A stretch of DNA of 63,180 nt, the filler included, from Kipferlia bialata (taxonomy: Eukaryota), in the NCBI GenBank assembly GCA_003568945.1. It is 6 parts of 6 records of this genome, joined end to end, with 100 filler letters (N's around TTAATTAATTAA, not from the genome) between each part and the next. Parts side by side here need not be neighbours in the genome. Positions count along the whole stretch, not along the records: positions 15,342 to 30,575 come from BDIP01000724.1; positions 30,676 to 35,486 come from BDIP01000725.1; positions 35,587 to 50,810 come from BDIP01000726.1; 3 more parts are not named here. The stretch is one strand, 5' to 3'. Positions within the stretch are counted from its first letter, which is position 1, and each line of letters opens with the position of its first letter. The position numbers and the translations under genes are program-made. This document shows positions 1-63,180 of the stretch, piece by piece. The notes under the pieces are model-generated. The model did not search any database and was not told where the DNA came from. It saw nothing but the letters and a program-made list of their open reading frames with translations.

Positions 1-306
1 GATTAGTGGGGCTGGGGATGAGAGATAGATCTAGCGAGTTATAGATGGGGGCTAGGGCGGACTCAATTTAATGAATTCCCTTTATACTAGTATCCAGGAG
101 GAGCAATAGATTCTTTATACTAGTATACAGTAGGCCTATTAAGCTTACTCCTCAAGCTCTCCTAATTATTAATAGATTTAGGCTAAATCCGATCCTAGAT
201 CGAATAGCTAAATGCTAAAGTCGCACACAGGCATATATGATGATACCATTGCAATATTCTATTACCTGCTGTGTGTCTGGCCGCCTACGGACGAGAGTTA
301 ACGTGA

Positions 307-2273
307 ATGGCTCCGAAAGATATGCTCGCAAGGGCTCAGGTAGTAACACTCAGCTATCCACATATATAGGTAGTATACTATCTAATTCTCTTTTTGTGTA
401 CATAAGCAGAAGTGTTTCTGTATGTCGTATAGGGATCTAGTCACACTATTGCAGATCTCATATATGTAGTCGCTACATGATTTATTCTGCCAACTTTCTA
501 TCTCACTTCAGGGTTTGATGGATGACCTGGAGAACTATGATAGGTATTCATTCCCCCCGACAGCCGCCCAAAAGAAGAGGCATATTGAGTCGTTGGTGCA
601 GGGAATACAGGTATGATTCTGGTGCCCGTCACTGTGTTTCTCTTCCTTCCTCTCTCATTTTTAAGGCCACTCTTGACAAGGCTGGGGCTGATATGGAGCC
701 AGAGAACAAAGGGTGGTACTACACACTGCTTGGATCCTGCCTCTACCACGTAGAAAGGGTAGAACTAGCCGTGGCGTGTCTCCTGAAGGCAGTCAAGCTA
801 CTGCCCTCTTCTGTACCTGCTTGGCATTGGTTGGGAAAGAGCTACATGATGAGTGGACAGTGGACCTCCGCCGAAGTTGCTCTCTCCAGGTACCAAGGAG
901 ACTTTGTGTGAGGAGATAACGATTCACTCCCCCAGCTCCTACCTCACTCTTATCACAGAGCAAAACAAGCAGCTCTATCGGGTAACCGTTCAATGAACCC
1001 GACGTTGCTCAGACAGTGTCTCTGCACTCTGTCATATCTCTTCAGGTATCACACCTAGTATTTGCTGTGAGAACTCTTCATTATGATGCAATTCACAGAT
1101 AGGACGCGACCCTCGAGCACTGTCAACCTGACGAGGGCTGTAGGATACGCCAGGAGTGCGGTTGAGTGTGAAATGGACTCTCCAGAGGCTTGGGAGAACC
1201 TAGGTGTATCGCTGCTCAAGAGGGCTCTTCTACACCCTTCCTCAGCCATGCCAGGTATGTTAGCATATGGAGGGAGTTCACATACACAGTTACATAGAAA
1301 CATAAACATATTCATTTATTCATCCCTCAAGAAGGTATTTTTGTTCTGTCTTTCTCTCCATCGTCATTGAGTGGTTCTAAGTCCCACAAACCTAACAGCA
1401 GGGGACATCATCGGGGCCAGGGTAGCCCTTCGCAATGCGATTGAGCGTACGGGAGAGAGAAATTGTCCAGATGCCTGGTGTAATTTAGGAGCTCTAGAGG
1501 AATTGCTGTTAGAGTTCCAATCTGCATATGATGCATACAAAACGGTATGTTTTCAGAGCATCTGTCTTGGGTACCAATGATTTTTCGTTCTTGTTGTACT
1601 CACCAACACAGGCGTTTGAACAGGATCCGACTCTGGAAAGGGCAAGAGTAGGGGCCAGAAGCATCAGGGATACTCTATTTGAGGTGGGTAGTGTATTGAC
1701 ACACTGGTCGCATATTATGGAGTATGTAAAAGTATGCAACGTGTATTATTCCACCTCCCATTCTTGACACGTGCAAGGTGGGTCAATGGGTAATACCCTG
1801 AGGAGGCTATATATTGAGTGGGACAACTCCTTGACATCCAGGCCAATAGGATTGCCCAAAGAGCATATGAACATCTTCAGGGTCGGAGGCGCTCTGCAAT
1901 GCCCCATCCCTCAGGCTTGATTGAGCAGTACACTTCTGGCCCATCAGGGGAGGAGAAAACCGTGACCCTTAGGGTCGTGCAGGTTGTGGCAGGACCTCCC
2001 ACTGTCCCTACAGTATGTGTAGTGTCTACCCCCCAGCGCAGTGTGGGTATACTGTGTTTGGTACAGAGTCCCCCGACCCTGGCTAGCGGGGTACAGATCA
2101 AAGTGCGCGGCCCCACTGTGAGTACTCTGTCATTTGGTGCTGGAGCGGAATCTATTCATTTGCTGGTGTTCGGGGTGAAGGAGAGTCCACTCTCGTGTAT
2201 GACGGTCAGCGGACGTCGCATCACAGGAGAGTTACTGGGACCTGGTATTATGAAAGATAGCCTCAAAGTCTGA
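307..2273 (+). CDS. TTC5: Tetratricopeptide repeat protein 5-like (TPR repeats plus C-terminal OB-like domain), multi-exon
   Basis: Spliced reading MAPKDMLARAQ|GLMDDLENYDRYSF...|ATLDKA...LLKAVKLLPSSVPAWHWLGKSY...SAVECEMDSPEAWENLG...CPDAWCNLGALEELLLEFQSAYDAYKT|AFEQDP...TVTLRVVQVV parallels remembered TTC5 motifs (LSKAVKLEP..AWNQLG; NPDLHLNRA..AALDP). GT-AG introns; stop 2271-2273. Confidence 0.75.
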
Positions 2274-2716
2274 GGAAAACGGCGAGTATACCTCTATGAC
2301 TTCTTGTTACTACTCCAGTATGTTTGTGACGTGGAGAGGAGCCCTAACTTGCTAAGTTCACTTCTCTCTGAACTTGACCCTTTCATTTTAATATTGCATT
2401 TTTGTATACTAGTGCCATTCAAAACACCGGGTTGGTTCAAAAGTCCCCACCTACTAGGCACCTCACCCCACCGCCTAGTAGTATTGGGGTTGTTGTATTC
2501 CTCAACTGCCTGTTACCAGTAAAGTTGTTCAGCGTTATCAAATCTACAAATACAGTCTAAATGGAAAAGTGCTAAGTCTAGAATGTGTAAAATCGACAGT
2601 ATAAGGCCTCTAAAACTGAGTTTTCCAGAATCCTGTCAGTCCTGGATCAAAAGCTCATAAGAATGATCTTTCTTGGAGCCAATCCAGGCCCTGGGAACTT
2701 TCAGAGACGTTCAGGG

Positions 2717-5700
2717 ATGTCGATTCAGGAGGGACCGACGACCACTCGGCGTGTGGATTCCAGAGTGATCGATCTGATCAGGAACTGCGTGAGAACCCGT
2801 CACAGGAGTGTATTTGTCGTTCTGGGTGAGGAGGGGAAGCAGATGATCGTTAAGCTGCACTACTTCCTCTCCAGAGAGCGTATTAAGAGGAGACCCACAG
2901 TGCTTTGGTGCTATCAGAATGAGCTTGGCTTCGTATCTGCCTACAAGAAGCGTCTGAGAAAGATGCGTAAGGCCGTAGGGAAGGCCAACTTTGATGAGGG
3001 AGCCGACTCATTCCATCTATTCCTCACCAGCACAGATATTCGGTTCTGTTACTACAAGGAGACGGCGTCTGTCCTTGGACAGACCTATGGAATGTGTGTT
3101 CTCCAAGACCTCCACTCCCTGTCCCCGTCATCTCTCTGCAGGGCAGTTGAGACTGTGGAAGGCGGTGGTGTGGTGGTACTTCTTGCAGAGGATGCCAATT
3201 CTCTTTCTGAGCTGCAGCAGCTGACTCTCTCTGCCCATTCCCGTCTTGCACCATCCACTGGATCTAGTAGTGCTGAGCACAGGTAGCAATATCTGAACTT
3301 AGATTCGAATCGTTGCCTCAATTTATTGTATCTTACATTCTAGGTATATGTCTCGACTGATTCTGGGTCTGGCTCGTTCCCCTGCCTGTCTGACAGTGAA
3401 TGCTCAACTGGATGTCTTGCCAGTCACGAAAGCCGCACTTCAGCCTCTTTCAGAGATGCCCGACTCAGCACCGGCTCCCTCCCTGGAGAAGTTAGCTCAG
3501 AGTGCAGGGAGTGAACAGCTTGCCTCCCTTGTTTCTGTATGTGTGACTGAGGACCAGGGTCATAGTGTACTGAAGATGCTGGAGTGTATATCACACCACA
3601 AGCAGAAGAGTCTGGTGTCCCTGACTGCTGCCAGAGGAAGAGGCAAGAGCGCTGCTCTGGGTCTGTCCTTAGCAGGGGCGATTGCCTATGGATACAGTCA
3701 GGTAGGAAAGATATGGTTCCAAGTCACTGTTATTCTGTTATAACTAGTGCATCAGTCCGTAGATATATATAACGATCGTCGTATTATTGTTTCCCTTGCA
3801 TTCTTCCTGTACTTACGTAACAGGATAGTTATATATCAACAATATATGTGTTAGTGTATATGTTCTTGACCCACAGGTGTGTGTCGTGGCCCCTGATGTA
3901 CGCAATGTCGGCACTGTGTTTGAGTTTGCACTGCGTGGTTTGGCCGCCCTTGGCTACAGTGAGATTACTGACTACGACGTCACACGCACACAGGAGGGGG
4001 ACATTACAGGTGGGCCTACACGTATTGTCTTATTCCGTTACAGTGTATCCTATGTGTATTCCAACCCTCATCAGCAGGGATCACTGCCCACCGTGCCCAC
4101 CGTCAGTCCGTCCTGTACTGTGGTCCCGAGAACCCAGACCTCCTGCGGGGGGCCGAGCTCGTGCTGATTGACGAGGCCGCCTCCATCCCCACCAAGCAGG
4201 TGCGGGCACTGCTGGGCCCCAGACTCACGCTGCTGTCCTCCACTGTGCACGGGTATGAGGGTACCGGACGCAGTCTGGCCCTCAAGCTGATAGCGGATAT
4301 CAAGCGTCGGCCTCAGGATCACTCCTTGACCGAGCTGGTGCTCCATGTGCCCATCCGGTACAATGCCTCGGACCCTGTCGAGTCTGTCGTGAACGATGTT
4401 ATGCTTCTGGAGTGTGAGAAGGCTCTAAAGTCCCTAGGAAGTGCACCTGACCCGAGACAGTGTGAGCTGTACTCCATCTCCAGAGACACCCTGCTGTCCG
4501 GCCACCCTGCCGCCGAGGCCTTCCTCAGGGAGGTCTGGGCACTCTTTGTGTCCTCTCACTACAAGAATAGTCCCGACGACCTTCTCCTTCTCGCTGATTC
4601 CCCTTCTCAACGGCTCTTCGTGCTCCTGGCCCCCATTGATGTCAAGGACCCCCGCCTTGTGCCTCTCGCTGCCATCCAGTGTGGCCTGGAGGGAGGCATC
4701 GCAGAGCAGGCAGCAGGGTCTGCCATCAGCAGGGGGGAGAGACCAGCTGGGGACATGCTTCCTTGGACACTAGCCTCTATGTATAGAGTTCCTGGGTTTG
4801 CCGCTCTGAGGGGTATAAGGACGGTTAGGATTGCTGTTAGACCGGGGCTTCAGGGTATGGGGTACGGAGGCCGGGCCCTCGAGCGTCTACGGGCTTACTA
4901 CAGTGGCGACATACCCGTGACTCCACTGCCAGGACCAGCGGACGAGGGACACTGCCTCGACTTCAAGAGAGGCATGCCCGTACCTGCAAAGAAGCTGCCG
5001 CCCCTGTTACTGCGGTTGCAGGACAGAGAGCCAGAGCAGCTAGACTGGCTTGGTGTGAGCTTTGGTGCCACCGCCAAACTGACATCCTTCTGGAGACAGG
5101 CCGGGTACGTTCCTGTGCATATGCGACTGTCATCTTCTGCCACAACAGGAGAGCACTCTCTGGCTCTGCTCAGACCGATATCTTCAGAAGCACAGCGCCA
5201 TATTACAGTGTTTAGCGCTGACCTGAGGAGGCGGGTGTTTGAGGCTTTGTCTGGACCTCTGCGGTCACTGTCGCTTCCTTTAGCGCTAGAGCTCACAGAG
5301 ACGCAGCAGGACGAGAGACCGACATTGGCTCGGGAGGTCCTGGGCTATATGGTTCCAGCCCTGTCGAGAAGGAGGCTCGAGGCCCATTTCAGCGGGTCTC
5401 TTGATCTATTGAGCGTGGACGACATTCTTCCGCCCCTCTGCCGAATTGCTTTGCTTCATGCACCGATCACCATCACCCCGGCCCAGACAACTGTTCTATT
5501 AGGTATCTATTTTCTCACAATCCTTTATCATTTGATGTGGGTGTCCGACCGTGTAAGGTGCTTCTTTCTCCTATTAACCATAAGGTATCGGAGCTCAGAG
5601 GCGGTCTCTTATGGAGGTTGGGGAGGAGCTTGGGATTCCGGCCTCCCAATGTGGTGCTCTGTTAACCCGTTCCTTGCGCAGGGTGCATGCCTGGATGCGC

Positions 5701-6003
5701 GAGGGGGAGAAGGCAGATGCCGCCGCTGCACTGGGGTTGGAAGAAGCTGGTGCAAGCCAGAAAATGCAAGCCCAGACTCTGGCAAGCAAGGATGAGGTTG
5801 AGATGGAACTTGGGACACATGGTAGGGCCGTTATCGATGGGTTTGAGCGGTATGCCGTTCCAGCTGATATCGGTGCCAGTGTCGCAGAGGGAAGAGAAGG
5901 TGGGACACTCCAAGTCGAGAGACGCTCGGTACCAGACGGTTCCAAGCGTCGTGCCTCTAAGCCTACCAAGGGAAAGAAGGCCTCGAAGCGGCCCAGACAC
6001 TGA
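2717..6003 (+). CDS. NAT10: RNA cytidine acetyltransferase NAT10/Kre33, 5 exons
   Basis: Motifs VLWCY, LGQTYGMCVLQD, ETVEGGG, AARGRGKSAALG (P-loop), IDEAA, STVHGYEGTGRSL, SSHYKNSPDDL, RIAVRPGLQGMGYG. Introns 3283-3343, 3702-3876, ~4037/4043-4077, ~5503-5584. Basic NLS-like C-terminus. Confidence 0.97.
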
Positions 6004-6311
6004 CACTTACACTGACACTGATAGTTGCAGAACGCAGGTCCTGTACCTGGAGAGTGTATCCTTTTCTTTAGGGCGAGGGGTTCTGAATCAATTCAGTTCT
6101 CATCGTACTATTATTAATAGCATGTGAATTCAAGCAAGTGTGGATTGTTGTTTACGAGTTGACTTTCCACCAGTGTTAGAAGAGATGCACCCATTATTTG
6201 TCACATCAATTTTACTGCCCCCTAGATCACATTCGCGTTCATAGCACAACACAACAATAGATAAGAATTCAGGTTGATATCCCAGGTTTAGTCTATTCGG
6301 TGACTGAATTT

Positions 6312-9300
6312 TCAGTCAGATAGTAGCTGGTCCGATAGCTCTTGGTCCGACAGCTCTGCTTCCAGCACTTCCTCATCCATCCCGTCACCATCATCATGAC
6401 TCAACGAGTGCTCAACTTGTAGTCCAAGACTCTCCACCACTTCGGGAGACAGGAACAAACTCATATCGATACCACGCTGTAGCATCCTCCGGGCCTGAGA
6501 GACAGCTCCCTCAATGTCTCCAGTCTGCGTCAGGTGTTCTACAAGCAGCGCAAGAACGTCGCCGGCGTGTACGGCGTCTTCACAGTCTTCTTGGGCGAGA
6601 AGAGCGTCCGCCTCCCGAATGAGTGAGGAAGGGTCAGACACGCTGAGGGCACGGAGACCCAGGAAGGACTCCAGCAGTTCTGCTGACCGTTGCATCTTAG
6701 CCATCTCTTGTGCTGCAGACGGCGCCTTATATCAGTAACAGAAGCATTGGCGGTAGTGACATACTATAACCCGGTATAGACAACTATCGTACCTTGCTGC
6801 GCTTTATCCATCTCAGAGCCTCTCTCTGCGCATCAAGTGCCTTCTCATAACACCGCCAGTCGTCAACCTCGTTCTTGGCACATGAACTGAAAAACCGTGC
6901 GAGCCCCTCCTCCGCCTTAGCCTTCACATAGAACTGTGTGATTCTCTTGAGTAGCTCTGGATCCTCCCTCCAGTCGAGGGTCTGCAGATAGTGGGCGGCC
7001 TGGAGATACACATCTCTAGTACGAGCGACACTGGCGTAATACACCACCTTACTCACATCCCCACTTCTGATTAGAGTCTGCACCGCCGACATCCTATCCC
7101 CGGCCACTGTAAACAGCTTGGCAGCCTGTTGGAAGGATCGCTGCCGCACAAGTAGCCTGGCAATGCGGACAAGAACCTCCTTACGCTCCTTAACTTGTGA
7201 TGGCTGACCCTAGGATAAGAACTAGAATATAGTGTAAATGACAGGAGGAATAATGAGTATAAGGACAAACACACCTTTGCTTTTGGCTTTGGGGGGACAA
7301 GCGTCTCGATCAAAGCATCAGAGAGCACTATGTCTGCTGACTCCACCAGAGACAGGGCCTTCTGTTGCTGGCCCACATGGGCATATGCCAGCACGGCCTC
7401 CGAGGCATGGCCATGACCTGCCAGGAAGTCACCGACCTTAGACAGCACCTGTCGTCTGGTAGGGTCAGTGAGTCGGTCACTGCCAGACCCAACAGACAGC
7501 TGTCTGGCAAGTTGGATCAAAGGAGTCACCAAACCAGCGGACAGAGCAAGTTCCGCAGCCTCACAGACCTGGCCAGTGCGCTGCAGAAGAGTGAGGGCCT
7601 GTTCCAGAGTGGCAGTCTTCTGACCGAGGTAGGCCGCTGCTTCCGACACCAAAGACACAGGAGCCTGTCCCTCCGAGGCCAGGCGGAAAACAAGGTCGTC
7701 CATACCCGCCCTCATCGCAGTGCGGCAGGAGTGGGAGAGCCGACCGGCAGCTGCAAGAATGCGGGCAGCCCTCTCCCAGTGTCTGTCTCTTTCGAGGGCA
7801 AGGGCAGCCTCTAACAGAGCAGGGGAAGACCCATCTCGCTCTGCCTCATCCGCTGCTGCTAGGCTATCAGACTTTCCCACACATCGGACAGCATCTGATA
7901 TGCTGCCCGCAGCTCTATATAGAGGGGCTGCAGCATCGGGGCCCAGCTGGGATTCAGTTGTCTGGGCCACCAGCACTAGTTCAGGGTCTACCTTCTGAAG
8001 AGCACTCCTTGACTCATTGACACCCACGGCAGAGGAGCGGACCCCCAGACTCACCGCTGACCCTGGGACCGATCCAGTATCAGTGGACACTGGTGCGGAC
8101 ACGGCCAGAGAATCTCTCTCTTTAGGACGAATGGAGTGGTCCTGACATATGCGACTTCCCTCGGCGTCGCCAAGGAGATTCAGTCGCTTTGAGGCACAGT
8201 GGAGCACGGTGTCCCGGGTCAGCCTGCCATCCAGGGCCAGGTGTCTGAGAGACTCAGTGTGAAGGCCGCAGTCCAGCAGGGTGTCGGCAGCGTTGGCACC
8301 CAAGTGAGACGGAAAGTCCTGCCTCCCCAAGACCAGCGCAGCCAAACCAAGGGTCTCTGCCGGGTTGGATCGGACAAGCAGGGCCGACGTTGGTGACTCC
8401 AACCGGGCGATACATGTCTCCACAAGTGCTGGTCTATCGTACCGAATGCAGGTGGCAATCAAAGTGCGCCACACCCGGGGAGATGAAATTCCGGCAACCA
8501 TTGCATATGCGGCATCAGTGTCTCCAAGACCAACACATGCTGTGAAGCCCAAGAGAGGATCAAGGGCTGATGGGTCAGTGGCCACTGGTGCTAGTATGGG
8601 GAATGTGACTCTCTCGACCCCGGTGTGTGTAACAATGCTGCCACCTCCGGTAGAATGCAGCGTCGATCCTGCGAGACTGCAGGATGAGTGTGGAAGCTCC
8701 ATGGTCTCTCCTAAAACAGCCGTTGCATCACCCTCTCGGAAACACAAGAGATGTAGATGCTTGGCAGTCCCTCGGACACCAGCACCGTCATCAGTATCAG
8801 CCAGATAGAGGGCATCGACTCCGAGAGGGGCAGACAGGACAACCGCAGCCTCCCTCCCCGGCTCAAAGGCCAACCCATCAACGAATCGGTCGTGAAGATC
8901 AATGGTGGTAACAGCATCCCCCTTACATACAGCCAATATCGGGGACGGGGTGAATATGTCGGTGGCAGGGTGGGTACAGTACAGAGCCACAGCCAGCGTT
9001 CCTTCATCGGACACTGCTGCCTGCACAGGTAAGTAAGGTCCTAACTGGGCCCGTCCACCTCTCAGTGCGACGGAAGAGAGCTGGAGGCTGGCCATAACCT
9101 GAGGGGAACGCCGCCTCATGTTGTACACAAGGACACTTCCGTTGCTCAACGCCACCCCAAGCACAGGCTCACAAGGGGCCGCGCATATACTAATGGCCCT
9201 GCTATCGTCGGGAAGTTCAAACGCCTGTACACCTGACCCCGAGAGAGAACACCTCAGCACAGAACCCTGAGAGAGGGCCACCACCTCCTCTCCGACGATA

Positions 9301-11081
9301 ACGGCTTGATCTACAGGTTCACGCATAGCAAAACGTTCCCCTATCCTGCCGGCACCCTCGAGAACTAGGACTGTGTCAGATCCGTGAACAAGGGCATATC
9401 TCCCGGAGCATGACAGTCCACAAACGCCACACCCGGCAGACAGAACAGCAGGAGTGGAGTGTTTGGAAGAGACGGATGGATCATAGCCGGACCCTGGTCG
9501 AACAGCTACCTACAATCAGGCTGAGACATTGATGAATCATCAATATAATAAATATCCGGCACATTGTCAACACGAAAAGATAGATGACTACATATACGTT
9601 GTTAGAATGAATGAGTGAAGCAATACCTGTGTGTGACCTGCCAGCCTTAGCTCAAGAGCACTTGACACAGCCCCAATGAGAGGCGGAAGGTCCACAGCTG
9701 CAAGGTCGGCAAGTGTGTCCTCGACCCTGGTACCTGTGATTGCAACAGACCTCCCTGTGACTCCTAACCCATCCCTAATACCACAAACGACGCTAAGAGA
9801 AGTGGGGTTGGACTCCATTCCCAATGGATGCTCCTCAGACAACACCCACTGAGTCCTGCATCCTTGACTTCCTATCCCTACATCCCGATCATGGCCGCCA
9901 GAGTCAGAGGACGCACACTCAGTGGCAAAGGCCAGAGACCCAGTCTCTAACAGCACCACCAGGGTTGCAGTATCAGAGTCCCAAGAGACCCCAAGACCCC
10001 GGGCAGGTAGAATGATGGAACACCCAGCCAGAGACGATATATCGGTGACCCTAATTTCTGACCCATGCAGAAATGCCACCCTCTCTGAGCCAGGTAGGGC
10101 GCAAGCCCCCGCCACACAACCTAATGTAAATGATAGGGGGATGTCTAGTGAGAATACTCATTGATGGTACCTGGTGGTAGGTCTAGCTGGTAGGACGTCG
10201 TCTGCAAAGTTTGGGACGATTCATACTGGTGATACGCATCGGCAAGAGCACAGATCACAACATCACCACTCTCACTGAGTGCTACAAGTGTATCTGAGAC
10301 AGGCATATACATCAGGGCTGCTATACGACCAGTCAGTTTGCACAGAGGTCTGTCGAAGGCAATGTCTTCGGGGTTGTGGGCCCCAACGGAGACTAGGAAA
10401 ACAGACCCAGACTGGAACCCAACTATTACATCTACGGGGGACCCATCTCCAGAACCAATGTCACCTGTCCGATAGGCTGACGAGGGGGCCCTCGGTACAA
10501 TGTGGGTGATCTTTGACAAGTGTGAGGCCTGGATATCAGAGCGATGGTTTGGAAAACAAATACTTCACAATACTTCACAATACTCGGTAACCACTCTTCT
10601 GACCCATATACGCATCATGAATACACCACCGGTAATAGGCTGTCTGTACCTGCTGTACAGCCCCAAAATCAATGCGCTTACGACCTTCCCTTCTCTCTTG
10701 CCACACTACCAACGTACCACTGGCGTCACCAGTCACAAGGAGCTGGCCGGCAGACACGAAACTCAAGGCGGTGATGGCACTGGAGTGAAACAAGTGTTCC
10801 TTCGCCTGCCTAAACGGCCAGAGACTCAGAGTACCATCACTCCAACCGATAGCAGCAACACCAAACTTCGGGTGAAAGTCGGCACATAGAGGTGTACTAT
10901 CCCTATGGAGCAAGTAGCTTGTCCGAGATAGTACTCCGCTGTCCTTCTTCTCATAGACACGGACGCTCCCATCGGTTTGGCAGACAAGAAACTTTTGGTG
11001 CTGGTGACTGTAAACAACATCATGGTAATGAACTCCGGGCTCAGTGTGGAAGTGAGAGCTCACCAGGGGTGAGTCACTCAT
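6312..11081 (-). CDS. IFT140: Intraflagellar transport protein 140 (WD40 plus TPR), multi-exon
   Basis: C-terminal AAKLFTVAGDRMSAVQTLIRSGDVSKVVYYASVARTRDVYLQAAHYLQTLDWREDPELLKRITQFYVKA matches the conserved IFT140 segment. N-terminal WD40-like repeats (FHPKFGVAAIGWSDG; LLVTGDASGTLVVW). Start ATG at 11081 is inferred. Confidence 0.92.
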
Positions 11082-11174
11082 AAGACGGGGTTCCACTGCC
11101 CGTCACAGGCAATGTATGTGAATAGACATACACTGAATTTTGGTTGGTACTTTTTATAGGCCTAGTATATTAAG

Positions 11175-11291
11175 CTTTAGCTTACTATACATTAGAATTA
11201 ATAAATCTTAATAACTCACTATACTTTAGCTTACTATATATTAGAATTAATAAATCACACATAAATCACACTGTAGAATTAATAAATCACA
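11175..11291. repeat. Short tandem direct repeat in the IFT140/CWC22 divergent intergenic region
   Basis: ctttagcttactata(c/t)attagaattaataaatc at 11175-11207 and 11224-11256, partial third copy at ~11274-11291. Confidence 0.85.
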
Positions 11292-12157
11292 TTTTAGGTA
11301 ACCCAGAAATACTGCTACTAGTATTCTCCCCACATTTACTAGGCCTAGTATGACAATCCAAAGATATGAGTTTTGGATGGATTTTGGATTTTACTACTTA
11401 GTCGATATAGTATTATAATAATTGAATTGATTTTGTACATCAATCTTGAAGCTAAATAACTACTAGGCCAAGTACTTATTATTTATTCCAACTTCAACAG
11501 ACTCGGCTGAGCCTGACCTACTAGCCGTCTGCGTGGCTGCTTCCGCCTTTCGCCCTGCCGAGGCCCAGACAGCTACATTAGAACCAAATGAAAAAGGGTC
11601 ACTCGAGAGAAGAATAGAAGCCAGGTATAGATCTTCTATTTAATTAATAGAATGATACTCAGTAAATCAGCAAAAACCCAGTGAATTCTTCTGCCTTAGT
11701 TCTTTCCATTTTGCAACAGTAAGCATGAGCAAAGATTATGAACTTCTTGCAAATCGGCGAAGATCAATGTATCGAAAATGAATCTTCTACCTTACTACTG
11801 AGTAGTACACTCGAAGAATAGCCTTTCAAGTTGAGAGAAATGATCTCCAGTAGTACTGCTCCTCTGCCCAGTGATTTGCTCGCCGTGAAAATCATGGAAG
11901 TATACGGATATTGGCCCATATACTAATTTGGAGTGTAACACTTTGACTGCTTTGATGGGACAGTATTACTGTTGTAAGGCTTAATAATATACACTTAGTA
12001 ATATTAGGCCTATTATTATAAATAATAGTAAGGGTTTATTGAATCAATAATTTGATATTGATTAAATAATATTTATCAATAATTGATAAAAAAATATTAA
12101 TTCACGATCACTTGTATAGATATATCAAGGGCCCACTCTATTCTTCTGGAAAGGCAG

Positions 12158-14090
12158 ATGGGAGGATATATTCCACCTCACAAACGCACACTCAGGGCAG
12201 AAGAGGTTGAGGTTGGTTCGGTTGAGTACCAACGTGCTGAGTGGGACTCTATGAAGAGAAGCCTCAAGGGACTCTTCAATCGGGTACGAAATGGTGAACT
12301 ACTGTTGATCACAACCTGAACTCTGTCTTGTATACTTATGTCTGAATAATTTTACGTCAGGTGAACGTCGACAACACCCCTTATGTACTTCGGGACTTGT
12401 TCCGTGTCAATCTGATTCGTGGGAGGGGACTCTTTGCTAAGATTCTGCTAGAGACTCAAGCAGCTGACCCTGGCAGAACACCAGTTTATGCTGCGCTGGT
12501 GGCTGTAGTGAATGCAAAGCTACCAGATGTTGGCAGGCTTGTGGCTCACCGTGTGGTTGACATCTTTTCCTCTTCCATTCAGAGTGGCCAGAAGGCCGCC
12601 TGTCTTAATGCTGGGAGGTTCCTCGCACATCTGGCGAATCAGGGTGTAGTGAACGAGCTACTCGTTATCGAGGGCGTGTACATGCTTCTTCTACGGCCGA
12701 CTCCAGCATCAGTAGATGTTGCTGTCGAAATGGTGCGGTTGTGTGGTCAAATGCTCAGTTCCAGTGCCTCTGCCGGAATGGAAGCTGTCTTCGCCCGCCT
12801 CAGAGAGATATTGGAGGTTCCCGATACAGTTAGAAGGATCCGGTATGCAGTTGAGTCCCTGTTTGCTAGCAGACGAACAGGGTTTGGGGACTTCCCACAG
12901 CTTCCTGCTGGTCTGGCCCTTGTTGACCCATCAGATCAGGTACTGACTGTGGATGTGTTTGAGATTCTCACACTTTCTCTCTATTACGTGTCAGCCCGTA
13001 GTGACTCATCTTAAGGTCCGCCATTCCGTGTCCCTAGGTATCGGTGGCACACGCAGCAAGCTAAAGACCCGTCCAAAGCTTGACTGGTTTGTGGAGACTG
13101 AGGCCCCCCGCTATATGCTGGACACTGCAGCGTGGGAACGCATCAGTGGTGCGATTGTGCCTCAGATGGACAGTCTCGTGCCTGGACCCGAGGAGAGAGA
13201 AGCTGATGTGGCATCATCTGGTGAAGCTGGTGGTGACTCCAAGGTGCAGGAGCTTGTGAGGGACCAGCGGCCTGGGGCCCAGGTCGAGTATGCAGCCGCA
13301 GGCCCAGTTGATAGAGTTGACATGACAGACACAGATCGTATCCGTTACCGCCGTAAGGTGTACCTGGCTCTGCACTCAAGTGCGACTCATGACGAGGCAG
13401 TCCACAAGATGTTGAGGGCAGGTGTAGCGGGTCCTGGATCCGAGGAAGCTCTTGTGGACATGTTGTTGGATTGTGTGTCTCAGCTGCAGACATACCTACC
13501 ATTCTTCGGAGCCGTGTCCACACGCCTCTGCCAGCTTCACACCAAGTGGCAGGATGCCTTCGACGCTGCATTCCACTCCCGTTATGAGTCCCTGCATCAG
13601 GTCGACACAAAGGCTATTCGTAACATCGCTCGCCTCTACGCTCATCTTCTATGCTGTGATGCGCTGCCTTGGGAGATCATGGATGGAGTGCGTCTCTCCG
13701 AGTCCACTACCACTGCCTCGTCTCGTATCTTCCTCAAGGTAAGTACCTTTTCCTGGGGGTTTCCTTCTTTCTATTCCAGTGTCACAATCACTATTCATCT
13801 CATTTCAGGTACTTCTCCTTCAATGCGCTTCTGGTCTAGGAGTCAAGCCTCTCTGCAAAGTGTTGCAGGACAAGGATAACGCACCATATGTGGCTGGCCT
13901 CTTCCCAGACAGTCCCCTCGCAGATGCAGTGTTTGCATGTGACTTCTTTGCTGTGGTCGGGTTGGGTGACCTAGCGGCACCACTGAGGGAGTTTGTTGTG
14001 TCAGAGAGAGAGAGGGAGAGGGTGGATCGGCGTCTAGAAGATGTGATCTCCGAAGATGAGAGTTACTCTTACTCTTACAGTGACGATTGA
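12158..14090 (+). CDS. CWC22: Pre-mRNA splicing factor CWC22 (MIF4G plus MA3), 4 exons
   Basis: MGGYIPP...EYQRAEWDSMKRSLKGLFNR|VNVDN...NLIRGRGLF...YAALVAVVNAKLPDVG...FLAHLANQGV...RRKVYLALHSS...TTASSRIFLK. Confidence 0.96.
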
Positions 14091-15241
14091 GATGTATCTA
14101 TTTATATTTCGACTTCATGTGTATATTCAATTGACCCCCTCAGCATTAGCCTGTGGTCGTGGTTGGTGTGTGAGAAGAAGAGGAGGGACTCTTGTCAACT
14201 TTGCTTGTGACGCTGCAAACAGGCAGGTCAAGTCTTCGCAGATGACATCATTCGACTCTGCATCGGGAGACCTGACCCAGGGTTACTACGTAGACGACAT
14301 TAATTGTTGTTCCTGTCGCGGCATTCCGCCTTACGTGTTCACTTCTAGGCCTAATACACTAAGAGCAGTATAGTTGGATTATCGGATTGATGCCTCCGGC
14401 AGAGGGAGAATAGTATAAGTATTCAATATAGATCAATGAAGACGTATTTATATATATATATAACATATATGATCCTTATTCTAATTTGATACTTAAATTC
14501 AGGTTTGGGTCATGAAGACTCTTCTCAGAAGAGCCAAATTATCTTTAATACTAAGTCGAATATACTGTGGCCACTATGAGGATCAAGGATGGAGAGACAT
14601 CGAGACCTGATCCCGTTGGGCCTAGTGTATCCAGCGGTTTCCAATTACTCGCTCCTATTCCAATATTAGTCCGCCTTGGGGGTGTAATAGTAATCTGTTA
14701 TCCCTCCTAGTCCCTCCCGGTGTAAAGGATATGAGCAAGAGTCAAACATAGTATACGTTTTACCGAAATTCACATAGTAGTAACTTATGGATTATACAAA
14801 CGGTGTACAAACGGTCGACTAGGATATGAGGACAATCTCAACAGTATTGTATACGTTATAGTGATGTTAACACGGATTGTCTGGACAAGGTTGGTTGGGA
14901 GCGAAAATGTGGTGTTAGAGGACTATTCGAGGTCTCCAATTAGCCATAAGATTGGCAAAACAATCGTACTCCCGCGTATTTAATAAATACGATAAATACT
15001 ATATATATTTATATATGCCAATTACTCTAAAGAATACTGCAATTGAAGCGGCTTAAACACTGAAGTATTATACTTAGTATATGAGGCTGCAAAAAGGGTC
15101 CTGACATGTTTTGGCTACATTATCATGTGTATATGACACACATGAGCGAATACTTCCTGTACATGTTCAGATATCGTCAAGCAGTATCTCCAATTCCACT
15201 CCTTCTCTGTGACATCGATTCTATTCATGCTGCTATAATCC

Positions 15242-15341
15242 NNNNNNNNNNNNNNNNNNNNNNNNNNNNNNNNNNNNNNNNNNNNTTAATTAATTAANNN
15301 NNNNNNNNNNNNNNNNNNNNNNNNNNNNNNNNNNNNNNNNN
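15242..15341. other. Artificial contig spacer
   Basis: Ns flanking TTAATTAATTAA (stop in all six frames), 100 nt total. Confidence 0.98.
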
Positions 15342-15421
15342 CATTATGCACGACCGCGCTACACTAGCCCCATATTCGTGTAGCGCAGGTTCGATTACAT
15401 AGAAATATGGAATAGGGCCAT

Positions 15422-15716
15422 GGGACCGAACTTTTTGGGAGAAAAGGGTCTAGAGAAAATCCGGAAATATTCCGAATACAATTCAGATTTTCGGATATTG
15501 ATAGGGTGCAGCGTCCCCAGTCCGCCCTAAGGGCGAACGGGACGCTGCCTTCAGAGTCGCTGCGCTCCCTCATTATAGTGACCCCTTCGGGGATACTGCT
15601 TCAAGAATTGGCTAGCCCCTTCGGGGATACTGCTTCAAGAGATATAGGAGTTTTCAAGACCAGAATCGGAAAATGGGAAATGCCGATTATTTTTGATTTT
15701 CAAAAAGTTCGGTCCC
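15422..15716. mobile_element. Putative MITE-like or structured repeat element
   Basis: Perfect 16-bp inverted repeat gggaccgaactttttg (15422-15437) / caaaaagttcggtccc (15701-15716). Internal hairpin 15508-15548 and 25-nt direct repeat (15582-15606, 15616-15640). No clear target-site duplication. Confidence 0.45.
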
Positions 15717-16321
15717 CCCCCGCTTTCGTTTCTGACTTTGTGTAGTACTTTTAGGGCCATTGTTATAACGCCGTTACCGGCTTTGTGCAGTGTTTATACT
15801 TTTAGAGTCATTTTATTTACCTCAGGGCTAAGGAATTGAAGCTGTTGCTCAAGGAACAGACTGATCTTAAGAGGCAGGCTAAGAGGAACGCCCAGAGCTT
15901 GAGAGAAGTACGATTTATTCATCTTCGAGGCACTGGTAGTATTCATTCCCACCCTCGTAGTATGTATTCTATGGATACATTGTTTGTGACATTTGGTATG
16001 TCAGTGAAATAGATTTTCAACTAGCCCGTTTGTAGTGAATTGGATACTGGCCTCTTTACCTGTTCGGTGTTACGTCATAAGACGATACACCAATATAACA
16101 CTGGGGACCAAACTATGTTATATTGTATAGATACTACTCTATAAGGCTAATAACTCATATATTGATATATTAACCTATTCACAAACAATTTAAAAATAGA
16201 ATGCTAATTTCAAAATGCTTAAAATGATGACCCATTCTGTGGCTGAGGGTGTACAGTGAATTCGTGTCACAGCCTGGTGAAGTGACCCTAGCTTCTTCTC
16301 TTCTTAGTACTGTTGTCTAAT

Positions 16322-17776
16322 ATGTCCCTGTCCTCCTTCACCAAGTCCCTTGTGCACTGTGCCGATGGATCCTTCAAGAACATCATCATCGGCATCCAGG
16401 TACATACATACTTATAGTTAGTTACTATTACACCAACCCATATGTATATATACAGTACACTTGACACACACATATATTGTCTATATGGGTATACATCGAC
16501 AAATACAGACACCGTGGTGGTGGCATACTACAAGAACATCGTCATAGGCAGGGCAGACATATTGAGGTTAGACTCAGATGACATGTTTACAGTACACTTC
16601 CTCTTACCACCTTTATCTTCACATATATTGGTATTCAAGTTACAACGGTGTGTATATGGTCGTGGCGTTACATGGAGTGGTCTCTTGTTGCTTGTGTACC
16701 ATATTTGTGGCTCTTACCCAATATGTGTTGTTAGTCTCATTTAGTCCATTTTCAGTTTGGAACTGATATTTATATCCATTGCACATTGCCTAGAGGATAC
16801 ACTCTTTCTTGCTTTATGTATGTATCAGTATACATATACATATACACCGAGTTACCTAGATTGTTGAGGAACGGTTGTTCCCAAGACGTCTCTCTCTCTC
16901 TCTCTCAATCTCCCCCTCCCTTCCCCCTCCCCTATAACTCTCATCTTACCCTCAGGTCCAGAACCGTGCTGTCAACTCCGTTCCCCTCCAGCAGGTCAGT
17001 GGTTGTCTCTCTCTCTATCGCTACACTCTTATATATTCCCCTCTCTCTCTCTCTCTCTCTCCCCCTCCCCCCTCTCTACATCCTTATCCTCCTCCAGCAG
17101 GTCAATCTTTATCATTCTCTGTTTTCTTTTCTCTCTCTCCTTCTGCCAAGTACGGCTGCTCCATCAACAGCAGTATTCCCCTCTCTCCCTCTCTCTCTCT
17201 CTCCCTAACCCCTTATTGCAGGCCCTGACCAAGTACGGCTGCTCCATCCACACTTCTCTCTCCCCTCCCCCCCTAGCAGGGGCCCTATACCCTCTATTCT
17301 CTCCCCCTATACCCTTATGGCAGGCCCTGACCAAGTACGGCTGCTCCATCCACACTAGGGTTGGTCTCCACGACGTCGCCGGCAACTACTGCTCCCCCAA
17401 CGGTATGTGTGTATTTGTCTTATACATTCTCTTTACATATATGTGTACCTATGGTAGATTTAGAGGTACTGTAGTTCTCTCTCGCTCTCTCCATGGGTAT
17501 ATATACTTATATATTCTGCATCTAATATTAGGCACTGTCATTGTGACCTGCGAGGGCGAGGAGGCCCCCCGTCTCTCTCTCTGTACATATATATAAGTAT
17601 ACACATATACTCTACCTAGTATCAGGCACTGTCATTGTGACCTGTGAGGGCGAGGAGGCCCCTGTCCAAATATACTCTCTCTCTCTCTCTATTATATATA
17701 TATATACTATATATGTATCTATTGTGTATGTATCTAATATCAGGCACCGTCAATGTGACCTGTGAGGGCGAGGAGG

Positions 17777-17831
<55 letters not shown>

Positions 17832-18151
17832 ATACATATAAGTATAACCTATACTCTACCTAATATTAGGCACTGTCATTGTGACCTGTGAGGGCGAGGA
17901 GGCCCCTGTGCTTGAGATGATCAAGGCCATCAACGGCATCAAGGGTAAGTTTGTATATATTATTTGTTTATATACATATAGAGCGAGAGAGAGAGAGAGA
18001 GAGACTCTCGAGATCAAGGCCATCATACTTGTGTACATATATATTCACCCCAGGCGTCACTGAATATCTGCTATTCATAGAATTACTCTATATATAGGTA
18101 TATATACTCACCCCAGGCGTCAACTCCAAGACCATCGAGTTCGACATGTAA
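16322..18151 (+). CDS. Small (~101 aa) ACT-like protein resembling the bacterial 'iron-only hydrogenase system regulator' (TM1266-related) family, 5 exons
   Basis: Exons 16322-16399, 16956-16994, 17324-17402, 17870-17944, 18117-18151 splice in frame to MSLSSFTKSLVHCADGSFKNIIIGIQVQNRAVNSVPLQQALTKYGCSIHTRVGLHDVAGNYCSPNGTVIVTCEGEEAPVLEMIKAINGIKGVNSKTIEFDM*. Not visible in the ORF track. Family assignment is from memory of the LTxYGCxIxTRxGLH...CSxNG motif. Confidence 0.75.
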
Positions 18152-18437
18152 AGTGGCCACCGAACCAGACAGGACCCTTTTCTCACACACTTCCACCATT
18201 GAGGGTCTATTAGGTTGCTGTGTTGGATGACTGCTACTCTCCCCACTCACCATGCCATCCTCTCTTGCACCGGTTGTTGAATAGATATTCTCCACCTAGT
18301 TGTTGTTCTGTGGTTATAGGCCTAGTATTAATACAGTCTGCAAAGAAGAGTCTTTTTGGGTTTGGTATTAATGTCGGTTTCGACCGGTATCTAAACCCAA
18401 CTGTCATGACACTGATCGTTGGTCTTCAGTAGCAAGA

Positions 18438-20756
18438 ATGAAGCTTATCCTCGTTATTGCCGCCCTTGTGGTAAGTTCAACCCTATTAGAGTGTTATTTA
18501 CTTGTATTTATGGCCTTTTCAATGAAGATTGGTCCATACCGGGGGTGATTGACGATGTATGCTTCTTTGTGGGTCTTTTCCCGTTATTAGATGATTTGTG
18601 GTCGTTAGTGGATCACTTAAGATGTATGAATTACATTCATATGTCTCTTGTGAGCCTATGTGTCATGACATGTAGTGTATTGGTGGATTTCCATACAGTC
18701 AACATGGATTGGTAACTGTCTTGCTTCTCAATCGTCTCTCTCTCTCTCTGAGTGTGCATTTCCTCCTCTCACCATAGGCCCTGGCTGCTTGCCTGCCCTC
18801 TGAGTTCCAGCAGTTCTCCATTGCCTCTGTCGAGACCTCCCAGGTATCATATACTTTAGTATTATATATATATACTATTCGCCGCAATGTATATATAATA
18901 GATGTACATTTATGTATGTACTTATTAATTGCCTATATATGTGTGTCCAGCAGTTCTCCATTGCCTGCTGTACATACACCAAGTACATACACTTCTATCA
19001 CACAATGGGAGTCGGAGTGTTTTTATGAATAGATAAATATACATGCATCTCACCCTTAGACCGATGGCCCCTCCCCCACCCCCGCCCCCATTAGGAGCAC
19101 TGTACAGGGAGTGGACATTGACGTCCTCGTCAACATCGGTATGTACAATATATGTACACACTCATATACCCCCCCCCCTTTCCTCCTCTCTCTCTCTCCC
19201 TCTAGCCCCTCATTTCAGGAAAGGCTGCCTGGACTATTGTCAATGACAACAAGTCCGTGTTCAACTACGACTCCGACTCTGCCTACATCGTGCCTGAGGG
19301 TGAGTATATGGTATATATAGTAAATATGCATCATATATACATTGGTTGTAGTAGACAATTGTGTATGTACTGACACATATCTGTACTCATTTTAGACATC
19401 ACCAACTGGACCCAGCTCCGGTACTATACATATGTATTCAGTTACATATCAATATATTCATATATACATAAGTATATACAGTATGTATATATACACATAT
19501 ACTCACCTTAGGAATCACCAACTGGACCCAGCTCGAGTACTATACATATGTTTATATATGGTATTAATTACATATCAATATATACATAAGTATATATAGT
19601 ATGTATTTATACATCTTCTCACCCTAGGCATCACCAACTGGACCCAGCTTGAGTACTATACATATTACAATTTATATGTATATATATTCAATTACACATT
19701 AATATGTATATATTTACGTATATATTGTATGTATATATACTTATACTCATCCTAGGCATCACCAACTGGACCCAGCTTGAGTACTGGAGCCCCCCCGTCT
19801 CTGTAGGGTGAGTCTCTCTCTCTCTCTCTTCCTCTAGCCCCTTATATTCAGCTCAAGGCTGAGTGTCAGTATCTCTCTTTCTCTCTCTCTCTCTCTCTTC
19901 CTCTAGCCCCTTATATATATATTCAGCTACAAGGCCGAGCTAGTCTCTCTCTCTCTCTCTCTCCCTCTAGCCCCTTATTTTCAGCTACAAGGCCGAGTGG
20001 AAGAACGAGCTTGGCCTCCACATCTGCGACTTTGAGTGGGCCCTGATGTACACATACGGAGGTATATATGAATATATATATTAATCATTATAGAGAGTAC
20101 ATGTATCTATGTATATATGTATATGTATATATCTGCGACTTTGAGTGGGCCCTGATGTACACATACGGAGGTATATATATATAGTATACACACTATATAT
20201 TAGTACTCTCTATTCAGAGAGAGATAGAGTCTATGTATCTGCGACTTTGAGTGGGCCCTGATGTACACATACGGAGGTTTGTATATAGTATATGTATATA
20301 TTTGTACATGTTCTCTGTAGTATAGTATCATCGTCATAGTATGCTCATATATATATGCTAACCACTAGGAGAGTACAACGATGCCGGCCAGTACCTGTCC
20401 CACGTCACCATTGAGCCCAAGGTATATATATAATATGTATAATATATATTATACCTATATATAAATACTATACAATATATACTCATAGTATATGTATATG
20501 TATCTGTCCCCCGTCACCATCGACCCAAGGTATCTCTCTCTCTCTCTTTCTAGACCCTTTCCCTCACCCTAGCACGTCAACCTCGACTGGGGCTACTCTG
20601 CCAATGTCCATGTCTCTCTCTCTCTCTCCCTCTACACCCTTTATTCACCCTAGCACGTCAACCTCGACTGGGGCTACTCTGCCAACGTTCAGGTCACCAT
20701 CCCCGCTGACCCCGTCAACCTCGGTACGATACTCTCTCTACACTCTTATACTGATA

Positions 20757-20789
<33 letters not shown>

Positions 20790-20964
20790 GCACCCAAAAT
20801 ATTCTGTAAATTCTTCCTAAAACTGACCGTGTCAACCTCGTTATGATACTCTCTCTCTCTATCTCTCTCCTCTAAGTCTTGCTATTGCTGTATTTTCCAT
20901 GATCATCCACTGCCTCTCTCTCCCTCTACACCCTTATTCCAGGCTCCACTGAGACCCCCCGTTG

Positions 20965-20996
<32 letters not shown>

Positions 20997-21439
20997 TACA
21001 CCCTTATTCCCCTCTACACCCTTATTCCAGGCTCCACTGAGTCCCCCATTGCCGGAATCGAGATCAGGTACAAGAGAAGATACATATGTCTGTTTATCAC
21101 ATACATTACACCTCTCATTCACTCTCCTTCCTGGTGTTTCTCTCTCTCTCTCTCTACACCCTTATTCCAGGATGGTCGTTGACTTCACCTACCTCGGATT
21201 CGACGAGGGCTCCTGGACCTACCACGTGAGTGAATCTCTCTCTCTATTTCTCTCTCTCTCTCTCTACACCCTCATACTCCTCTCTGGTGGAGCAATAGAC
21301 TTCTTCTATTCCTCTCTCGCTCTCTCTCTCTCTCCCTTCACACCCTTTCTTCTATTCCTCTCTCTCTCTCTCTCTCTCTACACCCTTTACTCACCCTCAG
21401 TGGTTTGTCCAGGGTGACGGCGCCTACCAGGTCCTGTAA
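18438..21439 (+). CDS. Secreted hypothetical protein with signal peptide, 11 exons
   Basis: Spliced reading MKLILVIAALV|ALAACLPSEF...|...DVLVNIG|KAAWTIVNDNKSVFNYDSDSAYIVPEG|ITNWTQLEYWSPPVSVG|YKAEWKNELGLHICDFEWALMYTYGG|EYNDAGQYLSHVTIEPK|HVNLDWGYSANVQVTIPADPVNLG|STESPIAGIEIR|MVVDFTYLGFDEGSWTYH|WFVQGDGAYQVL*. All junctions GT-AG and phase-compatible. Confidence 0.85.
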
Positions 21440-22164
21440 ACGGCATGTCTGCAAAGTGCTAAGTGCGATATTAGGGTCTATTGTTAGACTCTCTTCTAGC
21501 ACTTATCATGATGATCCCAATATGACTGAATGTGTGTTAATGATGTGATGTGTCTGCAACTTGCTGCATGATGCGGCTGCAGTGGACAAGGAATGTGAAT
21601 GGATGAATTTAGTGTGTTGCTTGGTCCTAGTGGAGTGAGAGTAATATGTAGTATTGGACTAATAATCCTCACATTCAACCACTCAAAGAGAGCCCCACTT
21701 CTGTTTCCCTTTGCTTTCTCTATCAACTATAGCGACTGTTCTATACTATTTGGTTTGGCCAGTGCATAATGCACTCTCTGAGCTGGTGATACCATCAGGC
21801 CCTGAATCAGGGATCATTACAATACCTGGCAAATAATGATCAGATGAATTATCGGAGTTACCGACATGGGTGCCCATAATCAGTCTGATAATGGGCTCAG
21901 ACTTCTCTGTACGGACGTCAACAAATACTTCAAGCACCCGCTTCTCCCTCTACAATCTATTATTGCTCTATACACTGGGAGAAACAAAGGATCCTCCCAA
22001 AACAAGGGTATATACACAAATTATGTCTGAGAGACTACTCTCCCTCTCTCTTCCTCCCAAACACAATCTACCGTCTCAGAAGAGTGTCACTTTAGACACA
22101 GAGATAATAAGGGGCTGTCTAGGCCACCCACCAGTTCTACATCTACCTCTCTCTCTCTCTCTCT

Positions 22165-24934
22165 CTACCGTCTCCGTGTGGATGCCTTCTTGATGGTCCT
22201 CCTCTTCTCCCTGTCACCCTTCTTGGGGGGTCTAGCTAGGGGGTTAGGGTGATATATACAATATCAACATACACAAATTGATGGCTAGGAGGTTAGAGAG
22301 GTATATAAAATCATAACAAAATACATACATATATACACAGACACCAGTCATAGATATATTGTAATATATAGTATGAAATGTGTGGTCACACTTCTTGGGG
22401 GGTCTGGCTAGGGGGTAAGATATGTAGTATGTAGTATATAGTATACAACAAGTATAATACTAAACAATACTAATACATATAGATATTTACCTGATGCTGC
22501 CCTGGCATTAGAGCCCACTACTATATTAACTAATATATTATAATATATGAATCAAAAAAATGTATAATTGATTAATATAATTAATATAATTAATACTAAT
22601 ATATATATATACCTGATGATGCCCTGGCACCAGAGCCCCTATAATGTAACTATCACATTAGGTGAACAAATATATATGTCTTATCAATTATATTTAATAT
22701 AGTGGTCCATTCATAAGAATAAGTATTACCTGATGATATATATGTGTAGTAATGTACTGTGATTATATAGTTATTAATTTACCTGACGATGCCCTGGCAC
22801 TAGAGCCCCTAGTGCTACGTCCACTGGGACGCTCTGGAGTCAGTAAGATAAATATAGTACTCATATACAATGATATCACTAGAATGAGTGTGGACATGTG
22901 AAGATAATAGAGGATTAGTACCCATAGCTTACCTCCACTGAGACGCTCTGGAGTCAGTTAGACAGAGAAAATATGAAACTCTTACTGTCGTACAAATAGT
23001 AATGTATAATACTAGGCCATAATACTAATCGTTCAATGGTTGTATAATAATTGATTTATACTTGATGATAAATGAACCCTCACCTGATGATATGGGTGTT
23101 GGCCCCCTAATGGGCTCAGGGGATGGAGACAGAGGTGAGATTGGCCTTCTCTGCCGCATGGAGGAGTCTAGTTCATTCATGGTCCTATGATTAGAACTTA
23201 ATTATGCTAAACTAGTACAACTGCACGGTTCTATATTAATACTGTACCATAAACACATTATTACGTACAACAAACAACACAATTATACATATCATAATAA
23301 CACACCTCTGCAGCTTCTTGATGAAAACTCTCTCTCTCTCTCTACACTCTCATATTCCTCATATATATATATATATGTATGTATATATAACATACACACC
23401 TCTGCAGCTCCTTGATGACAGTCTGGTTAGGAGACCAATAGTTTCTAATACAATTGTTATATGTATATATATATATATATGTATATATATATAGTAGTAC
23501 CATAATATAGATAATACATATATGTATATATAGTACCTCTGCAGCTCCTTGATGACAATCTGGTTAGGAGACCGAAGCTCCCTCAGTCTCTGGGTCTCTG
23601 AGCCCATGTCTCTACCCCTCAGAGAGTCTCTCTCCCTCTGGGAACGGAGCTGACATGAGACTATATAAAAATATGAATTAATAAATTTAGATATACATAT
23701 ATATATATCCCCCTTACAGAGTCTCTCTCCCTCTGGCTGCGAAGCTGAGTGGTGAGTAACAGGTGTAGAAACGATTGAGTAGTGAGAGAGAGAGAGAGAG
23801 AGATCTCCAGTGTGTCTGTCAAAGTGAGTGACAGGGGCAGAAGCTATATAACTATACACTCACACATATACATCCCTATATATATATATATGTGTGTGTG
23901 TGTATATATAAGATATATACTATCTATACCTCCGGTGTGTCTGTGAGAGTGAATAAAGGGTCTAGAGAGAGAGAGAGAGAGAGAGAGATACCTCCGGTGT
24001 GTCTGTGAGAGTGAGTGACAGTGGCAGACGAGCATCGGCCATCATCTTGGACCTAGGCCTAGAATAAGGGTGTAGAGGGGGAGAGAGTAGCAACTCCATC
24101 ATCTTGGACCTAGGCCTAGAATAAGGGGCTAGAAGGAGAGAATAAGGGTGTAGAGGGAGAGAGAGAAAATGCGAATGACAAATAGTTGATCTTCAATGGT
24201 GGTTTATGGAACTACTAATATGCAAGAGACAGAAACGGAGAGAGAGAGAGAGAGAGAGAAAAGTACCTGAGAGGGGGAGTCACGGCTCTCTCTCTGGCCC
24301 TCTGCTCCCTGCGCATCTTGCCTAGGATATTAGGGGTGTAGAGGGAGAGAGAAGGACCAAGAGAGTAGTAACAGAGAGGTACCTTTTCCCCCACCAATAC
24401 TACATATATGGATACTCACACTTTACAGGTGTTCTCTATGTAATCACGTAAATACTGTATACATAGTATATATAGTATACGTATAGTATATATACAGTAA
24501 TTTAGTACCACGTACCTGATGATAGTGCTCTCCCCTCCACCCCGGGTGACAGCTCAGCCACCAGACGCTCAGTGGCAGACATGTCTTCTGCATATTAGAG
24601 AGAGTATGTAAGAAGGGAGAGAGAGAGAGAGAGAGAGAAGTCAGCCACAAGGCGCTCGGGAGCAGACATATCCTCTGAAGAGTCAGAGAGATTTATGTAT
24701 ACTCATAGATATAGATAGAGATTCTTATACATATAGTGAGAGAGAGAGGTCAGCCACAAGGCGCTCAGTGGCAGACATATCCTCTATAGGGTTAGAGTGT
24801 ATCGGTATATGAAGACAGAGAGAGAGAGAGAAAGAAACAGGACACAAGGCGCTCGGCGGCAGAAATATCCTCTGAAGAGTCAGAGATATATAGAAAATAC
24901 ATGCAAGTATACCTGCCGTTCTGGCCATCCTGGC

Positions 24935-24968
<34 letters not shown>

Positions 24969-26666
24969 CCCCTCTATCTCTGTATAGTCTATATATGTTC
25001 GTACCTGCCGTTCTAGCCATCCTTGCTTCCTCTCTCTGGAGCAGTCTCTTCAGACCAGAGCTCTTGGCCTCACTGCCTGACATAAAGGGTGTAGAGGGAG
25101 AGAGACAATAAGGGTGTAGAGGGAGAGATGGTAATGAAACCAAAGAGAAAGATAGTTGATACCTCTGACTCTGTCCCCTAGACTGTTCACTCTCTCTCCC
25201 TGTCTGCCAGTGGTCTCTCTGGACATTAAGGATGTAGGGAGGGGGAGAAATACTAAAAGTGTAGGGAGAGAGAGACACTAAGGGTGTCGGGGGAGAGAAA
25301 GAGATACCAATATAGCTGTATAGACAGTGTATCATGCCTCAGCTCCCTGATGTCTCTGGTGGTCATAGACATATACTTTGATACACACACACATATATAT
25401 ATACAATTATACATAGACATATAGACATGTATACCTCAGCTCCCTGATGTCTCTGGTTGTCCTGTCAGCTGTCCTGACACGCTCCTGACAATAAGGGTGT
25501 AGAGAGAGAGAGAGAGAACAGTCTTGAACACTAATGAAGGGTGAAGAGAGGATGGAGAGAGAGAGATATGTCGCGGTAAAGTGGAATAGTCTCTCGCGTT
25601 ATCCATACCTCTCTCTCCTGTGCGAGCAGTCTGTTGACTCTCTCCATATTGGCGGTGGAAGCGTCCTGTCTATCTGCCAGATCGGCCTATAATAAGGGTC
25701 TAGAAGGGGAGAGAGAGAGAGAGAGATGACTGGCCACCATGGCAAACCGAAAACGGTAATAAAGTATATATGTAGTAGTATATATACATACATTTATCTT
25801 TTATATTTAGTATATATACATACATTGGTACATTGGTACAGGGGGCCAACTCCAGACTGGCAAACAGGACACTGCCACAATAGAATACTATTATATATAC
25901 ATATACTATTTGTATAGCGTATATGTATAGTGTAATAAGGGTCCAGAGGGGGAGAGAGAGAGAGATACCTCCAGACTGGCCACCCTGGCAAACAGGACAC
26001 GGTTGTGGTTGTCCTGCTCCTGGAGTGAGATATATATGAAAATGGTTAGTGGATATGCATAGAGAGAGAGAGAGAGATCAATACAAATATACATTATGGC
26101 ATATGTTTCCTATATCATGGTATATATATAGAGAGATCCTAGAAGGTGAGGGGCACTTATATATGAAGATAGTGTACATACAGAGAGAGAGAGATATTAG
26201 GTAGACAGATATTGAGAGAGTAGAAAGGGATAATGAATAGAGAAGATACCACATAGAGGATATGGTTACCTCGAGCATACGCTCTCTCTCCCTCTCCCTC
26301 TCCCTCTCAGCCTCGATAGCAACAAGGCGCATGGACTCACTAAGAGTCAGCAGAAGTCAAGAGAGAGTCACCAGAAGTCAATTAACTATATATATCAGGT
26401 TGTGGATTATTACCTCTCTGCTTCTCTCTCTCTTTCCCTCTGCTCTAGCCCCTTAATGAGGTCACGCTGGGTCTCAATGACAGTGTCCTGGCGTAAAAAG
26501 GGTGTAGAGAGAGAGAGAGAGAGACGCAGAGAAGAAGCCGAGACAGAAGGAAAGAGAAGGAAAGTGTACCTGAGCATATAGAGAGGGAGAGAGTGAGAGA
26601 GTGAGTAAGAAGGTTTACCTGGGCGTTCTGCCTCTCCACCACATTTACCAACAGCATACAACGGGT

Positions 26667-26702
<36 letters not shown>

Positions 26703-27383
26703 CAGACATGTAGTGTATGCAGTACACAGAGAGTGAGTAAGTAGGCACCTGGGCGTTCTGCCTCTCCACCACGTTGACCATGAGCTTCTCCATGCCTGTA
26801 TTAAGGGTGTAGAGGGAGAGAACTAAGGGTGTAGGGGGAGAGACACAAAGAGAAATNNNNNNNNNNNNNNNNNNNNNNNNNNNNNNNNNGGGGAGAGACA
26901 CAAAGAGAAATTGAGAGTGTTGACCATGAGCTTCTCCATGCCTGGTATTAAGGGTGTAGGGGAGCGAGAATGAAGGGTGTAGAGGAAGGGAATAATAGTA
27001 TTATATAAATATAGAATAATAGTAACCTGTAATAAGGGTGTAGAGGGAGAGAGAATTAAGGGTGTGGGGGGGGAGAGAGAATGAATAGTGAAGAGAAAGA
27101 TAATACTTGTAGAGTGCGAAGAGAGAGAAAAAAATGTGACGAGAGAATATAAGAGTGAAGAGGGAGAGAGACAGAAATAGTACTAATACCCCTTCGACCA
27201 GGTCTCTCAGACTTCAATTCTCTAGAAGGTATACATATACAAACATTAACTATATATATATATACTTGGATTCCTTCAAAGACAGTATTATTGTACAAGC
27301 AAATATATGAATACCTTCAACCAGACCTCTCAGGCGCTCAGTCTCCTGTCTGGAGGATCGGAGCTCACGCCTAGTGGTTAGAT

Positions 27384-27419
<36 letters not shown>

Positions 27420-27420
27420 G

Positions 27421-27453
<33 letters not shown>

Positions 27454-28070
27454 CTGTCTCCTGTCTGGAGGATCGGAGCTCACGCCTGAGGATTAACATG
27501 AGAATGAATGCAGTAAGTACACACCATGTATGAAAATGTAAATATATGAATACACCTTGTGTCCCCTCTCCCAACAAATCTCTCCCTCTCTCTCTCGATA
27601 TATATATGTATATGTATATGTATATGTATGTATTAGCTTATACAATAGTACCTTGTATCCTCTATCTCTCTCTCTCTCTCTCAATATATATGTATATGTA
27701 TGTATAAGTATATCAAATAGAACCTTGTGTCCTCTATCTCCTGTGCATTGCGCCTCTCCCCCTCTCTCCATGGGGTGTCAGTCAGAGTATCTGCATTGCC
27801 TGGTATTAAAGGTGCAGGAGGAGAGAATAGAGGGTGTAGAGAGAGAGAGTACATATAAACTCTCTCCAGGGGGTGTCAGTGAGGGTGTCTGCATTGCCTG
27901 GTATTAAGGGTGCAGAGGGAGAGAAAAAAGGGTCTAGAGAGAGAGAGCAGGAGCTCTGCCTTGTCACTCCCACAATTACACATATGCGGATATACAACAT
28001 AATGAATCACGTTGTGCTATACATATATATATATACCTGATATCCTGTGCTCTGCCTGGCCTATACTCTC

Positions 28071-28109
<39 letters not shown>

Positions 28110-28675
28110 ATATATATCTATACATATGTATATACCTGATATCCTGTGCTCTGCCTGGCCTATCCTCTCATCCATGGCAGCAAGGAGGGGGGTCACATCT
28201 CTGAGGTGTTAAGGGTATATTGCAATATCAATACATATACTACTCCTATATATATACATATATATATATCCTCTCATCCATGGCAGCAAGGAGGGGGGTG
28301 ACATCTCTGAAGATTAGATACATGTGTGTATATATACATAGAGAGTGTATAAATATAGTAAACAATATATACACCATTCCATACCTGATATTGTGCTGCT
28401 GTAGTGACTGTAGCACTCCACTCCCAATGGATGCAGTTATGCCATCCAAAAACAATAAAAGGGTGCAGTGTACATATATAAATATATATATATATGGTGT
28501 ACAGTACAATACAATGTATATATTATAGACTTTACCTTATATTGTGCTGCTGCAGCGATGCTAGCACTCCACTCCCAATGGATGCAGTCATGCCATCCAC
28601 CAGCTGGGAGTGTCTTTGGGAGAGGGCATTCAACTGGCCTAGGATCAGTTATACATATATATATATATATATATA

Positions 28676-28710
<35 letters not shown>

Positions 28711-29036
28711 AGTTATGCCATCCACCAGTTGGGAGTGTCTTTGGGAGAGGGCATTCAACTGGCCTGATATTAGTGGTGTAGCGGGAGAGAGAGAGAAAAT
28801 TTAGTGTCTGAGAGAGAGAGCATTGAGCTGGTCTGACGATACATGTGTAGAGAGACATACAGAATTAAGTACCTATTAGGTACTTGAGCACTACTTAATC
28901 ATTCCCTTTGACTTCTATGCACAATACCGATAATGGTGTGCTCATAAGTACATATACACACCCTTTAGCTCGTCTGTCCTTGTCACACAGGCCTCGGTAT
29001 ACAATTACCAATAATACAATACATCCATATATATCC

Positions 29037-29076
<40 letters not shown>

Positions 29077-30440
29077 TATATATATATATTCTTATGAGTA
29101 TACCCTTTAGCTCGTCTGTCCTTGTCACACAGGCCTCGGCCATGGTCTGCACAGACTGCACCCTTAATGTGAGACAAAAACAATAAAGGGTGCAGTACAT
29201 ATATATATATATATATACAATTACGCACATCACACTCGGTGGCCATGGTCTGCACAGACTGCACCCTTAATGTGAGAATCAATTATATATACAATACACA
29301 TATATATATATAATTATGCATATCACACTCGGTGGCCATGGTCTGCACAGACTGCACCCTTAATGTGAGAGGATAAATTATGCAATTCATTGTTCAATGA
29401 ATGTACAAACAATCAATTGTTCAATGAATGCTATGTATAGTACTGAGTACACATATTATGCCCCGACTACAATAGAGGCTAATAACTATCGTCTGTGTAT
29501 CCCCTCGTTGACTCAATGTGCAGTCCGAGCCCTGCTCTCTCTCTCTCTCTCTCTATCTATATACATATATATACATATGTATATATATATATACATATAT
29601 TTACCTATCGTCTGTGTATCCCCTCGTTGACTCAATGTGCAGTCTCAGCCCTGCCTCAGTGTCAGACATGGACGTCAGGGCATGCTGGGGGTTAGTACGC
29701 GAGATAGCGCAAATATATATATATAGAGAGAGAGAGAGAGGGAGAGAGAGAGATATATATCTTTGTGTCAGACATGAACGTCAGGGTATGTACATATTAG
29801 TACATTAATATACATATGTATTCTTAGACACTTACACACCTTGTTGTCTGCACTTCCTGCTTCAACACAGATATCTCATCAAAGTAGCTACATATTCATA
29901 CATACTTACAACCTAGCGGTATTATATATGTTACACTCACCATATATATGCATTATTTATTAATAATACCTTGTTATCAGCCACCTCCTGCTTGAGCACT
30001 GATATCTCATCCAGACAGGTGAAGAGAGTGTTATTGAACACCTATAGTACACTAGAGCATGTATGTATAATACAATCAACACCAACCTTGTTATCAGCCA
30101 CCTCCTGCTTGAGCACTGATATCTCATCCAGACAGGTGGTCTTGACCTTGATGCCCTCAGAGGAGATGGAGGACCTGTGTATTAGATATATATACTAAAA
30201 TTGCATAATAATACCCAGTACTACATATACATACTATGAATATACATTTATAATATATATATATAGGTTGTCTTGACCTTGATACCCTCGGAGGATAAGG
30301 AGGATCTAGATGTTAGTACATGATATATTAATCCAATAATTACACCCAGTACTATATATACTATGAAGGATTTTATAGAAACATGACTATATATGTATAG
30401 GTTGTCTTGACCTTGATGCCCTCGGAGGAGATGGAGGACC
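22165..30440 (-). CDS. Coiled-coil-rich hypothetical protein, many short exons, 5'-partial
   Basis: Phase-compatible exons such as SSISSEGIKVKTTCLDEISVLKQEVADNK|HALTSMSDTEAGLRLHIESTRGYTDDR|VQSVQTMAEACVTRTDELK, ...MEKLMVNVVERQNAQ..., ending KKASTRRR* (stop 22165-22167). Confidence 0.7.
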
Positions 30441-30575
30441 TGTTTATGAGATACGATATAGTATATATATAGACTGTACAATATTCCTACATACTTTACA
30501 AATACATATAATATATATATGGCTAGCACTGTCGCTGGCAAAGAGCAACCTGATTGTGGAGAGGAAATGGTCTGA

Positions 30576-30675
30576 NNNNNNNNNNNNNNNNNNNNNNNNN
30601 NNNNNNNNNNNNNNNNNNNTTAATTAATTAANNNNNNNNNNNNNNNNNNNNNNNNNNNNNNNNNNNNNNNNNNNN
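30576..30675. other. Artificial contig spacer
   Basis: N-TTAATTAATTAA-N. Confidence 0.98.
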
Positions 30676-30800
30676 TTATTTAAAACCCCCCTCTCTTTGC
30701 CCCCCCCCCCCCCCCCTTCCTCACTCCCAGTCTGCCCCTATTCTCTCTCTCCCTCTATCTACCTGCCCCTTATCTACCCCCCCCCTTTCCTCACTCTCAG

Positions 30801-31853
30801 TCTGCCCAGTGGACCACAGTGAAGAGGCCATTTAGGTTGCACCACCTTACGCCTGAGGGACAGTACGTGAATATGTACTGCTCCCCCCCCCTCCTCCCCT
30901 TGACCTCCAATTTATCGTCTCTCCCTCTCTCTCCCTTGACCCCCAGGCTTTCTGTCTTCTTCAAGACATCCATCCACATCATCCAGGCATGCACCCTGGC
31001 CCTGGCCAATACGGCACTAGCACAGAGGATAGGGTCGTTGCCCGGCATTAGGGAGGTATGCACTCTCTCAATGCTAGTCCCCTGTCTCTTCATATGTATC
31101 AATATATATGCTCTCTATATATCTCTATACGTCCATACCCGCCTCACCCCCTCAGGCCAAGACGGGTGCCCCAGATGGGGCAGGTTCTAGCTACCTTGCC
31201 CTCTCACCCCCTCCCTCTCTTCTGCTGAGGGAGATCACCAGGCAGACCCTCTCCCTCTTCCCCCCTGCCACCTGCCTGGTCACATGTAGGAGGGCATTCC
31301 CACTCCTGTGCGGCCCTGCGGCACAGGTTTGCGCATATATATGTGTAAGCATGTAGTGTGGAATGGTTGAGTGATTGTGATTGGATGTATCGCCATACCC
31401 CCCCCCCCTCACCCTCCAGGCCGACCCCCACCTGTGTCCCGTGTGTCTGGCATGTACCAGTGCCCCTGGTGAGGGGGAGAGAGAGAGGGGGGTACAGCAC
31501 GGGGTACAGGGGAAGAGAGCCGCCCCCCTGCTCTCCCAACACCTGGCAGTCACGTCCCTCTGCCGCACATTTAGGTATGTGCCAATCCCTCTGCCTTGCG
31601 GCACTAACCCTATGGATGAGACTCTGTATATATATCAGCATCCCCGTCTCCCCCTCCCCCTCTCCCCCTGTCTGACCCCTCTAGGGATGAGACTGTGTAC
31701 ATCAACCACTGTGCCAGGGAGTGTGACGCCCTGGTCCCAGATGCAGAGGGGAAGCAGAGAGAGAGGGGACCCGGCATCATGCAGGTGATGGTGCCTGTCA
31801 ACACACAGAGATACAGGTACTCACATGCTGATGTATGTATATAGACTTCCTCC

Positions 31854-31894
<41 letters not shown>

Positions 31895-34255
31895 TCTGAC
31901 CCCTTAGGATGGAGGCCGTGCCTGAGTGGGCTGCACAGCTAGGGTGTCTGGATGAGACAGGTGGGGGTGTATGTATATGTAGTATTCAGTAAATGCATGT
32001 ATATATGAGTTGTGACATCATGTGTCCTTCTCTTACCCATCAGGTGTTGACCAGTACCGCCAGATCACGCAGTCCATCCCCCTCCTTAGGATGCCCCCCC
32101 AGATCAGAGAGTCTCGGAAGAGCAACGCCCTCCCTGCTTTAACCCCTCTGTCCCTCCTTGACCCCCACCAGAGACAGGCCGTCAGGATGGCAGTCCCAGG
32201 GGCACAGGGATCACCAGACCACGTACGGTGTCTATAGTTAGTATATATATATATATATATATACATATGCTCCTATCCCCTCACCCCAGCTGAGTGTCGT
32301 TGTGCCTAGGTCCTGGCACCCAGGGACAGGCACCTGTCTGGACGTGTGTGGGTGTGTGACCCACCTCCCCTGCTGCATATCCCCCCCTGCCCTCCCCACC
32401 TCCTCCTCAGCTCTGCCCCAGGGTGAGTGACTGAGTATGCTATATGCCTATATACCTATATACCTATATACCTATACGTGTATGCATAGGTACTCTCTCA
32501 CACGTCAGGTGGCGTCGAGGGTCTACCTCTCATCGTGATAGCTGTGGCAGAGGTCGCCAATGCCCTAGGGACACCCTATGCCAGTAGGGCAGTCTATCCC
32601 CCATACCCCCAGAGCTTCCAGGTGGGTCATCACTGTTACTATCCATACCTACCGCGCTACCCTCTGTATATGTATATATATGAATATATTTGTATCTGAC
32701 CTAGGCACTACAGAGAGGCTCAGGTGGCCCTGGCACCCAACTCCAGCCCATCCGTCCCCCCCCTGTCCACCTGCACTTCTACCTGGGTCTCCACGGGTCA
32801 GACATCACGGCCTCACACTACATAGACGCCATAGAGACCACACTGGCCAGGAGCCCCCCCTCTGGGTCTCTGTGTCTGTTCCTGGAGGACAGGGACATTC
32901 TCAGAAGTAAGGCCATGAGGGCATATGTGGGGAGGGCAGCCGTCAAGTACAGGTGGGTACCATAGCTGATTGCCGTGTGTACTAAGATATCCTTTCCTTC
33001 GTTCGACTCTGTTCTGACCCGCAGACCCACCTCCCAGACCCCCCCTCCCCCTGGGACCTCTGGCATACACAGACGGTGGGCCAGGGCGCCCATCCTACCC
33101 ACCATGGCATGTTACGCACCTAGGGGGCACGGGAGAGAGCCCAGTGAGGCGAGGTCCGACAGCGTTATATTTATGTAGATTATCTTATCTCTTCCATACA
33201 TGAATCCCTCCCACCCCAGACACATACACTATTGTATTAGTATATATCTGATTCACCCTCCCACCCCAGGCATACCGTGGACCTGTGCATGTCCGAGCTG
33301 ATGCAGGGGGGTGTCTGTGGCATGGCACAGGCCATACGCGTGGCAAGGTGCATACCATATCAGTACACTACTCCCATACCTGATACTGATAGCCAGGTGC
33401 ATACCCTCAGTGGGGTATGTCTCCTCCAGCGACACCCCCCTCCACTTTGGTCTGGGTCTCAGAGAGGCCCTACCAGAGGCACCCCCAGGCACATCCATGG
33501 TGTTTGCAGACATCGTGCCGGCACAGGGTGCGTGATTTGATGTGTACTGCATACTGCTAGACTACTACTGGGGTGTGTCTCCACCTTGCATACACCCCCC
33601 CCCCCCTCACCCTCCAGACCGTGTAGACAGGCTGCACCTCTGTGTATGGCACTCCAGGATCCCACACATGCCAGGTACACTCCATACATATATAGACAGT
33701 CTCTTTATTTCATGTTAATCCTTTATGTTAGTTTATGTTAGCGCCTCCCCCATCTCAGGTCTCCGCCAAGAGCTAGTGCACCACGTCCCCATCTACCCCT
33801 TCCCGAGGGCCCTTGTGGTCAAGTCCCCTCTCCCTGTCCCTATCCAGTGGGGTCTGGCTGACTCCCACTCAATCACGGCCCTCCCCCTGATACAGCTCGA
33901 GGACCCCCCCTTTGTCATACCCAGTGGTATCCGTATACCGGTGGACAATGCCTTCCTGGACAGCCGGGTGCCTGGTATCGTGTGTCTGCTCAACCAGTTC
34001 TGTAGGGATCCCGAGACCCTGCAGGAGTGGCTGGGTCTGTTGAGAGGGAGGGTTGGGGGTGTCGAGGGAGTGCTGGGTGTGAGCAGCAACCTCCAAGAGG
34101 AGGGCGAGGCCGAGATTGAGCGTGCTAACTCCTGGTACCATGGGATAGGGGCAGGACATGCAGTAGAGGGTGGGGCAGCAGAGGAGGACCCTGACATGGT
34201 GGCAGACCCGATGGATGATGATGTACCCATGGACTATGGCATGGGCATGGACTGA
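30801..34255 (+). CDS. Hypothetical protein, multi-exon, 5'-partial
   Basis: GC-rich exons bounded by ctcac..ag / gt (e.g. LSVFFKTSIHIIQACTLALANTALAQRIGSLPGIRE). Long terminal exon ending ...DVPMDYGMGMD*. No family recognised. Confidence 0.65.
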
Positions 34256-35148
34256 GCATGGCTATCTCACCCACCCGCGGAGATTGGTGGAGTGCGGGAT
34301 AGTCTCTCTGCCCCGTCTGCCCACAGTCCCTATGGCTTGGGCATGATTTGAAGGGAGGGGAGCATGCCAACAAGTCCCACCCTCAGTAGGACCACCCCAG
34401 GCATCCCCTCTTCCGGAGTCTCCCCCAGCCACGTATGCATCCTCCCCGTCGGATAGTACCGACGGCTAGTGTCTCTTTGAAGAGCACACTCTTATGGCAT
34501 GTATATGTGTCCATGGCACCATGCGGACGCGGAGTCCCCCAGGAGAGGTTGGGCTCCTACCAGTTGTGTTCTCGATCGGATGTAGTAGGTCGTTCGTCGA
34601 CTGGCACAGTATCGAGCTACTTGTAGGTTCTGTGTATCATACTTGGAATACACAGTGTTGTTGAAGCTTATGGCCTATTTTCGTTTGAGCATGATAAGTG
34701 TCTTTCTGACGTTGCGGAGATTTAGCATACAGCGCTGCCTCCACATGAACTCTGTTTTGTATGTAACCATGTCATATACCATATCGGAGATTAGTAGAGC
34801 AGGGGTATCAGTAACCTGAGTGTAATGGACAACTATACACCTTGAATGACCCCATTCTTCTTGAATATATATTATGTATGTGCAATCTCCATCATTGATA
34901 ATGGTGGTATGCCAAAAGGGAATAGAATACTCCCTGTTCATCCGTAATAGCAAATTGCTGATCCACCGTGACTAACTATTGGTACGTAGTGTGTATGTCT
35001 TTACAACTAACTCTGAGAGAGAGAGATGATATACTCGAGAACAACTACGTCCTCGTTCTGTCCCCAACCTCTCTGTAATTCCGAAACAACCACGGTGGCC
35101 ATGACAACAGGTAGACTGGACACATTGAAACTATCAACGCATTGTATC

Positions 35149-35486
35149 TCAATACACACACCCCTTGTGGGCGATGGTGGGTCCGTGCTCCTCGTACTCC
35201 TCCTTGGTGATCCACATCTGCTTGAAGGTGTCGAGGGAGGAGATGATGGATCCTCCAATCCAGACAGAGTTCTTCCTCTCACGGGGAGCGATGATCCTGA
35301 GCCGCATACCAAGGGGAGCAAGTATCTCCATCTGCTTGTGCATACGCTCGGGAAGTCCAGTGAACATGGTGGATCCTCCAGAGAGCACTATATTGAGGTA
35401 GAGGTCTGGACGTAGACCGATATCACACCTTTGGATGGAGTGGAAGGTGGTCATGTCGATTCCCTCAGCCTCGTATCCGTACATCT
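35149..35486 (-). CDS. Divergent actin or actin-related protein, C-terminal part (5'-partial)
   Basis: [26 protein letters not shown]...[39 protein letters not shown] is the actin C-terminal signature. Confidence 0.92.
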
Positions 35487-35586
35487 NNNNNNNNNNNNNN
35501 NNNNNNNNNNNNNNNNNNNNNNNNNNNNNNTTAATTAATTAANNNNNNNNNNNNNNNNNNNNNNNNNNNNNNNNNNNNNNNNNNNN
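35487..35586. other. Artificial contig spacer
   Basis: N-TTAATTAATTAA-N. Confidence 0.98.
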
Positions 35587-35642
35587 GGTCGCAGGTCGCA
35601 AGTCGCAAGATTTTGAAAAAGTCGCACATTTCCCAACCTTAC
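35587..35642 (-). mobile_element. Possible DNA-transposon terminus at contig edge
   Basis: Four copies of gtcgca next to ttcccaacctta. The reverse strand reads taaggttgggaaatg followed by tgcgac subterminal-like repeats. Confidence 0.3.
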
Positions 35643-36096
35643 TTGCACGGGCGGCACTCTTAATGGAGATCAGTTGACAGTACAGTCGGGCTACTCAGTG
35701 GTTTGGGTAGGTTCTGGAGTATTTGGACAGGGAGAGGAGGACCGGGTTGTAATTGATTTTGGTCTCTCTGGAGGGAGTTTTAGCATGGAGTGGGACACCA
35801 ATAGTGACCACCTAGCTGGAACTGGATTTGAGTGTTCTTACGGGTTGACATAGTTACTAGTCAATAGTAGTACCTTCCCAAGGTATACTCTAGTGTGTAT
35901 GTGTGTGTATGTGTGCGTAATACTGAAATAGATTGCATGTGTAAAGGTAGTCTATTACGGTCTGCACATACAATCTTGCTGGACATAGAACAATAACAAT
36001 GGAACAAATATGACGGATACAACAATTAGTCACAGCATTGGAATGACAGACACCTGGCCACCCTGGTTAACTCTCTCTCTCTCTCCCTCCCTCTCT

Positions 36097-36738
36097 CTAG
36101 TCACCCCTATCCCTGTCCCTCACTGTGACTGGCACTGGCTTAGAGAACAGACCAGTCTCGGCATCGTGGTTGAAACAGGACTGGCAGACTCTGACCTTGG
36201 TCCTTGAGGATTAGGGAGAGAGAGAGGAAGATATATACATATATTATATGACACACCTCTCGAACCGTGGCACGTCCACCTTCTTGACCGAGCATGCATC
36301 ACACATCACTCGGCCACAGTGTCTACAGTGGTGGCGCCTGGGTAAGATATGGTGGTATAGCACAAGTGTAGTACATAATATATATATATACATACATATA
36401 GTATACACACCATACCTGCTCTTTGCGTTGAACAGTCCGTGGCACAGCATGCACAAATCATATATCTAGTCTACAGAATATGTACATATATATATATATA
36501 TATATATTTATACATATACAGTAAACTACATACCTGCTCTTTGCGTTGAACAGTCCGTGGCACAGCATGTCCAAATCATTCATCTAGTCTACAGTATAGT
36601 ATAGTATATACATATATGAGTATGTATACATACACAGTATATATACTATAATAATATAATGTAATATATATACTATACCTGCTCTTTGCGTTGAACAGTC
36701 CGTGGCATAGCATGCACAGAGAGGCATCCTTGTCCTGG

Positions 36739-36795
<57 letters not shown>

Positions 36796-39700
36796 GGCAT
36801 CCTTGTCCTGGGGTGAGGAACACAGCAAGAGTGATTCAGATGCTGCCAATGTGATTTGAAGTGTATTGAAGTAGAATTCCAATGTACATATATATATCAC
36901 GCACAAAGAGGCCTCCATGTCATATGTATGCACACATACCCAAATGCCGCTATCTCGACTTGCAAACATATATGGTTTGTGGTAATAGTGTTTTAGTGAT
37001 CATATATATATACCTGCACCCAGCCCCTTGATGTGCCTGCCTCCTCGCGACAGTACAGGAACAGAAGGTGCCGGATCTGGGGTGAGTATCCGCCCCGAGT
37101 CATCATTGGAATCAACCACTGATACATGTTTGTGAAAACGCATGTGTTGATGAATAGACAGTAATTCACTCACCCATGGCTCACATGTCATGCTGAGGCT
37201 GGGCTCCCCTTGGTCATTGGTGTACAGGGTGCTGGCACCGGCCTAGTATTAGATACATGGATAATGCAAGAATCCAAGAGGTAAGACTTGTGATCCAAAG
37301 AGGATACCATCGAGAGAACAGAGTGACATAGGGTCCATCAAACTGATCATCAAGTACAAGAACCTGACCTAAGGCAGACTCCGTACTGAATATACATATA
37401 TATATATATATACTGTAACTCACCTCCAGCAGACTCCGGATTGTCCTCTCGTCATCTCCCCTGCTCAGTGCAATATGGAGGGGGACAACGGCGGAAGGTA
37501 GTCTTGAGTGTGAGTATGTTACTGTACACAGAGATAGTATAGCAGGAAACACACGCAGAAGGTATCACCGTCGCACTGAAATATCATCCACATACTACAT
37601 GTAATTTAATAGAGTAATGATGATATACAACATATATACCTCGTTCTCCTTGGGTCTGGACTGGCCCCTGTCCTCATCAAGTATTAATATCCAAATATGA
37701 CTACACATATACCTACAATTGCTACTCCACTTATACCATACCTTGTCCTCCTTGGGTCTGGACTGGCCCCTGTCCTCAGCATCAGAACAAGGGCCTCGAG
37801 GGACTTGTGCAGGACAGCAAGGCTAGGGGTGAGAGAGTGTGATATATATATACATATGCCTCGAGGGACTTATGGAGCACAGCAAGGCGAGGGATGAGAG
37901 ACTCATACATAACTCAACATCAGGAGAGTCAGATTCTGGAAAAATGTGAACAGTATATTACCAAATATGTATATATAGAGGAGTATCATAGTATGATGTG
38001 TCGAGGGACTTAACGAGGACCTTGGAAGTTCGGAAGGAAATAGGGAAACAAGAACAATTATACTAAATATAGAGAGAGAGACATATAGAGAGATAAACAG
38101 AGGCACATATTACCTGATTGGGGAGTGGTAGTTGACGTATTGGGTATGCATCTATACTGGATAGTCTCCTAGAAGATATGGATATACATACCAGTATATA
38201 CATACACATATATATGTATATACTCAATACCTGATTGGCGAGTGGTGGTTGACGTCCAGCCTCTCACAGTACTCGGGGATCAGCTGACCCCTGGCAGACA
38301 CAACCTAAGGTGAATGAATACACAGACATATATAGAAATATAGAAATAGAGAAATACATATAGCTGACCCCTGGCAGACACAACCTGAGGTAAATGAATT
38401 GATGGGTCCCCCACACCCACACCGGAGACATACATCGATACTTCCAATCCAATAATCACTTGTGGTTGTTGGATGTGTATGGTAGTGATATGTATTTGAA
38501 TATACCATCTATCAATTTGTATATTCGCGATCCGAGAAAGAAGTGTAAATGAGTCCTTGGTAGTGTAATATACTCAACTATCCAAATATATATACTCATG
38601 CAGCATCTATGTAGATACCTTGAGGCACTTGTGGTTGTTGGATGTGGCCAAGATGTGGAGGGGGGAGATGAGGTCCTGGGAGTGAGGGTGTACTGACTAG
38701 GATAATGAAACTATATTGTCAGTATCGTTGGAGACAAAGAGAGCGTGAACAGTACTGTATGTAATATGTAACACTACAATTAATTAATCTATACTATAAT
38801 ATAACTAATAGCACTCTAAACACCCACCTGGTCTATGGCGTCCATGCTGGAGTGGTAGCTCAGCAGGGCATCCAGGACAGCGGGGTCACCCCTCTCACAG
38901 GCTACGTGGAGGGCAGTGCGTTCACTGATATAAGATACATATACATATAAGGTAGTCGTGGAACAATATGGAGATCGATATGCCCCGGTATCCAGACTTA
39001 TGGAAGTATCAGTAAGTGTCGAATTAAGAAATAGTCGGGTAAAACATACACATGCACTCACCGCAGGTCCCTGGTATCAACGTTAGCCCCAGCTGTGATG
39101 AGCAACTTGACCACAGTGGCAGAGCCATGCCTATACATGAGAGAGGGAGAGAGAGAGGGAGAGAGAGAGAGAGAGAGACAGAGAGAGAGGATGCGTGTGA
39201 TGAGCAACTTGACCACAGTGGCAGAGCCGTGTCTAGAAGGTTAGATTGATACGCATATTTAGAGAGAGATTCAACAAGGAGAAGCCGAAGGACAGAGAGC
39301 GAGAGAGAGTGTAATCACACGTACCTAGCCGCGTAGTGCAGTGCTGGTTCGTTGAATGGGGGACCACATGTCTTGAGAGAGGCACCGCCCCTGAGGAGGA
39401 TGGAGACAACGTCACCTGGAATGGTAAGATATATGAATGATATATAAGAACTACAGAATGCAGTAGTATACATACAGGTGTACGTATATGTACATAAGAA
39501 ACACGTGCGTGTATGTATTAGTACACCCACCCATGTTTCTCTTGATGGCTATGTGCAGTCGTATATATATAGTATTAGCATATGTATGTGTATATATTAA
39601 TATAGTTGTATACATATACATATATAGCACCCACCCATGTTTCTCTTGATTGCTATGTGCAGGGGGGTGCCTGAGTTGGACAGGGCATTCACGATGCTGT

Positions 39701-42381
39701 TCTGGTCCTGAGGTGAGATACAGATTCACATACACATAAATATATATACATGTACCTGTGTATCGATCCCCTGTGCCTCATACAACACATACGTGTAGGT
39801 ATATATATATATATATATACACTGTATATATATATATACTTCTCTGCCCTACCTGCGTGTCAATCCCCTGTGCCTCATATAGCAGTAGTGACACCCTGGC
39901 AGCTGTGTCCCCATCTGTGTCAGACACACTCTCGCTGTCCTCTCTCTCCCTCTCAGCATCACCAGTCTCCACCACAGTGTCCTCAGCGGGTACACCCTCT
40001 CCCTTTTCCTCTCCCTCTCCCTCTCTCTCCTTGTCATCTAGAGAGACAGGAGAGGGAGAGAGACGGGGGTTAGAGGCTGAGGCAGAGAGAGTGGAGACGC
40101 CGTCTCCGTCTGCCTCCAGTGTACTCTCTCTCCCCCTGTCTCCCTTGCTATGGGTGTGTATGGGGTTGAGTTCACACAACCTGTGCAGAACGGTGGTGCC
40201 AGAGCTTGAAGTTAGGAATACAGTAGGAATAAGTGCAATATATAGATCAGTCAACACTGTAGTCGGTCTCTCTCTATATATAAAACATATGACATATGAC
40301 ATATTTACGCACTTGTCGAGTGGCAGGTCTATACGTGCCCCGTGTCTGACCAGCATGCTGACTATGTCACTGTTGTACACCTGGAGGGCACTGGAAGTCA
40401 GTATCAATGAGAAGATCAAACATATACGGGGTGAGATTTAACGAAAATACTTGGGATGAATACATGGTATATCATTGTTGTGTAGCCGAAGGATACAGGG
40501 TTAAGGGAATAGGTAAGAATATCAGACAACTCCACAATTGTGGACTAGAAAATGTCGCTATTGTGTTGTTGATACACGAACCGGAATAGTGGTGACTCGT
40601 GGTATGCACTGACAGCATCAGGATCAGCACCTGGCATTGAGGGGGTAGACAATAACAAGGGAGATAGAGAGAGAGAACAATTCGAATCCGTCAAGAATAC
40701 ATGGACATGGACTTTGAAATGCATAAAGAGAGAGAAAGAGAGAGATACCCACCTGCCGCCAGGAACAGCTCCACTGTCTCCCTCACCCTCTCTGCGTGCA
40801 CGTCCTCTCTCTGCCTCTCCCTCTCTCTCTCCCTATCACTCATCCCTTCTGGGAGTGTCTTCCTAGCCAGCACAGGGCTGGACATGCAGGATAGAGACGC
40901 GGAGGCAGTGCTGCTGGAACTACACGCACAGAAGAGAGCCGTCTCACCGCAGAACGTACGGCTATCGGGGTAGGGCGTTCGCCGTAGCAGGCGGCCTAGG
41001 GATGCGAGAGCGGATGCAGGGGATACGGTGGCAGACTGTATAGGGCAGGTAGAGGGGTGGCATGCGTTGGGGTGAGAGCATGTGTGCCTGAGGGTGAGGG
41101 AGCTCAAATAGCACAGGATGTATATGTACATGTACATATAGATACCTGTGGTAGTGTCTGTCTGCCAGGGCTGTCTCTGCATATGTGTGTAGGAGGTCCC
41201 GGCCAGTGCCACTCCACAATCTGGAGGTGAGAACCTTTATATATACATCGATAGTATATATATATACATAGTGTATATTCATAATATATACAGTAACTCA
41301 TATATATGTAGTTGTGAGGAATGTCAGTATCTACCTACTCTCTGCCCCGTGTATAGGCACATATCACAGGTACACACAATACGCATATGTACATATTATG
41401 GTACCAGTGTAGTCATGCCTTTATATATATATATGAATATCTACCTAATCTCTGCCCCGTGTCTCGTGGCCACTATGTCTGAGGATGGGTCATGTCTGCA
41501 TGCACATGGGGTGGATGCACCAAAGGACAGGATCTGCTGCACATTGGCACCTAGGGTGAGATATATACATATGTATATATATATATATCTATCTATCTAT
41601 ATATATATAGTGACATATAATGTAAGTGACAGGGGGTGGATGCACCACTGTCACCGAAGGACAGGATCTGCTGCACATTGGCGCCTGCCAAGTGAGAAAA
41701 CACACCCACAAACAACAAACATATATTACATATATGGAAACATAGACCTGGCGTGTGGACTGATGTCTTTGGTATGCCCTCAAGATACATATGTCATATC
41801 TATAACTATCTATAATATACTATATATATATATTTATATATATATCCACCTGGCGTGTGCACCGATGTCTTGGGTATGCCCTCAAAGGAGAACACAGTCA
41901 CAATGCCAGGCGGGCTGGGGTCAGGAAGATAATAAGAGAAGTAACACGAACAAACCACTATCCACAATTCATGTGGTTAACAATACACATAACTCTGCCC
42001 CTGGGTGTGGCTGAACACACCCACACACACACACACATATATATATGTATGTGTAAGTGTGTACATATATGGATATATGAGTGGATATAATACCTCTGCC
42101 CCTGGGTGTGGCTGAACACCCACACGCACTCTGCTGCAAAGGTGATGGAGTCGACCTGGGGTGGGGACGGTAAGAGGATACGTGGTAGAGAGGGTACATC
42201 CTACTATAACCATCGGATATATAGTGTATGTAGACATATGACACTCACCACCGTGTGTGTCTCATCACATTATGATGCACATATACATAATAGTGTGGTG
42301 CAATTGAAAGGACTATTCTACATATACTCACCACCGTGTGTGTCTCCTCGTGGCACATGCCTATACCACTCTCATATTATT

Positions 42382-42426
<45 letters not shown>

Positions 42427-42880
42427 ATGTAGACATATGACATATACCACCGTGTGTGTCTCCTCGTGGTACATGCCAATGCCACTCTCATAGTGGGATA
42501 TCTGCGAGGGGGCAGTCCCAAGGACAGCAGTATCGCCAGCAAGGTGACCTAAGGTAAGCTATATACAGGGAATAAGAGGGAGACTATAAGAGATACACAT
42601 ATAATCACACAGTACCTTTGAACGGCCCGCCTCGTCCAGACTACTTGTAATACACATATATAACTGTATATAATACTGTAATACACATAGATATAAGATA
42701 TACATATGTATTATTTGACATATATATGGGCATGTACCATACCTGTGAATGGTCCTGCTTCGTCCAGACTGCTCCTCTGCAGCAGAGTACCCGTATATGT
42801 GACACTGGGCATGGAACCAGAGGCAAGGGTGTCGAGGGAGAGACCAAGGGCCTGGGTCAGATGTGAGAAGTAGTCGGACA

Positions 42881-42925
<45 letters not shown>

Positions 42926-45900
42926 ATACATAGAGGAGGCAAGGGTGTCGAGGGATAGACCAAGGGCCTGGGTCAGTATAGCATAAGATAATACACATAA
43001 TAATTACCAACTGTATTGATAGTCAGTTGTCCTATGTCCATAACTGCACACCACACATCTTCTTGAGATCAAGGAGTGGAGCAGACAATTACCTGCGGGG
43101 GTGTGACCTGGGACACTGGGACTGGGCTGAGTGACACTCTGTAGAGAGACAGCTCAGTCCCCACAGCCACCCACACAGTGTCACCACGGACACCTATTCT
43201 GTCGGCACCTTGTGTTAGGATGTATGTACGTATATCTATATAAATATACATGTAGACTCTTCAATACAGTTGAATATTGAAATGTGCATTTTCGTCGTAG
43301 GCAGTAAAAGTACAAATACAGGTACTGTATTTGTATACACGAACATACACACAAACCCTCACCTGATGCGAGTGTGAGGCATGGTGACACCTCTGCATAC
43401 TCGTGTGAGGGTATGTGGTCAGGGATGGTGAAGAGAGAGACTATCCCTGTACTGGAGGAACTGGAGGTCTCTCTCTCCCTCCCCGGCTCGCTACTGCCCT
43501 TCCTGAGCACACATAGCACCTCCTTGGCACCTGACTCTGCAGCGATGGACATGGGGCAGACCTAGAGTTATAAGGAAGACAGTCGGAAGAGACACATACA
43601 TATATATACAATATAGGATATATACTTGTATATGATGTGTGTATAGGACCTGACTCAGCAGAGATGGACATGGGGCAGACCTGAGGTGAGAGGGATGAAT
43701 AGAGAGCTATGTATATATAATGAGAGATATATGCAAAATACTCTACATGGACATGGGGCAGACCTGGAATATGAAGGGGGCAGACCTAGACTAAGGAACA
43801 CAGAGTAAGACTTAGTAGGAAGTATGGATCCCCACACATATGTATATGTATGTAAATATCCATACCTGCGTCACAGTTAGGGACGGGTGTGCGAGAGAGA
43901 GAGACGAGTGCAGGGCACTGGGTGACAGTCTGAACGTGGCATGTCCAGAGTAGTGACACGTGGGTGCACCCTCACTGTACACTGTGTTGAGGGTACCCAC
44001 ATAGAAGGTATCAGCGGCATCCACAAGGAGTACACGCTGCACATCTCCCTCTCTCTCCTTCTCACTATCCTCCTCACCCTCTGCTAGGGGTAGCACTGCC
44101 TTGGGGGTGCAGGGCAGGTCACACACCCCACACCTCACCAGGGAAGAGGGTAGGTCCCTAGTCGCGCTAGTCACTGCGACATCACCCTCTTCAATAGGGG
44201 TGGGGGTAGAAGGGGAACCGAACCGATACACGGCCACTGTCCCCCCCACTACGTGCCACAGCCTGTCACCAACCGTGTAGAAGGCAGAGGAAGGGTGTCT
44301 AGAGGAACTAGAGGGAGTAGAGGCAGTAGCAGTGCCACTTGGAGTACCAGGCGTACTGACTGGCGTATCCCTACCACCTATACTAGTAGTGGGTGTAGAT
44401 ACACCACCAGTGGCATGGGAGAGTGTGGCGGCGCTAATACCCCTAGGTATGTGGAATGGTCCCTTGTATGTACCAGTCACCACATCTACAGAGTGGACAG
44501 TGTACGCATCAACAAGAGGGGTCACTGGGGTAGTATTTTCTGCGCTGTTTCGCGTATCAGTCTCAGTCTGAGTGTCTAGGGATGGACACTTCATGCCGTT
44601 GACGTGTGTGAAGACAAACAGACGGTGGCCAAGCTGAGGGTGAGATGGAGCAGAGAGAGAGAGAGACGGTGGCCAAGCTGGGGGTGAGAGAGAGACAGAA
44701 ACAGAGGAAGAAGAGACAGAGAGAGAGAGAGACGGAGGAATAGACGAGGGTGAGAGAGAGTGTAATTTCAATGGCAATGAAACTGCATACCCACCTTACA
44801 CACGTGTTGCACTGTCCCCTTGTTGACTGTCCTAACCCGTACAGGGTGAAGATGACCAGGCGCCATGCCCTGAGTGCCTAAGGCCTCTCTGGTGGTAAGT
44901 ACGAAAAGTATAATCATACATAAATATATTTCAATGTATATATATCATGTGGTAGACGTCCATAAGGAGTCCCTGAAGGTTAGTACTATCTGAATAGTTC
45001 ACCATATCAACAGAATGCATCACAGTATGTACCTGTCCAAGTCTCTACTGGGCCTATCTCTTCCGTGTCTTGACATTGACATATATGAATATATACTTAT
45101 ATATACTACCTGTCTAAGTCTCTACTAGGCCTATCTCTCCCATGCCTTGACATTGACACAGCAGGTGAGGGGGGGACAGACAGGGGAGGGGCACAGGGGT
45201 CGGTGTCTAACAGGTCTAGTGTAAGTATAAATAGACAGAGAGAGAGAGAGAGAAACAGGGAGAGAGGGGAGGGGCACAGGGGTCGGTGTCAAGTAGGTCT
45301 GGTGTAAGAAACTGCACAAACTTTGAGAGAGAAGCGGAGAGTGCTATATTTAGTACATGTACTACATACTATATGAAGTATAGTAATCACATGTGTGTAC
45401 CTGTGGGAATGTAGTCATCGAACAGTGACTGACACCTGATGTGGGCATCCTGGCATGGGAGGACACCCCTACTATCTCTGGGGGTAAGGGAAAGACGGTT
45501 ATATATATAGAGAACACATATGAGAGGGAAATGAGGGGGAAGAGATTACCAGGCGAGGACACCTCTGCAATCCCTGGGGGTGAGAGAAGGTGAAAGAAAG
45601 CATAAATACCAATACGAAGGGTAAATGAAGAGCACAAACACAACCAGAGAGGGAAAATGTATGCTACAGCAACAGTACCTAATGAATGGGCTTGCCCCCG
45701 CCTCCAGCAGTATATGTCAACAATACGATTCACAAATACACACAATGACAATTCATATATATCTCTACCTTATGAATGGGCTGGCCCCTGCCTCCAGTAG
45801 TGTATGTACCAGGGTATATAATACATATATATATATACGTCTACATATCTATATACGTATCGTGTATGTATAGAGGTATATACCTAATGAATGGGCTGGC

Positions 45901-48900
45901 CCCTGCCTCCAGCAGTNNNNNTGTATAGAGGTATATACCTAATGAATGGGCTGGCCCCTGCCTCCAGCAGTGTCTGTACCACATGGCCAAAGCCCTGTCT
46001 GGCACCCATGTGCAGGGCTGTCCTAAGGGTTAGTACATATATACACTAGGGTGTACAGTAACTTATGTGGGTATATACAACGGCCAAAGCCTTATCTGGC
46101 ACCCAGGGAAGGTATGTATAATGAATTGATACACACATATATATATACTACACGTGTATACAGTATTGGTACCTTCCCCTGACATCCACCGCGTCAATGT
46201 TGATGTCACCCCGTGTCTCACTGCTAACTCGCGTATCCCCTGCCCCTAGACCCATGTGGGACAGGAGGAGATTGACCATAGAGAGGTCACCCCGGCTGGC
46301 CTGGCATGAGTTTGGAACTAACTATAAGGTAGGTTCATAGAGATTGCATTGAAGGTGAGACAGAGTGTGCGTGCGTGAGAGAAAGTGACACGAAACCGTA
46401 CCGCCAGGTGGAGCAGTGTCTGATCATAACAGTTCCTGTGCCCCAGCCCAGCCCCACCCTCCAGCAGCACTGCAGCCAGCTCTGGGTAGTGGTTGGACCA
46501 TGCTAACTCAACGGGGCCCGCCAGACCCCTAAGCTGCTCCCTTACATCACTCTCTCTCTCCCTATGAGTAGGGGATGATAGTAGTGTGCACAGGGAGGGT
46601 ATGGTGTCTGAGGCCTGGGCTGCGGCACCTAGGGCGAATAGGGATAGAGAGTCATGGGTAGAGGTGGGGGAGGGGGAGTCGCGTGTGCCGCGTAGGGGAC
46701 TGTTGAGGCCTGAGGCACGTGCTACACCCCGTCTCTCTCGCCTGGGTGTGCCTGGAGGTCAGAAAGAATTACATTACACTACAAATACAATGCACAACAT
46801 AAATTCAATACAATGAAGGTCTCTCTCGCCTGGGAGTGTGTGGAGTTAGGGCGCTTTCATAGTATACTACCACTCGTAAATTTGTTTTTACCAACCATCA
46901 TGGCCAAGGAACAATAGATTACACTATGCACCTATACCTACTACAGGTGTCCTTGGTGTAGATGGCACTGTGAGTGCTGCCTTGATCAGGGGTGTCACCC
47001 AATGCCTGATGGACAGGGGGGCGGCAGCGGCCTTGGATAAGAATGGTAGATATATAGGTAACCTACATGCATATTGGATATCACACAAATGAAAACATGG
47101 GCCGGCAGCGGCCTAGGGTATGGTATGATACATATATCGGACGGACAGGTATGTAAATACATGAGGTTAAATGTATATACCTTGTGAATGGGTGTCTCTC
47201 TGGCCTCGTCGTAACTGAAGAGAGAGGCCCCCCCTCTCAGCAGCACCACAAGTGCCCTGGCCCTGGCCATGTCCTCCTCCATCCTAGTCTCTCTCTCTCT
47301 CTCCTTACTCTCACTACCCTCTGCCTCCTCCCCTCCCATCATACCCCAGAATGTAGTCTGGATGGAGTCATCACACGGTGTGGTGGGGGATGTACCGTTG
47401 GTAACAGTGCATGTACTAGATGCACTAGATGTACAAGAGGGACTTGAGGTACTAGAGGGTGACAGGAGGAGGGCAAGAGGGGTACGGCCTGGGGTCAATA
47501 CAATGGGAAGATATGAATGATGATACAAGAATTGTATCTCTAGCAAATACACGCTCACCTGCGTTATCTAAGACGTCTGCTGTCCCCTCTGTGAGAGACT
47601 ATATAGTGCGATATATTGATATCACATACCTGCACAATCCAATGCGTCTACCATCCTGAGCCTCCTCTGTGAGACTGCTCTCTCTCTCTTTCTCTCTCTC
47701 TCTCTATGTATACATATATATATATATATATATGCATATATATACATACCACTCACCAGCACTATCCAACGCATCCACCATCCTGAGCCCCCTCTGTGAC
47801 ACAGCACTCAGGGACAGTGATGAGGAGAGGGACAGGGACAGAGACCCAGTGGCACTCGGAGATGCATCGATGTCGGCTATCCTACTGTTAGAATACACAC
47901 ACACACAGTATATATAGTATATATCCATATACACTATTCACCAACGCCAGCTAGAGAGTATTAGGCTTCTATATAGGAATATATACATATACAGATATAG
48001 ATTAGGGGACGCATCGATGTCGGCTATCCTGGAGTGAGGGTGTAAGTACATAGTATACTGTTATAGGTGGAGACACTGACAGGCATCTCATGGAACACAG
48101 TGAATAGAAAGTGTCATTGTACAATATATATATACATAGAGAGAGAGAGTATACTCTACCTGTTGAGTGTGTCCACCACAGCTGGAAGGCCAAGTGACAG
48201 CAGAGCACCTGAAGATAAGATACACGACTAAGTAGTATATATCTATACTCTAAACCACTTATAATCAGAATGCAGGAAGTATACAGGAATGATAACGTTC
48301 TTGTGCATAAATAGATGAACTATACCTGGGTACCGCTCGGCGCACAGGTGCAGGGTAGAATACCAAGGTGTATTCATAATATACAGAACATAGTGTATCT
48401 CCTCCAAGTTATATATATAAACTCAATATATATTATGTACCTGGATACCGCTCTGCACACAGGTGCAGCGGAGTGGTACCGGTACTGTCAGCCTACGAGG
48501 TAAGGAAAAGGGAGGGAGGTCACCCACGTCATTATACAATGCAACATGATGATACCGTGGAGTATATATACTGTTACCTTTGTGACGAATCCCAGCCACC
48601 GCCTGACCCTCCTCAGTGTAGCAACAGCCTTCTGGCTGTTCTTCTGGCTCCCCCTCCTGCCTAGAGACCCCTCCATGGCCTGTATCCTGGCCAGCTCTCT
48701 CTCCACACCCACACCACCCACAGTCACGCCCCACCTCTCTCTCTCCCTCTCCCTCCCACTATGCCGCAGTCTGTTCCTCCCGCTCTCCCTCTCCCTTTCT
48801 CTCCTGATGGTATCACTTGTGGCACTGCCTCTTCTGACTATGAAGCCTGGTATGCCGTACAAGAGGTGCTCTGCAACAGATATGAGACCTCTAGATAGAG

Positions 48901-50630
48901 ATAGAGAGAGGGGTGTCTGCTTGGACACCAGGGAGGGGCTGCCTTGGAGCATGGCAACCTGGGTGTCAGACAATATCAATATATACAACACACAATGCAA
49001 TTATACATATACTATACATATATATATATATATATAATAATACTATCGCTGCCCTGCAGCATGGCAACCTGGGATAAGATTACAATACTGTTCAACTATG
49101 AATATGCTATACATATGTACAGAGAGTACGCAAACACACCTGGTCCAGCCACTCCACCTGGGGCAGGGAGAGAGACAAGGGTGTATAAATACATATATAA
49201 CTAATATTACATATAGTAGTGCACTAGTATACTTGTCTATACACACACTACTGTAGCCTATCTCGGTCCAGCCACTCCACCTGGGGTAGGGAGAGAGACA
49301 GGGGTGTATAAATACATATATAACTAATATTACATATACTAGTGCACTAGTATACTGGTATATATACACACTAGAATAGCATACCTGGTCCAGCCACTCC
49401 ACCTGGGGCATGGATAGAGACAAGGGTGTACCCAGGATGGCATCGATCAGGGGGAGGGGGTGGGCTGGAGGGAAGGGAATGAAGGTGTACGTAGTAACTA
49501 CCAAAATAGAAATACATATGTTATCTTTGGGGGGGGGGGGGGGTCATGGGATGGTGTTGTGGAGTAGAACAATTACAAAAGGTACATAATACATCAGAGA
49601 GCCACTCCATACCTCCGATACATGCCAGGTGCAGTGCTGTCAATCCGGTCTGGGGGTGAGAGGTAGTATACACATATATATATGTGTGAATAGATAGATA
49701 GACCAGACTGGGGGTGAGGGGAAGGCTGGGATAGATACACATATATGTATATATATGGTATTTGTATTAATACTAGTATGTGCATATACATTAATAATAT
49801 ACCTGAGCATCTATGACCAGAATGTCGTGCACACACACACACACACAAATATACATATGTCATATATATGTATATATACATAATGTATATACATACACAT
49901 ACCTGAGCATCTATGGCCAGCATGTCATTAACACTACATCATACATATGCATAAATATATATATATATATACACACATATATATTGCATATACCCACCTG
50001 AGCATCTATGGCCAGCATGTCATGCACAGTCAGCATCTGTCTCAGCCTGGGTGTTAGGGTATATACAGAACGTCAGTATCTACTCATATATAAGTATCAT
50101 ATATACCTTCCAACTACAGATGTGATACCCCTCTTGACTGCCATGTAGATGGCTGCACATCTCAAGTACAGTATATACAAAACATAGATACATACTCTAT
50201 GTTCTTACTGTATAATACACTGTACCTCTTTACTATAGACACCATCCCCCTCTTGACAGCCATGTGGATGGGGGCACACCCCATGTGGACCTGACTGAGA
50301 GAGCCAATGTCTGGAAACCTATGTGTCAATAGAGTTTATGGATATGTATAATATGTAGTATGCTATTTGGAATGGTATGGTAGTCTTCCGTACATATGTA
50401 GGGAGCACAACGGATTATACAGAGTATACACAGACAGAGTATGTACAGAGTACACAGGCAGAGAATGCTCTGCCTGGGAGGGTACACACTATTATAGTAT
50501 ATGTCATACAATATTATCATATACTATATATATATATATATATAGCTAGTGTACCTAGGCAGACTAGACACCCCCTGGGCGGGTGTGGCCACAGTTGTGA
50601 TGTCACCAACAGTGCGGGACTTGATACTAG
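36097..50630 (-). CDS. Large ankyrin-repeat protein with C-terminal FYVE zinc finger, many exons, 5'-partial (possibly more than one gene)
   Basis: FYVE: GWVQ|DKDASLCMLCHGLFNAKSR|RHHCRHCGRVMCDACSVKK...|TKVRVCQSC (WxxD, RHHCR, RVC motifs). Ankyrin motifs TALHVACERGD, TALHMGARQGFGHVVQTLLEAGA, GLTALHLAC, TLLHLA. Stop 36097-36099. Confidence 0.85.
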
Positions 50631-50810
50631 GGGTTAGAATATGTATAGAATAGTATATGTAGAGTATGAACTATAGTATATACATACTGTACTGATGGCA
50701 CCCGCAGTAAGGGACGTCACACTGAGTATTGCACAACACATAATAAGATAGAGTATCCTGGTAAGACACCTCCCCCCCCCCCCCCCCCCCCCCCCCCTCC
50801 ACCCCCTCAC

Positions 50811-50910
50811 NNNNNNNNNNNNNNNNNNNNNNNNNNNNNNNNNNNNNNNNNNNNTTAATTAATTAANNNNNNNNNNNNNNNNNNNNNNNNNNNNNNNNNN
50901 NNNNNNNNNN
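50811..50910. other. Artificial contig spacer
   Basis: N-TTAATTAATTAA-N. Confidence 0.98.
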
Positions 50911-50981
50911 CCATAATACTTTTTTTGGCCCCCCCCCCCCCCCCCCCCCCCCCCACCTAATGTATACGTGTTCTCACCCAG

Positions 50982-52736
50982 GAGCCATCTGTCGCATTGA
51001 GGGGGAGTACCCCAGCTACTCCACCACTCTCCTGCACCACTACTCCATGCCCCTGCCCCCAGACTTGGTAACCAGGCTCAGGTGAAGTCTCCCCTCCATC
51101 CCTGTATGTATGTCTCTATATATAGCGTTCTTCTCTCTTCCTTACCTAAGGTCTCTGGCCGAGGGTACCCCCACTGCCCCTGTGGAGTTCCTAAGGGCAG
51201 CTAGGGGTCTAGGTGTGTATATGCCTGACCCTTCATCCTCTACTAGTATTGCTGTACCTGACTGCCAGGCCAGGTGTATGCCGACATGACCAAGGAGGGA
51301 CAGACCTGGATGGAGGGCAGAGAGGGTGGGGAGGAGGGAGAGAGAGAGGCCATTCACTTTGTAGTGGCACACGGTCAGACCATACACCATGAACCTAAGG
51401 AGAACTTGTCTTTCCAGGTAGTGCTTGTCACATTGTCACCTTACTAGGCCTAGTAGATATACCATATACTCGATACCGTCACAGTTGTTAGTCAGTATAC
51501 TTGACCCTGTACCTTCTCACCTCCAGCTCTTTGACCCCTGGCCTGTAGTCAGACAGTGCAGTGTCCCCGTGCTCTATGACCTTAGACAGGCAGACCTCAT
51601 AGCAGGGGGGGAGGGTACGGTACTAAGACTACTATTATGACACGCTCTAGCGAAAGAGAGTTGAGCGTTACATTCTGACTCTCAGGTGCACCTATATCCC
51701 CCATTGCCGACCCCATACTCTATGGGTGTGACAGCACCAAGGGAACTGTCTCAATCATCAACCTGGGTGGCATCTGCAACCAAACCCACTTCGTGACAAG
51801 GCCGGGGGAGGCACTCGAGGTTTCAGGGCAGGATGTGTGTCCATGCAACATTCTCCTCAATGGTGAGTGGATGCGTATATAGTATGGGTTGTTGTGCTAA
51901 TGTTGATAGTATCTTCCTTTTGTTGCCCTTCTCCAACTATTCACATCAGGTCTCTGTGAGTGTCTGCTAGACCTCCCATACGATAACAACGGAGATGCAG
52001 CCAGGGCCGGTTCCGTAGACCAGACCGTATGTGACATGCTGACAGCCTATGTGACAAGCAACACGGCCGGGGCAGTGTCTCTAGGTACCTATTATGTCAT
52101 TAGTTAATAGTTCCTGCTGTGAGCGGAGTCCTGGTCTAATTATCAGGTAGAGAGCTGTATCACAAGAGCAGCATCCGCAAGCTGACCGACGCATGCCTCG
52201 CCCTCCCGTCCTCTCCCTCCCCCTCTGACATCCTGAGGAGTGGTGTGGAGGTGGTGGCTGGTATGGTGGCTGGTGAGCTGAGCAGAGTGGGTACTGTCCA
52301 TGGCATAGTGGCAGGAGGAGGGGTCAGACACACACTGCTCTTTGACAGGATAGGGGCACTGTGCCCAGGACTCACACTACAGGTATATAGCGTATATACA
52401 TATATATACTATACTGCTAGCAAGGTGTATACCAGTATGTATATGTACCGTGTACCTGTGGCTCTTACCCCTAGCGTAGTGACGACACTCAGGTACCGTC
52501 TGAGGCCAGAGAGGCTGCATGCTTTGCTGTTCTAGGTGCCATATCAGACGATGGGCACCCAATCACAATACCAAGGATCACAAAGGCCACTCAGCCAGGT
52601 ATGGAAAGAGGTGTAGATGGGATGACTATGTACTGACACTACACTCTAGCACTCTCTCATGGGTTATAATGTGTATTCCTCTCTCACTGCAGGTGTGGCC
52701 GGGGCATGGGTCGGTCTGGAGCACAAGAGGTGGTGA
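50982..52736 (+). CDS. anmK: Anhydro-N-acetylmuramic acid kinase (AnmK/levoglucosan kinase family), multi-exon, 5'-partial
   Basis: Spliced motifs VVAHGQTIHH, VLYDLRQADLIAGGEG|APISP, IINLGGICN, GQDVCPCNILLN, YDNNGDAARAG, SLG|RE, AGGGVRH, EAACFAVLG. Stop 52734-52736. Confidence 0.9.
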
Positions 52737-52996
52737 TGCTATGGTCATGTCTTGAGTGCCACTTTGATGTACAATATGAACCCAATAGAACATAACATAG
52801 TGGGATATTAGGTGGTACTTTGATCAATTATCGATTCATTATATATATATGCAGAAGAGGTCTTCAGGTAATACTATACTGCATATCACTGGTAAAAGAC
52901 AGCCTTTAAACTCAATCTATTTCTCATCACGCTAGGTGAAGTCCAAAGTGATCCTTCAGACACTCACCCTACCGCATACTCACTCTCTCTCTCTCT

Positions 52997-55900
52997 CTAC
53001 ACAGGGATGGGCTCAGGCAGCTGAGACTCAATGGTGGGCTCCAGGGTGGTGCCGTTGGCGAACTGAGTCAGGTCGTACACAATCTGGGCAGGGAAGGAGG
53101 TGGTCCATCCGTTGGCGGAGAATGTGCCGTTGCCGGTCTGGTAGGTGTAGATGCGCTCGGCCTTGTCCTCAGGCTCCATGTTCTCAACGGTGAATGTCCA
53201 TCTGTCCTTCACATCCTCCCACGTCTCGTCGGAGAGGGATGTCCAGCGGAAGACGGCCAGGATGCACCTCTCGTCGCAAGGCAGGATCTCCCACTTGGCC
53301 TCAAACTCTCCACAGAAGAAGTTGGGTGTGCAGTAGAAGATAGACCGGTCGCAGTGGTCGCACTCGCAGCTGGGGGGAGGGGGAGGGTTGGGCCATCCGA
53401 AGTCGAGCTTGTATCCGTTCTCGTCGTCCACATCATCGGGGACGATGATCTCGGGGTCGTCGAGGCAGGAGAGGGTCTCGGAGCAGCATGCATAGTCGAA
53501 GTTGGCGACGAAGTCGATGTTGAGGTCGTACTCGACGACGTCCATCTCAACGACCATCAGGAACTCCTAGGGGTCAGGCATGGACTAGACATATACCTAT
53601 ACAGTGCATAGTATATGTATATATGTGTGTGTGTACGTACGTTGTCGCCGATGCTCTTGGGCACTCCGTGGCAGACCTTGGTGTCGCACTCCTGCTCGGG
53701 GCACTTGTCGAGAGGGTCACAGCCCCATCCCCATCCTCCCCTCTTTGTGCAGTCAGTGTCATCACAGTTACAGTCCTCTCCCTCAGGACAGATGCAGCAG
53801 TCACAGAGCTGGCAGTCGGCACAGGTGCAGTTCCTGCCTGGCACCGTGAAGATGGCGGGGATGTCCTAGAGGTGAGGGTGGGTGGATACATATGTACTTA
53901 CACATATAGTACGGTTGCGGAATAATGGGTCACTCACATCGTATCCGTTGTCGAGGACACCGGCATCGAGGGCGAAGGAGGTGTTGCCACCGGACATCAG
54001 GCGAGTCTGGTAGTCTGGGGGTGAGGGGGAGATCTGATTGCCTTCTGTGTCACTAAAGAATATAGGATATATGACAATTGGCCCTACTAACCTCCGTCGA
54101 GACCTGTCCTGTTCTCAACCACGTTCTGCATGGGCAGAAGGCCGAGGGCGCCGTTCCAGAGGGTGAAGTCCTGGAGGGGCACCTTGTCTAGCACCATTCC
54201 GTAGTACTTCTTGTCGAAGTCAGCTATGTCGATAATGTCGAGGTCGATGAAGTAGCATGCGGGGACGAGGGTGATGGTGCGCACAATGTTGTAGCAGGCG
54301 TTGACAGCAACGGGGATGTACTGGTCAGAGACAACCTGGGGTGAGCGACTACACTGTAGAAGAGATAGAAGGAGGAACCTTACATGACGTACCGTGACGT
54401 ATCCCTCCTTGGCGACTGTGAAGTCGTATGTACCGTGCTGTAGAGAGGTGCCGAGGAAGGTGTAGACACCCAGGGCCTCGATGTCGGGGTAGATGGGGGC
54501 CAGGGGGTCGAGGGTGGCCTCAATGATGGCGTTGACCTGGGGGGTGCCGGTCTCGTCATAGACCTCTGGGGGTGAGGTATGTACAGAGAGAGGGATAAGG
54601 TACAGTAAGAGTATAGACACACGTACCGATGGTCCAGGTGTTGAGGTTAGCAAGGCACTCGTCCCTGGTGGGGACGATCTCCTCGATCTCGTTGTCCATG
54701 CTGCACTCCAGAGGGTATGTTCTGTACACAGTGTACACGGGGATGTCTCCCTGCTCGTACTCGTAGCTGATGTGAGATATATTGATTGTGTCATTGAGTA
54801 ACTGTGTAGTCATGCAAAATCGAACCGATACAGACTCCTCACCTCAGAACAGTCTCAGTGTAACGGGCGAAGCACTGCTCCTCAAGCATGATGTCCTCAT
54901 CGAAAGGAGAGTCGATGTCACCGATCTCCTGGATGGTCTCGGTCAGGTTGGGGTTGGAGAGCTTGGTGGCGTTGGCAGTGAACATCTGGGAAGTCAGAAG
55001 AAACAGATCAGAGCCATACTGAAGAACACTACTGTTCCTCACCTCACCACTCTGGTTCTCAATTGTGATGGATCCCTTGTCAGTGCAGTAGCAGGGCACC
55101 ACAACTGTGGTCTCAGCCTCGCCACAGCTAGATATGAGAGGATATGGAGCGATAATCAATAAGATACAGAGGGTGAGTAATGCGACCGTACCATGGCATC
55201 TCATAGCAGAAGTCGAAGTACTGTGTGGTCCTGAACTCGGGAACCTCATCGTTGCAACGGCAGCTGTAGTCGATTTCCTCCATCTCGTGGATGTAGCACT
55301 CGTAGTCGGTGTTATCGAGCTTCTCAAGGCGCACACGGATGACCATCTCCTTGCCGAGGCATGCGTAGGTATCGACGTTCTCGAAGACAGCAACACCATC
55401 GATGACGGGGGCAGTGTTGCAGCAGTACTTGTCGAGGTCGTCGCAGCACACAAGATCCACAAGAACCTCGTTACCATCACCCACGGGCCAGTCGACGACC
55501 ATGAGGTCAGCGAGCTCCACGTTGACGGTGAGGGTGACACCGACGTCACACTTGGGGTACACAGTCTCGATGTTCAGACCACAGCTAGGGGTGAGGGGGT
55601 GTTAGAGAGAGCAAGGGTAGAGACTGAGACACACTGGACAGCCACATACTTTGTGATGTCACAGACAGGCCACTGGGGGTAGTAGTCGTCGTCACTGTAG
55701 CGGGCAACAATCCTGTCGCCAACCTCAGCGAAGCCCTCGAGGTCGAAGCATGCCAGACCGTCAGAGCCTATGGTTAGCAGAACATGAGAGATAAGAGAGA
55801 GAGAGAGACTATGTTTCATACATATGCCCTGACCTGTGATTCCCTCGAGAGAGTCCCACTCCTCGTTGAAGATCTGGACGGCAATGCCCTCGATGCCCTC

Positions 55901-58900
55901 TCCGCCCCACTTGTACTGGGGGTCAGAGGTATATGGAGAGGTGTATGGATAGGTGTATAGATGCCAAGAGCATACTGATATATGTGCATACGCACCAGCA
56001 GGCCCTTGGCGTGACAGTCGAGCACCTCGAGGCAGAAGACAGGGGCGTCGCGGCACTCAAGCTCGGCAACGACCTAGTATGAGACTAAACATATCCACAT
56101 ATGTAAGAAGTGTCTATATATAGGTAGATGCAATGTACCTTGACGCATCCGCAGAAGGGCACGAAGGCACAGACGGTGGTGGGCATGTACTCGAACTTCT
56201 TCTTGTACATGTCCTTCCTGCCGTTCTTGTTGTAGCCCATGTAGTAGTCCTTGCTGACGGGGGTGACCTCGACAAACACCTTGGTGCCTGGCTCCAGGGC
56301 AGAGATGTTGACCTTCTCGTAGTGGCACCCGTACCTGCAACCCCAGTCTCCGTCGTAGCGCTTGTCGAACTTGGCGAACATCTCCTCAGAGTAAGACATG
56401 GCGTACTCGCCAGTCAGCTTCCTAGGGTCGTTCTTGCCGCCGTCGCACCTTCCGTAGTCGTGCTTCTTGCCGTCCTTGTAGTAGTCGATGTCGATGGTGA
56501 CCTCGTTGCCACACTCCTCGTCGATGTAGTAGGTGCGGATCACGGCGGACAGACACTCGTCTGCGGCGTTCTGCACGGCAATCAGCAGCTCCTTGCCCTT
56601 GCACTCGCACTGCACGATGAACTCCTCCTCGGTGAGGCCGCAGGTCAGCTCAACGTCGCGGTGCAGGGTGAGGACGTCAAAGACACCGCCAGAGCCCACC
56701 ACGACGGTGACTGTGGTCCTGCCAGAGTTGTAGATGGAGTCAACCTCGAAGGTGACGTAGCCATCCTCCTCGGTGTATCCCTCACGCAGCAGGTCTCCGT
56801 TGGCATACACATCAACGGGGATCATGTCAGCGGGGTTGTCGAGGACATCCTTGACGAGGATCCTGAGCTGAGCACCGTCACAGTAGAGACCCTGGTGCAG
56901 CACGATGGAGCCACATGGGGGCAGGAGGGTGGAGAGAGCCACGGGGGTGCGTCCATCAGCGCTGATGCGGTACTCGACGTAGGCAAGGGTGGGCACGGAG
57001 ATGGGGGTGATGTGACCCTGAAGGTGAGAGAGGGGAGGGGAGGGGATGGGAGGGGTTAGTATAATAATGATTCACGAATCCAATGAGACGTAACGTACGT
57101 TGTTGCCGGTGAGCTCGCTTCCGATGACGGCGTGTGTGTAAGGGTTGATGATCTCCACAAGTGCTCCCTTGATAGGAGCACCGGTGACTGGGTCGAAGAC
57201 GTGTCCGTAGATGAGGACAGACAGGAAGTCCACCTCGATATCCTCCACGTTCGGTCCGCAGGTAGGGAAGACCACCTTGGAGCAGTACTGCTCGCAGTTG
57301 AGGATGACCTTGATGGTGACGTAGGGGGAGAACTGGAAGTCCTTGGGGAGGTAGGCGACGTAGTAGCCCATGTCGTCGGTGCGGACAGTGGCAACAAGCA
57401 CGCCCTCGTCGGAGGAGACCTCCACTGCCTTGTCCACCATGGGGACTCCGTTGTTGGTGACGTAGCCAGAGATCCATGTGCCGGAGCAGGGCATGAGCAC
57501 CTGAAGGTCAGTATATATGAATAGTATAAGTATATATATAGATAGTAATGATATACCTGGAGGTCCTCGATGGGGCACCTGCATGTGGTGAAGGAGTGGT
57601 GGATCTCGTCGTAGTTGTCCTTGTGGGCGTCGAGCACCCATCTCTCGCCCTGGACGTTGTGTAGCTCAATGTCAGCCTTGCCCATGTAGTCAGACATGCC
57701 CTCCTGAGGGGTCAGGGGTGGCTATACAGTGTATGCGTGTGGGGGGGGGGCATAGTGTAGTATACAATGTCACACACCTGGATGAGCAGCTCGGGGTCGA
57801 AGAATGGCTCAACGGCGAAGGGGGGCTGCTTGTTGGTGGCCACGTACCACACTCCACCCACGAACCTGGGCTCGAGGGGTACAGGGGAGTCACGCACGAA
57901 CTGGATAGTAGCGATGTCGTCTGTGCACACGAGCTTGAAGACACCGAGGCAGAGGTAGCCGCACTTCATGTAGTGGAGGGAGACAGATGGAGCGTAGCCC
58001 TCAGCGAGGATCACAACCCACACCTGAAGGTGAGACAGTGTAAGAGAGAATGTAGTATATGCACTATATACATAAGTGCACCCACCTCGTCCTGACCGAT
58101 GTCGACCATCCTGATAGACCAGTCGCCACCGAGGTCAGTCACGTCCTGACCCAGGAGCTTGGCCTCTGAGGGTGAGATACTCATAGAACCAAGTACATTA
58201 TGGTATGGTATAGAGACACATCCACCACTCACCGGGGTAGACCTCGGGGTTGAGGTCGTAGGCCATGACCTTGGCGTCAGCGATGGGGTGCCAGTTCTCG
58301 TCCTTGACCACCCCAGAGATCTTGGCCTCGCAGCACTCCATGTAGAACTTCCTGAAGAGGCTGGAGCAGCCGTGGGGGATGTACATGATGGAGGTCTGGT
58401 CGTGGAACTCGTGGTCGATCACCTTGATCAGGTAGAGGCCGCCCATCTCGATACCCTGCCACTGGGACCCGCACTTGGGACGCCTGTACTCATCGTCGTC
58501 ACTGTCATCATCATAGTCATCGTCGTGGTCGTCGTCCTGGCAGGGGCACTTGGTCTCCTCGGGGTCGATCTCGTAGTAGATCTTGCCGTGGTAGTCGGTC
58601 TTGGCATAGTCAACCTAAGGGTCAGAGACACACATTAGGGTACTAGGCCTCGTACAGTTATACACCCTGTGCGTACCTTCTTGCCGGTGAGCAGGTCATA
58701 CCAGATGACATGGGCCTTGTAGACTGGCTCTCCAGTCACACCGTCCAGCACCTGAACCTTGATCTCAGACTGCACGTCCCTAGGGTGAGAGGAAGGTGGA
58801 TAGGATACAGCATATCTTGTCTAGTAGTGTAATAGGTACACGTACTCGTCGCAGCAGCCCTCAGCAGTCATGTTCAGGTAGTTGGTGCCGCACTCGAGGC

Positions 58901-60517
58901 AGATGCTCTGTCCCAGGTCAACGAGGACGGGGCAATCGCCGGCGCCTCCAACAGGGTCGAGACCGTCAGGGATCTGAGGACAGTCGGGACCGTAGCAGGG
59001 GTCGTAGTAGCCCTGGGGTGAGTGTACAGTCACACAAGGAGTAGTGATAAAAGGTAAACAGCCGCTGTACCTTGCCGGAGTACTCGTCGTTGCACTCCTC
59101 TCCGATGCACTCGGGCTCCTCCAGGGGGGGGATCACAGGCTCAACGCAGCACTCTGGCACATTGTCAGCAATGACGTCGACAACGTGGCCGGAGAGGCAG
59201 GCAGGGAGGTCAGCGCAGAGGACGCCGAGCTCGTCGGTGTATCCGAGAGAGAACCTGTCCTGCTTGTCGGTGATGATCTCAAGCTCGATGCCGGCGACGG
59301 GGAACTCGAAGCACTCAAGCTTGACGCACAGCTCGATGGTGTCGCAGTCAAGCTCGACAACCATGGGGATGTCCTCGCAGCCTGAGGTGGGTGCACTTCA
59401 AGATGAATGCACTATTAACAAACTACATAGGACCATACCTGGGGCAAAGAAGCCGAAGGTGCGCTCTCCGTAGAGCTCAGCGTCAAAGACGATGGTGAGG
59501 GCGGCATGCATGGGGATGGTCTCGGGGATGCACAGCTCGAAGTAGCCGTCCTCGTCGGTGACGGTGTTGCCGATCTCGACGGGGGGCTCGGCGTCGTCGT
59601 AGAGCACGACGGTGGCTCCGGCGATGGGCTCCTCTGAGTCCTTGTCGATGACGATGCCTGTGAAGCACCTACAGGTAAGAGGAGGGGGGTGGGGGGGAAG
59701 GATAGAGAGAGAGAGAGAGAGAGTATGTACCTGGAGTCGCAGGGCAGCTCGATGGGGCAGATGACGTTGTCTGGCTCGACGGGGTCTGTCTGGTAGTCGA
59801 TGACGACGTCCTCGAAGCCCTCGGCGCTGGCTGTGACGACAATGATGTCGCCTGGCATGCCGCATGTGGCGAGGTTGATGTCGAACTCGCCGTTCTGGTC
59901 AGTCTCGTCGTAGAGGTTGAAGGGCTCGCACTCGACGCAGACCAGGGCGTTCTCGATGGCCTCACCAGTGAGGAGGGAGGTGACGCAGCCGGAGAGGTTG
60001 AGGAGGTCGCAGGGCACGTCGAGGGTGGTGGAGATGGCGCCATAGGGGGGGATGCCGACGAGGTAGTAGGGAGGGGCCTCTGGGGGTGAGAGACAGCAGT
60101 ACACTAGGCATAGATATATATATATATATATATACCACCACACTCACCGTTGAGGTATGGCTGGCAGGGGTCGATGGTGACGTAGACAACAGGGCCTGTG
60201 GAGCCGGGGAGGGAGGCGAGGAACACGCCGTTCTCGTCAGTCTCACCCTGGGGATGAGTTGACTCAACCAACCGCAGTATACATAGATATATAAGTGTAT
60301 GAACCAGTGTGTGTACCTCAGCAAGGATCTCGCCACACCCGATGTGTGGCAGGTAGACGACACTGCACACGGTCACGTGGCACCCAGGGCCGACGCCCTC
60401 CATGGTGATCTCGCACTGGAACTCAAGGCCCAGGTCGATGACCTAGGGTCAGAAGGTGTGTGTGTGGGGGGGGGGAGGGGGTAGGGGGGGGGGGGTACTT
60501 GCAGTGACTAACATATA
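52997..60517 (-). CDS. Giant acidic Cys-rich extracellular protein with repeated carboxypeptidase-regulatory-like (transthyretin-like beta-sandwich) domains, 5'-partial
   Basis: Repeats GIVIDKDSEEPIAGATVVL..TVTDEDGYF, GCVTSLLTGEAIENALV..TDQNGEF, SGVVKDENWHPIADAKV, GHVFDPVTGAPIKGALVEI, GYVTNNGVPMVDKAVEV..TDDMGYY. Strong C/G third-position bias; more than 20 short introns. Confidence 0.8.
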
Positions 60518-60617
60518 NNNNNNNNNNNNNNNNNNNNNNNNNNNNNNNNNNNNNNNNNNNNTTAATTAATTAANNNNNNNNNNNNNNNNNNNNNNNNNNN
60601 NNNNNNNNNNNNNNNNN
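60518..60617. other. Artificial contig spacer
   Basis: N-TTAATTAATTAA-N. Confidence 0.98.
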
Positions 60618-60741
60618 AAGGGAATTATTGAATTATAGTTTCTCTCCCCCCCCCCCATGTCTATGAGGGTGCTCTACCAAATATAGTATGTTATATATAT
60701 TTATTATATTTTTATATATATACATACATATGTAATGAAAA

Positions 60742-61130
60742 CCCGTGAGAGGTTCCATACAGAAGCAATTTGTGTTTCTATATACACTAATGAGGGTGCT
60801 AGGTGACCTTTACTCTGACAGCACTAATTCTTATTGTTCTATTGAGAGTAATCATAAATAACTACAGGGACTGGAACACCACACATGCTATATATACACT
60901 ATAGTACATTCATTCTGTTCAATACAATATGTTTCCTACTGAAACTGAACCTGTGAGAGATACACATACAATTTGTGTTTCTATATAGTATTGAGTATAC
61001 TCGCTGACATTTACGCTGACAGCACATAGTAATGTTCTATGTAACAGTAATCATTAATTACTACATGAGGGGGACTGGAACGCCACACATGCCATATATA
61101 CACAGTAGTATACTTATTATTATTACAATG
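60742..61130. repeat. Degenerate ~210-bp tandem duplication
   Basis: Blocks caatttgtgtttctatata, ctgacagcac, agtaatcat, gggactggaac.ccacacatgc.atatatacac occur twice in the same order. Confidence 0.8.
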
Positions 61131-62254
61131 CAGTATATTTCATAACTAACCCCTAGGCCTATGAGGGTGCTGGTGAGAGCCAGAGGGTGGGTATCAGGGC
61201 TAGACAGCAGGTACAACGTGTGTGTGTTGAGGGACTATTATTTTTACAGTGTCAGAATCAGAATCAGCAGGTGACCATGACCCTTCAGTATCAGAATCAC
61301 TATCAGTGAAATATCAATATAGAGCCAGAAGCAGTATCAGTTTTGGTGTTGTTTAGTCTGACAGCAGGAGATCAAGGCCCTTCTGGCCACTCTTGGTGAC
61401 AAGCAGAGTGCAGAAATGAGAGAGGCAGAGGCGAGATGTGAGAGGGAGAGAGAAGTGTTCACAGTGGCAAAGGTATGGCAGCTGAGTTCTAAATATAATG
61501 ATAAATTCCAATTCTGGTGTCAAATACATAATAGTGTCAATTGTATACTCATTGTAGACTGCACACGGCCAGGCCGTGGGTGTGCAGAGAGAGTGTGACA
61601 AGGCGCTTAAGGTGGCACATAGGGCACTCAGGGGGAAGCACAAGTGAGAGGACCCCACGCACACCCCATGTCCTGTTGATAAGAGAAATCACATCCTTTC
61701 TAACCCTGCCAATTTGACCCTGGTTGTGGGTCGGTATCATTGTAATCTAGTCACATTACAGTTGTTGATAATGACTTGGTGCCTCTTTCATGTTGTGGAA
61801 GGGGTGGATCATTTTGGCGAAGACTAGTTGAAATATCCGCATAGATCTTTGACCCTTCCCACTTGATCCTGTTACGATTGATCTGAGTAGATGCGACAAT
61901 ATGTGCACAAACTGGTCTTGAAGCAGAGTTTCCGATCGTTAGAATTCTTCTCTACATCTCTTACTCCAACACCTCAAGTGATGAATGAAGTGATCATCGA
62001 TGAATACCAGTCTTATAGTATTATACTACCGCAGTAACTGCAAATGGAGCGTGCAAGTATATTCACCAGTATGTGGGGGCCTTTAACCCCCGATAATCCA
62101 TTGAGGGACTTGCATCAGACATTGAAGGTTTCAAACACGAATGAGAGAGACTCAACAGTGCTGAGTCAGGAGCTGACACATACTCTTTTCATACTCAACT
62201 GGCCTTTGATATTTGGTATTGACAGACATTCCCCCTGCAGACATCGACATACAC

Positions 62255-63180
62255 ATGGAAATTGAACCAGAAGTCACAGTTGCGCAGGTGCGTTGTCTGC
62301 ATGAGGCTGAGGCTGCCTTGCATGGTGCAGACTGGGGGGTCAGAGTAGGGCCTGAGAGGGACAGAGAAGGAAGACCGGTGCGGTGGCTCCCATTCCTTCC
62401 AGGGAGGGACCAAGGGCTCACATATGATGATGTGGGAATGACCGCCATTGGAGAGGGACGTGTGCTCTACATTCAGTTCTCTGGAGCATATGATATGGTT
62501 AACCCACCACGTCAACAGTACATCGGGAGGCCAAGGTAGGGTTTCAATTCACTTCATTGTAGACTTTACAGAATACTCTTTCATTTCAAGAGCATAATAA
62601 TAATACTATTATTCGTGTTACAGGCTGAGTCTACAGTTGACTCAGGTTTGGTGACCCAACAGTGTCCTGGGAGTGGAGACACCTGGACCCACTGCCCGCG
62701 GAGTTAGCTGGGTACTCCATCAACCTCACGGTATGTGTCATGTCTCTCACGTATGTCGCTATCAGAGTCTAGTACCCTCTCAGAAGAATTCAACAGACCC
62801 GGACACTAACTCTAGGGGGCATTGATTGGTGACAGCGTGTACTATCCCCTTCAGAGGTGTCCTGTGGTCGCTGGGTCTCCCATGAGACTGGTACGGTATG
62901 ACTTATCCACTGAGGAATGGGTCATGGTGGATACAATGCAGCAAGTGGGTGACATGCATCAGGATGTCGCAGGAGACCAACCTGAACCAGGCCCTGCTGC
63001 ACAGCAGAGAGACAACGGGGCTATTGACATGCCAAACCATGACTCTGGTGTAAGGACTGCAGAGGTCCCACACTCCCATCCCACAGGGCGATACGCCTGT
63101 TTTGTGCAGTCCAAAGGACCCTACCTAATTGTTGCTGGGGGTTCCTCTGACTTTGGCCATCGTCAGTACAGCGACATGGG
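62255..63180 (+). CDS. Kelch-like beta-propeller hypothetical protein, 3'-partial
   Basis: Spliced reading ...MTAIGEGRVL...PR|FGDPTVSWEWRHLDPLP...LT|GALIGDSVYY...RYDLSTEEWV...GPYLIVAGG. The start may lie further upstream (ATG 62044 could be spliced in). Confidence 0.65.

What the first reader, a model, noticed from the sequence alone, without database searches (positions are those of the whole stretch)
16322..50300. Pervasive polarised 'exon echoes': introns filled with single-splice-site copies of the adjacent exon
Seen: in four genes (16322-18151, 18438-21439, 22165-30440, 36097-50630) many exons are flanked by 1-3 truncated, slightly diverged copies separated by (AT)n/(CT)n tracts. In the cases traced, copies with branch point+AG+exon head lie upstream of the complete exon and copies with exon tail+GT lie downstream. 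Inference: introns here grow by tandem duplication across splice junctions, and this is tolerated because only the copy with both sites is recognised. That would mean exon-definition or recursive splicing, which is unexpected in a lineage with otherwise short introns. It could be an undescribed mode of intron expansion and exon birth.
Basis: partly seen in the sequence, partly recalled or inferred. Interest (0 to 1): 0.88.

Follow-up and report, generated by a model that had tools for sequence, protein, structure and literature searches.

The report
Introns stacked with once-working exon ends
In four genes of the free-living protist Kipferlia bialata, 53 of 78 modelled introns carry short copies of the neighbouring exon's end, mostly with its splice signal; the RNA skips them at the eight junctions where it could be checked, and they differ from the exon mostly at silent positions, so they are likely leftovers of other working gene versions brought in by misaligned recombination.

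Summary
Observation confirmed. 88 partial exon copies lie in 53 of 78 introns of the four genes, against 1 of 53 introns in five other genes. Heads always lie upstream and tails downstream, but any tandem duplication across one junction gives that polarity. DNA contigs cross several stacks at single-copy depth. RNA contigs skip all decoys at 8 listed junctions, including a stronger-scoring, in-frame acceptor. This favours exon-definition-like site choice; recursive splicing and exon birth are not supported. The copies are not simply decaying duplicates: 104 of 167 differences are silent (31% expected at random, 47% for duplicate-then-decay), and GT/AG survive while the donor-side flank is almost unrelated. 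Best reading: rare seed duplications, then turnover by misaligned recombination that brings in junctions of other working alleles (inferred; no second isolate found). It works like amphioxus 'mirages' and the human F7 intron 7 repeat, but is denser, lies outside animals and lacks homogeneous units. The scan noted the same pattern and the allele idea on other contigs of this genome.

The parts
16322..18151 (+). Gene 1: 5 exons (16322-16399, 16956-16994, 17324-17402, 17870-17944, 18117-18151), 101 aa; 7 echoes in 4 of 4 introns
   Evidence: All four joints in RNA contigs of two studies; frame; echoes
17222..17254 (+). Head echo of gene 1 exon 3: 33/33 identical, AG intact, scores above the real acceptor (6.2 vs 4.2); its use would add 34 codons with no stop, yet it is skipped
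17532..17777 (+). Stack of three head echoes of gene 1 exon 4 (17532, 17626, 17744), all with AG
   Evidence: skipped by the RNA joint 17402/17870; one DNA contig spans 17327-17653
18438..21439 (+). Gene 2: 11 exons, 213 aa, hydrophobic N-terminus (signal-peptide-like, read by eye); 11 echoes in 6 of 10 introns
   Evidence: frame; four joints listed in RNA contig X2 and a fifth implied by the piece lengths; 3' half modelled only
19396..19657 (+). Stack of three head echoes of gene 2 exon 5, all ending at exon base 30; identity 87, 93, 100% towards the exon
   Evidence: DNA contigs 18016-19652 and 19623-19780 without differences; RNA joint 19299/19756
20131..20276 (+). Two tail echoes of gene 2 exon 6, both 40/40 identical and followed by GT
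   Evidence: skipped by the RNA joint 20061/20369
22165..30575 (-). Gene 3: at least 23 exons, 526 aa open frame (coiled-coil-like, read by eye), 5' end off the contig; 33 echoes in 17 of 22 introns
   Evidence: model from sequence only; echoes
29970..30021 (-). Tail echo of gene 3 exon 2: 52/52 identical to the exon, GT intact, intron flank no closer to the real one than unrelated introns (rank 0.31)
36097..50626 (-). Gene 4: at least 43 exons, 1862 aa, ankyrin repeats and FYVE domain; 37 echoes in 26 of 42 introns
   Evidence: model; Pfam Ank and FYVE; deposited protein KIPB_003687 agrees at 41 of 42 junctions
39196..39232 (-). Head echo of gene 4 exon 33 with an open in-frame read-through of 102 nt; the deposited annotation uses this decoy acceptor
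   Evidence: not checked with RNA
41629..41684 (-). Head echo of gene 4 exon 25 with a 9-nt in-frame insertion and the same peptide on both sides of it
50107..50167 (-). Old tail echo of gene 4 exon 2: 72% identical over 61 nt, no indel, still reads as a similar peptide, GT intact
49140..49308 (-). Two tail echoes of gene 4 exon 5, period 123, spacers 88% alike: a young whole-unit duplication
36416..36569 (-). Two tail echoes of the FYVE-coding exon 41, both 97% identical, GT intact

Best explanation
These are genomic, direct partial copies of single exon-intron junctions that the spliced RNA skips at the eight junctions checked; they likely begin as rare tandem duplications of about 110 bases and are likely renewed by misaligned recombination with other working alleles. 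Step 1 (inferred): an illegitimate join duplicates an exon end, its splice site and 30-160 nt of intron. Copies that hold both ends of an exon or stay inside one are likely purged, so one-site copies remain, with the polarity that tandem geometry imposes. Step 2 (shown for 8 junctions, mechanism inferred): the spliceosome takes the first donor and the last acceptor whatever their strength, likely by recognising the whole exon (exon definition, or reading the TA/CT spacer as intron). Step 3 (inferred): introns diverge so fast that two alleles can pair only through exon sequence, so echo and exon end are equally good partners. Unequal exchange then adds, removes or overwrites copies with the junction of another working allele while keeping the original breakpoint. 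Each echo is thus a recently working exon end with its own intact splice site and a foreign intron flank, and it decays only afterwards.
For: Silent bias: 104 of 167 unique differences in 86 echoes, against 31% at random and 47% for a dead copy beside a perfectly constrained exon (P 7e-5). It holds with trinucleotide context, vanishes in the two wrong frames, shows 1 stop against 5.7 expected, and 200 simulations of duplicate-then-decay reach at most 0.54. NG86 pS 0.176, pN 0.031, ratio 0.18 (bootstrap over 66 families 0.12-0.25). Cliff at the junction: exon side 84-100% per position, donor +3..+6 48% against 41% for unrelated introns, yet GT is kept in 33 of 45 and AG in 33 of 39. Decoy flanks score like real sites and far above other intronic GT/AG. 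Stacks share a breakpoint in 13 of 18 cases (5.8 expected, P 0.0006). Silent changes are GC/AT-symmetric (41:43), amino-acid changes lean AT in the echo (32:16). Fornicates lack NHEJ and Rad51A and keep two Dmc1 paralogues (PMC8516963, passages); Dmc1 tolerates mismatches (PMC8682777, abstract).
Against: No second allele was seen. The DNA run shows no other letters over 15400-20400 and no conspecific sequence was found, so allelic diversity and recombination are untested. The bias is uneven: gene 4 57/81, gene 3 37/63 (P 0.07), gene 2 6/11, gene 1 4/12 (none). It weakens to 133/254 (P 0.012) when alignments are forced to the junction. Amino-acid changes are not more conservative than chance (P 0.19) and the direction contrast is borderline (P 0.07). 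There is no gradient of decay along the echo. The model needs introns to diverge far faster than silent sites, which was not measured between alleles. RNA covers 8 of 78 introns, as contigs, which drop rare forms. The deposited annotation reads through one decoy. One DNA joint (20081 to 20281, only 20 letters on its short side, in TA-rich sequence) skips a stack; it is probably spurious but unresolved.
Confidence: 0.55

Rival explanations
1. Role swapping within one lineage. Echo and exon end exchange by sister-chromatid or intrachromosomal recombination (collapse, re-expansion, conversion). An echo often becomes the working junction, so harmful changes in it are purged indirectly. No allelic diversity is needed.
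For: Also predicts silent bias, kept GT/AG and shared breakpoints. Fits the lack of variation in the one DNA run. Some stacks are young whole-unit duplications (spacers 83-88% alike).
Against: Needs collapse or conversion of 30-nt repeats often enough for second-order selection (inference). Frequent conversion should also erase silent differences, yet pS is about 0.2 along the whole echo.
Confidence: 0.22
2. Plain tandem duplication of the same allele followed by neutral decay, with hypermutable low-complexity spacers (ordinary mirages; the first reader's implied route).
For: Direct repeats, fixed polarity, shared breakpoints, residual spacer homology (0.62-0.64 against 0.55); gene 1 shows no silent bias (4/12).
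Against: Predicts at most 47% silent differences; 62% seen, above all 200 simulations. Does not explain GT surviving beside a flank at background identity.
Confidence: 0.09
3. Remnants of one past hybridisation or genome doubling: pieces of a diverged second gene copy were left beside the surviving one during loss of heterozygosity.
For: Silent divergence is not significantly overdispersed (P 0.08); echoes are patchy between contigs.
Against: Stacks hold up to three differing versions, and differences private to one echo are also silent-biased (20 of 43 against 13.2, P 0.02). 16 of 86 echoes are identical to the exon.
Confidence: 0.08
4. The decoys are used: recursive splicing steps or minor alternative exons under selection.
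For: 31 of 35 intact tail decoys read AG|GT, and 6 of these 31 have an upstream score in the range of real acceptors. 5 of 68 decoys give an open in-frame product. Mature RNA cannot exclude recursive intermediates.
Against: 63 of 68 uses would truncate; head decoys are not enriched for AG|GT; introns are at most 556 nt; the in-frame decoy at 17222 has no listed joint.
Confidence: 0.04
5. Assembly stutter or concatenated haplotypes.
For: Short-read draft (PMC5874029, passages); two copies sit beside N gaps, one 100% identical across its gap.
Against: Single contigs of 125-1677 nt cross echo-to-echo and echo-to-exon steps with no differences, at depth 351-456 against 440 in the flank. That run may be the window's own source, so it is not independent data.
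Confidence: 0.02

Closest known systems
Amphioxus 'mirages' (Adh3, globins BflGb6 and BflGb9; PMC3087553, passages; the original Adh3 paper was not held)
   Same: Tandem copies of either exon-intron boundary inside the intron, many with AG/GT, not disturbing splicing; turnover by unequal crossing-over proposed; the host is described as highly heterozygous.
   Different: Mirage units of BflGb6 are 81-100% alike as units; here only the exon part is (median 93%) and spacers are near background. Two thirds of the introns of a gene against single loci. A metamonad protist, not an animal. 'Synonymous' does not occur in that paper's main text.
Human F7 intron 7 37-bp VNTR with silent 5' pseudo-sites (PMC1557585, abstract)
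   Same: The most upstream donor is used although downstream copies are functional or stronger.
   Different: One homogeneous minisatellite, donors only; here acceptors behave in mirror image and units are heterogeneous.
Intron gain by tandem genomic duplication (Rogers model; PMC3265369 and PMC4974935, search listings only; described in PMC3087553)
   Same: Local duplication around AG|GT changes gene structure without changing the protein.
   Different: That model makes a new intron inside an exon; here existing introns lengthen. Direct repeats at 131 junctions are not above background, apart from one 11-nt case.
One-sided invasion or unequal crossing-over between alleles (recalled; search listing only)
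   Same: One homologous and one illegitimate end can leave a displaced copy beside the repaired locus.
   Different: Most stacks here share one breakpoint (13 of 18), which fits one seed plus repeated unequal exchange better than independent one-sided events.

Membership tests
Mirage minisatellites (amphioxus) | Direct tandem copies spanning an exon-intron boundary, at 5' or 3' boundaries | tested here: met
   48 tail and 40 head copies, 0 of 156 inverted
Mirage minisatellites (amphioxus) | Extra AG/GT signals present but normal splicing kept | tested here: met
   8 listed RNA joints skip 13 echoes, 9 with intact sites; 70 of 78 introns unchecked by RNA
Mirage minisatellites (amphioxus) | Minisatellite-like units alike over their whole length (81-100% in BflGb6) | tested here: not met
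   spacer-to-spacer identity 0.635 (21 pairs) against 0.547 for random pairs; 2 of 21 pairs reach 0.8. Filed as a variant that works like mirages, not as a plain member
Mirage minisatellites (amphioxus) | Copy-number differences between haplotypes or cells | not testable with these tools
   no second haplotype or isolate found
Recursive splicing (ratchet points; features recalled) | Intronic AG|GT with a true acceptor upstream | tested here: not met
   5 of 33 head decoys start with GT (all exons 32 of 131); tail decoys average -4.5 against 2.6 as acceptors, 6 of 31 in the real range
Recursive splicing (ratchet points; features recalled) | Intermediates or lariats at the site | not testable with these tools
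   only assembled contigs were available
Exon definition | The site next to a complete exon is chosen over equal or stronger sites that would give a shorter intron | tested here: met
   decoy >= real in 3 of 9 RNA-checked cases, 20 of 35 donors and 15 of 33 acceptors overall; innermost pairs would give median 125 nt against 307 used and 71 in echo-free genes
Exon definition | Cross-exon bridge by SR proteins, U1-70K and U2AF (roles recalled); loss of one site affects the other | not testable with these tools
   PMC6679479 supplementary file 10 lists SR proteins and U2AF65 as found and U1-70K, U2AF35, SF1 as not found in K. bialata; no mutational test possible
Rogers-type intron gain by tandem duplication | A new intron bounded by the two copies of a duplicated exonic AG|GT segment | tested here: not met
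   no echo abuts the far end of its intron (minimum 36 and 53 nt); boundary repeats of >=6 nt in 3.8% of 131 introns against 6.4% null

The most novel reading that the evidence does not exclude
Kipferlia introns archive population variation: a Dmc1-only, mismatch-tolerant recombination system pairs alleles only through exons, deposits other alleles' splice junctions in introns across the genome, and a reduced spliceosome that may lack U1-70K and U2AF35 ignores them by a non-animal form of exon definition. One genome would then record silent diversity of roughly 0.1 or more and betray hidden sex in a fornicate.
Probability: 0.35. Interest if true: 0.85.

Novelty: new variant of a known kind. 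Interest (0 to 1): 0.62.

Why it matters
Intron definition is thought to predominate in most protists (PMC2397502, abstract). Here are hundreds of natural competitions between a real and an equal decoy site, resolved for the outermost site, in a species whose spliceosome inventory is half the human one (87 of 174, PMC6679479). That makes splice-site choice outside animals directly testable with existing kinds of RNA data. The silent bias means the copies were under protein selection until recently. If they come from other alleles, a single culture gives evidence of recombination and high diversity in a relative of Giardia. It also matters for annotation: the deposited model of gene 4 reads through one decoy.

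Tried and rejected
No whole genome was held, so nothing was counted genome-wide. No listed run is on record as RNA; X2 and X3 are guessed RNA, and their GT-AG joints support that. Contig depth cannot rank parts of a gene; my bound of about 26 against 3642 for the 17222 read-through is a hint only. Second isolate: a gene 4 exon found 0 relatives in metagenome contigs (164 pattern hits); the NAT10 exon found 57 loci, best segment at most 49% identical; among the 120 proteins listed, the next after Kipferlia is 42%. mRNA or cDNA origin rejected: echoes continue into their own intron, not the spliced neighbour (4.8 vs 2.6 and 7.0 vs 3.7 matches of 10). Weak decoy sites rejected. An automatic gene parser took echoes for exons, even in gene 1 against RNA, so genes 3 and 4 were curated by hand. 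My junction-peptide check gave 42 of 42 only because the echo codes the same peptide; the alignment shows 41 of 42. BLOSUM, direction and gradient tests were negative or borderline. Literature: searches listed no paper describing these repeats in Kipferlia or a silent bias in mirages; subscription papers are not covered, and the supplements of PMC3087553, PMC5874029 and PMC8516963 were not read and may bear on this.
Full report
Setting. The window joins six contigs through N/linker blocks. A long exon on the first contig is 100% identical to Kipferlia bialata KIPB_003676 (NAT10), and one in gene 4 to KIPB_003687. The contig with genes 1-3 is taken to be the same genome by inference. The genome paper reports a short-read assembly with 124,912 introns and AUGUSTUS models built with transcriptome hints, and 'duplicat' does not occur in its main text (PMC5874029, passages). 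No whole genome was on hand.

Gene models. RNA contigs from two studies give all four joints of gene 1, and one gives four listed joints of gene 2 (only 15400-20400 was laid; 15 joints are shown, 8 from RNA and 7 from DNA, and 2 more are hidden). Genes 3 and 4 were modelled by a parser and by hand. Complete copies join into single open frames, with ankyrin and FYVE matches in gene 4. The deposited gene 4 protein contains all 1862 modelled residues plus 34 from reading through one decoy, so 41 of 42 junctions agree. Gene 3 and the 3' half of gene 2 rest on sequence alone.

The observation. 88 copies lie in 53 of 78 introns, against 1 of 53 in five other genes, at a threshold passed by 0.16% of 3058 control pairs. 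All 48 tails lie downstream and all 40 heads upstream; none is a whole exon, none is inverted, none comes from a non-adjacent exon. The nearest decoy lies 57-187 nt from the real site, median 112. Each copy adds about 98 nt of intron. Echo-bearing genes have short exons (median 55-81 nt) and 7.5-15.6 introns per kb; the others have 1.3-6.9 per kb and introns of median 71 nt. DNA contigs cross several stacks without differences at single-copy depth. That run may be the assembly's own source, and one weak DNA joint skips a stack. Two copies beside N gaps were dropped, leaving 86.

Polarity. Duplicating [intron end + exon head] in tandem leaves the truncated copy upstream; duplicating [exon tail + intron start] leaves it downstream. 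Polarity therefore shows tandem origin, not selection or a splicing rule. The informative facts are the lack of two-site copies and the choice of site.

Site choice. With matrices trained on 53 introns of the five echo-poor genes, decoys score as well as real sites: decoy >= real in 20 of 35 donors and 15 of 33 acceptors. The 8 RNA joints skip 13 echoes, 9 with intact sites, 3 of them equal or stronger. Intron definition would favour the innermost pair (median 125 nt against 307 used). Decay of faulty RNA could hide decoy use, since 63 of 68 uses truncate, but the decoy at 17222 is in frame, open and higher-scoring and still has no listed joint. Contigs drop rare forms, so this shows the main form only. 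The first-donor rule matches F7 intron 7 (PMC1557585, abstract); the last-acceptor rule needs recognition across the exon or of the spacer (inference). K. bialata has SR proteins and U2AF65, while U1-70K and U2AF35 were not found (PMC6679479, supplementary file 10), which may reflect the draft. Recursive splicing is not supported by motifs and cannot be excluded from mature RNA.

Origin. The lead on silent changes came from earlier scan notes on other contigs and was tested here. Of 167 unique differences, 104 are silent; codon positions 1, 2, 3 carry 35, 22, 110. Random placement gives 31%; a dead copy beside a fully constrained exon gives 47% (P 7e-5). Context control, wrong-frame controls and 200 simulations agree. 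NG86 ratio is 0.18, or about 0.27 with the observed change types, below the floor of 0.5. The signal comes mainly from gene 4, is weaker in gene 3 and absent in gene 1 (12 differences). A second line is independent of codons: identity falls from 84-100% per position in the exon part to background two bases into the donor flank, and fades by about 20 nt on the acceptor side, yet GT and AG are mostly kept and the decoy flanks look like working sites spelled differently. A dead copy should lose GT as fast as +3..+6. Echoes follow their own intron, not the spliced neighbour, so they are not cDNA. Similarity stops abruptly at the inner end, and 13 of 18 stacks share that breakpoint.

Mechanism. Shown: real copies, skipped at 8 junctions, silent bias, cliff, shared breakpoints. 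Inferred: a rare seed duplication; survival of one-site copies only; then unequal exchange through the exon-derived 30-odd bases, the only part that diverged alleles share, which overwrites or adds echoes with working junctions. From pS 0.13-0.18 and pN 0.03, the working-lineage path is about 2.7 times the dead path, which would need silent allelic divergence of roughly 0.07-0.14 (my arithmetic). Loss of NHEJ and Rad51A with two Dmc1 copies in fornicates (PMC8516963, passages) and Dmc1's mismatch tolerance (PMC8682777, abstract) make this plausible but do not show it. The main rival, role swapping within one lineage, fits most of the same data. Against the allele step: no variation in the one DNA run, no second isolate, and three secondary tests negative or borderline.

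Comparison. The arrangement is published as amphioxus 'mirages' (PMC3087553, passages), and scan notes report it in other invertebrates (not checked). It works like mirages but fails unit homogeneity, so it is filed as a variant. It is not Rogers-type intron gain. My searches listed no paper on it in Kipferlia; subscription papers and unread supplements are not covered.

Verdict. Real; new variant of a known kind; interest 0.62.

Noticed in passing
window 16322-18151 (+): Gene 1 exon 3 matches the prokaryotic NCBIfam family NF052672 (CPF_0552; E 1.4e-9, a fragment below the cut-off). If the gene came by lateral transfer, its four introns and their echoes arose afterwards.
   Followed up: partly
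window 33348-33396 (+): A 49-nt intron with an 11-nt direct repeat across its two junctions, the only such case in 131 introns; a candidate recent intron gain by duplication or repair.
   Followed up: partly
window 45550-45573 and 43650-43680 (-): Two head echoes have both AG and a GT right behind them (24 and 31 nt); the 24-nt one is frame-symmetric and was below my score threshold (read). Candidates for cassette exons.
   Followed up: no
window 47032-47112 (-): A short head echo below threshold gives an open 81-nt read-through into gene 4 exon 11; the deposited model does not use it.
   Followed up: partly
window 60766-61110: A 203-nt-period duplication, 79% alike over 147 nt, at the start of the last contig; no gene model was built.
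   Followed up: no
window 50960-52736 (+): Intron-containing gene with an AnmK (anhydro-N-acetylmuramic acid kinase) Pfam match in one exon (E 0.003, below cut-off); possibly of bacterial origin.
   Followed up: partly
window 52997-60403 (-): A 1945-aa acidic, cysteine-rich protein with 24 short introns and no echoes; possibly a surface protein.
   Followed up: no
window 2663-6003 (+) and 6793-11081 (-): NAT10 and an IFT140-like gene (label recalled, no call), both intron-poor and echo-free.
   Followed up: partly
introns at 20500-21400 (+) and 24000-28000 (-): Many acceptors share a (CT)n-CTACACCC-TTAT motif, itself often duplicated just upstream of the AG.
   Followed up: no

Follow-up and report, generated by a model that had tools for sequence, protein, structure and literature searches.

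A eukaryotic, intron-bearing member of the bacterial CPF_0552 family in Kipferlia bialata with a presequence-like N-terminus and circumstantial ties to [FeFe]-hydrogenase

The described proteins closest to the one considered here belong to the bacterial TM1266 family: the structure 2NZC is a tetramer, and a TM1266-type protein has been used as a design scaffold (PMC12626770; articles with PMC numbers are cited throughout for the parts consulted). In the parts consulted of three further papers, genes of this type are named only as annotation (PMC9679718, PMC7039931, PMC12917699), and the literature searched, in which subscription journals were little covered and whose supplements could list such genes, contained no functional study of TM1266, of the CPF_0552 family or of a eukaryotic member. 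As for [FeFe]-hydrogenase maturation, iron delivery to HydG limits the process in vitro and an iron carrier helps the HydG 'dangler' site (PMC12501116), while aspA has been tied to hydrogenase maturation (PMC11736057). The maturases are described as always organelle-targeted, and most mitochondrion-related organelles are without a genome, by loss (PMC11316075). Kipferlia encodes the hydrogenase, HydE, HydF and HydG (PMC5874029, section 14); its genome paper states that the survey reported there used only queries from Trichomonas and Giardia (PMC5874029), and the parts consulted of the literature on the organelle make no mention of a CPF_0552-type protein.

Here we describe KIPB_003679 of Kipferlia bialata, already present in databases as a hypothetical protein. 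We read it as the eukaryotic version, with a putative presequence, of a bacterial family that is still uncharacterised; its ties to [FeFe]-hydrogenase are good, though circumstantial. Like eukaryotic HydE, HydF and HydG, it is a bacterial-type protein of the hydrogenase system with an organelle presequence, predicted in its case; unlike them, it is not an essential enzyme but a small accessory protein, found here only in fornicate-type sequences. Metamonad mitochondrion-related organelles are not known to contain DNA, and the same is assumed for Kipferlia.

Gene structure and transcripts

The window, that is, the whole stretch of 63,180 nt analysed, is a chain of scaffolds with N linkers, and the gene lies on a 15,234-bp scaffold at 15342-30575. 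When exon 3 and the adjoining sequence were searched against proteins, there was a single match, Kipferlia bialata KIPB_003679 (GIQ82522.1, P0001), which is the spliced translation of the exons in 16322-18151. The first-pass annotation had proposed a spliced reading frame of 101 amino acids, and this proved correct: the coding sequence comprises five exons with 306 nt (101 amino acids and a stop; GC3 of 0.85), and the four introns, all GT-AG, of 556, 329, 467 and 172 nt are spliced in probable RNA contigs. The motifs and the N-terminus it had quoted are likewise present as described. The features are:

16307..16321, + strand, 5' UTR, transcript start about 16307 (contig starts of runs X2, X3 and X4)
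16322..16399, + strand, exon 1, residues 1-26 (reading frame, RNA contigs)
16322..16348, + strand, predicted organelle presequence, residues 1-9, putative cleavage after K8-S9 (gap-free alignment to MLSxFARN/SF of three eukaryotic homologues)
16349..16381, + strand, eukaryote-specific linker, residues 10-20, of equal length in 4/4 eukaryotic members (alignment)
16382..18142, + strand, CPF_0552-family ACT-like domain, residues 21-99, exons 1-5 (NF052672 82.4 bits, AlphaFold2 model)
16400..16955, + strand, intron 1, GT-AG, 556 nt, phase 0 (RNA contigs)
16956..16994, + strand, exon 2, residues 27-39 (frame, RNA contigs)
16995..17323, + strand, intron 2, 329 nt, phase 0 (RNA contigs)
17324..17402, + strand, exon 3 with conserved G45, C46, R51, G53, H55 and C62 (frame, alignment)
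17342-17344, 17369-17371 and 17390-17392, + strand, codons of C46, H55 and C62, respectively (exon 3)
17403..17869, + strand, intron 3, 467 nt, phase 1 (RNA contigs)
17870..17944, + strand, exon 4 (frame, RNA contigs)
17945..18116, + strand, intron 4, 172 nt, phase 1 (RNA contigs)
18117..18151, + strand, exon 5, coding part with TAA (frame, RNA contigs)
18152..18296, + strand, 3' UTR within RNA-contig cover (X2 contig end at 18296)

Runs X2-X4 are probably RNA (none is recorded as such, and the spliced joints support this), and X1 is DNA. Contigs of both X2 and X3 are spliced at all four introns, and a contig of X4 at introns 1 and 2, the contigs with these joints coming from two samples and two studies; 0/4 of the exon joints are present in X1. 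The contigs of X2, X3 and X4 start at 16307-16308, 14-15 nt 5' of the ATG, such contig ends being a weak hint only of the transcript start. Loose letters ahead of the X3 contig start match nothing in the window and recur in the parts consulted of five unrelated RNA-sequencing papers, consistent with a library adapter. Since no upstream exon joint was seen within 15342-16420 and the frame is closed by a stop 11 codons 5' of the ATG, with no Met in between, the N-terminal extension is truly encoded; a longer N-terminus via an upstream exon is ruled out on the same grounds. Both gene and N-terminus are genuine.

Family, fold and conserved residues

Against NF052672, the model of the CPF_0552 family, KIPB_003679 scores 82.4 bits (E = 1.5e-23), 2.6 bits below the curated cut-off of 85, and the match covers the whole model (positions 2-80 of 80) with residues 21-99. 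Membership in TM1266 is rejected by scores below the cut-offs, 18.9 bits for TIGR03959 (cut-off 60.8) and 14.4 bits for PF21699 (cut-off 27), and a Pfam scan gave nothing above cut-off. By its profile scores, KIPB_003679 is assigned to the uncharacterised CPF_0552 family, sister to TM1266; it differs from the bacterial CPF_0552 members in being eukaryotic, split by introns, and longer by about 16 N-terminal residues that include the presequence-like part. The homologue search covered 1.84 billion representatives and gave 279 matches at E ≤ 0.001, 150 of them listed; a word-index search with KIPB_003679 found only the protein itself (1 candidate), and an atlas search only bacterial-dominated TM1266-like clusters (0.85-0.90), which is a lead only.

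The conserved addition of the CPF_0552 family to the TM1266 fold is Cys-x8-His-x6-Cys. C46, H55 and C62 are present in 69/77, 73/77 and 71/77 aligned sequences, and all three occur in 25/25 hydG-linked copies and 4/4 eukaryotic members. KIPB_003679 keeps R30, Q38, G45, C46, R51, G53, H55, C62 and G66, and has the family residues R-x7-Q, GCxIxxRxGxH and C-x3-G, a set defined from our own alignment. Tandem genes and two-domain fusions of the family exist, and together with the 2NZC tetramer they make an oligomeric state likely for CPF_0552. In P0020, the CPF_0552 domain is fused to a desulfoferrodoxin N-domain.

A single-sequence PDB search with KIPB_003679 gave nothing significant; with a 77-sequence profile, the sole significant match was 2NZC (E = 4e-7). 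The AlphaFold2 model (pLDDT 94.1) is a four-strand, two-helix ACT-like domain, for which Foldseek ranks the 2NZC chains 1-3, followed by PII-like, ACT and NikR domains, and its comparison with 2NZC gives a TM-score of 0.84 on the target and an rmsd of 2.0. An ACT/ferredoxin-like fold is thus predicted with high confidence. The relation to TM1266 claimed by the first-pass annotation is upheld as homology and common fold, whereas the family itself is CPF_0552/NF052672; KIPB_003679 and TM1266 share the slot beside hydG, but their identity is about 20% and 2NZC does not have C46, H55 and C62. The C-terminal metal-binding domain of NikR and other ACT/PII-like domains have the common ferredoxin-like fold (Foldseek E about 1e-4) at 8-18% identity to KIPB_003679, whose putative ligand residues need not be equivalent to theirs. 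The architecture of NikR includes a ribbon-helix-helix DNA-binding domain, which KIPB_003679 does not have.

Gene neighbourhoods and co-occurrence in bacteria

GTDB genomes yielded at least 446 pattern matches, of which the best 80 loci, a non-random set from 79 genomes, were analysed. A maturase gene lies within 400 bp of the CPF_0552 gene on the same strand in 26 of the 80 and within 6 kb in 33 (the 26 and 7 more); 5/80 have only hydrogenase-like or NuoF matches, and 42/80 none. Typically, the hydrogenase genes are followed by hydG, the CPF_0552 gene, aspA, hydF and hydE, and the CPF_0552 gene adjoins hydG repeatedly, in several phyla. Among genomes without a nearby maturase, 42/47 have HydG over the cut-off elsewhere, giving a total of 74/79. 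When loci were drawn randomly (18 from 17 genomes), two, from one genome, touched a maturase, two followed nuoF-hydA-kinase and 14 showed no hyd gene; the 11 Bacteroidota copies among them form one look-alike subfamily. In the plasmid collection, none of the 17 features of the 1 matching record was a hyd neighbour. At L093 (4777-7405), a copy has rubrerythrin, redoxin and ferritin genes as its neighbours.

TM1266 occurs in 5/32 genomes whose maturase locus holds a CPF_0552 gene, and in the one Planctomycete having TM1266 its gene lies directly before hydG. With this overlap and the shared hydG-side position, the two families mostly alternate in one slot and yet can coexist, as they share one genome or operon in the T. 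maritima control and at two loci, L056 and L069. In the control genome, Thermotoga maritima, both genes are over the cut-off; at L056 (1698-6243) and L069 (1419-6243) the order is TM1266 gene, TonB-dependent receptor, hydG, CPF_0552 gene or genes, and L069 carries two tandem CPF_0552-like genes, mirroring the two-domain fusions.

CPF_0552 co-occurs near-strictly with [FeFe]-hydrogenase systems, in counts that are phylogenetically non-independent and could partly reflect strict anaerobiosis. In a random sample of 201 Planctomycetota genomes (the phylum of G012), 7/7 carriers have HydF against a background of 24/201 (Fisher p = 1.2e-6 without the centre genome, relatedness uncorrected). In a random sample of 201 Bacteroidota genomes (the phylum of G033), 12/12 carriers have an [FeFe]-hydrogenase domain against 22/201, and eight of these carriers are among the 12 genomes with HydF. 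The gene is evidently accessory, since most random copies stand alone and 17/24 HydF-bearing Planctomycetota have no CPF_0552 match (a 0/17 search that had no positive control). The association with hydrogenase maturases asserted by the first-pass annotation therefore finds support in the selected loci (33/80) and in co-occurrence, and is weakened by the random loci (2/18) and by the many maturase genomes without the gene. The other 4/12 Bacteroidota carriers are without HydF and HydG: in these genomes (G250, G287, G367 and G387; loci L082-L085), neither was found, and each combines a CPF_0552 gene and a HydE-like gene with 4-6 matches to [FeFe]-hydrogenase domains. They could be incomplete genomes or use another maturation route.

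Eukaryotic homologues, targeting and a candidate function

Three other eukaryotic members were found, two in Carpediemonas membranifera (J8273_8527 and J8273_3406) and one, P0004, on a contig that is taken as eukaryotic because the gene, itself intronless, lies beside genes for a TRAPP subunit and a class C GPCR domain. P0004 was the listed match that aligned along the whole extension, and it led to both Carpediemonas proteins; in a metagenome scan, 1 locus among 371 pattern matches was the P0004 gene itself. The three score 87.5-88.6 bits against NF052672, above the cut-off of 85, and all four members align with a single one-residue gap, KIPB_003679 being 41% identical to J8273_8527. By full-length score, the Carpediemonas proteins (70.3 and 69.6 bits) merely tie with the best bacterial one (70.1). 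Among the 150 matches listed of 279, there was no homologue in other hydrogenosome-bearing eukaryotes. P0161 (KAG9393273.1) is four accession numbers from the C. membranifera IscA (KAG9393277.1), which hints at nearby genes and may be chance.

In a first tree (87 columns, 40 of 80 loci, 50 of 149 matches), 49/91 forks are open and no donor is named. A second tree, from the core columns of 42 hand-picked rows, separates Kipferlia, as a long branch, from the three other members, which it joins in 0% of 200 bootstrap trees; a single eukaryotic clade is not rejected (p-AU 0.40). Phylogeny, which had been proposed as a check, does not show one eukaryotic clade but is compatible with it, so that one transfer or two would fit, and it leaves the donor unnamed. 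Given that Carpediemonas is the sister lineage of the remaining fornicates (PMC9161772), a single early transfer is the most economical scenario, to which the linker common to the eukaryotic members may lend modest support, its residues 11-18 ranking in the top 1-4% of background 8-mers. The gene is nuclear and bears introns, while its homologues elsewhere belong to prokaryotes and have only a patchy distribution among eukaryotes; the lateral acquisition suspected earlier is supported on these grounds, anaerobic bacteria being the likely source and an early fornicate the likely recipient.

The three other eukaryotic members have the same 19-20-residue extension as KIPB_003679, whereas in bacterial members only 2-6 residues precede the core, as in 109/143 aligned matches; of 18 other long N-termini, 14 have an internal Met just before the core. 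A presequence rule derived from Trichomonas specifies a start of ML[STACGR], MTL or MSL, no Trp, no net negative charge, and the cleavage motif RXF/ or R[FNESG]/ (PMC2597178). The start motif is found in 4/4 eukaryotic members, which also agree with the rule on Trp and charge, versus 4/178 others, and one bacterial CPF_0552 member likewise starts MSLS. The cleavage motif of this Trichomonas-derived rule is present in 3/4 eukaryotic members and not in Kipferlia, which has Lys there instead of Arg, and whose amphipathic moment is the weakest of the four (0.34 versus 0.47-0.54). Other fornicate organelle proteins begin alike, for example Chilomastix IscA with MLSSLSRSF and Kipferlia ferredoxin with MSLSLTS (PMC9161772, Table S4). 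In the KIPB_003679 model, residues 11-20 have a pLDDT of 96 and residues 1-10 of 79; the linker forms a small hairpin that is not seen in a second (Carpediemonas) model, in which residues 1-10 have a pLDDT of 53. Kipferlia has MPP subunits, and Carpediemonas presumably has HydEFG. The targeting-like character attributed to the extension is supported in that it is absent from bacterial members and common to the three other eukaryotic ones, and is qualified by the missing cleavage Arg in Kipferlia; import into the hydrogen-producing organelle is, on these sequence features, likely.

From these results, a hypothesis regarding the function may be put forward, with a confidence somewhat short of even: KIPB_003679 may be a laterally acquired, organelle-imported, non-essential and likely metal-binding helper of [FeFe]-hydrogenase maturation. 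Its short Ser/Leu N-terminus would very probably direct import and be clipped near residue 9 by the organelle processing peptidase, and the mature protein would probably oligomerise like the TM1266 tetramer. The conserved C46, H55 and C62 might bind Fe(II) or Fe-cysteine, for which we see an even chance. More doubtful is the last step, in which the protein would hold or supply iron for the HydG 'dangler' site, or sense iron and tune HydG by contact. A role with HydG iron or Fe-cysteine is proposed because of the hydG adjacency, the conserved potential ligands, the NikR-like fold, the iron-related fusions and neighbours, and the benefit of an iron carrier. It is tentatively conceivable, at a probability clearly under even, that free-living fornicates import a fourth, unrecognised maturation protein, which would chaperone iron for HydG by means of Cys and His and would have been acquired together with the hyd genes or later. 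For the delivery of iron to HydG in vivo, a small Cys/His protein that many bacteria encode beside hydG and that protists retain, with a putative presequence, is a direct candidate. Should the protein be such a chaperone, this would be the true function of the CPF_0552/TM1266 superfamily, to which the label of transcription regulator has long been attached, and the hydrogen pathway that anaerobic eukaryotes acquired laterally would gain one more component.

Other explanations have to be weighed. The protein might be an organelle-targeted stand-alone ACT subunit that carries no iron; its ligand would be an amino acid or other metabolite (Cys, Tyr, Asp), and it would act allosterically on HydG, AspA or the hydrogenase. 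This is rather unlikely: ACT-type and PII-like folds do fill the Foldseek list after 2NZC, the most frequent operon has the gene flanked by hydG and aspA, AspA being tied to maturation (PMC11736057), and tandem genes and two-domain fusions suit ACT dimers, but the near-invariant Cys/His/Cys set, the NikR metal-binding domains among the fold matches and the fusion to an iron-binding desulfoferrodoxin domain all point to metal. The same low probability is assigned to a general organelle protein of iron or redox homeostasis, linked to hydrogenase only via common lifestyle and iron demand. The 14/18 random loci without a hyd gene, the rubrerythrin/redoxin/ferritin locus, the desulfoferrodoxin N-domain fusion and the four carriers without HydF and HydG speak for it; the repeated position beside hydG in several phyla argues against it, as does the fact that in the two 201-genome samples every carrier has HydF (Planctomycetota) or an [FeFe]-hydrogenase (Bacteroidota).

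Less probable still is a cytosolic protein, for instance one serving a cytosolic hydrogenase, whose extension would have a structural purpose or be what remains of a targeting signal after decay. The Arg cleavage motif missing from Kipferlia and the folding of residues 11-20 (pLDDT 96) and 1-10 (79) in the first model agree with it; on the other hand, the three homologues fully satisfy the presequence rule, residues 1-10 of the Carpediemonas model reach a pLDDT of only 53, and the maturases are described as always organelle-targeted (PMC11316075). We consider it very improbable that KIPB_003679 regulates transcription, a role suggested by the name of the TM1266 family, or that it is a bacterial contaminant. 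The term 'regulator', which the first-pass annotation had adopted, comes from annotation only: it appears in database names, TM1266 being entered as 'iron-only hydrogenase system putative regulator', and PMC9679718 labels a TM1266 homologue a transcription factor from annotation alone, whereas the model is a single ACT-like domain that matches the metal-binding half of NikR and has no DNA-binding part. In a DNA-free organelle, moreover, the protein would not be the transcription regulator that the sister-family name implies, and the superfamily label could not mean transcription control there. Bacterial contamination is excluded by the four spliced introns and by the TRAPP subunit and class C GPCR-domain genes beside the homologues. 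The iron-related helper of hydrogenase maturation is retained as our working hypothesis.

A separate observation concerns the introns. In the window, at 16400-21400 and on the scaffold at 35587-50810, they hold partial copies of adjacent exon ends, including splice sites. In KIPB_003679, parts of exon 3 recur within intron 2 at 17146-17165 and, together with the acceptor AG, at 17218-17254; in intron 3 the beginning of exon 4 recurs in part three times, each time preceded by AG (17532, 17626 and 17744), and intron 4 briefly repeats the end of exon 4 (18010) and the start of exon 5 (18054). The RNA contigs skip these copies. An assembly artefact is rejected, several of the copies being covered by DNA contigs without differences, and no literature titles on such intronic exon copies were found. 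Near direct repeats of at least 16 nt number 52 (3.4/kb) in the scaffold at 15342-30575 and 33 (2.2/kb) in that at 35587-50810, and 0-2 in each of the other four scaffolds of the window. Directly after KIPB_003679, at 18438-21440 (+ strand), lies a multi-exon gene with a signal-peptide-like start, MKLILVIAALVV, and on the previous scaffold, at 12160-14090 (+ strand), there is an intron-poor gene that we take to resemble the splicing factor CWC22.
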